Source of the DNA: Stramenopiles sp. TOSAG23-3
Taxonomy: Eukaryota
Assembly: GCA_900128585.1 (NCBI GenBank)
Contig: LT642156.1
Coordinates: 1 to 56,881, forward strand
DNA length: 56,881 nt
Direction: 5' to 3'
The notes under the pieces were generated by a model. The model had not been told where the DNA came from. It searched no databases and saw only the letters and a program-made list of their open reading frames with translations. Numbering within the stretch: position 1 is the first letter of the stretch; each line of letters begins with the position of its first letter. Made by a program: the position numbers and the translations under genes. Below, one piece after another: positions 1 through 56,881 of the stretch.

Positions 1-130
1 TAGTGCAATTTTTGCAAGACTTGCAACGTTCACACGTAGAACAGTCGGTACAGCCTTCACACCCAGTGCACTCCTTACAGCCGCAAGCACCTTGAGGCGC
101 CGCAATCTTGACATCGTTCATCGTTGACAT
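1..130 (-). CDS. Cysteine-rich (Cxx)n protein, metallothionein-like; 3' truncated by window edge
   Basis: Not in the ORF track. Hand translation from ATG at 130: MSTMNDVKIAAPQGACGCKECTGCEGCTDCSTCERCKSCKNCT, open to the edge. GC-rich against an AT-rich upstream spacer. Confidence 0.75.
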   Translation of the reverse strand, partial: MSTMNDVKIAAPQGACGCKECTGCEGCTDCSTCERCKSCKNCT

Positions 131-1252
131 ATTTGTTCGTTTCTTTGGTTTATTTTGGTGTTGAAAATGATAATATTTTGTTAAGTTTCGTTTCTTTGTT
201 GAACGTTACGAGCATTTCGTTTCTTCATTGAATCATTTCCCCATTTTGACCGAAGCGCCGATGTAGAAGAAACTACGTAGACAATCATCGTCCGCGGTAT
301 GGTAGTAATCCTCGAAAATGTTTTTTACTATTATTATTATTTTTTTTTTTAATGCTGCTTTGTCAATGTTATTTGTTTTCTCTTCTGTTCGTTATATTAT
401 TATTTTCCTTTTTTTTTCTCTTTCTCTCTCCTTTTTTTTTCTTCTTTTTTTTTTTCTCTTGTTTGTTGTTTTGTTGCTGAAACAACAATAGTCCTAATAA
501 TAATATATTAACACAGCATTATTGGCAATTGGCAATTATCTATTACTCGTACATTACGTAGTACGAAATGTGGCTGGAATTTATTAATAACGCTTCTTCC
601 GACATTCACAAATGTATGTACATTACAATATAGACACAGCATAATTATTTATTAACTAGTTCTATTGATTATTATTACTTAAAATTTATTATACCGGTAG
701 TATTACAGGTACCGAGTATTCGTACGCCTCGTAGATACGACTGTTAATCGAAATTATGGTCTTCTTCTAAAAATTATTTACGTACTCGTACGAGTAGTAT
801 GGCAAAAACAACAAACCCTATTTTTAAACACATTGATGATCACTCTCTGATGACGACACGACGACCGCAAATAAAAAATAAATAAAAAAAAGAAGAAATA
901 CATTTTTTTTTTATTAATAATTATTACTGTATTATTTTTTCTCTAAAATATAATAGAGAATAATAATAATAGTAGTCGTCTAATAATAATAATATAATAA
1001 TAATAAAATAAAAAAATAATAAAAAAAGTTCTTCTTTTTTTTCTTCCTCCCCCCTGCTCCCCTCCCAAAGCAGCAATCCAATCTAGCTAATTCAATCAAG
1101 CTGATTGAATCTATCACGTACACGTACAAGGTGTAGACGATGTCCAGATACAAATGATAAATAAACGCACCCATTTTCGCTACAGTTTCAGAAGAAATCA
1201 ATAGAACTGGTGAATTGCTAATTTGTTCATAGACGGAGCCAAGCGGTATAAA

Positions 1253-4156
1253 ATGGAAGGGTACGAAGACATCTCTAGGAACGTGTTTTATCTTACGCTA
1301 CGGGAGGAGCACAATGACGTGTGGCAGCGTGCGATAAAGAATGGTTGGTTTGTTTGCATTCCCCAGAAGAGTTCCCTTCGTGGCATAATATCCAGGAAAG
1401 AATTTGAAAACCATGTTTTGCAGCCTTCGAAGTCGTTTCCTGGCGAATTCCTAACGCTCAACGGACGAACCGTCAACATAGTTGGAAACGAAATTGTCAC
1501 AAAGGCTGGCTTCCCGGAGGCACGGACGTCTAAAATATTATACTCTGAAGAGTACGTTAGCGAGCAGTGTAGCGACCATACTTGCCACTTGTTACATCTT
1601 GGGCGCCCATTGGAGGGAGGGGTAGATGCACCGTGTGGCACGGAAGAAATGAACCGTACCGTAATTCAAAAAATTGTGGCCATGCTAAAGTCGTACCCCG
1701 AGCACGAATCAATATTTTTGCGGTTGAGAGACTTTGTCGAGGAGACGAAGCAGTACTTTGATTTTCGGAGTGGGAGACCCTTGCACCCAAAATTTGAAGA
1801 TTTTGTTCGGTACGAAATGCAGTATGCATGCGAAACGTTACTGAACTCTTCGTGCTTTCGTCACTTAAAGTCTAAATTGGGCCGGAAGAAACAGCGGGCC
1901 CAACTGTCCCAGGTTTTAGAAAGTTACATAATGGACGGGATCCACGACGTAGTGTTTCAGTGGGTCGCAAAACACGAAGAAGACCACGACATAGAATTGA
2001 CCAGAATATTGCAAGGCATGAGCACATGGACTCAGCACGACTTAGGAATGAGAATAGAATTTCAGTGCCCCCAGGAGGAGGCGGTGGGCGAGTTCCAGCA
2101 GCTGACCGCGTGCACTACCCCCTTGGAGAAGATGCTTTGTTTAAACAAGACCCACGACTTGATAAACCGCGGGGTTGAGAAGAATCTAACATCACGCTAC
2201 CTTGATATTGGGGCGCATCAGATGACCACCGATGACTTGCTTGATCAGCTGATTTTTGTTATTATAAGAGCTGCGAAGTCCGACAGTCATGGTCGTTCGC
2301 ACTTGGCAGCAAACATCAAGTACATGCAGAGATTCCACTTGTTGAACGTGAACACTACTGTGCTCGGGTACAACCAGGCGAACCTGGAGGTTGCAATAGG
2401 CTGGTTTCTGCTTAAGCGAAGACAGGTGGAACGACCGCTATGGGCGGACAACGACAATGCTCAAGGCAGTGCGGGAAACGGCACATTTGTGGTGCCAAGT
2501 GGTCTGAACCAGCAAAATCAAACCCCGCGGCGTCGGCGACGACGAACTAGCGGTGGGGATGCTGCTGCTGGCGGGCATGCACCCCCGCCCTCGCCGGCTA
2601 CAAACCTGAAGAAATCCCCTGCGCTTGGGGCGTCCCCCTCCCTTGCCCACGAGACGAGGCCCTGCGAAGGGCTTCTCCTAGGCGTTGATGGCATGGCAGA
2701 AAGTGGGCACCGGAACGGCGAAGCAGGCGCGAGCTCGGTTGGCGAGGCAGTCCAGGTGGCCTGTGGCGGACAATTTTTTGTTAAACTGGATTCGAAAGGG
2801 TACGTTTGGACGTGGGGCGTTCCGAATTGCGGAAGACTAGGCTGGCATGGAGTTGAAGAGTCTTCCAACAGCGACAGTGCGCACGCTGGAAGCTTACATC
2901 GGATTCCTCCTCCCACATTTGCCATGGATACGGTGGATGGGAAGAAGCGCACAACGACGCCGACGAGCAGGGAGAAGGCCAGCATGAGACCAAAATTGAT
3001 TCCTTCCCTTCGAAGTGTTTTCATTGTTGAGATCTCATGCGGTACCCACCACACTGTTGTTCGGGCGGCAAACGGAATTTTGTACGCATGGGGAGACAAT
3101 AGATACGGGCAGCTTGGGGTTGGTACAACGGAATGCGGGGATTCTAACCATCCGATTAAAGTCGACTTGACGGACTGCCCCACCCCTAAAATCAGCACGC
3201 TATCCTGTGGTAGCTCCCATTCACTAGCGATTACAAGCGACGGGGCCGTCATTTCCTGGGGAAACGGCGGCTCGGGTCGGCTGGGAAATGGGAGCACGGA
3301 GCACGTTGGCATCCCTACGGTCGTCAAGAGGACCGTCGATGGTGTAAATTTAGGGTTGGCGGTGTCGGTGGAAGGGGGGTGGAATCACTCTTTGGTAGTA
3401 CTTCACTCCGGGAGCGTTTTTGCATGGGGCTGCGGTGCTGACGGGAGGCTAGGGGTAGGGTCGTACAGCGACCAGCTTTACCCATGTCGGGTTCTTTTTT
3501 TCGGATCTAAGCCGGCGGAGGCGGGGCCAACTGATAACGTCGAGCAAGAAATTGGGGAGACGCCAGCATCCCCAAGTTCATTCGAGCAAGTGGATGATAT
3601 GTTTTATGCCTCGTCCAGTGCCGAAGCGTACAGCAAGCCTGCATACGCTTTGGCGGAAAGAGAGCCCCCTTTGGACTTGCGGATTGTCAAAGTTTCGGCA
3701 GGTTATGCGCACACAATTTTTCTTAGCTCGAACGGAAAATTGTTCGCAACTGGGTGTGGAATGAGTGGTCAGTTGGGCATTGTTGGGGCCGACGGAAAAC
3801 CCGAAGCCGTCTCTCTCGTTCCCCGACCTATAACGATAGAGTACTCTCTCAGCGCGGTCATCGTGGACATAGCTTGTGGGGACCATCACACAGCCTGCTT
3901 AACTGCCGGGGGGAAGTTACTGGCTTGGGGCCTGAATAAGGGAAACCCGTGCGGGCTAGATTCAAATGACCCATCGGTACAAAGCCCAAGCCGTGGAGGT
4001 GCTGGAAACGTGGTCACGGGCGATAGCGTCGATGGCTACCCCCTTGAACAGACGACTCCAACCGTTTCTTCAGTTTTTAAAGACCTGGGAAGGAAACCTG
4101 TCCGATTAGGGGCTGGGCCGAGCAGTACTTCAATTATTGTGAAGATGGAAAAATGA
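1253..4156 (+). CDS. VPS9-domain (Varp/ANKRD27-like N-terminus) Rab GEF with C-terminal RCC1 repeats
   Basis: VPS9 motifs TPLEKMLCL, MTTDDLL, LGYNQANLEVAI. Several RCC1 repeats (ISCGTHHT..YAWGDNRYGQLG; LSCGSSHS..SWGNGGSGRLG; IACGDHHT..AWG). First ATG at 1253; the ORF track start is TTG. Confidence 0.85.
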   Translation: MEGYEDISRNVFYLTLREEHNDVWQRAIKNGWFVCIPQKSSLRGIISRKEFENHVLQPSKSFPGEFLTLNGRTVNIVGNEIVTKAGFPEARTSKILYSEEYVSEQCSDHTCHLLHLGRPLEGGVDAPCGTEEMNRTVIQKIVAMLKSYPEHESIFLRLRDFVEETKQYFDFRSGRPLHPKFEDFVRYEMQYACETLLNSSCFRHLKSKLGRKKQRAQLSQVLESYIMDGIHDVVFQWVAKHEEDHDIELTRILQGMSTWTQHDLGMRIEFQCPQEEAVGEFQQLTACTTPLEKMLCLNKTHDLINRGVEKNLTSRYLDIGAHQMTTDDLLDQLIFVIIRAAKSDSHGRSHLAANIKYMQRFHLLNVNTTVLGYNQANLEVAIGWFLLKRRQVERPLWADNDNAQGSAGNGTFVVPSGLNQQNQTPRRRRRRTSGGDAAAGGHAPPPSPATNLKKSPALGASPSLAHETRPCEGLLLGVDGMAESGHRNGEAGASSVGEAVQVACGGQFFVKLDSKGYVWTWGVPNCGRLGWHGVEESSNSDSAHAGSLHRIPPPTFAMDTVDGKKRTTTPTSREKASMRPKLIPSLRSVFIVEISCGTHHTVVRAANGILYAWGDNRYGQLGVGTTECGDSNHPIKVDLTDCPTPKISTLSCGSSHSLAITSDGAVISWGNGGSGRLGNGSTEHVGIPTVVKRTVDGVNLGLAVSVEGGWNHSLVVLHSGSVFAWGCGADGRLGVGSYSDQLYPCRVLFFGSKPAEAGPTDNVEQEIGETPASPSSFEQVDDMFYASSSAEAYSKPAYALAEREPPLDLRIVKVSAGYAHTIFLSSNGKLFATGCGMSGQLGIVGADGKPEAVSLVPRPITIEYSLSAVIVDIACGDHHTACLTAGGKLLAWGLNKGNPCGLDSNDPSVQSPSRGGAGNVVTGDSVDGYPLEQTTPTVSSVFKDLGRKPVRLGAGPSSTSIIVKMEK

Positions 4157-4873
4157 TTCTGCCGCGCTACCGAGGCTTTAAAAACAAAATAATGCGCTGT
4201 ACAATCAAAGCTCTTTCCCAAGCCATTGAATAGGGTCCGATTTTAGTGGATTTAATACATAGGTGATAATAAGTACATTTATTAGTATACTATACTATGA
4301 TTCTATTATTTTTTCTAGGGAGACGTTTCGACGAGAGCAAGGATGCAAGTATCTTCGGCGCGGAATTGAAAAATGGTAAACAACTTTGTGTTAGCTGTTT
4401 CAAACGAAGAGATCTTTATGAAAAAAGGATAATTTTTATAAATTTAAACAGCCAACAGTGTTTCCTTATATATAAAATTCTGCCAGAACGGTTCATTTTT
4501 GTAACGCGAACAAATGAATAAGTGTTTGTTAGGGTGGCGTTTGGTCTAAATCGCCCATTTCACAAAAAATTGTCCCTAGGAACCACATTTCCAAGTCATT
4601 TTAGGGCAAACAATTTATAAACGTTCGTTCAGGCGCGGCCATCGTGCCAGGTGCGCTTGTCTGATCTAAACTTATATAGTTAGGCGTCCCCCTTGCTTTC
4701 ATTTGTAATTCTCTGGCCGAACACTTCCATACTTTGAAAATCGAGTTGGATTTTTTTTCGCGCCAAGGAACTTGAACACTTTATTGAACAGGTGTCTATC
4801 AAAGCCTTTTACTTAAAAAAAAACAACGACGGTCGTCGTGTCAGTTTTTTAGAAAATGGGAATTTTGTCATTT

Positions 4874-5228
4874 TTTGTTGTAAGTTTGTGTTGAAATATA
4901 TTTCTTTCATTTTTACACCGAAAAGAAATGTTAATTTATTTTAAGAGATGCTGTGTTAACGTAACATACCGATTGATAAAACAAAAAAATTGCAAAAGAA
5001 CTCTTGTTGTTGGTACATTGCAACAAAGTTGGTTCTTTTTTTTAATGCTGTGTATATGTATTGTACTTTAACCAAAATATATTCTTTGTTGTAACTTTTG
5101 TGTTGGAATATATTTCTTTCATTTTAATAACGAAGAGACTTGTTACTTTACTTTAAGAAATGCTGTGTATATGTATAATACCGATTGCAAACACAAAAAC
5201 AAAAAACAAACAAAATGCAAAGGAAGAA
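4874..5228. repeat. Imperfect direct duplication of a ~125-140 bp AT-rich unit (about 4874-5000 and 5085-5228)
   Basis: Both copies share tttgttgtaa..tttgtgttg.aatatatttctttcatttt..ttaaga.atgctgtgt..ataccgattg..tgcaaa in the same order. Confidence 0.8.
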
Positions 5229-5321
5229 TTGGTGGTGGTGGTGGTGGAATTGGAATATTAGAACATACGAAGCACCATAAGATTAGCAATATTGACAAAA
5301 CAGATATGAACTCGTATCATT

Positions 5322-7517
5322 TTACACACCATCTTTCTTTCTATGCACATCATCACGCATCGTTATTGCTCTCTCAACAACCCGTAAGCACGCATCCATC
5401 GAAAGCGCGCTTTCAAACGAAATAACACGCTGCTCTTGCACTTGATTTGAATCTTCAAGAATGAGTTGCAAAGTGGAATTTCGTTGCGTACTGAAACTTT
5501 GCAACGGGTTCACCTGGACCACAGTTTTGTTACCACGGATCAAATATCCATCGTTTCTGTATACCGTACTCGAATTGCTGACGGACCGGCGTGTGTCCGA
5601 AGAGTCAGCACTCATAACCGTATCGTACAAAATCATTTTCCCCCCAACCTCGCATACCATGTATTTTCGTTCCCATACTGCCCTGGACCAACACGAGCAC
5701 AAGATGGTTTCGTGCCGCTCGACCTCTACCCATTCCGCGACCGTTTCTATTTTTCCAGAAGAGCTCCGATGGGCTTGATAACCTTCAGACGCGTAAAGTG
5801 GGTTTTTTACAGAGTGACGGCCAGCTTTGTGCGTCATACCTTGACCAATACCAGCCAGCTCTGTGGTCCCCTTGAGTACTCGCATCGTGTTTTTGTCGTG
5901 TGCTATATCGACGGGGCGCATGTTGTCCCCTGCTCGTCGGCAGTGGACTTGGGCACCATGGCTGATCAAAACGTTGCATATATCCGTCCGGCCAGCCTTT
6001 GCGGCTAAATGCAGGGGCGTCTCCCCGGAAACGTTTGTCACATTGGGGAATGCGCCCGCCTCCAGAAGGAAATGAACGACGTCCGACGATTTCGACATTG
6101 CAGCACAATGTAGGGGGGTCTCGCACTTTGGATCACTAGATGCAGGGTTGTTCAGCAAAATGGCCTTTTCCACGATGGTCCTGTTCAGCATTTCCTTCGT
6201 CAGCTTTAAGTTTCCGCTTCCGACTGCCTGGTAGAATTCTTTGGTATATTTGATTCGGCGCTGTGCACGGTACTTCATGTTTTTAACTTTCATTTTGATG
6301 GTTATAAAGGTCTTGATGTTCTTCACGTTGAACGCTTGCAGGGCATGATCAACCTCATTGTCAGTTACCGTCAGCGCAATGCTGTTCCTTTTGACCATTG
6401 CCCTGGTCAACGTTTTTGCAGCACCATCCTCACCAGTGACCCAGGGGTGCAGCAATGCAGCTTTGCAGTCGATCCTCTTCGTCGGGTCGTCGTGCAGCAT
6501 CCCATCAATTAGGAGCAGAAACTGGCTGTCGTCAATCGATGAGGTTTGCGGGCATTCGCTCAATATGTTTCGACCACTTTTTCGATTTGGGTTGGCAATG
6601 GCATCGAACAACATCGGAAGGGACGCATCGTAAAAGGGGAGCTTGCCAGTCAGGCAAGACAAAAACGTAATCCCGACAGCCCACATGTCCGCCTTAAACC
6701 CGCTGTAGCCATTTTTTGGAATGTTCACACATTCCGGTGCGTAAAAATGATACGTTCCCTTGTCATCATGCAAATGAAGCATCTCTTGCTTGTTGAACAA
6801 GTTGTGAGGAGCATCGGGCTGGACAAGTTCCGACACACCAAAATCAGCGAGTTTGCAAACATTCCTGGAGGACAGCAGAATGTTTTCAGGTTTAATGTCC
6901 CTGTGGGCTATGTTCATACAATGCAAATACAGCAGCCCCCTCAAGATGTCCCTTGCGTACGACCGCAAGGTTTGCAACGGCACAAGCCCAGACTCACAGT
7001 GGGGCGATTTATAACCGCTGTCAGAAATTCGATCTAATATCTGACCTTTGCTGACATACTCCAACACTAAAAACATGGTGTGGTGGGCACGGCTCTCAAT
7101 AACCTCAAAAAGCTGGACTATGTTTGGATGGTTCAGTTTTTTCATCAACGCAATCTCCCGCCGGACCCAATCCATCGCCGATTCGCTTCCCCTTCCCTTA
7201 CTTTGTTTTGACAACACACTTTTTTTCAATATTTTCAGGGCGAAAGATTTTTTCTCCCCGTTCACCGTTCTTACGACGCGCCGCACCAGCGAAAACGCCC
7301 CGACCCCTATTGTTTCTTCTATACTGTACTGATTTAACGCCCCGGAAGACGCCGATATTTCGTTCGTGGTCAAGACCTCGCCTCTATTATGCTTTGCTAT
7401 TGCTTTCTGAAACCCTTTATCGGACGTTTTATTGATTTCAATATTCACTTGAGGCACAGAATCTTCCGTGGACAAGTGCCGGACGAGGCCCCGATTACTG
7501 TTTCCAACTTCCGACAT
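5322..7517 (-). CDS. CaMKK-like Ser/Thr kinase with ankyrin repeats and a possible C-terminal PH-like domain
   Basis: LNQY..IGVGAFSLV, FALK, REIALMKKLNHPNIVQLFEVI, HRDIKPEN, DFG, GTYHFYAPE, ADMWAVG. Ankyrin ETPLHCAA and GETPLHLAAKAG. WERKYMV...MDACLRVVERAI resembles PH. Confidence 0.9.
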   Translation of the reverse strand: MSEVGNSNRGLVRHLSTEDSVPQVNIEINKTSDKGFQKAIAKHNRGEVLTTNEISASSGALNQYSIEETIGVGAFSLVRRVVRTVNGEKKSFALKILKKSVLSKQSKGRGSESAMDWVRREIALMKKLNHPNIVQLFEVIESRAHHTMFLVLEYVSKGQILDRISDSGYKSPHCESGLVPLQTLRSYARDILRGLLYLHCMNIAHRDIKPENILLSSRNVCKLADFGVSELVQPDAPHNLFNKQEMLHLHDDKGTYHFYAPECVNIPKNGYSGFKADMWAVGITFLSCLTGKLPFYDASLPMLFDAIANPNRKSGRNILSECPQTSSIDDSQFLLLIDGMLHDDPTKRIDCKAALLHPWVTGEDGAAKTLTRAMVKRNSIALTVTDNEVDHALQAFNVKNIKTFITIKMKVKNMKYRAQRRIKYTKEFYQAVGSGNLKLTKEMLNRTIVEKAILLNNPASSDPKCETPLHCAAMSKSSDVVHFLLEAGAFPNVTNVSGETPLHLAAKAGRTDICNVLISHGAQVHCRRAGDNMRPVDIAHDKNTMRVLKGTTELAGIGQGMTHKAGRHSVKNPLYASEGYQAHRSSSGKIETVAEWVEVERHETILCSCWSRAVWERKYMVCEVGGKMILYDTVMSADSSDTRRSVSNSSTVYRNDGYLIRGNKTVVQVNPLQSFSTQRNSTLQLILEDSNQVQEQRVISFESALSMDACLRVVERAITMRDDVHRKKDGV

Positions 7518-8428
7518 TCTTCAACTTGGCGCGCTGTGTGCCGCCTTAAAATCCCTTGGAAACGATTATACGCGCAAAATATTCCTAGAAAAACTTCAAC
7601 GGATACTGTTCTTTGGTCAAGAATCCGGTAAATATTGTCATGTAGATATTCATGCTAGAAAATAGTTATTCAGAATTTAATTTCAACGGAAAAACGTTCT
7701 ATTATTAGAGGTAGGAGCTCTATCAAAAAAGTTTCTATTGTGTTTGTCGTTTGTCGTGTGTGGCTTCTTGTTTTGTTCGTTGTATATTTTTTTATATGAA
7801 GGAGGAGGAAATTAATCGGACTCCTATGAATATTTTTTAGTATACAAACTAGTACATATGTCAAATAAGAGTTTTGCGTTTTACACCACACAGCAATTGT
7901 AACACTAATACTACACACCATTAGAGAAATAAGAGGCTCTTATTTCAAATAAGAGGTCCCCTGCTAAAATCTTCGATTCTCTGTTCTCTGATGCACCCAC
8001 CTCAGTCTATTAATAATTTAATAACATGCAAATAACAAAGGGACATATAAAAAAAAGCAAAATTGGAATAGTTATTATATATTTACCATTACACATCATC
8101 ATATTCATAAATATGCTCTATTATTAATCCAGTGGAATAGACGACTAATAATAAAATATGCCACAAATGTGTATAATCTAAAAATGTAGTATGAGATGTG
8201 TACACACACAGTAGAAAAGAAAGAGTGTGTAAGAAAAAATATAGATGTCTGATAAAGTTCATACATTTAAGAATATGATTGATAAAACAAAAATTGAATA
8301 GAACTTGAAGCACACAAGCAAAAGTTTTCGAAACCCAGCTTCGTTTGATTCTTCATTTTTACTGTCTGTATCCTTTGAAAATTAATAAAAGTGCAAATAG
8401 TTTGCTTTGTTCATGACGTCGGCGCCAT

Positions 8429-10036
8429 ATGTTGAGATGTTCTAGTTCGTGGGTAAAAGGGTGCTGCAGCACAGCAATTGAAGAGAGATTCAATCGGATC
8501 CGTGATGAAAATCTACGTCGAGCAGAGCCATTGCTTCGTGCGCTGATGTTCCCTGACAATGTATGGGCGAAGCTGTGGGCCATTTTCATAACCCTTGATG
8601 AATCTGGTGACGATCTTATATCCTTCAGTGAATTTTGTGAATTTTTTTCATTGGAGAAAACTAATTTTGCAGAGAGATCATTTCTAATTCTGGACGGTGG
8701 GTGCGCAGGCGCACTGGATTTCTTGTCGTTTATCCTTTGCGCATGGAATTATTGTACTTATGACAAACGCGGGCTCGCAGCATTCGCGTTCAAGTTGTAC
8801 GATGTCGAAGGGCATGGAAAAATTGCCGAAGACACCATGCTGAAATTAGTGACAGATATTTATGACATTTCGCAGGACAGTGCGAGTTTAGCAGATTTCG
8901 GGATCGACTTGAGAAAGAATTCGAACGAGTATACGGTTGCAAAAGCTCGACGTGCCATTAAAGAGGCGGTTGGTCTTGATGGTTTTATGGATGTTAATGA
9001 ATTCATTACGTTTTCGAACAAGAACCCTATGATCTTACGCAGTGCCTACGTCATACAGCTAAGGTTGCAAATAGAAATTTTAGGTGTAGCTTTTTGGAAA
9101 GGAATGACTAGGAAAAGAAGGGAAGCGGAATTCGTCGCGAACGTCAGGGTCAATTTCCTCAACATTGAAAATCTAATGAGTGCGTTGAGGAATGCAAACG
9201 TTTTGCAGCCCCGTCGCCGCTCATCAAGAGGCAATAAACGGCTTAGCAAATTAAAGAACAAGCAGCACAAAGATGTGGCAAGAAACGCAACGCTATCGGC
9301 TCGAGACAAGAAAGCATTGAAAGAGAAGTATAAATTGCAGCTGCGGTTAAATCGGGAAGCCAGCAATATGCTGGAACGCTCAGATTCTGCAAATGTTATT
9401 CAGAGAGTAGAGCGTGGAAGACAAGCCCGAAAAAAGTTAAAAAGGAATAAACTGCAGCGACATGATTCCGCGAAACGCATTCAAGCTGTCCAGCGGGGGC
9501 GCTCGACGCGCAAGAGACTGCCTTTGGAGCAGAAGAAAATAGAGAAAGAATTACGAAAGCAGCTAAAACTGAACATAGACGTTGCCAAAAATTACCGCAA
9601 AGGAGACAATCGAAACAATAGCAAGCGTTCCAGTCACTCAGGTCGGTCAAGTCATCGTCGCACACCTGACTCAAAAAGGAGCAGTGCCCGTTCCATTGAT
9701 ACTCGAAATATCTTCTCGGTGGCAAATGGAAGCCAGCAATTATCCTCGCGAAGTAGCGGCAGATCCTCAAGCCGTTCTGGAACACGTTCTCACCCCTCGT
9801 CTCCCTTTGGCTCGGCGCGCTCAAACAGTAGTCGGGGTAGCGCTAGAGATGCAGGGATGCGCCGAGATGGTGGCAGAAGCCGAAGAGCCACCTACAAAGT
9901 GGAGAGTCGCATAATGACGAGAATTGATAGCGTTTCGACCCTCATAACCCCACCAGCGGGTGTGAATGGTTTTGACGAAGTTCCTGCCCATCTTCGAACC
10001 GACCAGTACGTGTACAACAAAGACCATAAAACATAA
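8429..10036 (+). CDS. EF-hand (calcineurin B/NCS-like) protein with IQ motifs and a basic Ser/Arg-rich tail
   Basis: EF loops DESGDDLISFSE and FKLYDVEGHGKIAEDT. IQ motifs IQRVERGRQARK and IQAVQRGRSTRK. Confidence 0.8.
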   Translation: MLRCSSSWVKGCCSTAIEERFNRIRDENLRRAEPLLRALMFPDNVWAKLWAIFITLDESGDDLISFSEFCEFFSLEKTNFAERSFLILDGGCAGALDFLSFILCAWNYCTYDKRGLAAFAFKLYDVEGHGKIAEDTMLKLVTDIYDISQDSASLADFGIDLRKNSNEYTVAKARRAIKEAVGLDGFMDVNEFITFSNKNPMILRSAYVIQLRLQIEILGVAFWKGMTRKRREAEFVANVRVNFLNIENLMSALRNANVLQPRRRSSRGNKRLSKLKNKQHKDVARNATLSARDKKALKEKYKLQLRLNREASNMLERSDSANVIQRVERGRQARKKLKRNKLQRHDSAKRIQAVQRGRSTRKRLPLEQKKIEKELRKQLKLNIDVAKNYRKGDNRNNSKRSSHSGRSSHRRTPDSKRSSARSIDTRNIFSVANGSQQLSSRSSGRSSSRSGTRSHPSSPFGSARSNSSRGSARDAGMRRDGGRSRRATYKVESRIMTRIDSVSTLITPPAGVNGFDEVPAHLRTDQYVYNKDHKT

Positions 10037-10708
10037 TTTTGACTGGGATGATTAGTACGTCATGTGTCGTTAAAAAATTTAGATTTTAAAGATAATTCTG
10101 TATATGCACTACTGAATTTAGTTTTGTTTTTCTTTGACTACTTGAATTGGTTTGTTTCATTTGTTAATATTTTAATTTTCTAAGTCTATGGTATACAGTA
10201 GCACTGTAGCAGTGATTAACAACCACAATTCAACAACAAATGATGATGATGGGATTCAGAATTTATCAAGTTGCTGCTTTGAAACCGTGTGCTGCTGTGT
10301 GTTGATGTCGTATAATATAGACTAATAATATTTTATATCAAAATAATCCAAGAAGAATAAAAATTAAAAAAAAAAAGAAAAAACTCCAAAAAAAAAACAA
10401 CAACAACAATTTTTAAATAATATAATATTAATACAAGGAAATAACGGACAGCAGGACAAATGATTTTTTTAATGATGATTTTGATGATGATGATTTAAAA
10501 TATGAATTAGAATATGAATTAGACGACGACTATTTGGAATCTATAATATAATAAATAAAGAAACAGAAAAATGTTTTTTAAACGAAAAATCATACCATTT
10601 GAGCTGAATAAGTAATTTGAACAGTTGTGCGTATAGAAACATTAAATTGTACAAAAGGTTTATTTGCTTTGTCAACCAATACGAGCACTAACTTCGATCA
10701 CTAAAAAA

Positions 10709-11746
10709 ATGGCTGACACAAAAACGCCCTTATTGTCAGCAGCTGGCTCCGCAAACAAAGCGGAAGACGTGTACGACCAAGGTTCAAATTTTTCAGGGCA
10801 TAACTTGGAAAACGGTATTTTTTACCGCCACTGGAGCGTTCCATCAGGAACGAAAGCGCGCGCAGTACTGTTTGTCTTCCATGGTGTTCATGAGCATTCA
10901 GGGAGATACGCTGATTTTGGAAACAAGTGCGCCTCTGCTGGGTTCGACGTGTTTGCCATTGACCACTTCGGGCACGGACGTTCCCCCGGATACACTGAAG
11001 GCGCAGAAGGCGACGTGGGCGAGAAAGGGTTTTTCGACGGGGTAGTCGCAAACGCGGTGGACTTAGTCAATACAGAATCCGCTGGCAAAGATTTGCCGGT
11101 ATTTATCTTCGGACATTCGATGGGCTCGATGTGCGCATTTCTAACGGCTCACACGTTGGCCACAAACGCTTCTATGCCCACGCCGAAGGGCGTCGTCTTG
11201 TCCGGCTTTGCAATGAACCCGGGCCCAGCATCCAACAGCCCGTTCGGGCTGGCATGCCTTGGGTGCATTGTCTACTGCTGCGATGGAGTTTTTGCTCGCG
11301 CGATCGCGCGGCTAACGGCAAAGCTGGCTCCGTTGGCACCAAATAGTCCGTTAGATGTTTCCAAAACTACCAGAGACAAAAAAATGGTGATGAAAACCAC
11401 GTTGGACCAATTGCACTTCGGGGGCCCGATTCGGAACCGCACCGCATCGGCATGTTTGGCAGCTGGGTTAAAATGCAAAAATTTGGCAACAATGTGGGGC
11501 GAAGGAAATTTTCCGGCGCTTATTGTCCATGGCGAAGACGACTCTGTCACTTTACCAAGTGGATCTCAGTTTTTATTCGACCACATCCCTCAAAAGGATA
11601 AAGAGTTGATTCTCTATCCGGGGTGCTATCATGAATTATTGATGGAATTGGAGGACGATAGAGCAAAAGCAACGAAGGACATCTTGCAATGGATGGAAAA
11701 TCATTTGGTGGAGAACGAGGACAATTCTTCTAAAAATATCATCTAA
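10709..11746 (+). CDS. Alpha/beta hydrolase, monoacylglycerol lipase/lysophospholipase family
   Basis: HGVHEHSGRY, DHFGHGRS, nucleophile GHSMG, HGEDD, YHEL. First ATG at 10709. Confidence 0.9.
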   Translation: MADTKTPLLSAAGSANKAEDVYDQGSNFSGHNLENGIFYRHWSVPSGTKARAVLFVFHGVHEHSGRYADFGNKCASAGFDVFAIDHFGHGRSPGYTEGAEGDVGEKGFFDGVVANAVDLVNTESAGKDLPVFIFGHSMGSMCAFLTAHTLATNASMPTPKGVVLSGFAMNPGPASNSPFGLACLGCIVYCCDGVFARAIARLTAKLAPLAPNSPLDVSKTTRDKKMVMKTTLDQLHFGGPIRNRTASACLAAGLKCKNLATMWGEGNFPALIVHGEDDSVTLPSGSQFLFDHIPQKDKELILYPGCYHELLMELEDDRAKATKDILQWMENHLVENEDNSSKNII

Positions 11747-11944
11747 TAAAAAATAAAATAAAATCAAATAACAATTCAGACAGGATCATACGGTTGGTTT
11801 GTCTTTTGTTTTCTTCTTTTTCTTGTTGTTGATTATTGTCACATATAGTCTATTAATATGTATCTTATACGACCACGAAACGATCAAACTCAATACCGAT
11901 CATTATTTCATTGAGCAGTACCACAGACAACGAGCCCCTTTAAA

Positions 11945-11959
11945 NNNNNNNNNNNNNNN
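11945..11959. other. Assembly gap
   Basis: Run of 15 N. Confidence 0.98.
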
Positions 11960-12445
11960 TGCCGCTGTGTACTTTTAAGACCAATCAATTGGAATCTTGA
12001 CCAGAACTTGGGGAGGATCTGCAATAGGAGGATATATTTTGTTCTTGAACGGACACCTTCTTTTTTCTTTAATTTTATTACTATAAAATAACAACAGCCA
12101 ATTTTTCTTGTTTTTTTTTTTAGTATAGTAGAAGTCATTTAAATCGGATTGTGCATAATTTTTTTTTATTATTTTTTTCTCATCGCGTCGTCGTCGTCGG
12201 CGGTGGTGTGTCTTTCAAATTTACTTTTTATATTAAAAATTTAATTTCACTCCCCTCCTCCGTCCGTCCCATACCCATTATTAAAAAAAAATACACTCTT
12301 GAGGAATTGAAAAGGTAGATACAATTTTGTGAAATCTATATCCATTGACTCGTTTTCGAAAAAGCAAGATTAGCACCATCTTCAATTAAGAGGACGACTT
12401 GGTTTGCACGCTTAACGACAATGGTTGTATGAGACGGTGGTTCAA

Positions 12446-14887
12446 ATGGGGAACAAAAGCTCACACAGTTTAGCGGAGGCTCTCGTTGCAGGAGACGAAC
12501 TGAAAGCGCTGGAAAAGCTTCGGGTGTTGGAAAGTAAGCACAGGAAAATCGTAGACCCGTCAAAATTTATTTCATCCTCTCGTTCCAGCAAATTTTTTGG
12601 CACTACATTGCTGCACTGCGCTTGTCTGAGTGGATCCCAGAAGGCAATTAGCGTTTTCGTGCAGCGTGGCGCAAACGTGTGTCTGCTGAATGATTCTGGC
12701 GAGTCCGTGCTTCACTGTCTCTGCGGCGGCGGCGCCAGTAGCAGGGCTGGAATGGAAAAAGTAAGCCATCAGCGACAACCCAGGCTAGACTCCCTATATT
12801 TCTTGCTAAAGCTTGGTTTGGGCGACGCCACAATCAATTGTATAGATCGGCAAGGTAGGACTGCACTTCACCACGCCGCAAGAAAAGGAAGAGTGGAAAT
12901 GTGTAAAGGTCTGCTTTCGGCCGGGGCAAAGCCTGGGATTTTAAATTCGATAAACCAGAGCGCAGCCGACGAAGCTCAGCTACATTCTTTCGACGAACTT
13001 GCGTCGTTGCTGGAATCTTACATAATTTTTCAATCAAAAGAAGACTGGGAAGCTTGTATAGACACTAGATTAGCGCGGCAAACGTCGACGGAGGGCGGAG
13101 AATGCCTTATCCTGCAGGACGTGCGGAGAGAAAAGGACTCAGCCCTGGTGAACATGTCGCAGATGTTAGGTATTCCCCTCTGGACCGCTGAAGCCCTGCT
13201 GAGAAAACACAAATGGAACTCACAGAGAACGGCAACGGAGTACCTTGCAAACCCGCGGAAAGCGTGCGAAAGTGCTGGCGCAATCGTTTGGCGGCACCAG
13301 TACGGTGGCGAAAATGCTGTCATAAATGCGTGCTTGACTTGTGGGGACACGGGCGGGTCTGAAGAAAGGAAAAATTTTGTTGGGGTTGTGTACGATGGCG
13401 AGGTGTACGAGGACGTGGAGTTTTTGAAAGCTATTCAGCTCTCCGCCTTGTCTGGGAGGAAAAAAATGACGATCGCGCGTGTGATCAACCAATTGCAGTC
13501 GCAGATATTTAACAATGAACAAGCTCATGGGTCCTTAACGAAGAGTCCTCAGTCCAGTAGCAATCGCGCTTTGATCGAATTGCCTGCGTGTCAGCACAAA
13601 CTCTGTAAGAACTGTTGGAGAATTTACCTTGAGATGAAAATTAAGACTGGCGACATGAAAATATCGTGCCCTTCTCAAAATTGTAACAACGTCGTTCCTA
13701 TCGACATTATAGAAACGTTGATTCCGCCCGAGTTTACAAGAAAGTATCTCTATTTTGACCTCAAAAGTTTTGTAGAAAACAACAACGTACTGGATTGGTG
13801 CCCTGCCCCTGGGTGCGATTTAGCGATGAAAATGAGCGTTGATTATTCTTCAGCGTATGGTCGAAACAGTGCTGGTAGAAAGTCATCGAACGCTAGGAGA
13901 GCGAAACGAGGCAGCAAGAAGAAACGCTACCGCTCCAAGGTGGAACTCAACGCCGGCAAACAAGCGATGTTTCAGAGTGCCACCTGCTTTAACGGCCACC
14001 AGTACTGCTTCGCATGCAAGGGTTTGCCCCATGATCCTGCTCCCTGCGAGGATATGCAGGAGTGGGCGTCCCTCACCGAGGAATACATGGATTTGGTGGG
14101 CGGGGATGATACACGCAAAGCAAGCAGCGAGAGCGATCTAGCATCTACTATTTGGCTTCGCGCAAATACGAAGGAGTGCCCCAAGTGCAATGTTATGATC
14201 CAAAAGAACGATGGGTGCAACCACATGACGTGCAGAAAATGCCGCCACGACTTTTGCTGGATCTGCATGGGGGAATGGAAAGATCACTCCAATGCAACGG
14301 GCGGTTTCTTCCGATGTAATATATATAAAGGTGCTGGGCCCAAAACGAACACGGAAGAAAAAGCCGCGGCGGATAAAAAACAGGCAGAGTCCGTTGCGTT
14401 TGTACATTTTTATACCCGCGCTAGGGCACACGAAGATTCTCTGTGCTTAGAAGCGAATTTGCTGGCTTCTGCAGAGGGCCGAATGCTTGACATTTTGGGC
14501 GGGTTCACAAAGCGGCAGCAGTCTTTGTCGGGTCAGAAGGGTGCTGTTAGTGAAAACACGGACGTAATGTTCTTGAAACATGCGTTTGAAATTCTACTCA
14601 AATCCAGGAGATTGCTTAGATCGACGTGGATTTGGGCGTATTACCACGCCCGCTTTTTGGTCGAAGAAAACCTGCACAGCGGCACGTCAGGTCGCCCAGA
14701 GGAGTCCAGGTGGCGAGGAGATTTGGTCGCTGGGCTCAACCTGTTATCTTCCTCGTGCGAGTCCATCAGTGATATGGTGGCACGTCGTAGGTTTCGGCAT
14801 TCCCGTGGATGTATAGTTGACGCAACGAATAAGTTGCAGGGGGCGGCACTTGCGTTCAAAACTATTCTGAAATCTGGGGATCATTGA
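12446..14887 (+). CDS. Ankyrin + Ariadne-type RBR E3 ubiquitin ligase (ANKIB1-like)
   Basis: MGNKSS start with myristoylation-type Gly2. Ankyrin GRTALHHAARKG. UBA-like AEALLRKHKWN. IBR WCPAPGC...CFAC..PHDPAPC. RING2 TKECPKCNVMIQKNDGCNHMTCRKCRHDFCWIC. Ariadne FVHFYTR and LLKSRRLLRSTWIWAYY. Confidence 0.92.
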   Translation: MGNKSSHSLAEALVAGDELKALEKLRVLESKHRKIVDPSKFISSSRSSKFFGTTLLHCACLSGSQKAISVFVQRGANVCLLNDSGESVLHCLCGGGASSRAGMEKVSHQRQPRLDSLYFLLKLGLGDATINCIDRQGRTALHHAARKGRVEMCKGLLSAGAKPGILNSINQSAADEAQLHSFDELASLLESYIIFQSKEDWEACIDTRLARQTSTEGGECLILQDVRREKDSALVNMSQMLGIPLWTAEALLRKHKWNSQRTATEYLANPRKACESAGAIVWRHQYGGENAVINACLTCGDTGGSEERKNFVGVVYDGEVYEDVEFLKAIQLSALSGRKKMTIARVINQLQSQIFNNEQAHGSLTKSPQSSSNRALIELPACQHKLCKNCWRIYLEMKIKTGDMKISCPSQNCNNVVPIDIIETLIPPEFTRKYLYFDLKSFVENNNVLDWCPAPGCDLAMKMSVDYSSAYGRNSAGRKSSNARRAKRGSKKKRYRSKVELNAGKQAMFQSATCFNGHQYCFACKGLPHDPAPCEDMQEWASLTEEYMDLVGGDDTRKASSESDLASTIWLRANTKECPKCNVMIQKNDGCNHMTCRKCRHDFCWICMGEWKDHSNATGGFFRCNIYKGAGPKTNTEEKAAADKKQAESVAFVHFYTRARAHEDSLCLEANLLASAEGRMLDILGGFTKRQQSLSGQKGAVSENTDVMFLKHAFEILLKSRRLLRSTWIWAYYHARFLVEENLHSGTSGRPEESRWRGDLVAGLNLLSSSCESISDMVARRRFRHSRGCIVDATNKLQGAALAFKTILKSGDH

Positions 14888-15288
14888 TTTGTTGCAAGGT
14901 CTGCGAAAGGACGAAGCAAAACTCTTTTAAAAAATTTATTATTTTGGTAACAGCCAATATTTTGTTTTTATTTTGGGTTCATACACTTTTAAAAGTAAGG
15001 GGCACGTAATTTGTTTATTTTTCTTAATAAAGCTGACACTCTCTTAAAAATTTTCCGAGTGTTTTAAGAGAGGTGAGTACACAAGGAAATGATAGTCAAG
15101 ACTGAGTGACAAGAGGGTATATTGATTCACTAATCACAACAGCAGATATCAGTTCGTACGTTAGTACATTTATTTTAATTACTTAAATAACAGCCAATTT
15201 TTCGTTTATTAAGTACACAGGTAATTTCTAAATTTGACACAATCGCCGCAACAGCTTAGAATTAGATGCTCTAATTGCCATCACACTC

Positions 15289-17431
15289 CTACCTAACCAA
15301 CGATCTATTAAATGTTATTGTCAAGTCATTTTTCAATACGTCTTCGCCGTGCGAGACTTGGTTTTTGTGACGACTGAAGCCGATGCAATCGGCGGCGTCC
15401 ATTGCCATATTAGCAATGAATCTACCCGGTTCCATTTCGCCATTTTCAATCGCTTTGATTTGGGCACGTTCTTTCTTTCTTTGCTCCTCCCAGTAGTGCA
15501 GCTCGTGTATTAGCTCCTCCTCCTCCTTGTTCATTTGCTCCATGCTTTTCTCATGGTCAAACACCCGTCGTTTTCTCTCTCTACGCTCTTGCTCTAACAC
15601 TTCCATCCCAGCAGCTGCAAGCAATTTTGCCTCTCGATCCTCCTTGGCGGCAGTAACGTCTTGTAGCACCAACGCCTGTGTCGTTTCTAATGCTTCCATT
15701 CTGGCATTCAAACTCTCTGATTCTACCGCTCGCATATGCCACCACTCTGCCTTTGGACCAGAGCAGCAGTAGTTCTCTAGCCGTTTATCTTCGTACGCCC
15801 TCCCATCCAATCGGTAGTGAAAACTGTTGGACACGAACTTCCTTTCTTCGGAGGCATAAATGCTAACGTCTATGGTTTGGTTGTCAACGAGGACTTCGCC
15901 AGAGTTAAACCACTCGTACCTGAGAGCTGAGAGACGAGGGTCAACGCTCGATGAACCGCCCCAAGGCGTATCGTACTTGACCAAATAATTCAGCCCGTCG
16001 CTGTTTGAAAATTGGGGCACGTGACAATTGTTCTTTACCATTTGAATGTAATCTTCCGAAAATGCTTCCTTGGTGGGGGCGGGTACTATGTCAGTGATCA
16101 CCGCGGTGCACAAACTTTCTTCGAACTCACCATGGTCCAGAAAATTCGACACTTCCCAGGCCACACGAGACGCAATATGCTTCGCTTCAGGCGAGTTGTC
16201 GCCCTCACTCTCTCCCTTCTCGGTACCGTTCGGCATCGTGACACCATACCCATTCAAGTGCATAATGGCCAGTTGCGCACATATGAGCTTCAGGAGTAGT
16301 TTAAATGCATTCTTTTCGATTGGCTTTACCGTTTTCTTCTTGAACTGGACCTTCGAACTCATTTCGTCTATGTACCCTTTGGAGTTTTTACTGGCCAGGT
16401 GGCAGACAATTATCGCGTAGTTTAATGCTTTCAGCCACTTCTGTTCAGGTGATTCTTGCGATGGCAGGCCTTGAACGTAGTCCAAGTGCCCGGGCAAAAG
16501 CTTCAGAACCCACTTGTACATATTCTTGCTCTGACGAAGGTGCTGGCGGAGACTTTTTGACGCATCTACAGGGCAGTAGCGCAGGGGCAACCCGTCCGTA
16601 TAGACGAATTTTGTTCGATTTTTGTAGTACCCCCTCAAGAATTTTTCGCACAAGTGTTGAACCTTGCTTCCTTTTGGTTTGAATGGGGACAAATTAAACC
16701 ACGACATTCCCTTTGTTTTTTCAGAAACGAAGTTAAAAATATTTGTCTCTAAATGTTGCATCGTAAGCGCGCGATGACAGGGCTGCGTTACAGTTATTTT
16801 GGCACCAATTTTGTGCCGCGTATATTCGTGGTCCCTTTTACCTTCGCGCAGGTGCCTGCAATATTTTTGCACATATTCATCTGGAGAATTGTTCTCAGCA
16901 AAATCTTGATCTTCGTTTACAGTGGAAATCCAATCGTTAAACAGTGTGACGCTTTCTTTCTCTAGTACGGCATTGACTCGCCCTTGTCGACGGTACCCGG
17001 GAGTGACTAAGAGTTCCAGCCGCGATAACTTCAGGTTAGGGGAGAAAACAGCCCCCCCCCGATTTTTGTGCTCGTTGCGACAAAACACCTTTCTCTTTCG
17101 TATCTCCAGAAGCCCCCGCTTTAATGGCTTTCGGCTTTGTTTCCAAAGAGCTATTTAACCATCTCGTAAAGTTACGTCGCATTAGGTTGCGGGCAATAGA
17201 CTTGGAGAGTTTCAAAATAGTTCGAACGCCGGCTCGCTTTCTACGCAAGTGCATCCCAAGGATAGCATTTCTTTCGTCAGAGGCGAAGCGGGCAACTGCA
17301 TCTTCGTGAGTGTCTAAGAATTCTTTGTATTTACTGCTATCTTCTTTCCGGCTTCCCCCCAAGATTGACTTGAAGAACTTAACGTCGCCCTCGGTCGTTG
17401 TCCTCACCGGGTCGGTGGCGATAGTCGACAT
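15289..17431 (-). CDS. Uncharacterised protein with C-terminal coiled coil, split into two overlapping ORFs at a G9 homopolymer
   Basis: ATG ORF 17431-17036 overlaps non-ATG ORF 17088-15289. Removing one base from the C9 run at 17052-17060 fuses them. Coding-like composition is continuous. Confidence 0.6.
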
Positions 17432-18755
17432 TCCTTCAACTGGTTTGTGTTGATGGGACTAGTAAAGCAGGTGTACGCGTAAGTTGGTCAGTCAGGCACA
17501 AAATGGTCTCGTTTTTCGTTGCGGTTTCTGCATCAGCAACAGCCCACTGCCATAGCTAGCAGGATATTTTCACACGAGGTTGGAGTAAGTAATCTTGATC
17601 TAGTAGAAGAGGATGAAAATATTTTCTTGCGGTAGTTTAAAAAATACAACAAAAAAATTAATAAAAAATAATATATAATAGGACTATAATAATAATTAAA
17701 TAATAACAATTGTATGCAGGACCGACGGAGGAGTTAGTAGTGAGAGTAGTCGATATATAATACAAGGACTACGTATTTAATACCGGTGACAGTAATAAGT
17801 CCTCGTAGACGACTATGAAGCAAGCTGATCTCGATCTTTCCTGATCGTAGTACCGTAGCGACAAAAACAACTGTACGTACATTGGAGATATGTGTCCATA
17901 CAGAGACTACGTACCTTACAGGAACCCAGGTACAGGTACCTGGTGTTTAAAAAGACTAAATACCTGGTATACCGATAATAGACGACTAGACTAGTAACAA
18001 TAAGTCAATTATGTTTCGTATAAATAATAATACAATGAAATAAATGCATGGCTGCCTATCCTACAGTCCTCGTAGGTTTAATAAATTGGAACCAAATAGT
18101 CGTCTATAAGCTAATAAGACTAGAGAGGCCTACGTAATATTAATATACTATAATTTAAAATCTGAACCGCCCAAAGCAACTCGACGTTTCTAATTTTATT
18201 ATATAACACAGCATTATATATATTACCTATCAAAATTATACTAAAAACTATTTACATTACATAATTGTAACAAAAACTTAACTCTCAGGCTCATAGCATA
18301 GCTCTTAGGAACGTTGTCTTTAATTTCCTTAGTCTATTTAGTCAGTCTAATATAAAAAAACAACAACCGTTACCTTTTCTTCTATTTACATATACACAGT
18401 ATTGCGTATTGGTAAATAAATATTGAAAAAAAAAGGAACGAGAGAGAAGAATGAATTATTTTGAAAAAACGTTGATAGGAATACAAAGTACAACACTACA
18501 AATATAAGTACTAACCCATTTTGATTAAAAAAATCAGATGAGAGAGTGGGGTGGACGACCGACCTCCTCTGACTGAAGTGTTTTTTGTTTTTTTACCACA
18601 GTTTTCTATGGAGTTCGAAGTCCTGGCCCAACTTGTGAACACGAAAATGAAGGGACCAAATTTATTATTTGTTATTTAGATTGTCTAGATTTTACGCACG
18701 ACAAAAGAATACACTATTTACAAGGAACAGATTGCACCAGAAATATAAGTGGATC

Positions 18756-20405
18756 ATGGCATTTCTTTTCAAACTATCGGAGAAGGATGCCGCGGCGAAG
18801 CAGGCAAAGAGGGACGCACTAATTGCGGGATTGCAAGAGCAGGTAAACGAACGCCAGGCGAAGAAAGACAAGGCCGAGTGGGAACGGAAACAGAGAGAAG
18901 ATTCCGAGTTGAGAAAATTAGAAGCGCAAGGATTAGATATGTGGGGCAGACCATTGAAAGGCATCGATGTCAACAGGTCCCAGATGAGCGCCAGAAGCCA
19001 GGCAAAGGGAAGCCCCTCCCGAGCCCCCAGAAACGCTGCCGTTCACTCGCGCGCTGACGCTCGCAGAGGCAATGGCGGTGCAGAACAACAGGAAAACATG
19101 GGCTCCCCCATCAAGTCCAGCAGACAGTTTATGGGAGCACTATCAGAAATGTACGGGCCAAGCGAGAAGGAAAGAAGCGCGAAAGAATTAGCGCGTTTAA
19201 AGTTGCAAGCGGACTTAGCGGAGCAAGTGCGAGCAAAACAGGCCATCAAGGACGCCGAGAAGGCACGTCTGCTCAAACAGGAAGCGGATGAAATCCAGGA
19301 AATGGCTGCAAAGGGGCTAGATATTTGGGGAAGGCCACTACCACCGGGGAAAAAACCATTCGTGCCTAAACAGCGCAGCAGCCACATCGAAAACCACAGC
19401 AACAAACAGCAAAGCAGCCGTTACAAGTCTCCGCGAGTTACGCCACGGCATATGCCCCAAAACGAGCCGCCTCATGTCGTTGTGACCGCCCCACACATCC
19501 CGAAAATCGATTTGTCACGCCGTACCGTCCGGCCAGAGAGCGACAGGGCAGACTCATTCGCCGCTCTAGGCCCGATGGGAGAATCACACGAAAACTATAG
19601 AGACGAAGATCTGGAGCGTGAGATTGACGAGGAAGAGCGAATCCTTTCCGAAAGGCTGCCAAGTAGTTTAGACGAGCTGACAAATCTGTGCCAGAAGCTC
19701 CTGAAAGAGCAGGTGCAGCTGCGGAAAATGGTCGAAAAGCGGGAAGACATCCTTGAGCGAAAGTCGCCTCTTCGTAAACCACGGCTAGCCGGCGGCCCAG
19801 GTATGCAAATGCACAACAAACAGAAAAGAAGGAAACCAAGGACGCCAACCGGAGCGCGCAAGCCAACTCGTTCGAGGCGGCCCACAGGACAGGCCCCGGC
19901 CGACCTCCCTTTCGGCCGTCGCCTGGCAAACAGGATCCGGGGTCGCACCAAGGTAGACGACTACGGCGATTACAGAAGGTCCAAGGAAGAAATTGTTGAT
20001 GCGAAAAAGAGGCGGGCAGCGGTGCGCGCAGAATATGCTAACAAAAGTCGATTACGCAACAATAGACAAGCCCCTCAAAACCAAAACATCCTTCCCAGCG
20101 TGATCGGTCGCGAGAAGACGAACGCGCTGTCTTCGTCCAGCAAATTTGTCTACGATTCAAAAAATGTTGTTTTTAGCGATGTTGTTGACAAGCGCCACCC
20201 TGACGCGCTCAGTGCGGGCGTCGGCAAAAAGCCAAGAAAACGTGCGAGGAAACCTCGTAGAAGAAGACCGTCTGAACCCGCAGCTCCCGCCCCTCAACAA
20301 AAAAATTTGAAGCCTCCAATACCAAGGCAACCGCGCCGAAAGCCAAGAAAGAGAATGAAGGAATTGCCAAAGTTCGTTTTTGATCCTTCCCAAGTTAAAA
20401 TCTAA
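18756..20405 (+). CDS. Basic coiled-coil protein with two internal repeats; weak resemblance to CCDC66/CSPP1-type centrosomal/ciliary proteins
   Basis: Repeats LQEQV..RQAKKD...GLDMWGRPL and LAEQV..KQAIKD...GLDIWGRPL. First ATG at 18756. The family call is tentative. Confidence 0.65.
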   Translation: MAFLFKLSEKDAAAKQAKRDALIAGLQEQVNERQAKKDKAEWERKQREDSELRKLEAQGLDMWGRPLKGIDVNRSQMSARSQAKGSPSRAPRNAAVHSRADARRGNGGAEQQENMGSPIKSSRQFMGALSEMYGPSEKERSAKELARLKLQADLAEQVRAKQAIKDAEKARLLKQEADEIQEMAAKGLDIWGRPLPPGKKPFVPKQRSSHIENHSNKQQSSRYKSPRVTPRHMPQNEPPHVVVTAPHIPKIDLSRRTVRPESDRADSFAALGPMGESHENYRDEDLEREIDEEERILSERLPSSLDELTNLCQKLLKEQVQLRKMVEKREDILERKSPLRKPRLAGGPGMQMHNKQKRRKPRTPTGARKPTRSRRPTGQAPADLPFGRRLANRIRGRTKVDDYGDYRRSKEEIVDAKKRRAAVRAEYANKSRLRNNRQAPQNQNILPSVIGREKTNALSSSSKFVYDSKNVVFSDVVDKRHPDALSAGVGKKPRKRARKPRRRRPSEPAAPAPQQKNLKPPIPRQPRRKPRKRMKELPKFVFDPSQVKI

Positions 20406-20628
20406 AATGAAGCAGACGTGCTTTGCCAAAAGCAAGACAGTACGATGACCTACCTCACTAAAAAAAATAGAAACACACAATTATTGTATTACAAGAAATG
20501 TCAAACTCTGGTTTTAATTTGATTCTGATTGATCATTCAGTTCTGCAAAAATAGATCGAAGCTTTGTGTGTTCGCCGTCGGATTAATTTGTGGTTTTGTT
20601 GCAGTTTTCCAATTTACATTGTACTCTA

Positions 20629-20961
20629 ATGAAGCGAGCTCAGGGGGGGGACCCGGCAGTTGTACGCTTGACAGAGGAGTTGAAAAAAAAATACAAATGC
20701 GAATTTCCAGGATGCGACGCCTTTATTGTTGCATGTGAGGAAGGGCAGTTTAACGATATTGAACACTACGTTAGACTAACGTTGCCAATGGTTATGAATT
20801 GTGGGACAATTGTCAAAAAAGTGCGGAGACGTTTATGGATAAAATCGATGAGTTGGCAATTTTCATTAAAAGAAAAGTTGAAGGTGCCGGGGAGCAAAAC
20901 TGAGAAGTATGAAATGAATCTAGACTCTAGAAGGAACATATTTTTTATATTACTACTATAA
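20629..20961 (+). pseudogene. Possible short or decayed ankyrin-like gene fragment
   Basis: EFPGCDAFIVACEEGQFNDIEHYV resembles one ankyrin repeat. The ORF runs into AT-rich sequence with no further repeats. Confidence 0.3.
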
Positions 20962-21406
20962 TACAAGGTACGTGGAACCTGGTACGGTACCAGGGACACA
21001 ACAAAATAAATAACAGCCATTATTATTAATAAGCTTTTGTTTTTGATTTTTTATAAGTTTATTCTATACTATCTCCTCTCAGATGGGTCCAAATGACAAA
21101 ATTATTATTATGTGAGTGAAAATAAATTTTATTATTTCGTATTTTTTGAACCAAACCATAGCAATAATAACAACGGAATGGGGTCGAAGAATGTTGTTGT
21201 TCTGTTTTAAGAAATATATAATACCAACGGAAATCATGAAACAAAATGTTTTGTTGGGATAATCTACGATGTAAATGTTTCTGTTTTTCCACAAGTACAA
21301 AAACTAAATGTAACTACATGCATAGATGTAACTACATGTATACGTAGAGGAAGCGGAAACTACATTTTCATTCATCATCCGGAGTTTGAGGGATCGGGAT
21401 AGAAGA

Positions 21407-24400
21407 ATGGACGATTCCCAAATTCGCTCGCTGTTGCGAGAGACGGAAAGAGACGAAATCGCGATCGACCGCATCCTTTTAGTATCGAAGCAAAAGAAAT
21501 TTTGTTTTCAAGAGATAGTGTTTGGGCAAAACGTAAAATTGGATTCCTTAGTACTTATATTGCAAGGTAGTATTAGTCTCTCTAAAGACGTTAAAGCATC
21601 GGTTGATGAATGCCTTTCGCAGACTGCCGCAGACAGACGGTCACGCGAGAGGAAGCATCGACATTCAAAAATTTACTTACACTCCATTTCCCAAGGGCAT
21701 TTTTTGGGAGCGCACGAGCTAGCCTTTTCTAAACGAACAAAAGTGTCGGCAATTTCTTCTTGCCAAACAGGGGAAACGATATGTTTGATGATCCCGCGCC
21801 AGGAAACACCACTTGTACACAAAGTCTTGTTGAAACAATTTGCCTTGTCAAGTCAAATCTCTTACAAATCATTCCAGGAATGTGCAATTAGGTTGAAACC
21901 GAGATGTTACAACGCAGGGGAAATGATAATTAGACAAGGCGACGTTGGAACGAAGTACTGCTTGATAGCTGAAGGTAGTGTGATTGTTCTTAGTACCAGC
22001 GATTGTTTGCCCCCTTTCGAAGACTGCAAAATCCTGGAAGATATGCGCCAGCACTTCAGTTTCAACGAATTGTGCAAAATTCCAAGGCTCGGAACGTTCG
22101 GAGAACATAGTTTACTGTCTTCCTTTACCGCCGACGAGCGTGACCGTAGCACGCCCAACGACAAGACATTAGAGACGACAAATGCTTGCGTATTTGCAAA
22201 CACCGACGTGGACGTACTGTACCTGGAGAAGGAGGATTTCCTTGATATTCTATCTAGAAGAACATCATTGCTGCAGTTGATATCGTCCAACGATAAGACT
22301 AGGCACGACACGCATCTTAAGAAGCGCCAGGTGAGCGACGAGGGACGCCTTGAAAGCGCGGTCTCAGAAAGACTAAAGCAGCCGACCAATCGAAAAGTGA
22401 AAGTAAGAAGAAAGAGTCAAGTGACAAAATTAAGGGATAACGTTATGAAAATAAACGAATACATTGTCAAGGAATCACTGGGCACCGGCAGTTATGGAGA
22501 GGTCTACCAAGTGGTCAAAAAAAACGAAGTGTATGCGATGAAAATAATTAAGAAAAGTATGATGCTACGAAAAGATCGATTTCGCCTCGTCCGTAATTCT
22601 AGTGGTATGATGGGAGATGTGAAGCGCGAGGTCGCCATCATGAAAACGTTAAACCATGAAAATATTATCAAGCTTTTCGAAGTAATAGACGACCCAAAAG
22701 CGAAGAACATGTATATGATATTGGAATATGCGGGCGCAGGGTCATTAGAAGCATTGTTGGGAAAGTGTGAAATGGGTCGAAGCAGAAGTATTTTCCGAGG
22801 CATTACAAAAGGGGTAGGGTACTTGCATTGCAACGGTATTGTGCATCGGGACTTAAAGCCAGAGAATATTTTGCTCAACGCTTTAGGCGTGGTGAAGATC
22901 GCAGATTTTGGCGTGTCGCAAATATTGAGAGACGGGGTTCACGTAAAAGTGAAAGGGACCCCAGCGTACATGTCGCCGGAACTGTTTTTGCGGGACGACG
23001 AGCACTCGGACCATTGGGCCGGGTCGCTTACTGGCGAAAACAACAAGCAAAGCAAGCGGGCAATGATCACAGAATCATTCGTTTCTTCCGATGTGTGGGC
23101 AATGGGCTGCATTCTTTACGCCCTTTTGGTGGGCTATCCACCGTATGGCGCAGACAAACTGGATGAAATCCAGTTCCGAGAGAAATTATTTCACGACCCC
23201 TTGAATATTCCTACCAATTTGAACGATATTCATTTGAAGGATTTGTTAGTGGGGCTGTTGCAGAAAAATTACAAACAGCGTTATTCTATGAAAGCAATAA
23301 TGACGCATGAATGGCTGACCGAAGAGGGACTCTTCCCTCTGTTTCGAAACACACGAGAACTGGACTTTTATTCCACGGTGCTCATGAATCCAAAAGAACC
23401 GACCAGAGAAGAAATTTCGTTTGCCATCACTCTAAGAATTGTTCACCACTTAAAACTTTGGAAAAAACGGGCACTGTCGAATGTAAAGGAACGAGAGGAG
23501 CAAACGGACAGGAAAGGCCCCACTTCGGTGCTTTTCAAATGTTTCCCAAAGCTTAAGTCATTGTTCAAAGGACGAAAGTACAAAATTCACCCAAAAGTGG
23601 CATTGTCCCTGGCCGAGGAGCAAGTTGATGAGAAGAAAATGCCCGACGTTCCAAAACCAGGCAACCTGACTGTTGTTGCAAGCGATGAGAACATAGAAAT
23701 ACCTAACTCGAGAGAGGCGGGCCAAAAAGAGCATACAGTCGAGAACGGTCACGTTCAAAATGATTATGCCACCACGAATTCAGATTCCGCAAGCGCTTCA
23801 GACCTTGACTCAGACTCGGACTATGGTTCGGTCGAAGATATTTTAGACGGAGATGATGCAATAGATTCCATTTTCGCTTTAAGTGACGATGCGACAGTGG
23901 GTGGTGTATCCGTGCACGAGCCATCGGAGCAGTTGAACAATACCATGCGCATGAAATCCAGCGCTTCCAGCGTTGATATACAGCGGAAAATGTCTTCCAA
24001 TCTACGACTTCTCCAGAAGAACTCGAACGTGAACTTGGGAATATCATATGGCATGCACTCGGAGAGGGGGAGGCCACTATATCAAGAAGACTGCATTGTC
24101 GCGATTCCAGATTTGCGATTGAAGAAGAATGAAAATGGCCAACACGCGTACTTTGCAGTATTTGATGGGCATGGCGGCCAGGACGTCTCCCAATTTTTAT
24201 CCAACAACTTTCACGTCCGTCTCGCTGCCATGTTTGACCCTAATGTAGACGAGGGAATTTCAGAAACCTTCGTCAGCCTTGACAAAGAAATACTGGAGAA
24301 TTTTTTGGACAAGATACCCGACAACAGCATAAATGACCTGTGCAGCCCCTCCAATAGCAGGCGGTCTATCAGCCCGTACAGCCTGCTGGACAGTTCGGGT

Positions 24401-25045
24401 TCTACGGGAACAATTTTGATGGTCGGACAAATTAGTGGGTCCAAATCCCTACTGCTGAAATTATCGTGGGTCGGCGATAGCAGAGCCGTACTGTGCAAGA
24501 ACGGGAATGCCATCGCATTGACCACCGACCACCGCGTTTCAAACGAGAGCGAACGAGAAAGAATAGAAAAACTGGAAGGTCACGATACGGCCAACGGACG
24601 CTTGGACGGATCACTGATGATTACGAGAGGATTTGGGGACCTAAGGCACAAGTTGAATTTTGTGAGCACCGTTGCCAAGGACAAGTATAATGTGGCCATG
24701 GCGACTATCCAAGAGGCAATGACGTCTCCCTCTACGACGCAAGAGAAACGAAAGGGGTTGTCAAATGCGGTTCAGCGCGATGCATTAATCTGCACCCCAT
24801 CTGTATCGAACACGCAAACCCAAGACGAGGACGAATTTATCATGCTAGCATCCGACGGCTTGTTCGACGTAATGACCAACCAAAATGCGGTGAATATCGT
24901 CCGAAGCCACCTGGAAAATAGTGGCAAACTGAACGACGCAGCGGAAGCTGTCACAAACGCAGCCGTCGAACTCGGTAGCACCGACAATGTTTCTGTTGTC
25001 ATTGTTGCATTTAACTTGTCGCTTACGCCATTGGATAATAAATAA
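21407..25045 (+). CDS. Fusion protein: two cNMP-binding-like domains + CaMKK-like kinase + PP2C phosphatase
   Basis: cNMP: YNAGEMIIRQGDVGTKYCLIAEGSV..FGEHSLL..LEKEDF. Kinase: GTGSYGEV, YAMK, HRDLKPEN, DFG, GTPAYMSPE. PP2C: YQED, VFDGHGG, GST, VGDSRAV, TRGFGD, LASDGLFD, TDNVSV. Confidence 0.92.
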   Translation: MDDSQIRSLLRETERDEIAIDRILLVSKQKKFCFQEIVFGQNVKLDSLVLILQGSISLSKDVKASVDECLSQTAADRRSRERKHRHSKIYLHSISQGHFLGAHELAFSKRTKVSAISSCQTGETICLMIPRQETPLVHKVLLKQFALSSQISYKSFQECAIRLKPRCYNAGEMIIRQGDVGTKYCLIAEGSVIVLSTSDCLPPFEDCKILEDMRQHFSFNELCKIPRLGTFGEHSLLSSFTADERDRSTPNDKTLETTNACVFANTDVDVLYLEKEDFLDILSRRTSLLQLISSNDKTRHDTHLKKRQVSDEGRLESAVSERLKQPTNRKVKVRRKSQVTKLRDNVMKINEYIVKESLGTGSYGEVYQVVKKNEVYAMKIIKKSMMLRKDRFRLVRNSSGMMGDVKREVAIMKTLNHENIIKLFEVIDDPKAKNMYMILEYAGAGSLEALLGKCEMGRSRSIFRGITKGVGYLHCNGIVHRDLKPENILLNALGVVKIADFGVSQILRDGVHVKVKGTPAYMSPELFLRDDEHSDHWAGSLTGENNKQSKRAMITESFVSSDVWAMGCILYALLVGYPPYGADKLDEIQFREKLFHDPLNIPTNLNDIHLKDLLVGLLQKNYKQRYSMKAIMTHEWLTEEGLFPLFRNTRELDFYSTVLMNPKEPTREEISFAITLRIVHHLKLWKKRALSNVKEREEQTDRKGPTSVLFKCFPKLKSLFKGRKYKIHPKVALSLAEEQVDEKKMPDVPKPGNLTVVASDENIEIPNSREAGQKEHTVENGHVQNDYATTNSDSASASDLDSDSDYGSVEDILDGDDAIDSIFALSDDATVGGVSVHEPSEQLNNTMRMKSSASSVDIQRKMSSNLRLLQKNSNVNLGISYGMHSERGRPLYQEDCIVAIPDLRLKKNENGQHAYFAVFDGHGGQDVSQFLSNNFHVRLAAMFDPNVDEGISETFVSLDKEILENFLDKIPDNSINDLCSPSNSRRSISPYSLLDSSGSTGTILMVGQISGSKSLLLKLSWVGDSRAVLCKNGNAIALTTDHRVSNESERERIEKLEGHDTANGRLDGSLMITRGFGDLRHKLNFVSTVAKDKYNVAMATIQEAMTSPSTTQEKRKGLSNAVQRDALICTPSVSNTQTQDEDEFIMLASDGLFDVMTNQNAVNIVRSHLENSGKLNDAAEAVTNAAVELGSTDNVSVVIVAFNLSLTPLDNK

Positions 25046-25403
25046 TGTTGCAGAAACACCAACGGTGGAGAAATGGACGTATAGCCAGTGATAACGTGAA
25101 CATGACGTGGCCAAAATTTGAATTTGTTTATATTATATAGAAATAGCAAGAAGAGGGAGGAACCGACGATTATACTGTGTTTGATTATACAGGTACGTAC
25201 CACCAGGTATTATTATATTATACCAGGTACCAGGTACCAGGTATAATACCTGTACCTGGTACCTGTACTGAGGAGAGTTCTAATAAATATAAAATTAATT
25301 ATTTTTTTGATGATGATGAACGAATGATTTTTCATCATTATTTTTTTCTTCTTTCTTTTTTCTTTTCTTTTGTTGACTTCAAATAGTTTGCAAGAATCAC
25401 GTT

Positions 25404-25407
<4 letters not shown>

Positions 25408-25436
<29 letters not shown>
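25408..25436. repeat. (AT)n microsatellite
   Basis: Uninterrupted atatat run. Confidence 0.95.
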
Positions 25437-25440
<4 letters not shown>

Positions 25441-25598
25441 TAACAATCATAGTTGCAACAAGTTTATATACAAAGGGAGACAAGCGAATACCGCCATTTA
25501 ATGCACCCGCTACTTTTACGGAATTTGCTTTGGAAGGATCTACCAGAAGGCTTGCAAGGCTCCGGTCTCCCGTTGAACGTGAACGCGTGTTAACCGAG

Positions 25599-26936
25599 AT
25601 GAAAAGTACTATCACTGGCAGCCGTAGGGCTGCCGACAGGAAGCGGTCTTCCGGTATCTTGAATTTAATATGCTCGCCGGCAGAGGGCGGTGGGTTTGGC
25701 AACCAAATAGCAATTCTGTCCATTTTGTTCTTTATTATAATTGTGGCTTTGGTGATCGCTTTGGTCATAACCGCGACAGAAATAAATGTTGTAGAAAAAA
25801 AGCACGCGGCCTCAAACGCGACTGTCGGCGGCATAACTTCCGATTGCGATACAACGGTTTTTTCCCGACGCTTCGACATGGGCGACAGGAAGATTATAAA
25901 AACTGTGGCGTTGATCTCATCTACATTGTCGTTTATAGGATCTTTGTTCATCGTCGTATCGTGGATGCTTTTTGCCCGCCTGAGGACGTTTCCTTTCCGC
26001 CTCGTACTGTATTTATCCATCGCGGACATTGGCAACAGTTTGGCCACCATTCTGGCCATAGCAGAAAAAGGTATGGATGAGCCCAACGGCTGTGTCAAAA
26101 CGAGCGTCTTGTGTTCGATTTCAGGATTCCTCATGCAATTTTTCGAAGTTGCCAGTTTTTTTTGGATTTTGAATATTTCGATCAACCTGTACCTTATTCT
26201 GGTAAAAAAGGTTGGCAATGCCATATTTGGTTTTGAGAAAACTTACCATCTCTTGGCTTGGGGGGTCCCGCTCATCTTGGCTGTTATCCCAGTCTTTTTA
26301 GACGCATATGGGGATGCCGGGAGTTGGTGTTGGATAAAGGAGCAATTCCCTGCTTTGCGAATGGTTCTTTTGTACTGCCCTCTGATAATAATTATGATCG
26401 CAGCATCGGTAAACTTCGGCCAAAGCAGTTTAAACATTCGCCATGGCAGCGGCAAAGCGGCCAGAATGGAGTCCAGCCGAATCAAATTCCGTTTGCACCT
26501 GTACATAGTCGTTTTTGTTCTGGTGAACTTCTTTTCCATTTTGAATCGCATTCATGGTTTGGTGGAGATAGATAACCCAAACTTCACTTTGCATTTGTTG
26601 CAAGCGCTTGTCTCACCCTTGCAAGGGTTTGCAAATGCGGTCATATACGGACTGAATAAAGCTGTCGTTAGTCACTACAAGGTAGCCTGCACTGACCTCT
26701 GCCGCTGCGATCGATCCAAAGCTCGTCCAAGCGCCGAAGACGGGATCACCGACGCCGCAGAAGTTGCCGAGAAGACAGAAGACGAAGAAGAGACCGGTGA
26801 CAAATCTTCCACTAACGATTTAGTGAGCAACGCGAACGTCTCGCTAGAGATCCGTTCGCCGTGGGAAGGTATGCGCAGTAGTAAAATCAACAAGGAGACG
26901 TCGGGAGTTGCGATGCCAGAAACGTTTCAAGGATAA
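25599..26936 (+). CDS. 7TM GPCR of the Dictyostelium cAMP receptor / plant GCR1-like family
   Basis: LSFIGSLFIV, FRLVLYLSIAD, CSISGFLMQFFEVASFFW, YHLLAWGVP, YGDAGSWCWI, PLQGFANAVIYG. First ATG at 25599; an extra hydrophobic helix precedes TM1. Confidence 0.88.
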   Translation: MKSTITGSRRAADRKRSSGILNLICSPAEGGGFGNQIAILSILFFIIIVALVIALVITATEINVVEKKHAASNATVGGITSDCDTTVFSRRFDMGDRKIIKTVALISSTLSFIGSLFIVVSWMLFARLRTFPFRLVLYLSIADIGNSLATILAIAEKGMDEPNGCVKTSVLCSISGFLMQFFEVASFFWILNISINLYLILVKKVGNAIFGFEKTYHLLAWGVPLILAVIPVFLDAYGDAGSWCWIKEQFPALRMVLLYCPLIIIMIAASVNFGQSSLNIRHGSGKAARMESSRIKFRLHLYIVVFVLVNFFSILNRIHGLVEIDNPNFTLHLLQALVSPLQGFANAVIYGLNKAVVSHYKVACTDLCRCDRSKARPSAEDGITDAAEVAEKTEDEEETGDKSSTNDLVSNANVSLEIRSPWEGMRSSKINKETSGVAMPETFQG

Positions 26937-27153
26937 AGGAAAGGGTCTTGGCTGTCTTTTTAACTTTTGAAAAAAAGGTGACGGAGGAGTGACACGAGGT
27001 GCCAGGCAAATGAGGGGAAGATGTTCCCAAAATAAATTACTCTCTCTATTAAAAACAAATAAAACACGCTGTACTTTTTGTATAAAATTTTTAATTCAAA
27101 AAAAGTTTGAAATATTTTCGTACACATACAACCAGTCTCATTTTAAACACACT

Positions 27154-28797
27154 TTACTCTCCCTTTCCTTTGTCTTCCGGTTCAAAGTCCTTCTGCACTG
27201 TCTTCTTCCCGGAAGCGTTTGCGGGGGAGGATGGTGGGGTGTCTTCAAAATCGATGGAAAACATCCGTGGGTCGGCCACTTCGTTGTCCTCCACATCGAC
27301 CATCTCTAAATCTACCTCAATATCATCGTCTACAACAGACAGTTGCATTTGGTGCGAGAGGCTCCCACTGTTGTCGCTGGGCCCCCATTGGTGAGCAATT
27401 CCCCCCAGGGCAAGGTAAAAAATAAAGTGCCACACGGCGAACCAGCACCACTCCATTTGCCATGGCCATTTGATGACGCCCACCCGGGCCAGGAACATGA
27501 CCACCGTCGCGAGCGACCAGATGATCACGAGGCCCGACAGCAGGTTTGCCAGTTTGACGTACATTTTGTGCTTGTACGTTTGCCCTTGGGTCACTAAATT
27601 CGCCTGGGTCTTTGAGAGTGCATAGTATATCCAGCACAAAATGAAGATGTTCAGCATGACCGGGGGCAACGCCCAGAAAGCTTCCCCGCCCTCGCCCGAC
27701 GATTCAAGGGATGTCATGGTGCGGAAGTTTTCGTTGATGGAGAATACAAAATAGCCAAGGTGCAGAGAAAAAACTTGCCACTTCTCACGGGACGAGAGCT
27801 CTGGCTTGACGACCCCGAGCCCGAGGCAGACAATCAAGATAAGGAGCCGGGCCATGGTGTTCTTCAGCTCATTGACGACCATGGAGACGAGGTACATGGC
27901 GTGGCAGCTTGGGTAACAAATTGGTTGCCCCGTCTTGTTCGCCTCGGCGAACGTGATGAAGTATAGCGCGCTCCCCACCAACGTCAGCACCGCGATGATC
28001 AAGATGGCGTAGTGGATGCTGATGATCTCAGTTTTGTACCGGTACAGCTGGACGAGAAAGAACAGCAACAGGACGGCGACGAAGCCGACATGAATCGCAA
28101 AGAACGGGACCAGGCCGTACAAATGCGCGGGCAAGTACCCGTACGGGTTTCTAAACTCCAGCTCCGTCTTCATTATCCACTGGCCATCGAGTTGGTTATT
28201 GGTATCCGTGAAGTTTACCCAGTTCCCCGTCGTGCTTCCATCGTCTTCACCATCGTCGTACAGGCTGTCGTCTGGGCAAATTCGAAAGACCGCCCGCACC
28301 GGGCCCGACACCACTACGTCCAGAGACACTTTCGGAATTTCGATCACCCCCGTCTCCGTGACGCTTTTCGGTTGAAAGTTGAAGACCGCGCGCGTGTTTT
28401 GTTTGCCTTCCTTCCTCATCGTGTCCGGGGAGTCGCAGAGTTCGGAAATCGTGGGCAGGTCGTGGTCATGGTATATGGTCACGGTCGCGTACCTCGAATA
28501 CTTGGGCTTCGTCTGTTTGTTTGATTTGTCCATGTACCGAATGGTGGCTGGGCCTGCAGCAACGCGAGGGGTAAAGTCTTTGACGCCCAGGGGCGCGTCC
28601 GCAGCGCTGAAGACTGCGAGCTCGCCGTAGGAGACAATGCAAGTCTTTTGAAAGCATTGGCCGGACGGGCAATCTTCGTTCGTCTCGCAACGTCGCGGGG
28701 ATATGTTGACCCCCGACAAATGGTAACGGGACGCAAGACACGCCGGCAGAGCGCCGCTCGCGACGACGGCAAGGGCCAGCAAGATGTTGCGGTACAT
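27154..28797 (-). CDS. TMEM87/GPR107 (GOST, lung 7TM receptor) family protein
   Basis: Signal peptide, lumenal domain, FRNPYGYLPA, IHYAI, K..MARLLILIVCLGLGVVKPEL, WIYYALSKT...K..MY, WGPS. Confidence 0.9.
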   Translation of the reverse strand: MYRNILLALAVVASGALPACLASRYHLSGVNISPRRCETNEDCPSGQCFQKTCIVSYGELAVFSAADAPLGVKDFTPRVAAGPATIRYMDKSNKQTKPKYSRYATVTIYHDHDLPTISELCDSPDTMRKEGKQNTRAVFNFQPKSVTETGVIEIPKVSLDVVVSGPVRAVFRICPDDSLYDDGEDDGSTTGNWVNFTDTNNQLDGQWIMKTELEFRNPYGYLPAHLYGLVPFFAIHVGFVAVLLLFFLVQLYRYKTEIISIHYAILIIAVLTLVGSALYFITFAEANKTGQPICYPSCHAMYLVSMVVNELKNTMARLLILIVCLGLGVVKPELSSREKWQVFSLHLGYFVFSINENFRTMTSLESSGEGGEAFWALPPVMLNIFILCWIYYALSKTQANLVTQGQTYKHKMYVKLANLLSGLVIIWSLATVVMFLARVGVIKWPWQMEWCWFAVWHFIFYLALGGIAHQWGPSDNSGSLSHQMQLSVVDDDIEVDLEMVDVEDNEVADPRMFSIDFEDTPPSSPANASGKKTVQKDFEPEDKGKGE

Positions 28798-29746
28798 GGT
28801 ATCGTTGTCTGGTGGTCAGTCACGAGTTGGTCGTGCGTATTCGTGCAAAACCGATAAAGAATCGTTCCACGAATTCAATAGTATAGGGGTACGAATAGTC
28901 TCTCTTTGTTTATCTATTTCAATGCACCAACTAACTGTAATTATTACGTATCTCATCTACTTCTTTACCAAGAGTATAAATAGTATTATAAATAATTTGT
29001 CGTCACATTATTATATACACTTGAGTTGTTTTGTTAAAATTGTAATAAAAGCACGCAGCAAAGAAGAAGAGAATAAAAACGAAGAAGGGAAGGAAGCGCA
29101 CACATACGGATGTTAATTAAATACACCAGGTATTAATACCTGGTGTATACCTGGTATTATACACAGACAGTGTTGAGGTCGAGGAGGGACGGAGGAGTCG
29201 GAGATGTTGTTGGGTTTTCAAGAAAAAGAAGATCGATTATTGAAGTACATTTTTGAGGAATTTTTAGGACTGGACCAGGTAAGCCACCTTATAATTAAGG
29301 ATATATGTATATAGGGATAATGATATGAGACCCTTTGGAATGATAAGGTGATTGTAGATGTAGGGATTTAGATGAAATCATTTAATATAAAAATAGAATT
29401 AAAAAGTGATAAAATATACACCGTTATATAAACACAGCATAAATACTATTTATATATACATATCCTTAATATTGGATTATTTTGTCTCCAGCTCACGCAC
29501 AGACAGTCCCTTGCTAGACTATGTAGTTTAATAGATTGAGTCGTCTTATTTTGTATTTTTTTTTTAGAGTCTCTCTTCTCTCTTCCATTTTTTTTTGAAT
29601 TTTTTGTGATTCCGTTGTTGTACAATTACGAGGTGTTATATCTCCCTCCTCGTTACGTAAATAATTTTAATAAAATATATAGATTATTAATGCTGTGTAA
29701 TGTATTATTATCATCAAAGAAGTGTATATACAGTTTCTTTTAATTG

Positions 29747-29846
29747 TTCTTCTTCTTCTTCTTCTTTTTCTTCTTCTTCTTCTTCTTCTTCTTTCTTCTT
29801 CTTCTTCTTCTTCTTCTTCTTCTTCTTCTTCTCTTCTTCTTCTTCT
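29747..29846. repeat. (CTT)n microsatellite
   Basis: About 100 bp of imperfect cttctt in intergenic DNA. Confidence 0.95.
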
Positions 29847-30142
29847 CTTGTTTGTTTTTTGTTGTTTTGTTGACGACGACCTGCTCTACAAAATACCGGT
29901 ACGTACCGTATTATACCAGGTATCGTACTCTACCAGTATATCTGTGTAGAAGAAGAGGATTAGTAAAAAAATTTCTTCTATTTTTCAAATTTCAATTTAC
30001 AACATAGAAAAAGGTAATATCAAAGCAGAAACAAATTATGAAAAGATCCCGATTAATCGATAGTAGAAATACTTTGAGAGAATAGTTCCGCTATCACAGT
30101 TTTTATTAATACCCTTACTTCTTCTTTTTACCCTCCGACAGA

Positions 30143-30598
30143 ATGCATCGAGCAGCGGGTTTCACAGCAGGTTCCGCAGGCGGCAAAACGTCCAAGACCG
30201 TCAAAAACGGCGGTCTTTCCGTTGGTTCCCCAGCTGGGGGAAGGCCAAAGTTAGGATCGCTCCAACCTTTAGGGAAAATTCAAGGGCCAAAGGGTGGTAA
30301 ACTGACGAGTCTCGGCCGGGCTCCGTCCTCCGGTGCCGGTAGTGCCTCGGTTTTGTCGAAGAACGAAATGGACGCCGCAAAGTTCAAGTTCGATACCTAC
30401 GCGGACGACAAAGATGGGACGATACATAAGAGTGGCCTGAAATTGTTGTTGGGAGAAATGAGTTTAGATCTTTCGGAGGACGTTTTTGACAACTATGTTG
30501 ACATGACCTACAAAACGTACGCGAAGACCCTTGGGAAAGGCGTGGCATGGGACCAGTTTCTGGAAATTTATGCAAAAGTGACGGGGGAAAAGAAGTGA
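30143..30598 (+). CDS. Small protein with Gly/Lys-rich N-terminus and an EF-hand-like pair
   Basis: KFKFDTYADDKDGTIHKSGLKLLL and GKGVAWDQFLEIY. GC-rich island with ATG start. Confidence 0.7.
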   Translation: MHRAAGFTAGSAGGKTSKTVKNGGLSVGSPAGGRPKLGSLQPLGKIQGPKGGKLTSLGRAPSSGAGSASVLSKNEMDAAKFKFDTYADDKDGTIHKSGLKLLLGEMSLDLSEDVFDNYVDMTYKTYAKTLGKGVAWDQFLEIYAKVTGEKK

Positions 30599-30857
30599 GA
30601 GAGTGTAGTAATTTTGGTCTCAACGCCAGCCTACGAGGCAGCAGAGGCCTTTTTTTTTACATCTGTCCTACATGTTTTTTTTTATAGAGTTTAAGTCAGG
30701 GTATTGTTATTAGTTGGGAGTATAATTGTATAACCATTATCCCAAGTCGAAATTAGAAAATGTGCATGATGGGTGTCGTGATGGGGAAAAGACGAAGTAA
30801 AAGAAGGGTGCTCGAAGCGGCTACGGGATCTCTCTTGGCTTAAGCCCGTTTCCATTT

Positions 30858-31823
30858 CTACAATTCAACGTTGCCCTTCCTTTTCTTGGTGGGTTTCCGC
30901 CGCTTTCGCTTTGGCTTCTCGGTTTCTATTATTCCGTACATGCCTTTTGGCGCTTTCGGTACCATTTTGGCAATTTCTGGACTGTGCACCCATTGCTGCG
31001 CGGTGAACTTCTCGCCTTTCACAATTGGGCACCCACCATGCCAAGTTCTTTTGTCGCTTTCTCCGTTGGCGAGCCGGGGGAGGAAAAGCAGTGCTCGCCC
31101 CTTTGCTGGTCTGACTTTTAACGTCTCGGAGCAACAGCAGTGGGGCATATCTCTGTAATGAGAATAGTTCGATGCATCGCACAGGATTTCGTCTCTACAA
31201 GATTGTTTCTTTAAGTCCCCACTGCTATTGTACGGGACGGCAACACCCGGTTCAAGCCTTTTTTCTACCAAAGGGAATATCGTCTCTCCTCCTTCTTCTG
31301 GAGTTGAAAGGTACATCAAGACAGTTGCAAACCGAAAATTTGCGCTGGACTGGATGGCTGCCGAATAATCGTAATGTGGCTGGTAAAGTTGTTTTTTCCC
31401 GTACCTTTGAATCTGCAGTGCTTCGAATTGCTGATCTTTGTTCAAGGCATACGTGTGCCCTTGGAGTGGAAGAGCAAGGAGCAAATCACGAATGCGCTTT
31501 CGTATTTTTCTCACCGCTCTACGATTTGCTTGGTGTTCGGTCAAAAAGTGGGACGAGGAGGTCCGTTTGGAAATGGTTTGGTCTCCCGCTGTTTTTGCAG
31601 GAACCAGGTGAGGGAGCGACACGCTAACAAGGTAGTCGCACTCTTTTGCAGTCAAAAAATTATCAACTACAGCAATGGGCGGATTGAGACTAAGCATTTG
31701 CCCATTTTCGTAGCGATCCAACGCCCGTGCCCATGCGTCCAAAGAAACCGCATTTGTATTAACGATGACCACACAGAGGCAGACTGCCACAACGTGGAGG
31801 GGGAGAAATATTATCGTGCGCAT
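30858..31823 (-). CDS. Prolyl 4-hydroxylase (2OG-Fe(II) oxygenase), secretory pathway
   Basis: Signal peptide, DNFLTAKECDYL, RTSS, EALQIQRY, HYD, RFATVLMYLS..EEGGETIFP, HGGCPIVKGEK. Ends in a basic tract + NVEL. Confidence 0.92.
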   Translation of the reverse strand: MRTIIFLPLHVVAVCLCVVIVNTNAVSLDAWARALDRYENGQMLSLNPPIAVVDNFLTAKECDYLVSVSLPHLVPAKTAGDQTISKRTSSSHFLTEHQANRRAVRKIRKRIRDLLLALPLQGHTYALNKDQQFEALQIQRYGKKQLYQPHYDYSAAIQSSANFRFATVLMYLSTPEEGGETIFPLVEKRLEPGVAVPYNSSGDLKKQSCRDEILCDASNYSHYRDMPHCCCSETLKVRPAKGRALLFLPRLANGESDKRTWHGGCPIVKGEKFTAQQWVHSPEIAKMVPKAPKGMYGIIETEKPKRKRRKPTKKRKGNVEL

Positions 31824-33288
31824 GGCGTCAAATTATTTTTCCAGTCCAGTGTGAACAAGCGCCCACAGCATTTCGTTGTATTTATTTGTTTGGTTGAATT
31901 TATCACCCCCCCCCCTTCTCGTTGCAGGTATTAAATGCGATATCACAATGACATTTCATAAATTTATAACCCCCCACATTTATGAAAGTAAGTTTAATCA
32001 CTTTATTATTTTTTTATTGATGAATCTGTTCAGCCTATTTCTATGTATTATATTCTGATTATATATTATTATCTAAAAAAATACAAATTTGAGTTTCCGT
32101 TGTTGTTATAATCCTACCGTATTGTTTTTTCTATTGATTGTGTTTCTTGTTTAGTTATTATTATTTGTTATTAATTATTGTTCTTCTTTTTGTCGTGTTC
32201 TTTTTCTTTCGTATTATGTGTGTATCAATATTTAAACAAATACGGTACAGGGTACAGGTACATTGGTGAAATAAATAATAGATTAAAAATAATTGGAATA
32301 TACATATATGTACACTACACTAAATACAATGGTGGAAAAGGGTATGCAAAAATAAATAGACCTACTACATGTATAGTTAGTTGAAAAGGCCAATTGTTAG
32401 ATCATAGACTAATTAGTCACACTTTTTTTTTATATACTATTACAGCAGGACATTGGGTCACAATTTTGTATAATTAATCCAAGATTATATATGTAGACCA
32501 TTATAATATGACATTTTCGTATGAATTTGAGGTTCGAATTCGGGATTCGGGATTCGGCATATATTTGAATCTTTCTCTGGTCTCTGGACTCTGGACTTGA
32601 CACGACACACGACACCCGCGCATCATCCGCGGGTGTCAAGTCACAGGTATATTATAATATTAGACTATATAACACGTACTAGTAAGTACCGATAAAATAA
32701 AATACCTGGTAATAGTATAGCACCAAATAAAACGTTTTAACTTTTGACTAAAAGCTAGACAATAGTATTAATGGAATTAACGAACAGCGAACAGCGAAGA
32801 AGTTGCAACGAAATAAAAGAAGAAGAGCAAAACAATTGACTCTTGAATTTTTATTGCTTGCATATAGTGGGTTGTTGTGGCTCTAATATTTACGTAATTA
32901 TACTGATAAAAGAGTAAGAGGATATCATTATACGATAATACTACTATAACTAATAATGCAAAATACAATAGTAGTTTCAGCACAAAATAATAATAAATTA
33001 AAAAAAAAGGGAGGAAGAAGAAGTAAGAAGGAGGAAGGGGGAAAAAATATGATCATCATAGGTACATAGTAGGTATCATCATATTAATATCATGGCGGGG
33101 TGCGGCGCGATGATGAGATATTCCCACAATTAATATACATCGCCGCATGGTGAAATGGTGAAAGTATTTTAAAACAACCATCTGGTAAACCATCTTCCTA
33201 ATCATTCTCTTGCAACACCGTTTTTTTCCTGCTCGAACGTGTTCAAGCACCCAAAGCGAACGAACGACGAATTAATTATATATTCTGG

Positions 33289-33993
33289 ATGAGAATAAGC
33301 ACTGTCCTTGTGGTATGCGCGACCGTCCTTGTTGCAGCAAGCGCAAGGAGGCTTGCTGGTAGGGAATGGCGTGAAGGATATGAACTTGCAAGCCGTGAGA
33401 CAAGATGCGATGTATGCAACAACGTGGCACCGTTTACGTATCAATACATCGAACACGACCAGTGTGATGCAGTGACTTATAATCGCGCAATGGAAATATG
33501 TACAATCAAAGACTATGAGCCGGGTACAGAAGAGTTCGACGTTTGCATGTACATTAATTTGGACGGATGCCAGCAATTAATGTATGAAATCAGCCGGGGA
33601 TCCCTAGCATTTTCGAACAAACTGTGCAGGCATTGGTGTGCATCGCGAAGGCTAGGTGATGACTATGCGCCAAAAAGACGCTTGATCGGTGCTTTAAAAA
33701 GGCGATTGTTTAAAGCGCATGGGAGATGGTGCGGTCCTAACTGGACAAACGGACGAAAAATTGCTTCTCGGGATTTCTGGATTGCAGAAGGCAGACCGTA
33801 TTCATTCAATAATGACTGGGACTACCCCGCCGTTGATAGTGACGACCGGGCATGCCGGACACATGATTTACGTTGTGCTAAATCTTCTGTGGGCTGTTGC
33901 CAGTGGCACGACGTAGCCTTAGTAAGGTCCTTGAACGATTCCCCATGGATTGCTCTCGCCATGAAGCTCGCATCGAAGACACGGAAGTGTTGA
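33289..33993 (+). CDS. Secreted precursor: Cys-rich (possibly saposin-like) domain + secretory phospholipase A2-like domain
   Basis: Signal peptide, HGRWCGPNW Ca-loop-like motif, PAVDSDDRACRTHDLRC catalytic His-Asp motif, four RRL motifs. Confidence 0.75.
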   Translation: MRISTVLVVCATVLVAASARRLAGREWREGYELASRETRCDVCNNVAPFTYQYIEHDQCDAVTYNRAMEICTIKDYEPGTEEFDVCMYINLDGCQQLMYEISRGSLAFSNKLCRHWCASRRLGDDYAPKRRLIGALKRRLFKAHGRWCGPNWTNGRKIASRDFWIAEGRPYSFNNDWDYPAVDSDDRACRTHDLRCAKSSVGCCQWHDVALVRSLNDSPWIALAMKLASKTRKC

Positions 33994-34063
33994 AAAAATC
34001 ACAAACAAACGCTGTGCTCTTTGTGTACTTCATACTCGTACGAAGGTGTTACTCTAGTAATTT

Positions 34064-34132
34064 AAAACAAGAAAATTGGCTGTTATTTAAGTAATTTTAA
34101 AAACAAGAAAATTGGCTGTTATTTAAGTAATT
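34064..34132 (-). repeat. Two tandem copies (period 36) of the dispersed 33-bp element
   Basis: aaaacaagaaaattggctgttatttaagtaatt at 34064-34096 and 34100-34132; exact reverse complement of 48310-48342 and 52331-52363. Confidence 0.95.
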
Positions 34133-34324
34133 AATTAAAAAGGGAGAATGCGCCAATCTTTTATTCAAAAATCTTTAAGATGTTATTTTTTACTTCTTGA
34201 AAAAACTTTGTTTATCTGTAATGATCTTACGCGATTGAATTAAAAAAGCTCTCTCCCCTCTCCGTTTCTCTTTCTGTATTTGTTTCTATTTTTACACACT
34301 TTTCGCGCGTGCAGTTCTCTCTTC

Positions 34325-36013
34325 TCACAGGCTGCTGGGTGTTCTGCTGACGTACATGTATTCTTCGTTGCGATGGTAAATTTGGGACAAGAAAGCATCC
34401 GCGGCTGGGGGACCTCGGCTTCCGTAAGGGTATGGAATTGGTGTAGGGGCATTTCCACTTTCCAGAGCATGCAGCAGAGGGGTAAAGATTGCCCATGCGG
34501 CCTCCAACTCATCGTTGCGGACAAATGCAGATTGTTCTCCTCGCAATACATCCAATATTAGGCGCGTGTACGCATCTGGTATTGTCGCTGAAAGTTCTGG
34601 AAAGCTACTCTTGTAGTCCAAATCCATATCCGTCATCATCGGCTGGGTCCTGAAACCAGGCATTTTTACATTCATCTTCATGTAAACGGCCTCGTCAGGC
34701 TGTACGCGAATAACTAGCTCGTTGTTTGGCATGTCGTGACCGGCAAACATGGTGGAATGCCCAGGGGGGCACTTCAATTGTATTCGTACCTCTGCTTTTC
34801 TTTCGTTAAGTGCTTTTCCCGCTTTCATAATGAAGGGGACTCCTGCCCACCGAGAATTGTTGATCTGGAACTGCGCCAAGCAATAGGTTGGGCATTTGGA
34901 CCCCTCCGGCACCGTCTCGTCGTCCAAGTAGCCCGGTTTACCGTTCGCCGCGCAGTACTGACCGATAATAACATCGTCGAGCGCCAACGGTGGGATGCAA
35001 CGAAGCACTTTGACCTTTTCGTCCCGGACGTAGTTGCTATGATTTCCCCCTGATACGCACACCGGGGGCTCCATCGCCACTAAACTTAGGATCTGCAGCA
35101 AATGGTTCTGCATAACATCGCGGATGATCCCAAACTCGTCAAAGTACCCCCCTCGCCCTTCCGTCCCAAAGTTTTCCTTGAAGCTTATAATCACGCACTT
35201 CACCGAATCACGATTCCACAACGGGGACAGAAAGATGTTCGCAAATCGCAACACCATCAAATTCTGAACCATCTCCTTCCCCAAATAATGGTCAATACGA
35301 TACACTTGATCCTCGGTAAGAACGCTTCCTAAGCTTCTTGCCAGCTCGGCCGAGCTTTCGGAGTCTTTCCCAAAAGGCTTTTCTACAATAAAACGATTCC
35401 AGCCTGCCGTGGACATGGCCGCAAACTTTATTGCCTGCGCAGACGGTGCAAATTGCGGCGGGGGTATGGCGAAATAAAACAGCCGGTTGCACGAACTGGT
35501 AGCGGAGTGGTGGTTCACCCCTTCCTCAAAGGCAGTCGCGTGGACGTGCAGTTTCTCCCAAGAAGCGGTGTCGTCATACGCCTTCCCCTGGTTGTAAAAG
35601 CACTTAGACAGGAACGGCGCAACGAATTTCTCTGGCCCCTTCCCTTCCAAGCAGCCGGACATCTTTTCTCGAAAACTTTCGTCCGTGTACGGGCTCCGTG
35701 CGAAACCAACCACTTCGAAGTGCTCTGGCAAGTAGCCTAAACAAAAGAGTTGAAATAGAGATGGGTACGTCTTCTTCTTAGCAAGGTCCCCCGAGGCACC
35801 CACAACGACGACAGTAAGTGCCTCAGCCTGAAAGTCAAGACCAGGAGCATCCGAAGTGTTCCTAATCAACAGTTGTTTCAAGTCTTTCTCGCCCGGATTC
35901 AGGGCCGTCGGGGAGATGGCCCGAGGTTTGCTGGACAGTGTCGGGGAGGACGGTGCTGCCGGCACGTCATCCATGCCGGCAACGGAGTACAATTTAAAAG
36001 TCTTCAGATCCAT
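34325..36013 (-). CDS. G6PD: Glucose-6-phosphate 1-dehydrogenase
   Basis: GASGDLAKKKTYP, EKPFGKD, RIDHYLGKEMVQN, GTEGRGGYFDEFGIIRDVMQNHLLQ. Start is ATG 36013 or 35974. Confidence 0.97.
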   Translation of the reverse strand: MDLKTFKLYSVAGMDDVPAAPSSPTLSSKPRAISPTALNPGEKDLKQLLIRNTSDAPGLDFQAEALTVVVVGASGDLAKKKTYPSLFQLFCLGYLPEHFEVVGFARSPYTDESFREKMSGCLEGKGPEKFVAPFLSKCFYNQGKAYDDTASWEKLHVHATAFEEGVNHHSATSSCNRLFYFAIPPPQFAPSAQAIKFAAMSTAGWNRFIVEKPFGKDSESSAELARSLGSVLTEDQVYRIDHYLGKEMVQNLMVLRFANIFLSPLWNRDSVKCVIISFKENFGTEGRGGYFDEFGIIRDVMQNHLLQILSLVAMEPPVCVSGGNHSNYVRDEKVKVLRCIPPLALDDVIIGQYCAANGKPGYLDDETVPEGSKCPTYCLAQFQINNSRWAGVPFIMKAGKALNERKAEVRIQLKCPPGHSTMFAGHDMPNNELVIRVQPDEAVYMKMNVKMPGFRTQPMMTDMDLDYKSSFPELSATIPDAYTRLILDVLRGEQSAFVRNDELEAAWAIFTPLLHALESGNAPTPIPYPYGSRGPPAADAFLSQIYHRNEEYMYVSRTPSSL

Positions 36014-36433
36014 AACACAGTTTGATGAAATCGATACATGCAATTGATCATTGGTAAAACTGAAACAATTTCTCTCTCTTTGAATTTTCTTTCCTTTATT
36101 GTTAAATTACTCTTTTGCACCACACTGAAGAAACACACGGTTGGACAAGGTGTTTTGGTTAGTGAATGGTGAATAATCCAAACTCGCCGCGTGGGATGAT
36201 GGATAGATGGAGGATGATGATGACAACAAATTATTAATATTAATTTTTTAATAGTATAATAAATACAGGGTATAGCACAGCACAAACAACTCACAAAAAT
36301 AATAATAAGAAGGATACTACATACACACTACAGCAACAGTATCTTCTTTTTCTCTTTTCACCACTAAGTAGACTAGTCTCATATCTTTTGATGTAATAAC
36401 CTCATAATCATCATGTTATAAATAGGTTTACCA

Positions 36434-39400
36434 TCACAAACTTGGTCGCTGCCTCACGGGCGAAAAATTTGGCATTTCATTCAAATTTCGATACGCCCGA
36501 CCACTGTAGCCGTTGCGACCATCCATGTTTCCACGCCTGTGGCCTTGGGTAGGCGATAAGGGCTGCAGCTCCCCATCCCCAGCCCTAGGATTTCGAACCA
36601 AACGATCTGATTTGTGTTGGAAATTTGACTGGACAGAGCGACCTACGGAAGGCAAAAATACAGCATTTTTCGCCTGGGGTTTTTGCCCTGGGTTGTAACT
36701 TTTGAATGGCAATGGTGTCGATTTTCGAAACTTGTGCAGCGTTCGCGGTTGACGAAACGCGCCCTTTGCACTTTTTGTAATGTGTCGAATTTCTTGGTTT
36801 ACATGGTTGATCAGCATTTGCTTAAATTCCGCGCTGACCTGAGTCTCGCTTTTCCCCGCTGACTTTGGCCCTTTGTACGTTCGCGTTGGGCGCTTCTTCT
36901 TCTTTCGTCGTCTTCGGACGGATTTTTTGGCTTTGGCATGGTTAGACCTTACTTTAGCCTCTAGCTCTTCCGAAGGCGGGGGGTGTGGCTCTTGTTGTAT
37001 AAACCCGATTTGGGGGATTAAAAATGGCGCCGCCTGCGCCTTGTTTCCAGCACGCTTGTTGTCCGCAGATACGATGCGGTCGCGGCTGCTGCTGCCATCG
37101 CGTTTACCGTTGCTGAGACGCCTGCCCCCAGCCGACACGGACGCGGCGGCACTTCTCGCGGTGCCTCTCAAATTGTGCAAAATGCTCCCAAAATTGGGGG
37201 GGCGCTTCATTCCCTGCGTTTTATACATTGGGATAGAGACCGCATGGTCCGATGGCATGCGAATATCACGCTTCGTCACGGCCAACTCTTTCTCTTTCCT
37301 TTGCGCGGATGCGTACAGCACTTTCTTCCTTTCACGCTTGAAGGTAATCACACTTGGCTGGTAGCCCTTGTCTTCCTCGCTATCGCCGGTAATCGACCCG
37401 TCTACTACTTGCTCCGCACTGATGCCCTGTTCATCGCTGCTCTCTTTGTCTTTCTTTTCCTCTCTGTAAGGGGTGGGGTCGCGCGAGTTTCTTAATTGTA
37501 ACCGTTTCTTGCCAGAGCTCAATTTTGGGGAACGTCGCCGACTTTGTTTAGAAGCCTCTCGTCTCTTTTTTTTAGCCTCCGCTGTGTTCTCGTCTACCTT
37601 CTTTTCTACGTTTGGCGAGAAGACTTCGTGGTACACTTTGAAGTCGTCGACGACAGCCGCTTCCTGAAAGGATGCGTCGTTGAAATTTGTATAGAGCCAT
37701 GCACTTGATGCTTTCCGACATGGCGTATTCATTGTCACCGTGCTAATTCCTAAGCCTAGCTGGTTGCCCCAACCGCCAAGGGTGTGCTTGTCGGAGGGAA
37801 CGCCCGGTTCTATCAGCATGGTAGCAATTTCCTCATCTACCAGTTGGTCCGCACTTGACACCTTTCGCTTGCGTCTACTTGGCTTGATTCCTCGGTACAC
37901 TTCTAGCTGAAGGCTATCGAGGCACCGTTGCACATGCCCCCGCCTGCTTGAGTCGGGGTGGTACATTTGCAATATCATGTCCCCAAGGCCCATTCCGCAC
38001 AAGCTTAGGTGGACGACGTTGAATTGGTAGCCGGCCAATGGCCCGTGATCCGCACCACAGTACGTGCTCTCGACGGTGAAACTGTTGTTAATCTTCAGCT
38101 CGCGGGCCACCACTACGCGGGCTGTGGATTCTCGCCCTGGGGTCACTTTGAAATGCGTGTCGCGGTAGGAAAAGAATTGGTGAGAGAAAAGCCCTTTTGA
38201 CATTAGCATGGGTATCAAGCGTCGGCTGGGCACCGGACGGTTCTTTTCTTCTACGCCGTACATGAACACGTTGTTCTTGCGGCTGTGCGCGTGGATGTCC
38301 AAATACATAACTACGTTTCGCTCCTTGCGAAAATTGGATATCATCTGCTTGGTATAAAATATCGTCGGGTGGCTCATGTTGCTGGGGGTTGACCACTGCC
38401 GGTTCAAATCGACGGCCGAAAGATTGCAGCGGTTGTTGCCGTAAAATACCCCGTCTGGGTTGAGCATAGGGACTACCTTGAAGACAAACAATTTGCGGAG
38501 CAGTTTCGCGGCCTCTGAAGGGCCTGTTACGAAGTCGAGAAAGCCTTTCATGATCCAGCTAGCCGGCGTTTCCCCAGGGTGCACCCGGGCGGTAATAACA
38601 ACGGCGCGCCTTGGCCGTCGGGGGTCCTCATCTTCCTCAAAATCGGTTATGGTCAGAAGGTCACACTGGCGTTCTGCGAGCGTTTTGCACAACACGGACC
38701 TGCGGATGCACTTCCCTCGTTCCTCTGTCAACTCTTTCAAGTGGCGCAAATTATCGGTGTACGTGTACGGAACAGAGTGCGCTAGGAGAACGGTGTCGGA
38801 CGGGTGTTGAAAGGTTACTTTAAAGGTAAGCGTGTAATGGTTTCCCCGGCCGTCAATGCGTGTGTACTGGTTGGGAAAATAGCATATGTCGCTTCCCGAC
38901 CTCCTCCAACCCATCTCCGCATTTTCCGCCTCGAAGCAGGAATACGTTACGGGTTGCATCCCTTGGTTGTACATGCTATCCGGTTTGCACAAGTTGACGA
39001 CGTTAAATTTGTAGGTGACACTACCACTGGGGGCGACCCCGAGGTTTATGGGGAAACAGTCCTTCATCCCTTCGAACTGTTTCTCCTTGATCGCATTCCT
39101 CTCTCTGCGGGCCGCTTTCCTGGAAGACTCCTCTTTCCAGTTATTAGGGTGGGTGTTTGTCACCGCAAAATACCACCACTGCATAAAACTCTTCGTGTTC
39201 ACATCGGCACGGACAAATAGATCATATTCGTACGGCCCTATTTGCACTGCTCTCAAGAGATTCCCGCTTTCAAACCTCGATTCAAAGTGTAGCATGTGGT
39301 GCTCTTTGTCCTCCGAACCTTTTCGCGATTCCGGCGAGGCAGAGCGCTCGTTGCCCTTGGGGTGATTTTCGGCAGTGTATGCCGACTCTTTCTGCGCAAT

Positions 39401-40378
39401 TCTCCAGTCGTACGCTACACACGGGTAACGGCGGGCCTCCTCCCCCTCTTCATCCAGGCTAGTAAAAATAATCGAGCGCCGCCGCACAATTTCTCGAGAT
39501 GCCACCAAGGTCGGGTTTAACTGTTTGCTCAAAATGGGCTCTGGTACCGAGGGGGCAGTCTGCAGCAGCGGGAACGACCAAGGTTTCGTATCGGCCCCAC
39601 TGATACGGCCCCACGGGCATGGCCCCCAGTTTCGAAGCTCGTCTGGGGAAGCTATTCCCGGCAACTGCTTCAAAGCCGTTTGTACCATTGGGCCTGAAGT
39701 TGCTTCCCCCTTTTCCTCGTTCCTGGCACCACCACTTCTATTTTTCGTTCCAAATATCACCCCAGTTGTATGTTCCCCACCCCCCGTATTTTCGTCAATC
39801 CACCCGTCCCCGTCGCTATCATCACCGTCACTACTATCATTAATATTTCCGTTACCCCCCGTCTGTTCCGGTGCTCCTCCCCCGCCTACACTATAGAGAG
39901 GGACTCCAGCATTGGTTTTAACGGACGGTACAGTCGGCGGCCCCTCTGCCGTATTTACCGCCGCCCCGCCTTCAAAATGGTAATGTTTACCCCCCTTAGA
40001 GACCAGGGGACCCGTGCCCATGTTCTCCACACTAATTAAACCCTTTTCCGGAACGCCGGCCGCGCTAAACACTGCGTCGAGCATGTCAGCATTTTTGTTC
40101 TTCCTGGCCTGTTCGACTTCAGTTGTAACCGAACGGGCGTTACTGGCGGTAGTATGTTGCTCCTTTCGGTCTCCTGGTTTACTGGGGCTGGTACTTTCCA
40201 GAAGATTTTCCAATGCTTCTACGCCCGGCAAACTTGCGCCCTGCTCACTCTCTAGATCAATCCGAAGGATTTCTTTCCCACCATCCTCGCCCAACGTGTT
40301 ATGTACATTGCTAACAAACGAAAGTGATTTTGTAGCGTGCCCATTACCCTCGCCGGTTTCGACAACCCTAACTTGCAT
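36434..40378 (-). CDS. Cytosolic carboxypeptidase (M14D, CCP/AGBL tubulin deglutamylase family)
   Basis: FESRFESGNL, QWWYF, PYTYT, ARVHPGE, PMLNPDGV..GNNR, DLNR, DIHAHS, SFTVE. First ATG at 40378. Confidence 0.93.
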   Translation of the reverse strand: MQVRVVETGEGNGHATKSLSFVSNVHNTLGEDGGKEILRIDLESEQGASLPGVEALENLLESTSPSKPGDRKEQHTTASNARSVTTEVEQARKNKNADMLDAVFSAAGVPEKGLISVENMGTGPLVSKGGKHYHFEGGAAVNTAEGPPTVPSVKTNAGVPLYSVGGGGAPEQTGGNGNINDSSDGDDSDGDGWIDENTGGGEHTTGVIFGTKNRSGGARNEEKGEATSGPMVQTALKQLPGIASPDELRNWGPCPWGRISGADTKPWSFPLLQTAPSVPEPILSKQLNPTLVASREIVRRRSIIFTSLDEEGEEARRYPCVAYDWRIAQKESAYTAENHPKGNERSASPESRKGSEDKEHHMLHFESRFESGNLLRAVQIGPYEYDLFVRADVNTKSFMQWWYFAVTNTHPNNWKEESSRKAARRERNAIKEKQFEGMKDCFPINLGVAPSGSVTYKFNVVNLCKPDSMYNQGMQPVTYSCFEAENAEMGWRRSGSDICYFPNQYTRIDGRGNHYTLTFKVTFQHPSDTVLLAHSVPYTYTDNLRHLKELTEERGKCIRRSVLCKTLAERQCDLLTITDFEEDEDPRRPRRAVVITARVHPGETPASWIMKGFLDFVTGPSEAAKLLRKLFVFKVVPMLNPDGVFYGNNRCNLSAVDLNRQWSTPSNMSHPTIFYTKQMISNFRKERNVVMYLDIHAHSRKNNVFMYGVEEKNRPVPSRRLIPMLMSKGLFSHQFFSYRDTHFKVTPGRESTARVVVARELKINNSFTVESTYCGADHGPLAGYQFNVVHLSLCGMGLGDMILQMYHPDSSRRGHVQRCLDSLQLEVYRGIKPSRRKRKVSSADQLVDEEIATMLIEPGVPSDKHTLGGWGNQLGLGISTVTMNTPCRKASSAWLYTNFNDASFQEAAVVDDFKVYHEVFSPNVEKKVDENTAEAKKKRREASKQSRRRSPKLSSGKKRLQLRNSRDPTPYREEKKDKESSDEQGISAEQVVDGSITGDSEEDKGYQPSVITFKRERKKVLYASAQRKEKELAVTKRDIRMPSDHAVSIPMYKTQGMKRPPNFGSILHNLRGTARSAAASVSAGGRRLSNGKRDGSSSRDRIVSADNKRAGNKAQAAPFLIPQIGFIQQEPHPPPSEELEAKVRSNHAKAKKSVRRRRKKKKRPTRTYKGPKSAGKSETQVSAEFKQMLINHVNQEIRHITKSAKGAFRQPRTLHKFRKSTPLPFKSYNPGQKPQAKNAVFLPSVGRSVQSNFQHKSDRLVRNPRAGDGELQPLSPTQGHRRGNMDGRNGYSGRAYRNLNEMPNFSPVRQRPSL

Positions 40379-41726
40379 GCTCCTTCTGTACTCCCGCGTG
40401 CACAAAACTAGGCTTGTTTCACAAAATCTTGACTTCCACACCCGTTGACGCTGTTACGTTACCAGTATATTTCCCTGCCCACCAAGATTTCATACACCAA
40501 TGCTATAAAGAAAACAACGAATGCATTAAAAATTCTTATAAGATATTATTTTAAAAGATAAATCAATATATATGTGTGTTGTAAATTATTTAGGAACATA
40601 TATTATTATAATAATAATAATAAAAATACTAAAAAAATTTCATCATCGTACTACCTCGTATATCATCATCAAAGCAATATAGACTAATAATTTTTTTATA
40701 GTTGTTTATGTGATTATAAAAAATAATAATAATAATAAAAAAATAACAAAAAAAATGTAAATAAATAAAATGCGATTATTGAGTATTTATTATTACATTA
40801 TATTTTATTTATTTTGTTTTTGAGTTTTGAGACTCATAGACTAATAAATTGTATACGGTAGAGACTACTCGTGCTGTATTAGTGGAATTAGTCGTTCTAT
40901 TATTCCAATTATATCTTAATTATATAACTAACATAATATTTTACCTACGGTAAGAGTATGAGTGCCAATGAGTACGATAATAATAGACTAATAATAGTAC
41001 GGGAAAAAAAAATCCACAATAAATAATAATAATCAATAACTAGACGACTACTGTAGCTTAAAGAATCTAAGAAAGAACACAACAACAACACACAAAAAAA
41101 GAAGAAAAAAAAGAAAAAAACAGCAATTTAGAGGAGTACAATAATAGCTCTCGTAATTTTACTTCTCTGTATATCGTATTCGTTTACAGCTACGTACATT
41201 ACGAGGAAATAGGACTAGTTATTAGTTTTTATTTTTAAGCCTATTTATATATATTTTTGATCTACTCGTACTGTCCTCATTCCACTCATATTATTATTAT
41301 ATGTGTGACATGGCAATATGGCAATTGCATCGTTTTTTTGATGTAAAACGACGTTTTGACAGTGTTGATGTGTTGAGCTCCCTCGCTCCCTCCCTCCAAG
41401 ATGTAATTTGATAGGAGTTCATATATAATATACTAAATATATACTAAACAATATACCAGGAAATGTGGCCAATATCGAATATGTAATTTCTGAGCTACTA
41501 CCGGTACCTGGTATTAATACCATAGTAGATACACAGCAGGGTGAGGCAGGCAAGAAAATTAATTCCAAGAAAAAAAAATGGTTTGTTTATTATCTACTAC
41601 CTTGGTATTATATACTTAGGTATCATCTGATAATTTTTATGCATGATTATTATTTGTGGTTCTTTCTCTGTGTGACATATTGATACTCTTGCACAAATTT
41701 AATACCTTTTTTTAATTGAGAACGGT

Positions 41727-43202
41727 TTAGTTCTGAGAAATCGAAGTGAGGAGATCTCTCATTTCTTTTATGTTGAGGTCTTGTGCCGCCCTGCCAACAA
41801 ACTGCCTTGCGGCAGATTGAACGACCAGACGCTTTTGTGCATTAGTGAAATTGACCCCCGAAGCAAGCAGGTGGTCCAGGCCACACTCGTGTATTAAGGT
41901 TCTGTTTTGCTCTACCCATAGAAAAAAACGAGCGCTTTGTACCGGGGTTAGCACATCGTGAAATGATTTCGTAAGACTATGTACAATGGGAGACCGTTTG
42001 AGGGCGGATTCGCCAAGCTTCGAAAGAAGGTGGACAATGCTGTAAAGCCGCTCCCTCTGCGCACGGTGCTCGGGCGTGTTGAGGGCAATGAACGTCGACT
42101 TCATCTTCTCTTCCTGGTCATAAGTGAGGCCTAATTCATTCGAAATAAGAGGCCACAGCGACCCCATGCCACTTTTCCCATTCCTGCCCCCAGCCGCCAC
42201 TTTCCCCCCTTCCTTCCCGGCGTCGTCCCGGGGCTTCTGCTTCAGCACCGCTTCGGCAGCCGCCTTTGCTGCCGCTTTTGCAGCCTGCTCGATGGACTCG
42301 GCCGCTTTATCTCCAGTGCCCGGTGTAAATTCTTCCATCCGCATTTCGCCCGTTAACGTTGACGCCACGACTTTTTGTTGCGTGAGACGACTGCGGGCGC
42401 GGTGGGATGGCCCGAAATCGCTGAAAAAATCTTCGCCTTGGTTGACCATCCATAGCAAAAAACGGCTGTATGGGGGTAGAAGTGTCCCATTGAGACTGCG
42501 AAAGTAGTATTCAAGAACACCCTTCCTGTGGTCTGTGTTTGGACCGAACTGGTTCACAATTTGGTCCACCCTCTTCTCAAGCACCGGGTCATTCGAGTGG
42601 ATGTTGCTCAACGATCGCATGGAGTTCAACGCTTTCAACGCCTCGTTTCGCTGTAGGCGAAAGTGCTTCGCAGAGACCCCCAAGTGGTCTCGCCGCAGCG
42701 TGTTGAGGCTTGACGTGAGCTGCTCGACTTTCTCTTCCAGCAATTCCAGGTATTGCTTTTTCCGTCGACGGCTCTGGCGAGCGGACTCTCGGTTACGCTC
42801 CAAACGGCGCTTTCTCTTTTCCTCCGATATCTTCTTCTCGGACAGTTGGGGCTTTTTCTGCTTTTGTTTCTCTACGGACTTACTTGGACGTTTTGCTTTT
42901 GTTGACTTTTTGGTACTTCCCTTGGACGACTTTGCTGCCGCAATAAAGTTCCCCTCGTCAGGGAGAAGAAAGTTGCTACGGCTGCTATCCTTTTTCGTCG
43001 AAGTTGGTACACCCAGCGAGTCGTTGAAAGGGAAAGGGTCCATTTCCATCTCCCAAGAGTCAGCATTAAAATTAAAGTCATCGCCATCGTTCGCACCTAC
43101 CAGGTAGTTAAAGCCATCAGCAGGGAGTTCCTCCGACAGCAAATCACCAAAATCATCGTTGAAAAAGTCTTCCCCAATGTCAAAGTCGTCAACGTTTGCC
43201 AT
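41727..43202 (-). CDS. bZIP transcription factor with C-terminal helical (DOG1-like) region
   Basis: KRKRRLERNRESARQSRRRKKQYLELLEEKVEQL, acidic N-terminus, LTPVQSARFFLWVEQN. Confidence 0.92.
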   Translation of the reverse strand: MANVDDFDIGEDFFNDDFGDLLSEELPADGFNYLVGANDGDDFNFNADSWEMEMDPFPFNDSLGVPTSTKKDSSRSNFLLPDEGNFIAAAKSSKGSTKKSTKAKRPSKSVEKQKQKKPQLSEKKISEEKRKRRLERNRESARQSRRRKKQYLELLEEKVEQLTSSLNTLRRDHLGVSAKHFRLQRNEALKALNSMRSLSNIHSNDPVLEKRVDQIVNQFGPNTDHRKGVLEYYFRSLNGTLLPPYSRFLLWMVNQGEDFFSDFGPSHRARSRLTQQKVVASTLTGEMRMEEFTPGTGDKAAESIEQAAKAAAKAAAEAVLKQKPRDDAGKEGGKVAAGGRNGKSGMGSLWPLISNELGLTYDQEEKMKSTFIALNTPEHRAQRERLYSIVHLLSKLGESALKRSPIVHSLTKSFHDVLTPVQSARFFLWVEQNRTLIHECGLDHLLASGVNFTNAQKRLVVQSAARQFVGRAAQDLNIKEMRDLLTSISQN

Positions 43203-43930
43203 TCTTTCTTCACCAGACGGAACACGTAGGTAGTATTTTCTAAAAACAGGCGTATGAAAATCCCACTGGCACCAAAAGCACCTTAGTAACTCTAATCAAT
43301 GATTCCTCTCTATTATTTGTTCAAAAATGGATCTATCGTTTCTCTTGTACAATCATTTCTTCTTTCCTTCATTCTTTTATTTTCTTCTTCGGTTGGGAAG
43401 AAAGGTGCATGTGTTTGTTGATTAGCGCGTCGATCTTCGTCGATCTTCTCGTGTCCAATAATAATAATAATAAAAACAAAAAAAAAAAATAATAAAAAAT
43501 ATTATTTAACTATTTAATAGTAGTTCATTATTATATTACCTAAAACTATTACCAGTTAAATAATATACACAGGTCAAGAGGAGGTATTTATTATTTAGTC
43601 GTCTATTATTATAGCCTATTAATTAATAAAAAATAATACAACAGTACTGACTTCAGGAAAAAATCAATACCAGGTACCAAAAAAAATTTAAAGAAGGAGA
43701 GGTTGTGGTGAGTTTTTATTGATGATGTGTTGATGAAAGAAAAATAATATAAAAAATTTTGAAGAAAATTATTCTTTTTGTTCTTCGATTTTTATTCCTT
43801 TATTACACACTTCGTATGCTATGGATATGGATGGGCACAGGATTCTGCCTGGTAGAGGATACCGGACTCGGATATTGTTAAACCCTATATACAACACTTC
43901 TAAAACTGAAAAATTTAGTACAGGTACCAA

Positions 43931-46900
43931 CTACAATGCATTGTTGACGGCATTTGTTTTCTTTCCAGGTGCTTCAATAATCCCCTTTTCTACCTTATCT
44001 TTTACTTCCTTTCGCTTTTTCTCATTTTCTTCAATGTGTTCTTCGACTGTTATATTTTTTAGTATCTGGTCCAGCTTGTCTTGGTCACCCTTTTCAACAG
44101 CTTCCTGTAACTTCCCACGAAGAACGACATTTTCCACTTTTGCAAAATTATCCATCAGCCCGCAATTTTTGCAACAATATGGAAAATCCTCGTGGTACAT
44201 GAGGTAGGCTGACATTCCTTTCAATGCTTCTTTCCTTTCTTGTATCTTTTCTTCCACTTCTCGCACGTTTTTGTTTGGATCCTCGTCACGATCTTCTATG
44301 TAATAGCGAGCGTTCGAGTCGTATGCCCAGACAGTAATAAATTGACGATTGGCTGCCTTACTGCTTTTCCCGCAACGGTCAAGCGCGTTGGTTCCGCGAA
44401 AGTTAATCTGACCTAGAAACTCATCTTCGCCGACTAGATCGTCATCGTAGACTTCAAACCTTACCCAAGACGACATGAAATCATTCCCCATGTCATACTC
44501 AAAGACTTCTTCCCAAACAGGATTGAGACAATTATCAATCACTCGCGTTCTCCCGATCTCCTCGTTATTGACCAGGATGACCGCATACGGATCAGATAAC
44601 CCGACCAAATCTGCATCCGCCAGCCCTTTTGCCAATATCACATTTATTAACAGTTTAGGAGCGCTATCGTCCGCTGCTTCGACCTGAAACTCATCCGTTG
44701 ACTCTGCGCGGCTGTGTTCTTCATCATACGCGCCCAAAAATTCGTTGTAAAACTTGTCCAGCAGGACATCCTCCTCCGGCCCCGGTTCCTCTGGAGGTGG
44801 GGGTAGAGGCAAACCTTCGGCAATCATGCGCGCCTCTTCTTCGTCTTTCATAATTATGTCGCCATGAAAACGAGAAACAGAATCTCGAACACAAGCTAAC
44901 ATAGGGCCAATTTTAGATCGTCGCCAATCATCGCGGGCAATCTCCAAACGATGGAGTCTTTCTACTCCAAAGCATTCAAAAACTCCCCAGTTGGCCGTTT
45001 TTTCTTCAAAATGGCGCAAGGACTCGAGCTCTAGGTTGAAGGGGTAAGCATCCTGAACGACATCTTTTTCCAATTGAATCAAATCTCTGCGCAGCTGCGC
45101 GCGCTTTCGGCGTTCCTCCATTGGAAACTTTTGCTTGGATGTCTTGTTCAATTTTTCAATCCCCTCTTCCGTTTCACTTGTGTCTGTCCAAGCAACTGTA
45201 AATGTCACTGAATCGACGACAATTGCCACTTCCCGGTCAGCCTGTACTTTAGAGTACATTTTCTCAACGGCAGGAAGGGCGTTCCAGTCCACTTTTGAAA
45301 AATACTTGTTTCTAAGCTTTTGTTCTCGTTCTTGCTCTTCCTCGACCAACTCCGAAATATCCAAACTTAAGTCTGGGATGTCTTTTTCTTCAATGGGGAT
45401 ATCTTCCAAAGGGGTTTTATTCTCGTTCAACAGCACGACCGCCTCTACAATGTACTGCAGAGCGGCAATAACTTCGTGGTCCGCTTTCTCTCGAAATCGG
45501 GCAACACTGTCACACATTATATCGACGAGGGTTACAATCTGGGGAGGAACGTGTTCCAATGGGTCGTACACCGTTCCCGGGTCCTCCTTATGGTTCAGCA
45601 GCAACAAGTTATCGTCGCCTTCCTTTAACGCGATTCCGTAATAATGCAACAGCGGTTCTGCCTTTGCCGTACTCAACGATGCATCATCGTCCCTGCCTAC
45701 AGCCCCGACTAAACAGGCAAGGACACTTCGGACCAACTCATGGTCACTCCTGTCTTCATCTCCTTCCGATATCGTAATCTGAGTAGTGTCTCGCATTTTT
45801 TTGAGTATGAACGGCTCCTCAGTTTCGTAGACCCACGGGTTATTAGCTATGCTCAATTTTTCCAAACCCCTGTTTCGGCGCATTGCCTGACCAAGTTCTT
45901 TCACGCCTTTACTTGTGATCTCATTGCTATCCAGATCAAGGTATTTTAAAGTTTTATTGGAAGCAAATGCTTTGGATATCTGGATGACGCCCTTGTCTTT
46001 TAATTTATTGCTGTGTAAAATTAGCTTTCCTAAGGCCGTGTTCTCCTTTAAGGCCTTCATGATGGCCGTACCCGCCTTAGGTGGAATCTGACAGTTGGAA
46101 ATATCCAACTCGTACAGTCGAGTATTTATTTTGACCGAACGTAGAAGCACTTGAGTTCCTGCACTTTCCAACAGATTGTAAGAGAGGTCTAAGAACACCA
46201 ATGTATCATTGAATTCGAGGGCTTCCTGAAACACTAATTCTATTCCCGCGGCATCAAAGCAAAGCTCCTCCTCATGTTCCTTTCCTCTGCAGTACAGCCC
46301 GCGCAATGTTTGATTGTCTTGTAGCGCCCAACCAAACCGACGAAGGAAATCCTCCTTCTTGTCGTCAACCTCCCCCTTACGGTTCATGATGGTCTTCTTC
46401 CATTTTGATATGTCAATAATCTGCTTTGTTCTCTGCATCATCAGGCGGTACAAATGAATTGCTTTTTTGCCAAATCGCCAAAAATTCAACATATTGTCAA
46501 TCACCGAATATCGCTTACTCCTGGGCAGCTTGTCAACCTTTACCTCAACATTCAAGTCATCGCCGTACGAGGTGACACTTGAGGCGGGAATTGAGGATAG
46601 GCCGTCCGTTATGGACGATTCCGTCGGAACGTAACGGTCCTCAGCAATGGCTATATATTTGTCATACGCCTTTCGCACATGGTCCCAAGAAAAGCTATCG
46701 GATAGACTACCGGTTGGTGTAGGCGCTTCATCGTCCAAATTATCTACTTCCATTGCTTCGCCAGTGTGCGCAGACGATTGGTCGTCCGAATCGTCTTCTC
46801 CAATTGGTTCTATTTTCGGCAGGACAGTGTCCAGTACATCGGCGACGACCGACGTTGCGAGAAGTGTATTGGCCGATTTTATATTTACCGCTTTCGGCAC

Positions 46901-47743
46901 GTTCCAGACGACAAGTTGGGGGTTTAGCCTGTGAACGTAATAAAACATGCCCGTATTTTCATCCCAACACTCCTTCCACTCCACAGCAACACTGGCGCTT
47001 GATGGGAGCTCTTCCGGCCGATCATAAACAATCGCTATTGTCCCTCGGAGGACGAAATAAATTTCGTCGTCACCACTTTCTTCTTCTTCCGACGTACCGC
47101 GTTGATTAATTTTCACCCACTTTGATGCTCTGGTCTCTTTCTGTTCTTCTGCAGCTACGCTAATCAATTCTTCGTCTGACAAGTCAACGGAAAAATCTTC
47201 TATTGCCGATATTAACGCGTCGCAAACTCGTTGACTTGCAAGAGTTCTTGCTCTGCGTTTGGCCACAATTTTGAGAAAGTCCGCATCTATATCGCTAGGT
47301 ATTCCCCATATCGCCTTACTTGACACTCTGTTTACATAAAAATATCTATAGTTGTCATCGTGGTAATATTCCTCCCATTCTACTAAAACATCTTCTTCGC
47401 TAGGAATATCTTTGGGGCGATCATAAACCGACTGTTCCGTCTCTTTATTGAAATAAAAAATTACCCCTGCTTCAGGGTCGTAATTCTTAGACCAAGGCGA
47501 ACCCCTTATTCTGCCCCGATGCAGTTTCTCCCGCCGAGCGCGCCGCTGTTGCGCTCGGTATTCAAAGTTCCCACCCGCACCATCATTCTCTAAATCAATA
47601 GCATCTTCTGAACCTTCAAACAAAAACAATTCTCTTCTTTTACCCCGCTCATGTTTTTTCGATCGCACCCAAGGCCATTCGGACTGTCTAGCTTTTTTTC
47701 GATTTTCGCGCTTTACATATTTTATCTCTGGTGATCTTGGCAT
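43931..47743 (-). CDS. WW-domain + RNI-like LRR + C2-domain protein
   Basis: Four WW-like units (e.g. WSKNYDPEAGVIFYFNKETEQSVYDRP). LRRs (NDTLVFLDLSYN, NKTLKYLDLDSNEITSKG). C2 (AKGLADADLVGLSDPY..TRVIDNCLNPVWEE..VYDDDLVGEDEFLG). Confidence 0.88.
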   Translation of the reverse strand: MPRSPEIKYVKRENRKKARQSEWPWVRSKKHERGKRRELFLFEGSEDAIDLENDGAGGNFEYRAQQRRARREKLHRGRIRGSPWSKNYDPEAGVIFYFNKETEQSVYDRPKDIPSEEDVLVEWEEYYHDDNYRYFYVNRVSSKAIWGIPSDIDADFLKIVAKRRARTLASQRVCDALISAIEDFSVDLSDEELISVAAEEQKETRASKWVKINQRGTSEEEESGDDEIYFVLRGTIAIVYDRPEELPSSASVAVEWKECWDENTGMFYYVHRLNPQLVVWNVPKAVNIKSANTLLATSVVADVLDTVLPKIEPIGEDDSDDQSSAHTGEAMEVDNLDDEAPTPTGSLSDSFSWDHVRKAYDKYIAIAEDRYVPTESSITDGLSSIPASSVTSYGDDLNVEVKVDKLPRSKRYSVIDNMLNFWRFGKKAIHLYRLMMQRTKQIIDISKWKKTIMNRKGEVDDKKEDFLRRFGWALQDNQTLRGLYCRGKEHEEELCFDAAGIELVFQEALEFNDTLVFLDLSYNLLESAGTQVLLRSVKINTRLYELDISNCQIPPKAGTAIMKALKENTALGKLILHSNKLKDKGVIQISKAFASNKTLKYLDLDSNEITSKGVKELGQAMRRNRGLEKLSIANNPWVYETEEPFILKKMRDTTQITISEGDEDRSDHELVRSVLACLVGAVGRDDDASLSTAKAEPLLHYYGIALKEGDDNLLLLNHKEDPGTVYDPLEHVPPQIVTLVDIMCDSVARFREKADHEVIAALQYIVEAVVLLNENKTPLEDIPIEEKDIPDLSLDISELVEEEQEREQKLRNKYFSKVDWNALPAVEKMYSKVQADREVAIVVDSVTFTVAWTDTSETEEGIEKLNKTSKQKFPMEERRKRAQLRRDLIQLEKDVVQDAYPFNLELESLRHFEEKTANWGVFECFGVERLHRLEIARDDWRRSKIGPMLACVRDSVSRFHGDIIMKDEEEARMIAEGLPLPPPPEEPGPEEDVLLDKFYNEFLGAYDEEHSRAESTDEFQVEAADDSAPKLLINVILAKGLADADLVGLSDPYAVILVNNEEIGRTRVIDNCLNPVWEEVFEYDMGNDFMSSWVRFEVYDDDLVGEDEFLGQINFRGTNALDRCGKSSKAANRQFITVWAYDSNARYYIEDRDEDPNKNVREVEEKIQERKEALKGMSAYLMYHEDFPYCCKNCGLMDNFAKVENVVLRGKLQEAVEKGDQDKLDQILKNITVEEHIEENEKKRKEVKDKVEKGIIEAPGKKTNAVNNAL

Positions 47744-48297
47744 TGTTTCATTTGATTCTTTATAATCTTTCTATTTTAACAGACCAATCTGAAACACAAA
47801 TTTGAAAAAAGTATGGGTGAAATCTAAATTATTGCATTGTGTACTACGAGGACATTCCTCAAACATTCCTCAAACATTCCTATGTAGGCAATCATATTAC
47901 TTTCTTTCTAACGATGATTTGGGGCATCATGTACAATATATATATCTATAATATAATAATATAATAATAATATACCAGTAATAATAATATTACGTAGTGC
48001 GTAGTGCCCAAGTTGGTTGTGGGGAAGAGTGAGAAGAGAGAGAAGCAACAAACAACAACCGATTAAAATTCGATTTTGCTGTGATGCTATCACCTGCCAG
48101 CGGTATTATATTATTATTACTATTCTACTATTAAATTGAAATACAATATCATCTTCTATTATTATTTTACATTTGTCGTTATAAAAATAATAACAAAATA
48201 GCACTGATAAAAATAATATAATAACATCTTGAATTTTTAGTCTCTCTCTCTATTTTTTTTTCGCTAAAAAAATAGACAAGAAAAGAGGAGTGAGTGT

Positions 48298-48343
48298 GAA
48301 GCTAAATTTAATTACTTAAATAACAGCCAATTTTCTTGTTTTT
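48298..48343 (+). repeat. Longest copy of the dispersed element GAAGCTAAATTTAATTACTTAAATAACAGCCAATTTTCTTGTTTT
   Basis: Matches 52165-52209 apart from a 2-nt insertion, and contains the exact 33-mer. Confidence 0.92.
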
Positions 48344-48663
48344 ATTATTATAATAATATTATTGTTCCTCTCGACGACGATCATCATATATTATTATATT
48401 CGCGGTAAAAAAAAATGAAGAAGCGAGGCTGAAAGATACTACTCCAACGGCATCATTAATTGGTTGATGTCCATATAATGTAATGAATAATATGGTGTGG
48501 CGGTTTATTAGATTATTATTATTCTTTCCGGGAGATTCATTTCATAATCCAATGCAATTGAAATTGCCCGTAAATTCTACATTTATTGTATGAATGAGTT
48601 GCAAGTTGTGAAAAAAATAATTTGATTCACAATAACAATCGAGCGGTGGTACTTTAAACCAAG

Positions 48664-50955
48664 ATGAGCAGGATTCTCGTTATTCTGACATTGGTTTTGC
48701 ATTCGAGTCTTATATCATGCAATGATCAAGTTACGTACGAAACCGCAAAAGAGATGTTGAAATCCTGTAGCTGTTTTGCGGAATTGCTAACGTACGCAAA
48801 GGTAGATTCTCCAAAAGGGCTAGATGTTCACTCACTGCATCGCCTTGTAGACGACTTGATCGCCGAAAAAGAGATCGTTTTGCACAGAGAGAAGGCCATA
48901 GAAATGAAAAACAAACAAACAGTTGGTTTCGAATGGGGCGCATCGGAATTTGCAGCCGAGCCACCCCCAGAAGTGTCTGTTGCGGATATGAATTTAGATG
49001 ACACACGAAAGTTTGTGCGAGATTACGATCTAAATGTACGTGTTAGTTTGGAAAACGGTCAATCCAAAGAGGACATTATTGCAAGCATCGAGAGGGCAGC
49101 AAAGCGAGCGAGACACGAAAGGTTGGAATCGCACCTTGGCTTTCTGCAGGGAGAAGACGGCGTTGTTGAAGTTAAATATATCGTCATTGGGGCTGGTCCT
49201 AGTGGTCTGCAACAATCGTATTTTTTGGACCGGAATAATCGGGACTATATCGTGTTTGAAAAAAACAGCGCACCCGGTACATTTTTTGATAACTTCCCCA
49301 GGTCTCGACGAATGACATCTTTGAATCGGCGTGTAGTAGGTGTTGGGAACGCGCACAAAGAGGCTGCCTGGAGATTTGACGCAAATAGCCTGTTGTCGCA
49401 TTTGCCGGACTTAAAATTTTCTCAATATACAAATTCAATGTATCCTCATGCAGACGTTTACCGAACGTATTTAGAAGATTATGCATCCCAGTTGGGACTT
49501 AACATAAAGTACAACTCAAAAGTGGTCAAAATCAAACGGCAACGAAGGATATGGAGGGGGGACTCATCGAAACGACAGCGTAACGTGTTTTTGGTCCAGC
49601 TTGCGAATGGAAAACGGTACCGTTGCAGAGTGCTTCTTGTTGCAAGTGGAATCACATCGACACATGACATCCCCGGCGTAGACTATACCGACAATTATGA
49701 GACGTCCTCGTTAGACCCAAGAAATTATTACAGGCGCAAAATGCTGTTTGTAGGAAATGGCGACAACGCAATGGAAATCGCACATTATGCGGGGCAGTAC
49801 GCCGCCGAGACAACATATATTAGCAGTGAGGGGTTAGGTTTACTTTCTGGGGGGACGGGCTCGTACTCATACGCTGGTTTCCGAGCTCACGATATGGTGA
49901 ATGAGCACAGCCTCACAAGTGCACAAACGGTAGAGGGTATGCTGAAAGGGGTCTTAAACCAAGGAGAACCCGCAGCTTCGAAATACACTTTGCAGTCTGC
50001 CCGGGAGGACGATGGACTAAATGTCTCCTTAAAGGCCAACCGACCAAAAGACCCTTCCATTTTTCTTGGAAAATACGACGATGTAATTTTGACCACAGGG
50101 TTTCGCTTGGACGCAAGTATGTTCAGCACAAATCGTACCAAACCGGCTTTGACTATGGACGATCGGTACCCAAAATTGAAGTACAATTTTGCATCAGCAA
50201 ACGTTAGTCACATGTATTTTACTGGTTCTCTAATCTCCGGTTATTTCTTTCAAAATAATGGCAAGAGGGCCGCTGGCATGCAAGTGGGCGACTGGCGATA
50301 CATGTCCAGGGCACTGCATAACTACTTAGAGGTTCGGTATGAGCAGCGAACGTGGCCCGACATGAGAAAAATACCTTCTCACGCCGCCGGAATTACAGAT
50401 CGAGTCAAGCATCGAATAAGTCAAAGCGCAGGAATTTTCCGAGTGCACGGAAAGTTTGGTTTGGGCGATTTGATCACGTTCCCACTGAGCGGTTACTTTG
50501 CAAACAATATTCGGCGTGCCAACACATTGTACTTGCATGAAGTCCCGGGTTTACCCGATTCAGCCACGGACATATTTCTTCGTTTAAAAAAATTTCACAA
50601 CAAAGACATGCTACTAGTACGGCACTGTCTGACATTGGCGTTTACAGGTGTACATTGTAGCAGGAAGAAGAGCAATGCGTCCAGCCCTAATTTTACAGGG
50701 TTTCATCCTGTCGTCGCCTTGTATGCATTGCCACTTGACAACAGGACAAACCTTATGAAACTTGGGAAATCAACCTTACTACGCACTTATCACTTTGAAG
50801 CAGATCCTGCAATGGAATGGAAAGATGATAATATTCATGCCGACCCTTTTCAACATTGGATCGAAAATGTTGTTTTGAGGATTATATCGGCTGGGCATTT
50901 ACTGCCTCCTCAGCACGCTAGCCCGAGACTAGTACAGAATGAATGTGCCGTGTAA
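48664..50955 (+). CDS. FAD-dependent oxidoreductase, FOXRED2-like
   Basis: Signal peptide, YIVIGAGPSGLQ..YFL, PGTFFDNFPRSRRMTSLNR, RFDANSLLS, YPHAD...YLEDYA, VGNGDNAMEIA, TGF. Confidence 0.85.
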   Translation: MSRILVILTLVLHSSLISCNDQVTYETAKEMLKSCSCFAELLTYAKVDSPKGLDVHSLHRLVDDLIAEKEIVLHREKAIEMKNKQTVGFEWGASEFAAEPPPEVSVADMNLDDTRKFVRDYDLNVRVSLENGQSKEDIIASIERAAKRARHERLESHLGFLQGEDGVVEVKYIVIGAGPSGLQQSYFLDRNNRDYIVFEKNSAPGTFFDNFPRSRRMTSLNRRVVGVGNAHKEAAWRFDANSLLSHLPDLKFSQYTNSMYPHADVYRTYLEDYASQLGLNIKYNSKVVKIKRQRRIWRGDSSKRQRNVFLVQLANGKRYRCRVLLVASGITSTHDIPGVDYTDNYETSSLDPRNYYRRKMLFVGNGDNAMEIAHYAGQYAAETTYISSEGLGLLSGGTGSYSYAGFRAHDMVNEHSLTSAQTVEGMLKGVLNQGEPAASKYTLQSAREDDGLNVSLKANRPKDPSIFLGKYDDVILTTGFRLDASMFSTNRTKPALTMDDRYPKLKYNFASANVSHMYFTGSLISGYFFQNNGKRAAGMQVGDWRYMSRALHNYLEVRYEQRTWPDMRKIPSHAAGITDRVKHRISQSAGIFRVHGKFGLGDLITFPLSGYFANNIRRANTLYLHEVPGLPDSATDIFLRLKKFHNKDMLLVRHCLTLAFTGVHCSRKKSNASSPNFTGFHPVVALYALPLDNRTNLMKLGKSTLLRTYHFEADPAMEWKDDNIHADPFQHWIENVVLRIISAGHLLPPQHASPRLVQNECAV

Positions 50956-51179
50956 ACAGTAAAGAATTCAAAAAGAAGGAAAAGTGCTACACGTGTTGAA
51001 ACTTTAGTGGACAATCAAATGAAAAGGTTTAGAAATAACAATCAATTTTTTGTTTTTAGAATTTTAAGTTGACAATCAATCCCTTAGTGGAGGGTGTACA
51101 AATAGCGTAGTTTAAGATTAACGTACCTCCATTTTGAACGCCAGCAATATTACTCATAGAAAACTGCATTTTCGACTTT

Positions 51180-51878
51180 CTACAACTCGTCTTTGTTGTT
51201 CTTCTTTTTCTTCTTCTTTTTCTTCTTCTTCTTCTTCTTCTTCTTCTTCTTCTTTCTCTTCCGTTTTTTCTTTTGGGGGCTAGAGACTTCGGCATCTTTG
51301 CTTTCCATATCATAGCGGGTCTCATCCTCCGCCCCAGTGCACACTTGCATATCTATGCACAACTCTTTTGAAAAGTATCTGCGTTGCTTTTCGGGTTGGT
51401 CTTTCGCGTGGCGATAGTGCCCATAAACAATTAGCTCCTTATCATTAGTCAAATCCTGGCACAATCTTGCAAATCGTTCCGGGTTCTTCCCGCCCCCTTG
51501 CGTCAGGCCAGCGGTGTTCATCGCATCTAAACCCTCTCCGCTGAGTCGGATGTTAGGCCAGGCCTCGTTGCCTTTTAAACCATAATTGTCGAAAGCACGC
51601 TGTGAACACGTCTCTTCATAAACTTCATAGACTTTGCTCTCACTTGCCTCCCGTTTATTATGATCGGTCACTTTCTCAAATTTATTATAAAGATGGTAGC
51701 CGATGGCACGGCAGGCATCGCACTTCATGTATTTTGGAAAATACACCGACATCCGTTCCTCCTCGGACAACTGCGGGGGTGTGAAAGATATCGCATTCTC
51801 CGACGCTTGCACTACTGCATTGGCAGTAAGTGTGAGAATCAAAAGGGAAACCCCAAGATTAGTCCGTTGCAAAATCAT
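51180..51878 (-). CDS. ER-resident saposin-fold protein, MZB1/Canopy-like, with poly-Lys tract and KDEL
   Basis: Signal peptide, PQLSEEE...PKYMKCDACRAIGY, YGLK...RLSGEGL, GGGKNPERF..LC, ELC...C, terminal KDEL. Confidence 0.82.
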   Translation of the reverse strand: MILQRTNLGVSLLILTLTANAVVQASENAISFTPPQLSEEERMSVYFPKYMKCDACRAIGYHLYNKFEKVTDHNKREASESKVYEVYEETCSQRAFDNYGLKGNEAWPNIRLSGEGLDAMNTAGLTQGGGKNPERFARLCQDLTNDKELIVYGHYRHAKDQPEKQRRYFSKELCIDMQVCTGAEDETRYDMESKDAEVSSPQKKKRKRKKKKKKKKKKKKKKKKKKNNKDEL

Positions 51879-52164
51879 CGTCTAGCACTTTTGGTTTAAA
51901 ATAAGGTGTCTACTGGTACATTTCGTGGTATAAAATTTCGTTTTGTTTCGTTTTCATTTCAGAAAGATATCCCTCAAACGAGAAGAGACTAATTTAAATT
52001 GATTAATATATATACTAAGAAGTTTGTGTGGGGTGGGGTGGTGGTGGAGAAAGATGATGATATGATATGATTATTTTGTACTACAACAAAACACACACCA
52101 CATCATCATATTTTATGGCAAAAAACAAATAATAAAAACATTCAAGTTAGGATTAGGGTATGAG

Positions 52165-52363
52165 GAAGCTAAATTTAATTACTTATAAATAACAGCCAAT
52201 TTTCTTGTTGTTAGTTTTTATAAAAAGTATTTAGTAAGTGAATGTCTATATTTTTTTATTACTTTATCTTAAACTTTTATACAGTTCGCATTACATTAAT
52301 TTTAATTACATCATTAGTTTCTTTAATTTTAATTACTTAAATAACAGCCAATTTTCTTGTTTT
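52165..52363 (+). repeat. Two copies of the dispersed element (52165-52209 and 52328-52363)
   Basis: The second copy is an exact 33-mer overlapping the TAA stop (52362-52364) of the minus-strand GPCR. Confidence 0.92.
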
Positions 52364-55300
52364 AGTTTATAGATATGTTTGCATCTGGAACATTCTTGCG
52401 GAGATACACGGGGTTTCTTACCTCAACAACAGGGATTTCAACTTCAGAGACCTCAGTTGTACTTTCGGAACTAGTCGACAACAGAAACACCTTTGGCACA
52501 GGTATGCGCTTGCAAACCCCGTTTACAACACTGCCAATACTTTCTGATACAGTTTCTGCAAGTTTTGGGAAGTAATAAAATACCAAAAGCACGGTAAAGA
52601 TCCACCACAAGGCCATTCCCCCCCATAAATCTATGATGGCCGGGTCGTTGTCTATCTGAATTGCTTCCAAGCTCAACAAGCAGGGTATGACAAGGCTCAT
52701 AACGGCGTTGTTAATTGATAGCCCGACTGAAGTGCTTGATCTAAATTCTTTTTTAACTTTTCTGTTTTGAATGGAGAGAAACGCTCCCCAGAGTAATAGT
52801 CCATATTCTGCGATTGCTAGTATGGCACCGCCATATGCACGGTCTTCCTCTAAGTTATATCCCGTGCACCTAGCTTGCTCGTAAAAAAGGTCATTCCTGC
52901 TGGAGTATATTTTTCTCGGGCCCTGTGTATTTTGCTCAACGACCGTCCAAACGATCAAATAAATAGTGACGAATGTAATTAAAAGTATTGTGTTCCGAAG
53001 CATGTTATGGGCTTCCTTCTTCCCCCTTTTCGGATCAAACGATTTTAGCGATTTAGTGCTCAGCAAATGGTTGACCGCATTTAAAATCGCAAACAATGGG
53101 ACCAACGTCATGAATATGCCTAGATGATGACAAAATCTTGAAGCTATACAATGAGCCTTGCCCGACGCTTCGTCCTCCATTGACGGCTCTGTCAGTAGGA
53201 AAAAAATATGGAGGTACTCTAAAGCGGCTCCTGCAAGAATTACCAAGGTGTATTTTGGCTGCGTTTTCTTGATTTGCTTCTTTTCCTTGTTCAGCCACAC
53301 CCAAATCGCGGCAAAGATACAAAATACCATCATGGTAAGGGACAAGACTTGAAACGCCAAGTACAAGTGAACTACAGCGTCCACTCGTGTTTTAAACCGA
53401 ACGACGATGGGGCAGACGTACTTGCTGGGCAAAAAGTGCATCCAGTCCGTGAGGATAGAATTAAACTCTTCATCGTTAATTATTTCACATACCGCGTGGT
53501 TGACCAAATATTGTTCAACTTGCGCAGCCTTTGTGCCGTCGACTACACCCCCTTTTAATTCTAGAAATCGCGAGAAGAATTTATCAAGGAACCTGTTGTC
53601 TATTTTTAAGTTTTGGAGAAAATTGTAGACAGGAGTTGGAACAGACGGTTTGTTGTACACAGCTTTGTCCAGTCCCTTCCCGTCAAGCTGCAAGCGAGTG
53701 GTAACAACTTTGTCCAGATTATCACTCGCCCAATCGCAATTTGCATCTTTGTACAATGGGGAATCCATGAGTGTTTTGTTCTTTTCAATCACGCAGAGTT
53801 TTTCAAACGCGTTGCCCCTTGCGATTCCACACCGCCCTGATGGGGGTGGAAATCTGACTTTCACCAATTCATATTTCCCGTTCTTAACCGTTTTGGATTG
53901 GTAAAACAGCAATTCTGGAACCCAGTGCCATATCATTATGGCTTCATCATTTTCGACTGCTGCTTCGTACACACGCTCGGTATCCTGAAGGTCAATACCC
54001 CCACGTTTAGTCCCATTGCCTCCATCAAAACCCATTTTGATGTTATTGAGGTGAAATATCATCTTGCTGTAGGTCGACCAATCACAGTAATCCAGGATAC
54101 AAGTTGTCCCCCGGCAAGTTTTCGGGTTCTTCGTACAGTTATGCAGTCCATTCGCAGCAAAGTATCCGCCATACAATACGAGGGAGTGGTTCTTTACATA
54201 GTACTGTTCTTTCTCGCCATTCAAATGGTTTGGCACCGGACAAAGCCACTTTTGATTGTTCGAAGAATAAAACTCGTCACAGTATTCTGCCCACCGAACA
54301 GGCCGTTTAAATAACTGAGCGTTCCTTGCCCTGTACCGCTCTCGGTAACCACGGTACGACGCCAACTCCGGGTGCTGATCCAGGACCCATTTTGGAACCA
54401 TTAAGCCGATTTCTCCCGTAACGTGGGAAGGAAACGCTCTGGACAATGGCAACCCGGTCGCTTTATCCACCTTTTTACCAACGACGGCATTCAGGGTGTC
54501 CCACACCTCCATCATAACATCGACGCATTCGTTTGCTCGGGATTTATCCAAATCGAAACATTTTCGAATGCTCTCCAAGTCATACGCCCCACCCGCATGC
54601 AAATACAAAGGTTTTGCCATATAATCTTCATAAAATCCCTTCGACACGGTTGCTCGTTTCCAGCCGTCTTCCTCTTCCCGTGCATATTTGAGAATGTATT
54701 TCGCAGGATACTTTAGAATTTCCACCATTAAAATTTGGGCAACTGAACCCAGGACTTGTGCAGACTGCCAGTTTTGTGGCAACATATTTACCGAGTTGTT
54801 TTGATAAATTGACGACCCTGTATCGTCGGTGCACTGATGGTCGTTGTCGCCTATGCACGCGCGGCAGTTGCCTTCGCTGGTATCAGCTTTTTCGCTAGAG
54901 CATTGCTTTATGTTGGGGTTTGCTTTCCCCGGAACCCGAGGAGGGAAACACGCCCGAAGTTTGTCCAATACTTTGAACTTCGATTTATCCAAACAACCAC
55001 CGCGGAAAACGTTGAGGCACTTTCTTTGCACCGTGTCGCACTGCGGAGGAAAGTGCATCTTCAAACCTGATTCTTTTGTAAACACTTGGCAGTCTTCATC
55101 TTTGTCACAAGGACAATGGTTACAATTATTATTGGCATCGCATTCTTTCGGCAAACAGGATGTAGCATATTGTAGGCATAGTAAACAAAACAGCACGACT
55201 GCTGGAACGACCCTCCAGCGTTTGCCAGGCGCCTCGGGCGATCTTGCCATTCTTCTGAAGCCTAAAAACCAGCAGCAATGTTTGCTTCTTACCAGAAAGG

Positions 55301-55388
55301 GAGAGAGGAGTAGCCAAGATGCCCACTTAAATGGATCTGAAACATTCAGAGATTGTTGAAAACATGATTTTGAAGATTTTTCTTTCAT
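52362..55388 (-). CDS. Class C-like (GABA-B-type 7TM) GPCR with a periplasmic-binding-protein-like ectodomain
   Basis: KKQIKKTQPKYTLVILAG, C..SRFCHHLG, IYLIVWTVV, LLLWGAFLSIQNRKV..EFRSS..VGLSINN, YYFPK. The likely start is 55250 (MARSPE..., followed by a signal peptide). Confidence 0.82.
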   Translation of the reverse strand: MKEKSSKSCFQQSLNVSDPFKWASWLLLSPFLVRSKHCCWFLGFRRMARSPEAPGKRWRVVPAVVLFCLLCLQYATSCLPKECDANNNCNHCPCDKDEDCQVFTKESGLKMHFPPQCDTVQRKCLNVFRGGCLDKSKFKVLDKLRACFPPRVPGKANPNIKQCSSEKADTSEGNCRACIGDNDHQCTDDTGSSIYQNNSVNMLPQNWQSAQVLGSVAQILMVEILKYPAKYILKYAREEEDGWKRATVSKGFYEDYMAKPLYLHAGGAYDLESIRKCFDLDKSRANECVDVMMEVWDTLNAVVGKKVDKATGLPLSRAFPSHVTGEIGLMVPKWVLDQHPELASYRGYRERYRARNAQLFKRPVRWAEYCDEFYSSNNQKWLCPVPNHLNGEKEQYYVKNHSLVLYGGYFAANGLHNCTKNPKTCRGTTCILDYCDWSTYSKMIFHLNNIKMGFDGGNGTKRGGIDLQDTERVYEAAVENDEAIMIWHWVPELLFYQSKTVKNGKYELVKVRFPPPSGRCGIARGNAFEKLCVIEKNKTLMDSPLYKDANCDWASDNLDKVVTTRLQLDGKGLDKAVYNKPSVPTPVYNFLQNLKIDNRFLDKFFSRFLELKGGVVDGTKAAQVEQYLVNHAVCEIINDEEFNSILTDWMHFLPSKYVCPIVVRFKTRVDAVVHLYLAFQVLSLTMMVFCIFAAIWVWLNKEKKQIKKTQPKYTLVILAGAALEYLHIFFLLTEPSMEDEASGKAHCIASRFCHHLGIFMTLVPLFAILNAVNHLLSTKSLKSFDPKRGKKEAHNMLRNTILLITFVTIYLIVWTVVEQNTQGPRKIYSSRNDLFYEQARCTGYNLEEDRAYGGAILAIAEYGLLLWGAFLSIQNRKVKKEFRSSTSVGLSINNAVMSLVIPCLLSLEAIQIDNDPAIIDLWGGMALWWIFTVLLVFYYFPKLAETVSESIGSVVNGVCKRIPVPKVFLLSTSSESTTEVSEVEIPVVEVRNPVYLRKNVPDANISIN

Positions 55389-55540
55389 GGTACTTTTCGT
55401 GAAGTGCCATAGAGTATGAAAAGAAAGAAACTAATTTTTTAAAAACAAATTACTTCTTCTTTTTTGTCGTCAGCAGTAGTTAGTATTATTATTAGAGAGT
55501 ACCAGTAACTAACAATAATAGATTATATATAATACCAGTA

Positions 55541-55584
55541 CCACCACCACCACCACCACCACCACCACCACCACCACCACCACC
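55541..55584. repeat. (CCA)n microsatellite
   Basis: Uninterrupted ccacca run. Confidence 0.95.
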
Positions 55585-56364
55585 AACCACAAAGGGAACG
55601 TACGAAGAATATAATGAGGAAATAAAAATATATTAATTAATAAAAAATGAGGATCACATAATACATAACTCTACTGTACTTCGTATTAGCTGTAATAAAT
55701 AACAACACAAAATTTGACTTCTTCTTCTTTTATTTATTACTTCGGTATTGTAATATTTATTCACCACACACAATAGATAGACTGACTAAATAAGGACGAC
55801 GACTATATTATTATTAAATTTTTTCGTCTTTTGTCTCTTCTTATATAAATACACTTAATCGTAGTCTACCAGTACCTTATTAATCATCTTTTAATACAAT
55901 AGAACTGACTACTAATAAATTACAGTTCTTGACCGCACTTCCTAGACTACGCCTACGTAGTAGTAGCAGTAATAAAAATTAATTAAATTATTATTTAATA
56001 GGTATGTATGAATTTTATAAAAGCAAGAGAAATATGGTCCCCAGGTACGGTACGGTAGTTGTTGAAAGAAGAAGTAGACACAAAAAAAGGACAGAAATAG
56101 AGTTGGTGGAGCAGTCTTTAAATTGCATTTTACTTGGTACTGCGAATTAATATACCTCGTATACCTGTCCGACGAAGATAAGAATAGATATTATACATAT
56201 TATCGACGACGGTGGACGGAGAAGAAGAGGTGTTATGTGTGATAATGTTAAACACATATCCCAATAGGTTCCTATCAGAAATATTCAATTCTGAAAAATC
56301 ATTCGGGACTGCCCATACGCCCAGCCCAAACGGCACCACAGTGTATTCCTCAAAAAAAAAATAA

Positions 56365-56881
56365 ATGAAAACTGCCACTGCTGTCCTCTTGGGTCTTGCG
56401 ACGGCCACGGCTACGACCTGCGACATCTACGACGCCGCTGGAACTCCGTGTGTCGCCGCTCACTCGCTTACTCGCAGTCTCTACGCAAGTTACTCGGGCA
56501 GACTTTACCAGATCAAGCGATCGTCCGACAAGGCCACTCTCAACATCAATACGACACCTGGAGGGGTCGCGGATACTTCGGCGCAAGACTTCTTTTGTGC
56601 TCAAACCACGTGCACTGTTGAAATCATTTATGACCAGTCATCGCGACAGAATCATTTAACCACCGCGCCACCGGGTGGTGCTCACAACAAGTCGGACGCT
56701 GGCGTGGCAGCCAGCAAAGCAAAGACGACGATGCACCGCCAACCGGTGTACGGAGCTTACTTCGAAGGTGGCATGGGCTACCGAATTGATAACAGCAACG
56801 GCGTGGCAGTTGGCGACGAAGCGGAGTCAATGTACATGGTTGCTGGCGGCAGGCACTACAACGGAGGCTGCTGCTTCGACT
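56365..56881 (+). CDS. abfB: Secreted alpha-L-arabinofuranosidase B (GH54), truncated by window edge
   Basis: Not in the ORF track. Hand translation: MKTATAVLLGLATATATTCDIYDAAGTPCVAAHSLTRSLYASYSGRLYQIKRSSD...AQDFFC...IIYDQS..NHL...GMGYR...GDEAESMYMV..GRHYNGGCCFD, the GH54 catalytic-domain signature. Confidence 0.93.
   Translation, partial: MKTATAVLLGLATATATTCDIYDAAGTPCVAAHSLTRSLYASYSGRLYQIKRSSDKATLNINTTPGGVADTSAQDFFCAQTTCTVEIIYDQSSRQNHLTTAPPGGAHNKSDAGVAASKAKTTMHRQPVYGAYFEGGMGYRIDNSNGVAVGDEAESMYMVAGGRHYNGGCCFD

Follow-up and report, generated by a model that had tools for sequence, protein, structure and literature searches.

A dispersed post-gene motif in a marine stramenopile genome as the probable 3' terminus of a new RLE-type LINE family

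Copies of the motif in the window and across the genome

The window analysed here, a stretch of 56,881 nucleotides (contig LT642156.1) from Stramenopiles sp. TOSAG23-3, an uncultured marine protist, carries copies of a 33-nt motif in the gaps between its open reading frames (ORFs). A scan of the window recovered the four exact copies listed by a first-pass annotation together with its near-exact and degenerate ones (Table 1), all lying between ORFs, with the copy at 52331-52363 overlapping a stop codon by two bases. No match to the 33-mer was found in 100 shuffles with 3 mismatches allowed. In the 28.4-Mb genome, 514 exact 25-mers and 2,058 exact 14-mer cores of the motif were counted, equivalent to about one core per 14 kb, against none for the reversed motif controls. 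Motif copies also occur in inverted and tandem clusters.

Several window copies (11856-12123, 15075-15212, 52142-52213, and 52282-52363) are longer than the motif, and their upstream parts match other loci. Three different 3'-UTR types (A, B, and C) share the same terminal 25-30 bases, and the upstream part of 11856-12123, like that of L250, includes the tail piece found in the other 3'-UTR types. A variant motif end was seen 18 times across all loci collected; the copy at 21007, which matches it, is the least certain family member. At 34061-34134 an 8-nt word recurs after both T-tails of the pair, which fits the insertion of one stub at the end of the other. Among contigs from four runs covering 33000-52900, compared to find empty alleles of the window copies, one X15 contig bridges the copy at 48298, with 41 gap letters overall as compared with the 47 bp of the copy.

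Table 1. Copies of the motif family in the window, with the position of the exact 33-mer or the approximate position of the near-exact or degenerate motif.
Position	Strand	Motif	Description	Matches	Context
11856..12123	+	about 12092	5'-truncated copy, about 270 bp, type C; N gap inside	88%/271 nt to L250; 90%/112 nt to L168	tandem gap, about 110-380 nt after stop of ORF 10709-11746
14932..14974	+	about 14948	degenerate stub	82%/45 nt to L139 3' end; core seen	convergent gap 14887/15289
15075..15212	+	about 15188	5'-truncated copy, about 140 bp, type B; spans parent ORF stop codon and parent 3' UTR	85%/145 nt to L095	
21007..21024	+	about 21011	core only, uncertain member	variant motif end	46 nt after putative 110-codon ORF 20629-20961
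34061..34096	-	34064-34096	stub, one of head-to-tail pair	exact motif	convergent gap 33993/34325
34097..34134	-	34100-34132	stub, upstream member of pair	exact motif	
48298..48344	+	48310-48342	47-bp stub, type A	100%/47 nt to L095	divergent gap 47743/48664
51030..51067	+		weak decayed stub, uncertain; absent from first-pass annotation	83-92%/26-35 nt, E about 3e-4 to 1e-3	convergent gap 50955/51180
52142..52213	+	about 52190	72-bp copy, type A	93%/72 nt to L095	
52282..52363	+	52331-52363	type B piece 52282-52309, then stub 52318-52363	exact motif, matches to other loci	T-tail overlaps stop codon of ORF 52362-55388 (-)

The parent element and its coding region

The junctions of the copies were determined from 144 exact copies of a 29-mer, of which 129 were usable and 15 were dropped (N or contig edge). 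The copies share a fixed 3' end and have a ragged 5' side, as repeated in 195 copies from this genome, and a T-run of 3-6 nt follows the last G in 102 of the 129. The length matching the parent is <60 nt in 80 copies, 60-150 nt in 35, and 150-500 nt in 14, in keeping with the variable 5' truncation of LINEs.

Overlapping natural copies, taken together, reach a zinc knuckle, a divergent restriction-like endonuclease (RLE) region, and a reverse transcriptase (RT), the enzyme expected of a LINE. Single copies span the region from knuckle to motif in L134 (this genome, 1.6 kb) and in L294 (one open 472-codon frame), and overlaps with 88-99% identity over 77-715 nt reach the RT frames of L190 and L191; the connection from RT to tail consists of overlapping fragments, the shortest overlap being 77 nt. 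A search for the N-terminus recovered neither a full-length copy nor the N-terminal region, where a CRE-clade element would have zinc fingers, and no LTRs, integrase, or tyrosine recombinase were seen in the stretch recovered between RT and 3' end. A sister RT, L176, matches Pfam RVT_1 (E 6e-7), and a homologue search with L190 returned 27 long proteins, 24 of which contain RVT_1. The profile built from this RT and these homologues matched R2 proteins best, over both RT and C-terminus (E 6.5e-50, compared with 6e-24 for L1 ORF2), the best solved structures being those of R2Tg (9dou/9nl3) and R2Bm (8gh6). This structural match is owed to the relatives in the profile; solved-structure searches with the family's own frames returned nothing meaningful, with no match for the L190 RT frame alone or for the C-terminal profile; the C-terminal frames also gave nothing above cut-off against Pfam. 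A Pfam RVT_1 search of the genome produced 8 matches, LTR or tyrosine-recombinase-like in appearance, and missed the motif-bearing family.

Following the RT, profile alignment identified the CCHC knuckle and, where the R-H-D/N of RLE-type elements is expected, a P-H-N. The knuckle and H-N region aligned with the RLE of the relatives at E 2.7e-5, whereas 20 shuffled controls gave E of at least 0.42. The putative nuclease region contains long inserts, and the knuckle has a longer first Cys spacer than the RLE-element pattern given in PMC12857005. Comparison with the PD-(D/E)xK core showed conservation, in the same order, of the candidate nuclease residues E, Q-A/P-D, D-V, and K-x-x-Y, in a core alignment that is itself weak (E 0.005, probability 7%). 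The C-terminal domain is predicted to be an active RLE.

Rolling-circle elements can also have one fixed and one ragged end, and this trait, together with the clustered arrangement of some copies, would be compatible with a Helitron-like element, a miniature DNA transposon, or a site-specific recombination site, the last of which had been proposed in the first-pass annotation. However, the parent encodes an RT rather than a transposase or Rep/helicase, target-site duplications are of variable length, folding revealed neither a terminal inverted repeat nor a 3' hairpin in the motif copies, and the upstream walk encountered no Rep/helicase or transposase ORF ending in the motif, making such an origin highly improbable.

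Target-site duplications, empty alleles, and position behind genes

Of the 129 copies, 37 lie between target-site duplications of at least 8 nt, against a mean of 3.3 and a maximum of 7 in 100 permutations, and 21 have duplications of at least 12 nt, against 0.15 expected; among loci of this genome, duplications were found in 14 of 110, against 2.6 expected. Their length varies, at about 8-14 nt. The 92 copies without an exact duplication of at least 8 nt are likely to be older, nested, or deleted. Two sites, both outside the window, carry the insertion in other assemblies but lack it in this genome: the 46 extra bases of L221 consist of a stub plus an 8-nt duplication relative to the empty C6009, and L228 exceeds the empty C6008 by 338 bases and shows a duplication of 12-13 nt. 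The motif sits within the duplicated-target brackets and is missing from the empty alleles. Variable-length duplications and empty alleles are again as expected of a LINE, and the family is recently mobile. The first-pass annotation had listed a tiny mobile element or its terminus among its options and had advised a search for duplications, empty orthologous sites, and longer parents; all three were found, and the terminus is that of a retrotransposon. The flanks and duplicated words differ at every copy, the targets having in common only T/A richness and not a single multicopy site such as a spliced leader, rDNA, or telomere.

Together, these data make it very probable that the motif forms the 3' terminus in a non-LTR retrotransposon family with an RLE (CRE/R2-like). 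Since the motif is a LINE tail, it represents a new family of an already familiar type of element and not a gene-control signal; the family is undescribed in the literature searched, where coverage is thin for subscription papers. The element would use target-primed reverse transcription. Its RNA would have a short run of U at its end instead of poly(A), the element protein would nick AT-rich DNA, and the U-tail would pair with the nicked A-rich strand. Reverse transcription would then begin at the fixed 3' end and usually halt once 30-150 bases have been copied. The target-site duplication would result from a second nick at a distance of about 8-14 bp, and the cDNA would often be joined by 1-2 bases of microhomology.

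An adapter, amplification, or assembly artefact could be suspected as the assembly is fragmented (7,088 contigs) and many motif copies lie at contig ends or gaps. This explanation is refuted and has practically no probability left: among the 24 runs listed, from 9 studies, 18 contain the stretch 33300-35000 (for 2 of them, possibly as its source), at least 126 stretches were found in other assemblies, and the motif gave no match among viral contigs and a single one among prokaryote genomes. That match (L345) is on a 4.1-kb contig of a genome bin, and our guess is that it is contamination.

The copies are found behind genes. Of 155 copies, 107 have a stop as the nearest ORF end and 2 a start (46 have none); the median distance to the nearest stop is 101 nt, and 0 of 155 lie inside ORFs. 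This position, a slight strand lean (48 vs 30 among the 78 copies resolved; p = 0.054), and the terminal bases shared by three 3'-UTR types could point to a signal of the host (3'-UTR, polyadenylation, or termination) that a retrotransposon merely targets or carries. The motif is, however, present in only 12 of 96 gaps, lacks strand bias in tandem gaps, where strand is unambiguous (6 vs 8), and in none of six tests on copies or strands folds more stably than shuffled sequence (best z -1.45), and Rfam and tRNA scans of the window gave no match; a 3'-processing RNA would be expected to show a fixed strand, presence at most genes, and a stable fold. A host signal is contradicted by the empty sites and is very unlikely, and the 3'-processing role put forward in the first-pass annotation falls with it; secondary host use of some stubs may occur. 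The annotation's description of the motif as lying in mRNA sense just after stop codons holds genome-wide for the position and is not supported for the strand. Its three sense-strand cases (gene ends 15289, 33993, and 52362) are as described, and the strand rule fails within the window because two copies, at 14948 and 12092, are oriented opposite to the plus-strand stops behind which they lie.

The motif contains CCAAT, its cores are spaced as noted above, and one window copy, at 48298..48344, lies in a divergent gap, as might suit a CCAAT-box (NF-Y) promoter element, a role raised in the first-pass annotation, or a replication origin. Yet that copy is the sole one in 31.3 kb of divergent gaps, whereas 11.8 kb of convergent gaps contain 8. 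None of the 78 copies resolved lies in a divergent gap, 14 of 14 tandem-gap copies are closer to the stop, and insertions are polymorphic. The empty sites refute such an element as the source of the motif, and its probability is close to negligible.

As for the cause of the niche, we incline towards targeting of the 3' side of genes, with purging of insertions elsewhere given not quite an even chance. AT-rich candidate sites are equally common in divergent and convergent gaps (14.7 and 15.7 per kb, respectively), but even copies as short as 30-50 bp are nearly lacking in the former. On this basis it is tentatively suggested that the element is steered to RNA polymerase II termination zones through chromatin, R-loops, or a 3'-end factor and not by DNA sequence. 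Self-targeting to earlier copies was also considered. Among the first 100 cores listed, 45 have another core within 300 nt, but an approximate Poisson calculation in which copies are restricted to convergent gaps gives 40% by itself; clustering therefore does not support it. The word T-G-T-T-T was present in only 17 of 110 5' flanks.

Relation to known elements and significance

EhLINE1/EhSINE1 of Entamoeba histolytica are, in the excerpted account of PMC1635306, RLE-type elements without one fixed target, inserted in intergenic regions near genes and not inside them. They have a target-site duplication, and their T-rich 3' tail has been suggested to anneal to the A-rich bottom strand. These traits recur in the motif family. 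According to the same excerpts, EhSINE1 copies are SINE-sized and the example duplication is 22 bp, whereas the motif family consists mostly of stubs <60 nt with shorter duplications. Its niche lies on the 3' side of genes in particular, unlike that of EhLINE1/EhSINE1, the comparison being one of descriptions and not of sequences.

The CRE group (CRE1/2, SLACS, CZAR, Cnl1, MoTeR, and FoTeR), as portrayed in portions of PMC12278014, PMC12857005, and PMC7367193, has one ORF with an RT followed by the knuckle + RLE pattern, and the order is the same here. From the same portions, 5'-truncated copies exceed full ones in both, and variable-size duplications are shared with trypanosomatid CRE elements. 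In these accounts the CRE group inserts in spliced-leader genes or telomere repeats and its trypanosomatid members generally end in poly(A), whereas the motif family shows T/A richness only at its targets and a short T-run in place of poly(A). The long inserts and Ser/Asp-rich tail of its RLE region also depart from the CRE group as described. Homologue searches with the family's RT returned no named CRE sequences; its RT motifs presumably resemble CRE. R2 is specific for 28S rDNA in the part of PMC4640811 concerned, whereas the motif family is without one fixed site.

Like the SIDERs of Leishmania, the motif family consists of numerous short retroposon remnants located behind genes in a protist with a compact genome. 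SIDERs are located in 3' UTRs and have been put to regulatory use. They are short dead INGI-related retroposons, as summarised in a section of PMC12278014. The SIDERs belong to the INGI clade with its APE nuclease, measure several hundred bases, and are extinct, whereas the motif family is RLE-type with polymorphic stubs.

The motif can thus be explained without a new regulatory system, as the tail of a divergent RLE-type LINE from a little-known lineage of marine stramenopiles, the element being characterised by extreme truncation and a sharp post-gene preference. Its stubs likely cause assembly breaks in this genome, and the polymorphic ones are usable as population markers. If the preference reflects true targeting, it would constitute a new integration niche. 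Ty1, Ty3, and TRE elements target tRNA genes, and steering to termination zones would be the counterpart. An RLE retrotransposon would then have abandoned its specificity for a sequence in favour of a safe harbour defined by position, at the ends of genes, and thousands of polymorphic stubs would be reshaping 3' UTRs in a wild marine population.

Occurrence and form of the motif

The dispersed 33-mer is explained as the stub-like 3' ends of a divergent and recently mobile non-LTR retrotransposon (LINE) of the restriction-like endonuclease (RLE) type, the RLE type itself being likely. The "tiny mobile element or its terminus" proposed in the first-pass annotation was borne out by a shared 3' end leading to a parent with reverse transcriptase (RT), by target-site duplications and by empty sites. 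All four exact copies reported for the window were confirmed (none in 100 shuffles), and the near-exact and degenerate copies were found as well. The host assembly comprises 28.4 Mb in 7,088 contigs, the window being one entire contig, and the motif is dispersed across it: a 25-mer part occurred 514 times and a 14-mer core 2,058 times, evenly between strands, and the reversed pattern never. The host is taken as a MAST-4-like marine stramenopile because the closest named relative of the window's G6PD (71% identity) is labelled MAST-4; the window's ORFs are long and apparently intron-poor.

An adapter or assembly artefact, which the annotation had named as a possible refutation, was rejected, since the stretch 33300-35000 was present in 18 of 24 listed runs from nine studies (two runs being possible sources) and the motif in 126 or more stretches from other assemblies and one prokaryote bin, records very near the own genome possibly being left out of these counts. 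No match was found in the viral contigs searched. The one exact 25-mer among bacterial bins (L345, a 4.1-kb contig from a prokaryote genome collection) is probably eukaryote contamination.

Across the first 30 genomic loci, what follows the motif's T-run was different at every locus, and the sequence upstream of the motif was shared over variable lengths and fell into a few types. After 15 of 144 exact copies had been dropped (N or contig edges), the length matching the parent, measured against natural long copies and possibly too low for subtypes lacking a reference, was below 60 nt in 80 of the 129 usable copies, 60-150 nt in 35 and 150-500 nt in 14; the true lengths of the window copies were 270, 140, 72, 47 and about 36-45 bp. 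At one window stub the T-T-A junction is the stop codon of a GPCR-like ORF, and the insertion therefore used or created that stop.

Features of the window and of the extracted loci (L numbers)
Feature	Location	Strand	Remarks
Exact motif copy	34064-34096	-	
Exact motif copy	34100-34132	-	
Exact motif copy	48310-48342	+	
Exact motif copy	52331-52363	+	
Stub-end T-T-A	52362-52364		Stop codon of GPCR-like ORF 52362-55388 (-)
Extra DNA, X15 contig	44358		~2.1 kb, inside ORF 43931-47743 (-)
Extra DNA, X15 contig	43925-43928		~56 bases, just behind stop of ORF 43931-47743 (-)
Different dispersed repeat	4250-5230		~1 kb; core 4341-4861; between convergent ORFs (gap 4156/5322); copies at 80-83% identity in L013, L210, L215, L225/L252; internal duplication 4885-4987 / 5097-5199
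ORF	1253-4156	+	VPS9, RCC1 repeats
ORF	5322-7517	-	Kinase, ankyrin repeats
ORF	12446-14887	+	Ankyrin, RBR-type IBR ligase
ORF	21407-25045	+	Cyclic-nucleotide-binding region, protein kinase, PP2C phosphatase
Long CTT repeat	29735-29871		
Long CTT repeat	51186-51275		Inside end of ORF 51180-51878 (-); encodes lysine run >20 residues
RT-to-tail link	L190-L191		93% over 715 nt
RT-to-tail link	L191-L193		88% over 121 nt
RT-to-tail link	L193-L175		99% over 77 nt
RT-to-tail link	L175-L177		92% over 440 nt
RT-to-tail link	L177-L184		89% over 360 nt
RT-to-tail link	L184-L145		89% over 376 nt
RT-to-tail link	L145-L134		90% over 294 nt
Sister family, Ulp1-like continuation	L157:2-1582	-	
Sister family, Ulp1-like continuation	L139:6677-7981	+	
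Sister family, Ulp1-like continuation	L168:1155-2018	+	
Second constant end, own T-run	L188:1230-1290		Also L217, L168, L185; ~50 places in examined loci

The parent element and its relatives

The longer parent that the annotation had suggested seeking was reached via overlapping copies, and on the sequence so joined it is a retrotransposon. From 3' to 5', the walk started at the motif and passed through ~75-150 nt of 3' UTR, an ORF tail rich in Ser and Asp, a zinc-knuckle/nuclease-like region, a linker and the RT; knuckle through motif lies on a single 1.6-kb piece in the own-genome locus L134 and likewise on one piece in L294, there with one open 472-codon frame. RVT_1 was present in 24 of 27 long homologs of the element's RT. 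With a profile including relatives, the best solved structures were R2 proteins (E 6.5e-50), L1 ORF2 standing behind (6e-24); a search of solved structures with the family's own frames gave no match. For the knuckle region, alignment to the RLE of the relatives was clear (E 2.7e-5, against 0.42 or higher in controls); for the nuclease core downstream of it, alignment was weak (E 0.005). The RLE type of the motif-bearing element is likely rather than proven because none of its own frames matches a structure and clear alignment is confined to the knuckle region. The order given for SLACS, CRE and MoTeR in PMC12857005 (knuckle, R-H-N, E, R-x-x-D, D, K-x-x-x-Y) is also seen in the consensus of the 27 RT homologs. 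The motif-bearing family has neither the poly(A) nor the fixed target of trypanosomatid CRE.

A sister family, 44-47% identical to the motif-bearing one, matches Pfam RVT_1, and its protein P0261 (1,087 residues) unites the RT and the same C-terminal region. What we take to be an OTU-like motif follows its nuclease-like region. An Ulp1-like stretch (Pfam Peptidase_C48 weak, E 0.09) also lies there; PMC4640811 places the Ulp1-like domain of NeSL and Utopia N-terminally. The same paper describes RLE elements as mostly target-specific, with HERO as the main exception. Other RT elements (L119-L126, from own-genome (G000) contigs C2763, C2845, C4346, C4033, C3226, C4197, C3182 and C2669) comprise three with long, LTR-element-like frames and five whose frames overlap, one of them matching a tyrosine recombinase. 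No link was seen between the ~1-kb repeat of the window and the motif's parent.

Insertion marks and recent mobility

Target-site duplications and empty orthologous sites, both proposed as checks in the annotation, were found. The word after the T-run recurs just before the 5' junction. Of the 129 copies, 37 carry such a repeat of 8 nt or more, where permutations gave a mean of 3.3 and a maximum of 7, and 21 carry one of 12 nt or more (permutation mean 0.15, maximum 2); one site (L239/L300) is counted twice. Own-genome loci showed duplications in 14 of 110 cases against 2.6 expected, and about three of these 14 may reflect microhomology or tandem copies. The majority of all duplications open with a few T followed by A; they are 9-14 nt long, 1-2 nt of which they have in common with the element.

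Only two other-assembly loci overlapped motif-blind contigs at a copy, and both were filled there and empty in the own genome: L221 carries 46 extra bases relative to C6009 with an 8-nt duplication, and L228 carries 338 relative to C6008 with a 12-13-nt duplication. The copy was common to both members of the overlapping pairs L331/L025, L225/L252, L239/L300 and L259/L309. The family's mobility within the species is recent. The second constant end, joined to sister RT family fragments in L188 and L168, occupies the same gaps as the motif, the L221 insertion lying directly behind one. Extra DNA in a contig from sequencing run X15 possibly represents insertions absent from the window.

Position relative to genes and proposed mechanism

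The intergenic placement described for the window extends genome-wide. In an unbiased 257-kb sample (the window plus 50 kb from each of four other contigs, the motif being ignored except for the window; ORFs of at least 120 codons), none of 17 cores fell in 181 kb of ORFs and one fell outside called gaps. The others were split between convergent gaps (8, over 11.8 kb), tandem gaps (7, over 28.4 kb) and divergent gaps (1, over 31.3 kb), with counts of 4, 4 and 0, respectively, when the window is left out; only 12 of 96 gaps bore cores. Among 155 motif-chosen copies, none was in an ORF or a divergent gap, 64 were convergent, 14 tandem (all nearer the stop) and 77 unresolvable in their 3-kb loci, which favour short convergent gaps. 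In a one-sided count, which avoids part of this gap-length bias, 107 copies had a stop as their nearest ORF end, 2 had a start and 46 had neither. The "mRNA-sense, just after stops" arrangement was thus supported for proximity to stops and not for strand (48 to 30 relative to the nearest gene, p = 0.054; 6 to 8 in tandem gaps).

Insertion would most likely proceed by target-primed reverse transcription by the RLE-type protein from a U-ended RNA; early dropout of reverse transcription would leave stubs, and protein recognition of the RNA end probably keeps the last 25-30 bases across 3'-UTR types. For EhLINE1, PMC1635306 describes confinement to intergenic DNA and a model of pairing by the T-tail. 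Candidate AT-rich sites are sevenfold rarer in ORFs and equally dense in all gap types; sequence therefore partly explains the motif's absence from ORFs and does not explain that from divergent gaps. Copies may have come to lie behind genes through loss of promoter insertions or through steering to termination zones, and the balance leans slightly to steering because divergent gaps, although AT-rich and kilobases long, hold almost no AT-rich stubs of 30-50 bp.

Follow-up and report, generated by a model that had tools for sequence, protein, structure and literature searches.

The gene at positions 21407..25045 of the window (the whole 56,881-nucleotide stretch of contig LT642156.1 from Stramenopiles sp. 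TOSAG23-3 that we analyzed) encodes a divergent, compact member of a catalogued, biochemically uncharacterised protein family, in which a tandem pair of cNMP-binding (CNB) folds, a CaMKK/GRIK-type kinase and a PP2C phosphatase follow one another in a single chain. The architecture itself is not new, and the value of this protein is therefore that of a comparative handle rather than of a discovery. An earlier sequence-only reading had seen in the gene an independently assembled writer/eraser switch that may integrate a nucleotide ligand and Ca2+/calmodulin, and our analysis partly supports this interpretation. Taken as a whole, the explanation that we prefer, a family member that would write and erase phosphate without canonical cNMP binding and with a possible calmodulin input, appears to us moderately probable. 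All features described below lie on the + strand.

A family catalogued in oomycetes

Pfam recognizes three families, Pkinase, PP2C and cNMP_binding, within one ORF and at coordinates that agree with those first proposed, which bears out the uninterrupted frame with four domains in order that had been read from the letters. The order cNMP-cNMP-kinase-PP2C was confirmed in 23 homologues, mostly from oomycetes, and at least 33 matches carry all three Pfam families (33 of 120 among the matches listed). For PITG_17359 of P. infestans, this architecture is tabulated in Table S1 of the 2010 kinome paper, with OTHER/CAMKK/META as the closest family and CaMKK2 as the best kinase.com match, and for Ps568223 of P. 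sojae in Table S3 of the 2024 phosphatome. The arrangement is thus widespread and has been in print since 2010, whereas the searchable papers yielded no biochemistry on any member of the family; the sequence-only reading had named an architecture already characterised or widespread as grounds for its refutation, and only the second of these holds.

The oomycete proteins, which include PITG_17359, Ps568223 and the Saprolegnia and Aphanomyces entries named 'CAMKK/CAMKK-META protein kinase', share more than the domain order with the window protein, as their kinase falls in the same clade, their PP2C sits among the kinase-fused PP2Cs and an acidic linker motif is held in common. This motif (residues 801-823, 23807..23875; SDYSDVExDVDVDxTFxDL) is itself predicted to be disordered, lies within a linker of residues 692-870 (23480..24016) with pLDDT <50 throughout, and was not found in the P0316-P0323/P0271 group. 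However, identity to the oomycete members is only ~28-32%, and the window protein is compact, with 1212 aa against 1224-1920 and without the long N-terminal extension; most of the oomycete sequences in alignment A1 begin with MGQ. Moreover, in this comparison both CNB cassettes are non-canonical only in the window protein, and it alone carries inserts within the kinase and PP2C domains, a calmodulin-type motif behind the kinase and a displaced PP2C arginine. It belongs to a small divergent clade with P0003, P0004 and the fragment P0242, and since these carriers are closely related, the traits of the clade count as one evolutionary event.

Plant PKG and the plant-type fusions of oomycetes likewise combine a PP2C, two CNBs and a kinase in one chain, but in the order PP2C-CNB-CNB-kinase and with an AGC/PKG-type kinase, in contrast to the CNB-CNB-kinase-PP2C order and the CaMKK-type kinase of the window protein. 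Such plant-type fusions exist in oomycetes as separate genes (PITG_08304, PITG_09375, Ps544740 and Ps354449), and none of the 13 kinase-fused proteins checked from the PP2C-region search was of the plant type. Because the order differs and oomycetes possess the plant-type fusion separately, the proposed assembly independent of the plant PP2C/cNMP/kinase fusion is supported.

The kinase and PP2C domains

The protein kinase domain, of CaMKK/GRIK type and with complete catalytic motifs, spans residues 352-637 (22460..23317; Pfam Pkinase E 1.3e-56, with PDB matches, tree and alignment in agreement). In a 24-sequence alignment G359/G361/G364, K379, E408, H480-R481-D482 and N487 are intact and invariant, as are D500-F501-G502, P524-E525, D562 and R625, with R481 being nearly so. 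Between the APE motif and DxWxxG, alignment A1 reveals a clade-specific insert of ~24-28 aa (residues 528-555, 22988..23071) that is predicted to be disordered, with pLDDT <50 at residues 529-549. Of the solved and named kinase domains, those of animal CaMKK1/CaMKK2 and plant GRIK1 come closest to the window kinase, with which they share the EVIDDP motif; CaMKK and GRIK1 are also its named kinase-only relatives. These proteins act as upstream kinases of CaMKI/IV, AMPK and SnRK1 and, unlike the window protein, stand alone, with ~400-550 aa and neither CNB nor PP2C. In the PDB search the kinase scores 150.8 bits against CaMKK2, its best solved relatives, versus 125.9 against AMPK; PKG is absent among the best 60 PDB matches, and the AGC C-terminal family is absent from the Pfam results for the window protein.

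The kinase tree, which was rooted on three AGC rows that form a clade of their own (SH-aLRT 100), places the window clade (support 99) as sister (91) to the oomycete cNMP-kinase-PP2C clade and its allies, and both inside the CaMKK/GRIK group (89), apart from CAMKL and AGC kinases. A 20-row clade (SH-aLRT 91) comprises the window clade, 11 oomycete members, P0053/57/59 and P0046/P0197. Motifs, PDB scores and tree hence bear out the earlier call of a CaMKK-type kinase with intact motifs, and the kinase is not AGC/PKG-like.

The PP2C (PPM) phosphatase domain occupies residues 881-1195 (24047..24991; Pfam E 2.5e-49, PDB matches and alignment) and, as first read, its metal-binding motifs are intact: E894-D895, D920-G921-H922-x-G924, G1023-D1024, D1150-G1151 and D1193-N1194, with the metal-binding residues and the histidine invariant in the alignment. 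The position five residues before the ED motif, which from work on PPM1A we take to be a substrate-phosphate contact, is arginine in 21 of 21 other members and non-arginine throughout the window clade, with proline in the window protein (which has an arginine one residue earlier), serine in P0003 and alanine in P0004. With this arginine shifted or missing in the clade, the phosphatase may work less efficiently. A clade-specific insert of ~44 aa follows RGFGDLRHK (residues 1083-1126, 24653..24784; alignment A1) and is partly helical, with pLDDT <50 at residues 1106-1126. The PP2C tree gathers all 37 kinase-fused PP2Cs on one side, with weak support (57%) for the split that unites them, and groups the window clade (99) with P0316 (85) and further cNMP-kinase-PP2C members (83). 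The separate kinase and PP2C phylogenies, which the sequence-only reading had suggested as a check, therefore both put the window protein inside the cNMP-cNMP-kinase-PP2C family. We also considered a specific affinity of this PP2C to the CaMK phosphatases (PPM1E) and rejected it: PPM1E lies outside the fused-PP2C group in the tree and heads the named non-fused matches only because short PP2Cs fell outside the length filter, and in the PDB search PPM1B, PP2C 37 and PPM1A outscore the CaMK phosphatase entry 4jnd.

The tandem CNB module and the post-kinase helix

Both CNB domains are weak by sequence alone, and the Pfam cNMP_binding match is confined to residues 166-196 (32.7 bits versus a cut-off of 27.5). 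An AlphaFold (AF2) model of residues 1-345 (pLDDT 81.5, pTM 0.73) matches in Foldseek the tandem CNB-A/B of PKA-R and PKG over ~310 columns (E 1.8e-17 and weaker), from which the two cNMP-binding-like domains noticed earlier are both predicted to be present as folds, with high confidence outside the inserts. CNB-A covers approximately residues 1-140 (21407..21826), includes a disordered insert at ~66-86 and is collinear with the oomycete CNB-A, in agreement with AF2 and Foldseek. CNB-B covers approximately residues 145-285 (21839..22261) and is supported by the Pfam match, PDB sequence matches at residues 137-207, AF2 and Foldseek. A long helix at residues 286-323 (22262..22375; DSSP on both models), in which pLDDT drops toward the end, joins CNB-B to the kinase. 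A search with the N-terminal 344 aa against 1.84 billion representatives returned 75 matches at E <= 1e-3, mostly to residues ~135-200; it added P0242 to the clade and was too shallow to enlarge it past four sequences.

The canonical Gly-Glu ... Arg-Ala cassette, which binds the ribose and the cyclic phosphate, is present in both CNBs of 19-21 of the 21 other family members and absent from the window protein, where CNB-A lacks the glutamate and the conserved arginine and CNB-B lacks the arginine. In the alignment, the CNB-A cassette region (residues 97-118, 21695..21760) reads G101-A-H-E104: the +1 glutamate column holds A/A/C in the window clade versus E in 20 of 21 others, the +3 alanine column E/E/E versus A17/V3/Y1, and the arginine column K/Q/Y (alignment A3) or T/L/T (A1) versus R19/H2. 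Alignments A1 and A3 differ by one or two columns in their placement of CNB-A, and beside the arginine column lies a basic residue (R110/K/K), so that some phosphate contact is possible. The CNB-B cassette region (residues 229-265, 22091..22201), also defined by alignment, keeps F231-G232-E233 and the conserved A260, carries a 16-residue insertion of low pLDDT and has T258 in place of the arginine; this column is T/T/T in the clade and also T in P0242, versus R in 21 of 21 other members. Because the residues that hold the phosphate are gone from both CNBs, we infer a CNB pair without canonical cAMP/cGMP binding. As judged from these alignments, the window protein is probably not a canonical cNMP sensor, and the nucleotide-ligand sensor proposed earlier is doubtful.

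Among the top structural matches is the tandem CNB of kinetoplastid PKA-R, which is cAMP-independent and binds purine nucleosides (PDB 6FLO, 6HYI). In PMC10959531, cassette changes from arginine to a polar residue and from alanine to glutamate are described as abolishing cAMP binding in this protein, and the glutamate at the alanine position is reported to clash with the cyclic phosphate. T258 in CNB-B and E104 in CNB-A of the window protein match these substitutions, but neither CNB has the full kinetoplastid pattern: CNB-A is without the ribose-binding +1 glutamate, and CNB-B has serine rather than glutamate at +3 and, unlike kinetoplastid PKA-R, a large cassette insertion. With the pattern incomplete and this insertion in CNB-B, nucleoside binding by the window protein is no more than a possibility.

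A basic segment with a 1-5-8-14 pattern (F672, L676, V679, W685; net charge +5) follows the kinase at residues 670-690 (23414..23476), according to motif scan, alignment and model; the helix is predicted at residues 667-701 with low confidence (pLDDT 46-56). It occupies the position at which metazoan CaMKK has its autoinhibitory/calmodulin-binding regulatory segment, and like that segment it is basic and hydrophobic, though ~5 residues shorter; the calmodulin-binding pattern of CaMKK is 1-16. The basic 1-5-8-14 motif is found after the kinase in 3 of 3 window-clade members and in none of the 21 other family members. Such motifs are moderately common by chance, with 4 matches across the 12,587 aa encoded by the ORFs of the window, and 2 matches are reached by 4.8% of shuffles of the window protein. 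The hydrophobic moment of the helix is unremarkable (72.7th percentile within the protein), so that the basic charge and the hydrophobic pattern of the basic amphipathic helix first described hold, while its amphipathicity does not stand out. At the level of the motif, Ca2+/calmodulin control of the window protein is possible.

Proposed working, alternatives and gene support

In the mechanism that we propose, one chain would hold a tandem CNB, a CaMKK/GRIK-type kinase, a long disordered linker and a PP2C, and the kinase would write, and the PP2C erase, phosphate on the same targets. By analogy to CaMKK and GRIK, the target would most likely be the threonine in the activation loop of CAMK/AMPK/SnRK1-type kinases. 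How kinase and phosphatase activity are balanced would depend on the regulatory parts, by analogy to rice PKG, for which PMC11638329, citing Shen et al. (2019), describes cGMP as raising kinase activity and lowering phosphatase (PP2C) activity. The CNB pair may regulate the enzyme with no ligand at all or respond to some other small ligand, and a Ca2+/calmodulin input like that of animal CaMKK may now be provided by the basic 1-5-8-14 helix that is specific to this clade. Inter-domain packing is not confidently predicted in the full-length model (pTM 0.38).

In the family design, a CaMKK-type kinase and a PP2C under a ligand-binding module, the ratio of the two activities could determine how far substrates are phosphorylated. 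The window clade shares its scaffold with the oomycete members but has lost the cyclic-nucleotide contacts and gained a calmodulin-type motif, and the comparison could reveal how one regulatory input comes to replace another on an enzyme of this kind. A bolder version holds that the clade swapped its input, with the CNBs giving up cyclic nucleotides for a different small ligand or for none, and the calmodulin-type helix setting the balance between the CaMKK-like kinase and the PP2C on the same activation-loop sites. We regard this as speculative and rather unlikely; if true, it would be a case in nature of one sensor replacing another on a bifunctional kinase/phosphatase, and oomycete sisters with canonical cNMP sensing would be at hand for comparison.

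Alternatively, the sensor and perhaps the phosphatase could be decaying remnants on a constitutive or calmodulin-regulated CaMKK-like kinase, with CNB and PP2C serving only as scaffold or for substrate docking; docking was proposed in the 2010 kinome paper as the role of an inactive domain in plant-type fusions. The degenerate state of both cassettes, the loss of the PP2C substrate-phosphate arginine from its column in 3 of 3 clade members, the disorder of several clade-specific inserts and the scarcity of N-terminal matches are consistent with decay. However, the invariant metal-binding residues and histidine of the PP2C, the confidently predicted CNB folds and the conservation of the cassette-like regions within the clade, which are not random, argue against it, as do the five allelic differences, of which four are synonymous; one of these four lies in CNB-A and two lie in the PP2C. 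We consider decay unlikely.

Also unlikely is the model of the sequence-only reading, a working cAMP/cGMP sensor that responds to Ca2+/calmodulin as well, on a writer/eraser that was assembled anew and independently. The two CNB folds, a Pfam match above cut-off, the retained F231-G232-E233 and A260, the basic residue beside the CNB-A arginine column, the canonical cassettes of the other 21 family members and the calmodulin-type motif would all fit such a protein. Against it stand the missing CNB-B arginine in all three clade members and P0242, the cassette insertion, the glutamate that CNB-A has lost at the ribose and gained at the alanine position, and an architecture that is neither new nor rare.

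The ORF runs from 21386 to 25045, with 21407 as its first ATG, and the single-exon coding sequence (21407..25045) yields 1212 aa plus stop without an internal stop or a frameshift over 3.6 kb; the choice of start codon matches the N-termini of P0003 and P0004. In a second assembly (run X15), a single 10,347-nt contig covers 21000-25313 with five substitutions and no indels in the ORF; four of the substitutions are synonymous and one is conservative (L905V), and the indels between the two assemblies concentrate in the flanks of the ORF. The gene is conserved under purifying selection. RNA-library contigs from three studies (>=99% alike) cover pieces of every module and none of the joints; they are short (151-450 nt), none spans two domains, and DNA can occur in RNA libraries. 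We conclude that the gene, which comes from an uncultured marine protist, is genuine and looks expressed. A chimeric assembly, or read-through of an adjacent kinase gene and PP2C gene, to which the disordered, low-complexity 180-residue linker and the lack of an RNA contig bridging kinase and PP2C might point, is extremely improbable given the indel-free ORF in one piece of a separate run, the intact frame, the collinearity of P0003 and P0004 with the window protein over 98-99% of its length, the identical order in 23 homologues and the linker motif common to the oomycete members.

The adjacent gene encodes a cAMP-receptor-type GPCR. We set it aside as a functional partner, since adjacency in a eukaryote is no evidence of one.

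One reading frame, one fusion family

For a protein of 1212 residues, our analyses establish the domain architecture, the family to which it belongs, catalytic centres that are intact, and selection. It is translated without internal stop from the earliest ATG (21407) of an ORF at 21386..25045 (+). The sequence-only reading had described 21407-25045 as one uninterrupted ORF joining a cNMP sensor, a CaMKK-type kinase and a PP2C phosphatase, and translation and Pfam searches confirm both the continuity and the placement of all parts: Pkinase covers residues 352-637 (E 1.3e-56), PP2C residues 881-1195 (E 2.5e-49), and cNMP_binding is recognized solely at residues 166-196 (32.7 bits; cut-off 27.5). 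A near-full-length model (residues 1-1200; pLDDT 70.9, pTM 0.38) shows four folded modules, whose mutual placement is of low confidence. Residues 692-870 are predicted to be a disordered linker; its acidic motif (801-823) is common to the window clade (the window protein, the database proteins P0003 and P0004, and the fragment P0242) and the oomycete members, and is absent in the P0316-P0323 group.

A chimeric assembly is contradicted by a 10,347-nt contig from a separate run, which spans 21000-25313 unbroken and crosses the whole ORF with five substitutions (four synonymous, and L905V) and no indels; its indels cluster right outside the ORF, at 21078, 21142 and 25219-25270. Moreover, the unnamed proteins P0003 (42% identity across 99% of the window protein) and P0004 (36% across 98%) are collinear over nearly the full length and have their N-terminus at the same position. 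RNA-library contigs from three studies, at least 99% alike, fall without joints on pieces of CNB-A, the kinase and PP2C, as well as on the linker between CNB-B and the kinase and on the long linker. Since none of the contigs from these three studies bridges two domains and RNA libraries may contain DNA, one transcript across the whole ORF is likely rather than demonstrated.

The kinase retains every catalytic motif, all invariant across the family alignment, and among solved structures CaMKK2 (150.8 bits) and CaMKK1 (132) match it best, followed by AMPK (125.9) and LKB1 (~112); the kinase-only relatives that bear a name are GRIK1 of plants and CaMKK-named proteins of several protists and animals. 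The proposed CaMKK-type identity also agrees with a kinase tree of 69 rows (AGC root, quick search, SH-aLRT support only), in which the window protein, P0003, P0004 and a further protein, P0122, group together (99) as sister (91) to 11 oomycete cNMP-kinase-PP2C proteins (99) and allies. This clade of 20 rows joins an ochrophyte kinase-PP2C clade (100) and the proteins named CaMKK or GRIK in one group (89), separate from BRSK/MARK-type and AGC kinases.

As claimed, the metal-binding motifs of the PP2C domain are intact (ED, DGHGG, GDSR, DG and DN, invariant in the family alignment), and the solved structures closest to it are PPM1B, plant PP2C 37 and PPM1A (E 2e-25 to 3e-23). An Arg five residues N-terminal of the ED motif is found in 21/21 other members; this column holds Pro in the window protein, directly preceded by an Arg, and Ser and Ala in P0003 and P0004, respectively. 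A PP2C tree of 62 rows places all 37 kinase-fused sequences on one side, with a weakly supported split (57) from the 25 non-fused PP2Cs, and the window clade (99) among other cNMP-kinase-PP2C members (83-85). The separate kinase and PP2C phylogenies are thus concordant in assigning the window protein to a single fusion family.

An RRKS motif (~22406-22417, residues 334-337) lies just N-terminal of the kinase domain in a confidently modelled strand region, and P0003 has RRHS at this place in A1, one of our two family alignments; judged from its sequence, RRKS could serve as a pseudosubstrate or be a target of autophosphorylation. Three CaMKK-like kinases of ~530-650 aa (P0123, P0143, P0152), which fall among the named CaMKK/GRIK proteins in the kinase tree, carry a CNB domain C-terminal of the kinase, at the site of the CaMKK calmodulin-binding segment; Mesostigma viride is the source of one, and two of the clusters hold 120 and 304 member sequences. 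P0095 combines a CaMKK-like kinase with cNMP_binding and a response-regulator receiver domain, and P0046 has cNMP_binding, a CaMKK-like kinase and then receiver-like sequence.

Regulatory modules of the window clade

Sequence-level matches to the N-terminus are weak, with 75 at E <= 1e-3 among 1.84 billion representative proteins. An AlphaFold model of residues 1-345, with 18 aligned sequences as input, is confident (pLDDT 81.5, pTM 0.73), and Foldseek aligned ~310 columns of it with the tandem CNB-A/B of PKG and of the regulatory subunits of PKA, with E-values down to 1.8e-17. Given this confident model and match, two predicted CNB folds are present. The alignment of 24 family sequences (the window protein, P0003, P0004 and 21 others) shows that both phosphate-binding cassettes of the window protein are non-canonical. 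In CNB-B the Arg column is Thr in 3/3 sequences of the window clade versus Arg in 21/21 others, and the clade's cassette bears an insertion of 8-16 residues. In CNB-A the Glu following Gly is replaced by Ala/Ala/Cys (Glu in 20/21 others), the Ala column two past that Glu is Glu in 3/3 (others: Ala 17, Val 3, Tyr 1), and the Arg column reads K/Q/Y, or T/L/T in A1 (others: Arg 19, His 2). The fragment P0242, the fourth clade member, shares these cassette features.

The key cassette positions of PKA RI-alpha are A202/R209 and A326/R333, and the same study describes kinetoplastid PKA-R with polar residues instead of Arg and Glu instead of Ala, where the Glu collides with the cyclic phosphate and purine nucleosides serve as ligands instead (PMC10959531). 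This pattern overlaps only partially with that of the window protein; from the non-canonical cassettes and this partial overlap, we infer that canonical cAMP/cGMP binding was lost. The suggested cNMP sensor keeps its two CNB folds and, in the window clade, lacks the canonical cassette residues.

The segment that directly follows the kinase (residues 670-690) is basic, with a net charge of +5, and has hydrophobic residues at positions 1, 5, 8 and 14 (F672, L676, V679, W685). This 1-5-8-14 pattern also follows the kinase in P0003 and P0004 and occurs at this place in 0/21 other family members. The segment sits where metazoan CaMKKs of the comparison set carry a basic segment ending in RKRSF, which we take to be their autoinhibitory, calmodulin-binding segment. 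As controls, the motif is matched 4 times across the 17 large ORFs of the window (12,587 residues), and the 2 matches of the window protein are reached in 4.8% of its shuffled versions; the hydrophobic moment lies at the 72.7th percentile, and a helix is predicted at 667-701 with a pLDDT of only 46-56. The segment is reasonably regarded, on its sequence, as a candidate calmodulin-binding site. The co-occurrence of cassette loss and calmodulin-type motif, in 3/3 versus 0/21 sequences, is suggestive, and since it is confined to one small clade it represents a single evolutionary event.

A catalogued family and its possible mode of action

The finding is real, and the architecture is already known. 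The arrangement is widespread, with the order cNMP, kinase, PP2C confirmed in 23 homologues (14 of 19 proteins in one domain scan and 9 of 14 in another) and catalogued in print since 2010, and the window protein is a divergent variant of this family. Of the remaining 10 scanned proteins, seven join a kinase to PP2C and have no cNMP domain, one is a cNMP-kinase, one a kinase-cNMP-receiver and one an N-terminal fragment; among the matches listed, 33 of 120 homologue rows had all three Pfam families. Named members come from Saprolegnia, Aphanomyces, Phytophthora, Pythium, Globisporangium, Albugo, Peronospora and Nothophytophthora. P0315 and P0271 are labelled at NCBI as the chytrid fungus Batrachochytrium salamandrivorans, which may reflect assembly contamination or a broader family distribution; all other named members are oomycete.

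Table S1 of the P. infestans kinome lists PITG_17359 as a CAMK of 1859 aa with catalytic domain ok and 'PP2C, cNMPbinding 2x', best match CaMKK2 and closest family OTHER/CAMKK/META (PMC3019232). Table S3 of the oomycete phosphatome gives Ps568223 as CAP 161-288, CAP 292-399, STKc 493-751 and PPM 1389-1744, and that paper terms such fusions bifunctional, with mRNA high in zoospores and cysts (PMC10925823); constitutive expression of PITG_17359 is recorded in another (PMC5322657). The family does not appear to be characterized already: enzymology or genetics on any member was not found in the literature searched, mostly without subscription journals. Plant-type fusions differ in having the order PP2C-CNB-CNB-AGC kinase, encoded in oomycetes separately from the CNB-CNB-kinase-PP2C fusion; the rice protein has been characterized (Shen et al., 2019), and a commentary states that cGMP raises its kinase and lowers its phosphatase activity (PMC11638329).

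The family's architecture suggests that one bifunctional enzyme would both phosphorylate and dephosphorylate identical substrates, probably the activation loops of CAMK/AMPK/SnRK1-type kinases by analogy to CaMKK/GRIK, with a kinase/phosphatase balance that, as in rice PKG, would be set by the regulatory modules. In the window clade the ligand would no longer be a cyclic nucleotide, and Ca2+/calmodulin may act as an input through the basic helix specific to this clade. The window protein is of interest chiefly as a natural comparison for input exchange on a kinase/phosphatase fusion.

Seven oomycete members (P0006, P0007, P0008, P0021, P0025, P0023 and P0009) begin with MGQ in A1 and have long, low-complexity N-terminal extensions; an MGQ start fits the N-myristoylation consensus. 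Unlike these oomycete proteins, the window clade lacks a long extension and CNB-A comes first.

Genomic setting

The window has a high gene density; its genes are long, have a single exon and are of eukaryotic signalling and housekeeping types. Near-identical sequence was found in seawater metagenomes/metatranscriptomes of eight studies. Next downstream on the same strand, starting 485 bases past the stop codon of the fusion gene, lies a Dicty_CAR-type 7TM receptor gene (Dictyostelium cAMP-receptor type; 25530-26936 (+), E 1.4e-24), with a (TA)n microsatellite between the two genes (25411-25436). Elsewhere in the window are a 7tm_3 receptor (52362-55388, minus strand) and an ankyrin-repeat kinase (5322-7517, minus strand). 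Short palindromic GGTACC-rich repeats flank the fusion gene in the intergenic stretches 20965-20995 and 25190-25270, with further sites at 17935, 41503 and 43670. The window contains 5 copies of the sequence CCAGGTACC versus 0.13 expected, in all cases between ORFs of at least 250 aa, and contigs of another run stop or differ precisely at the GGTACC-rich repeats beside the fusion gene.
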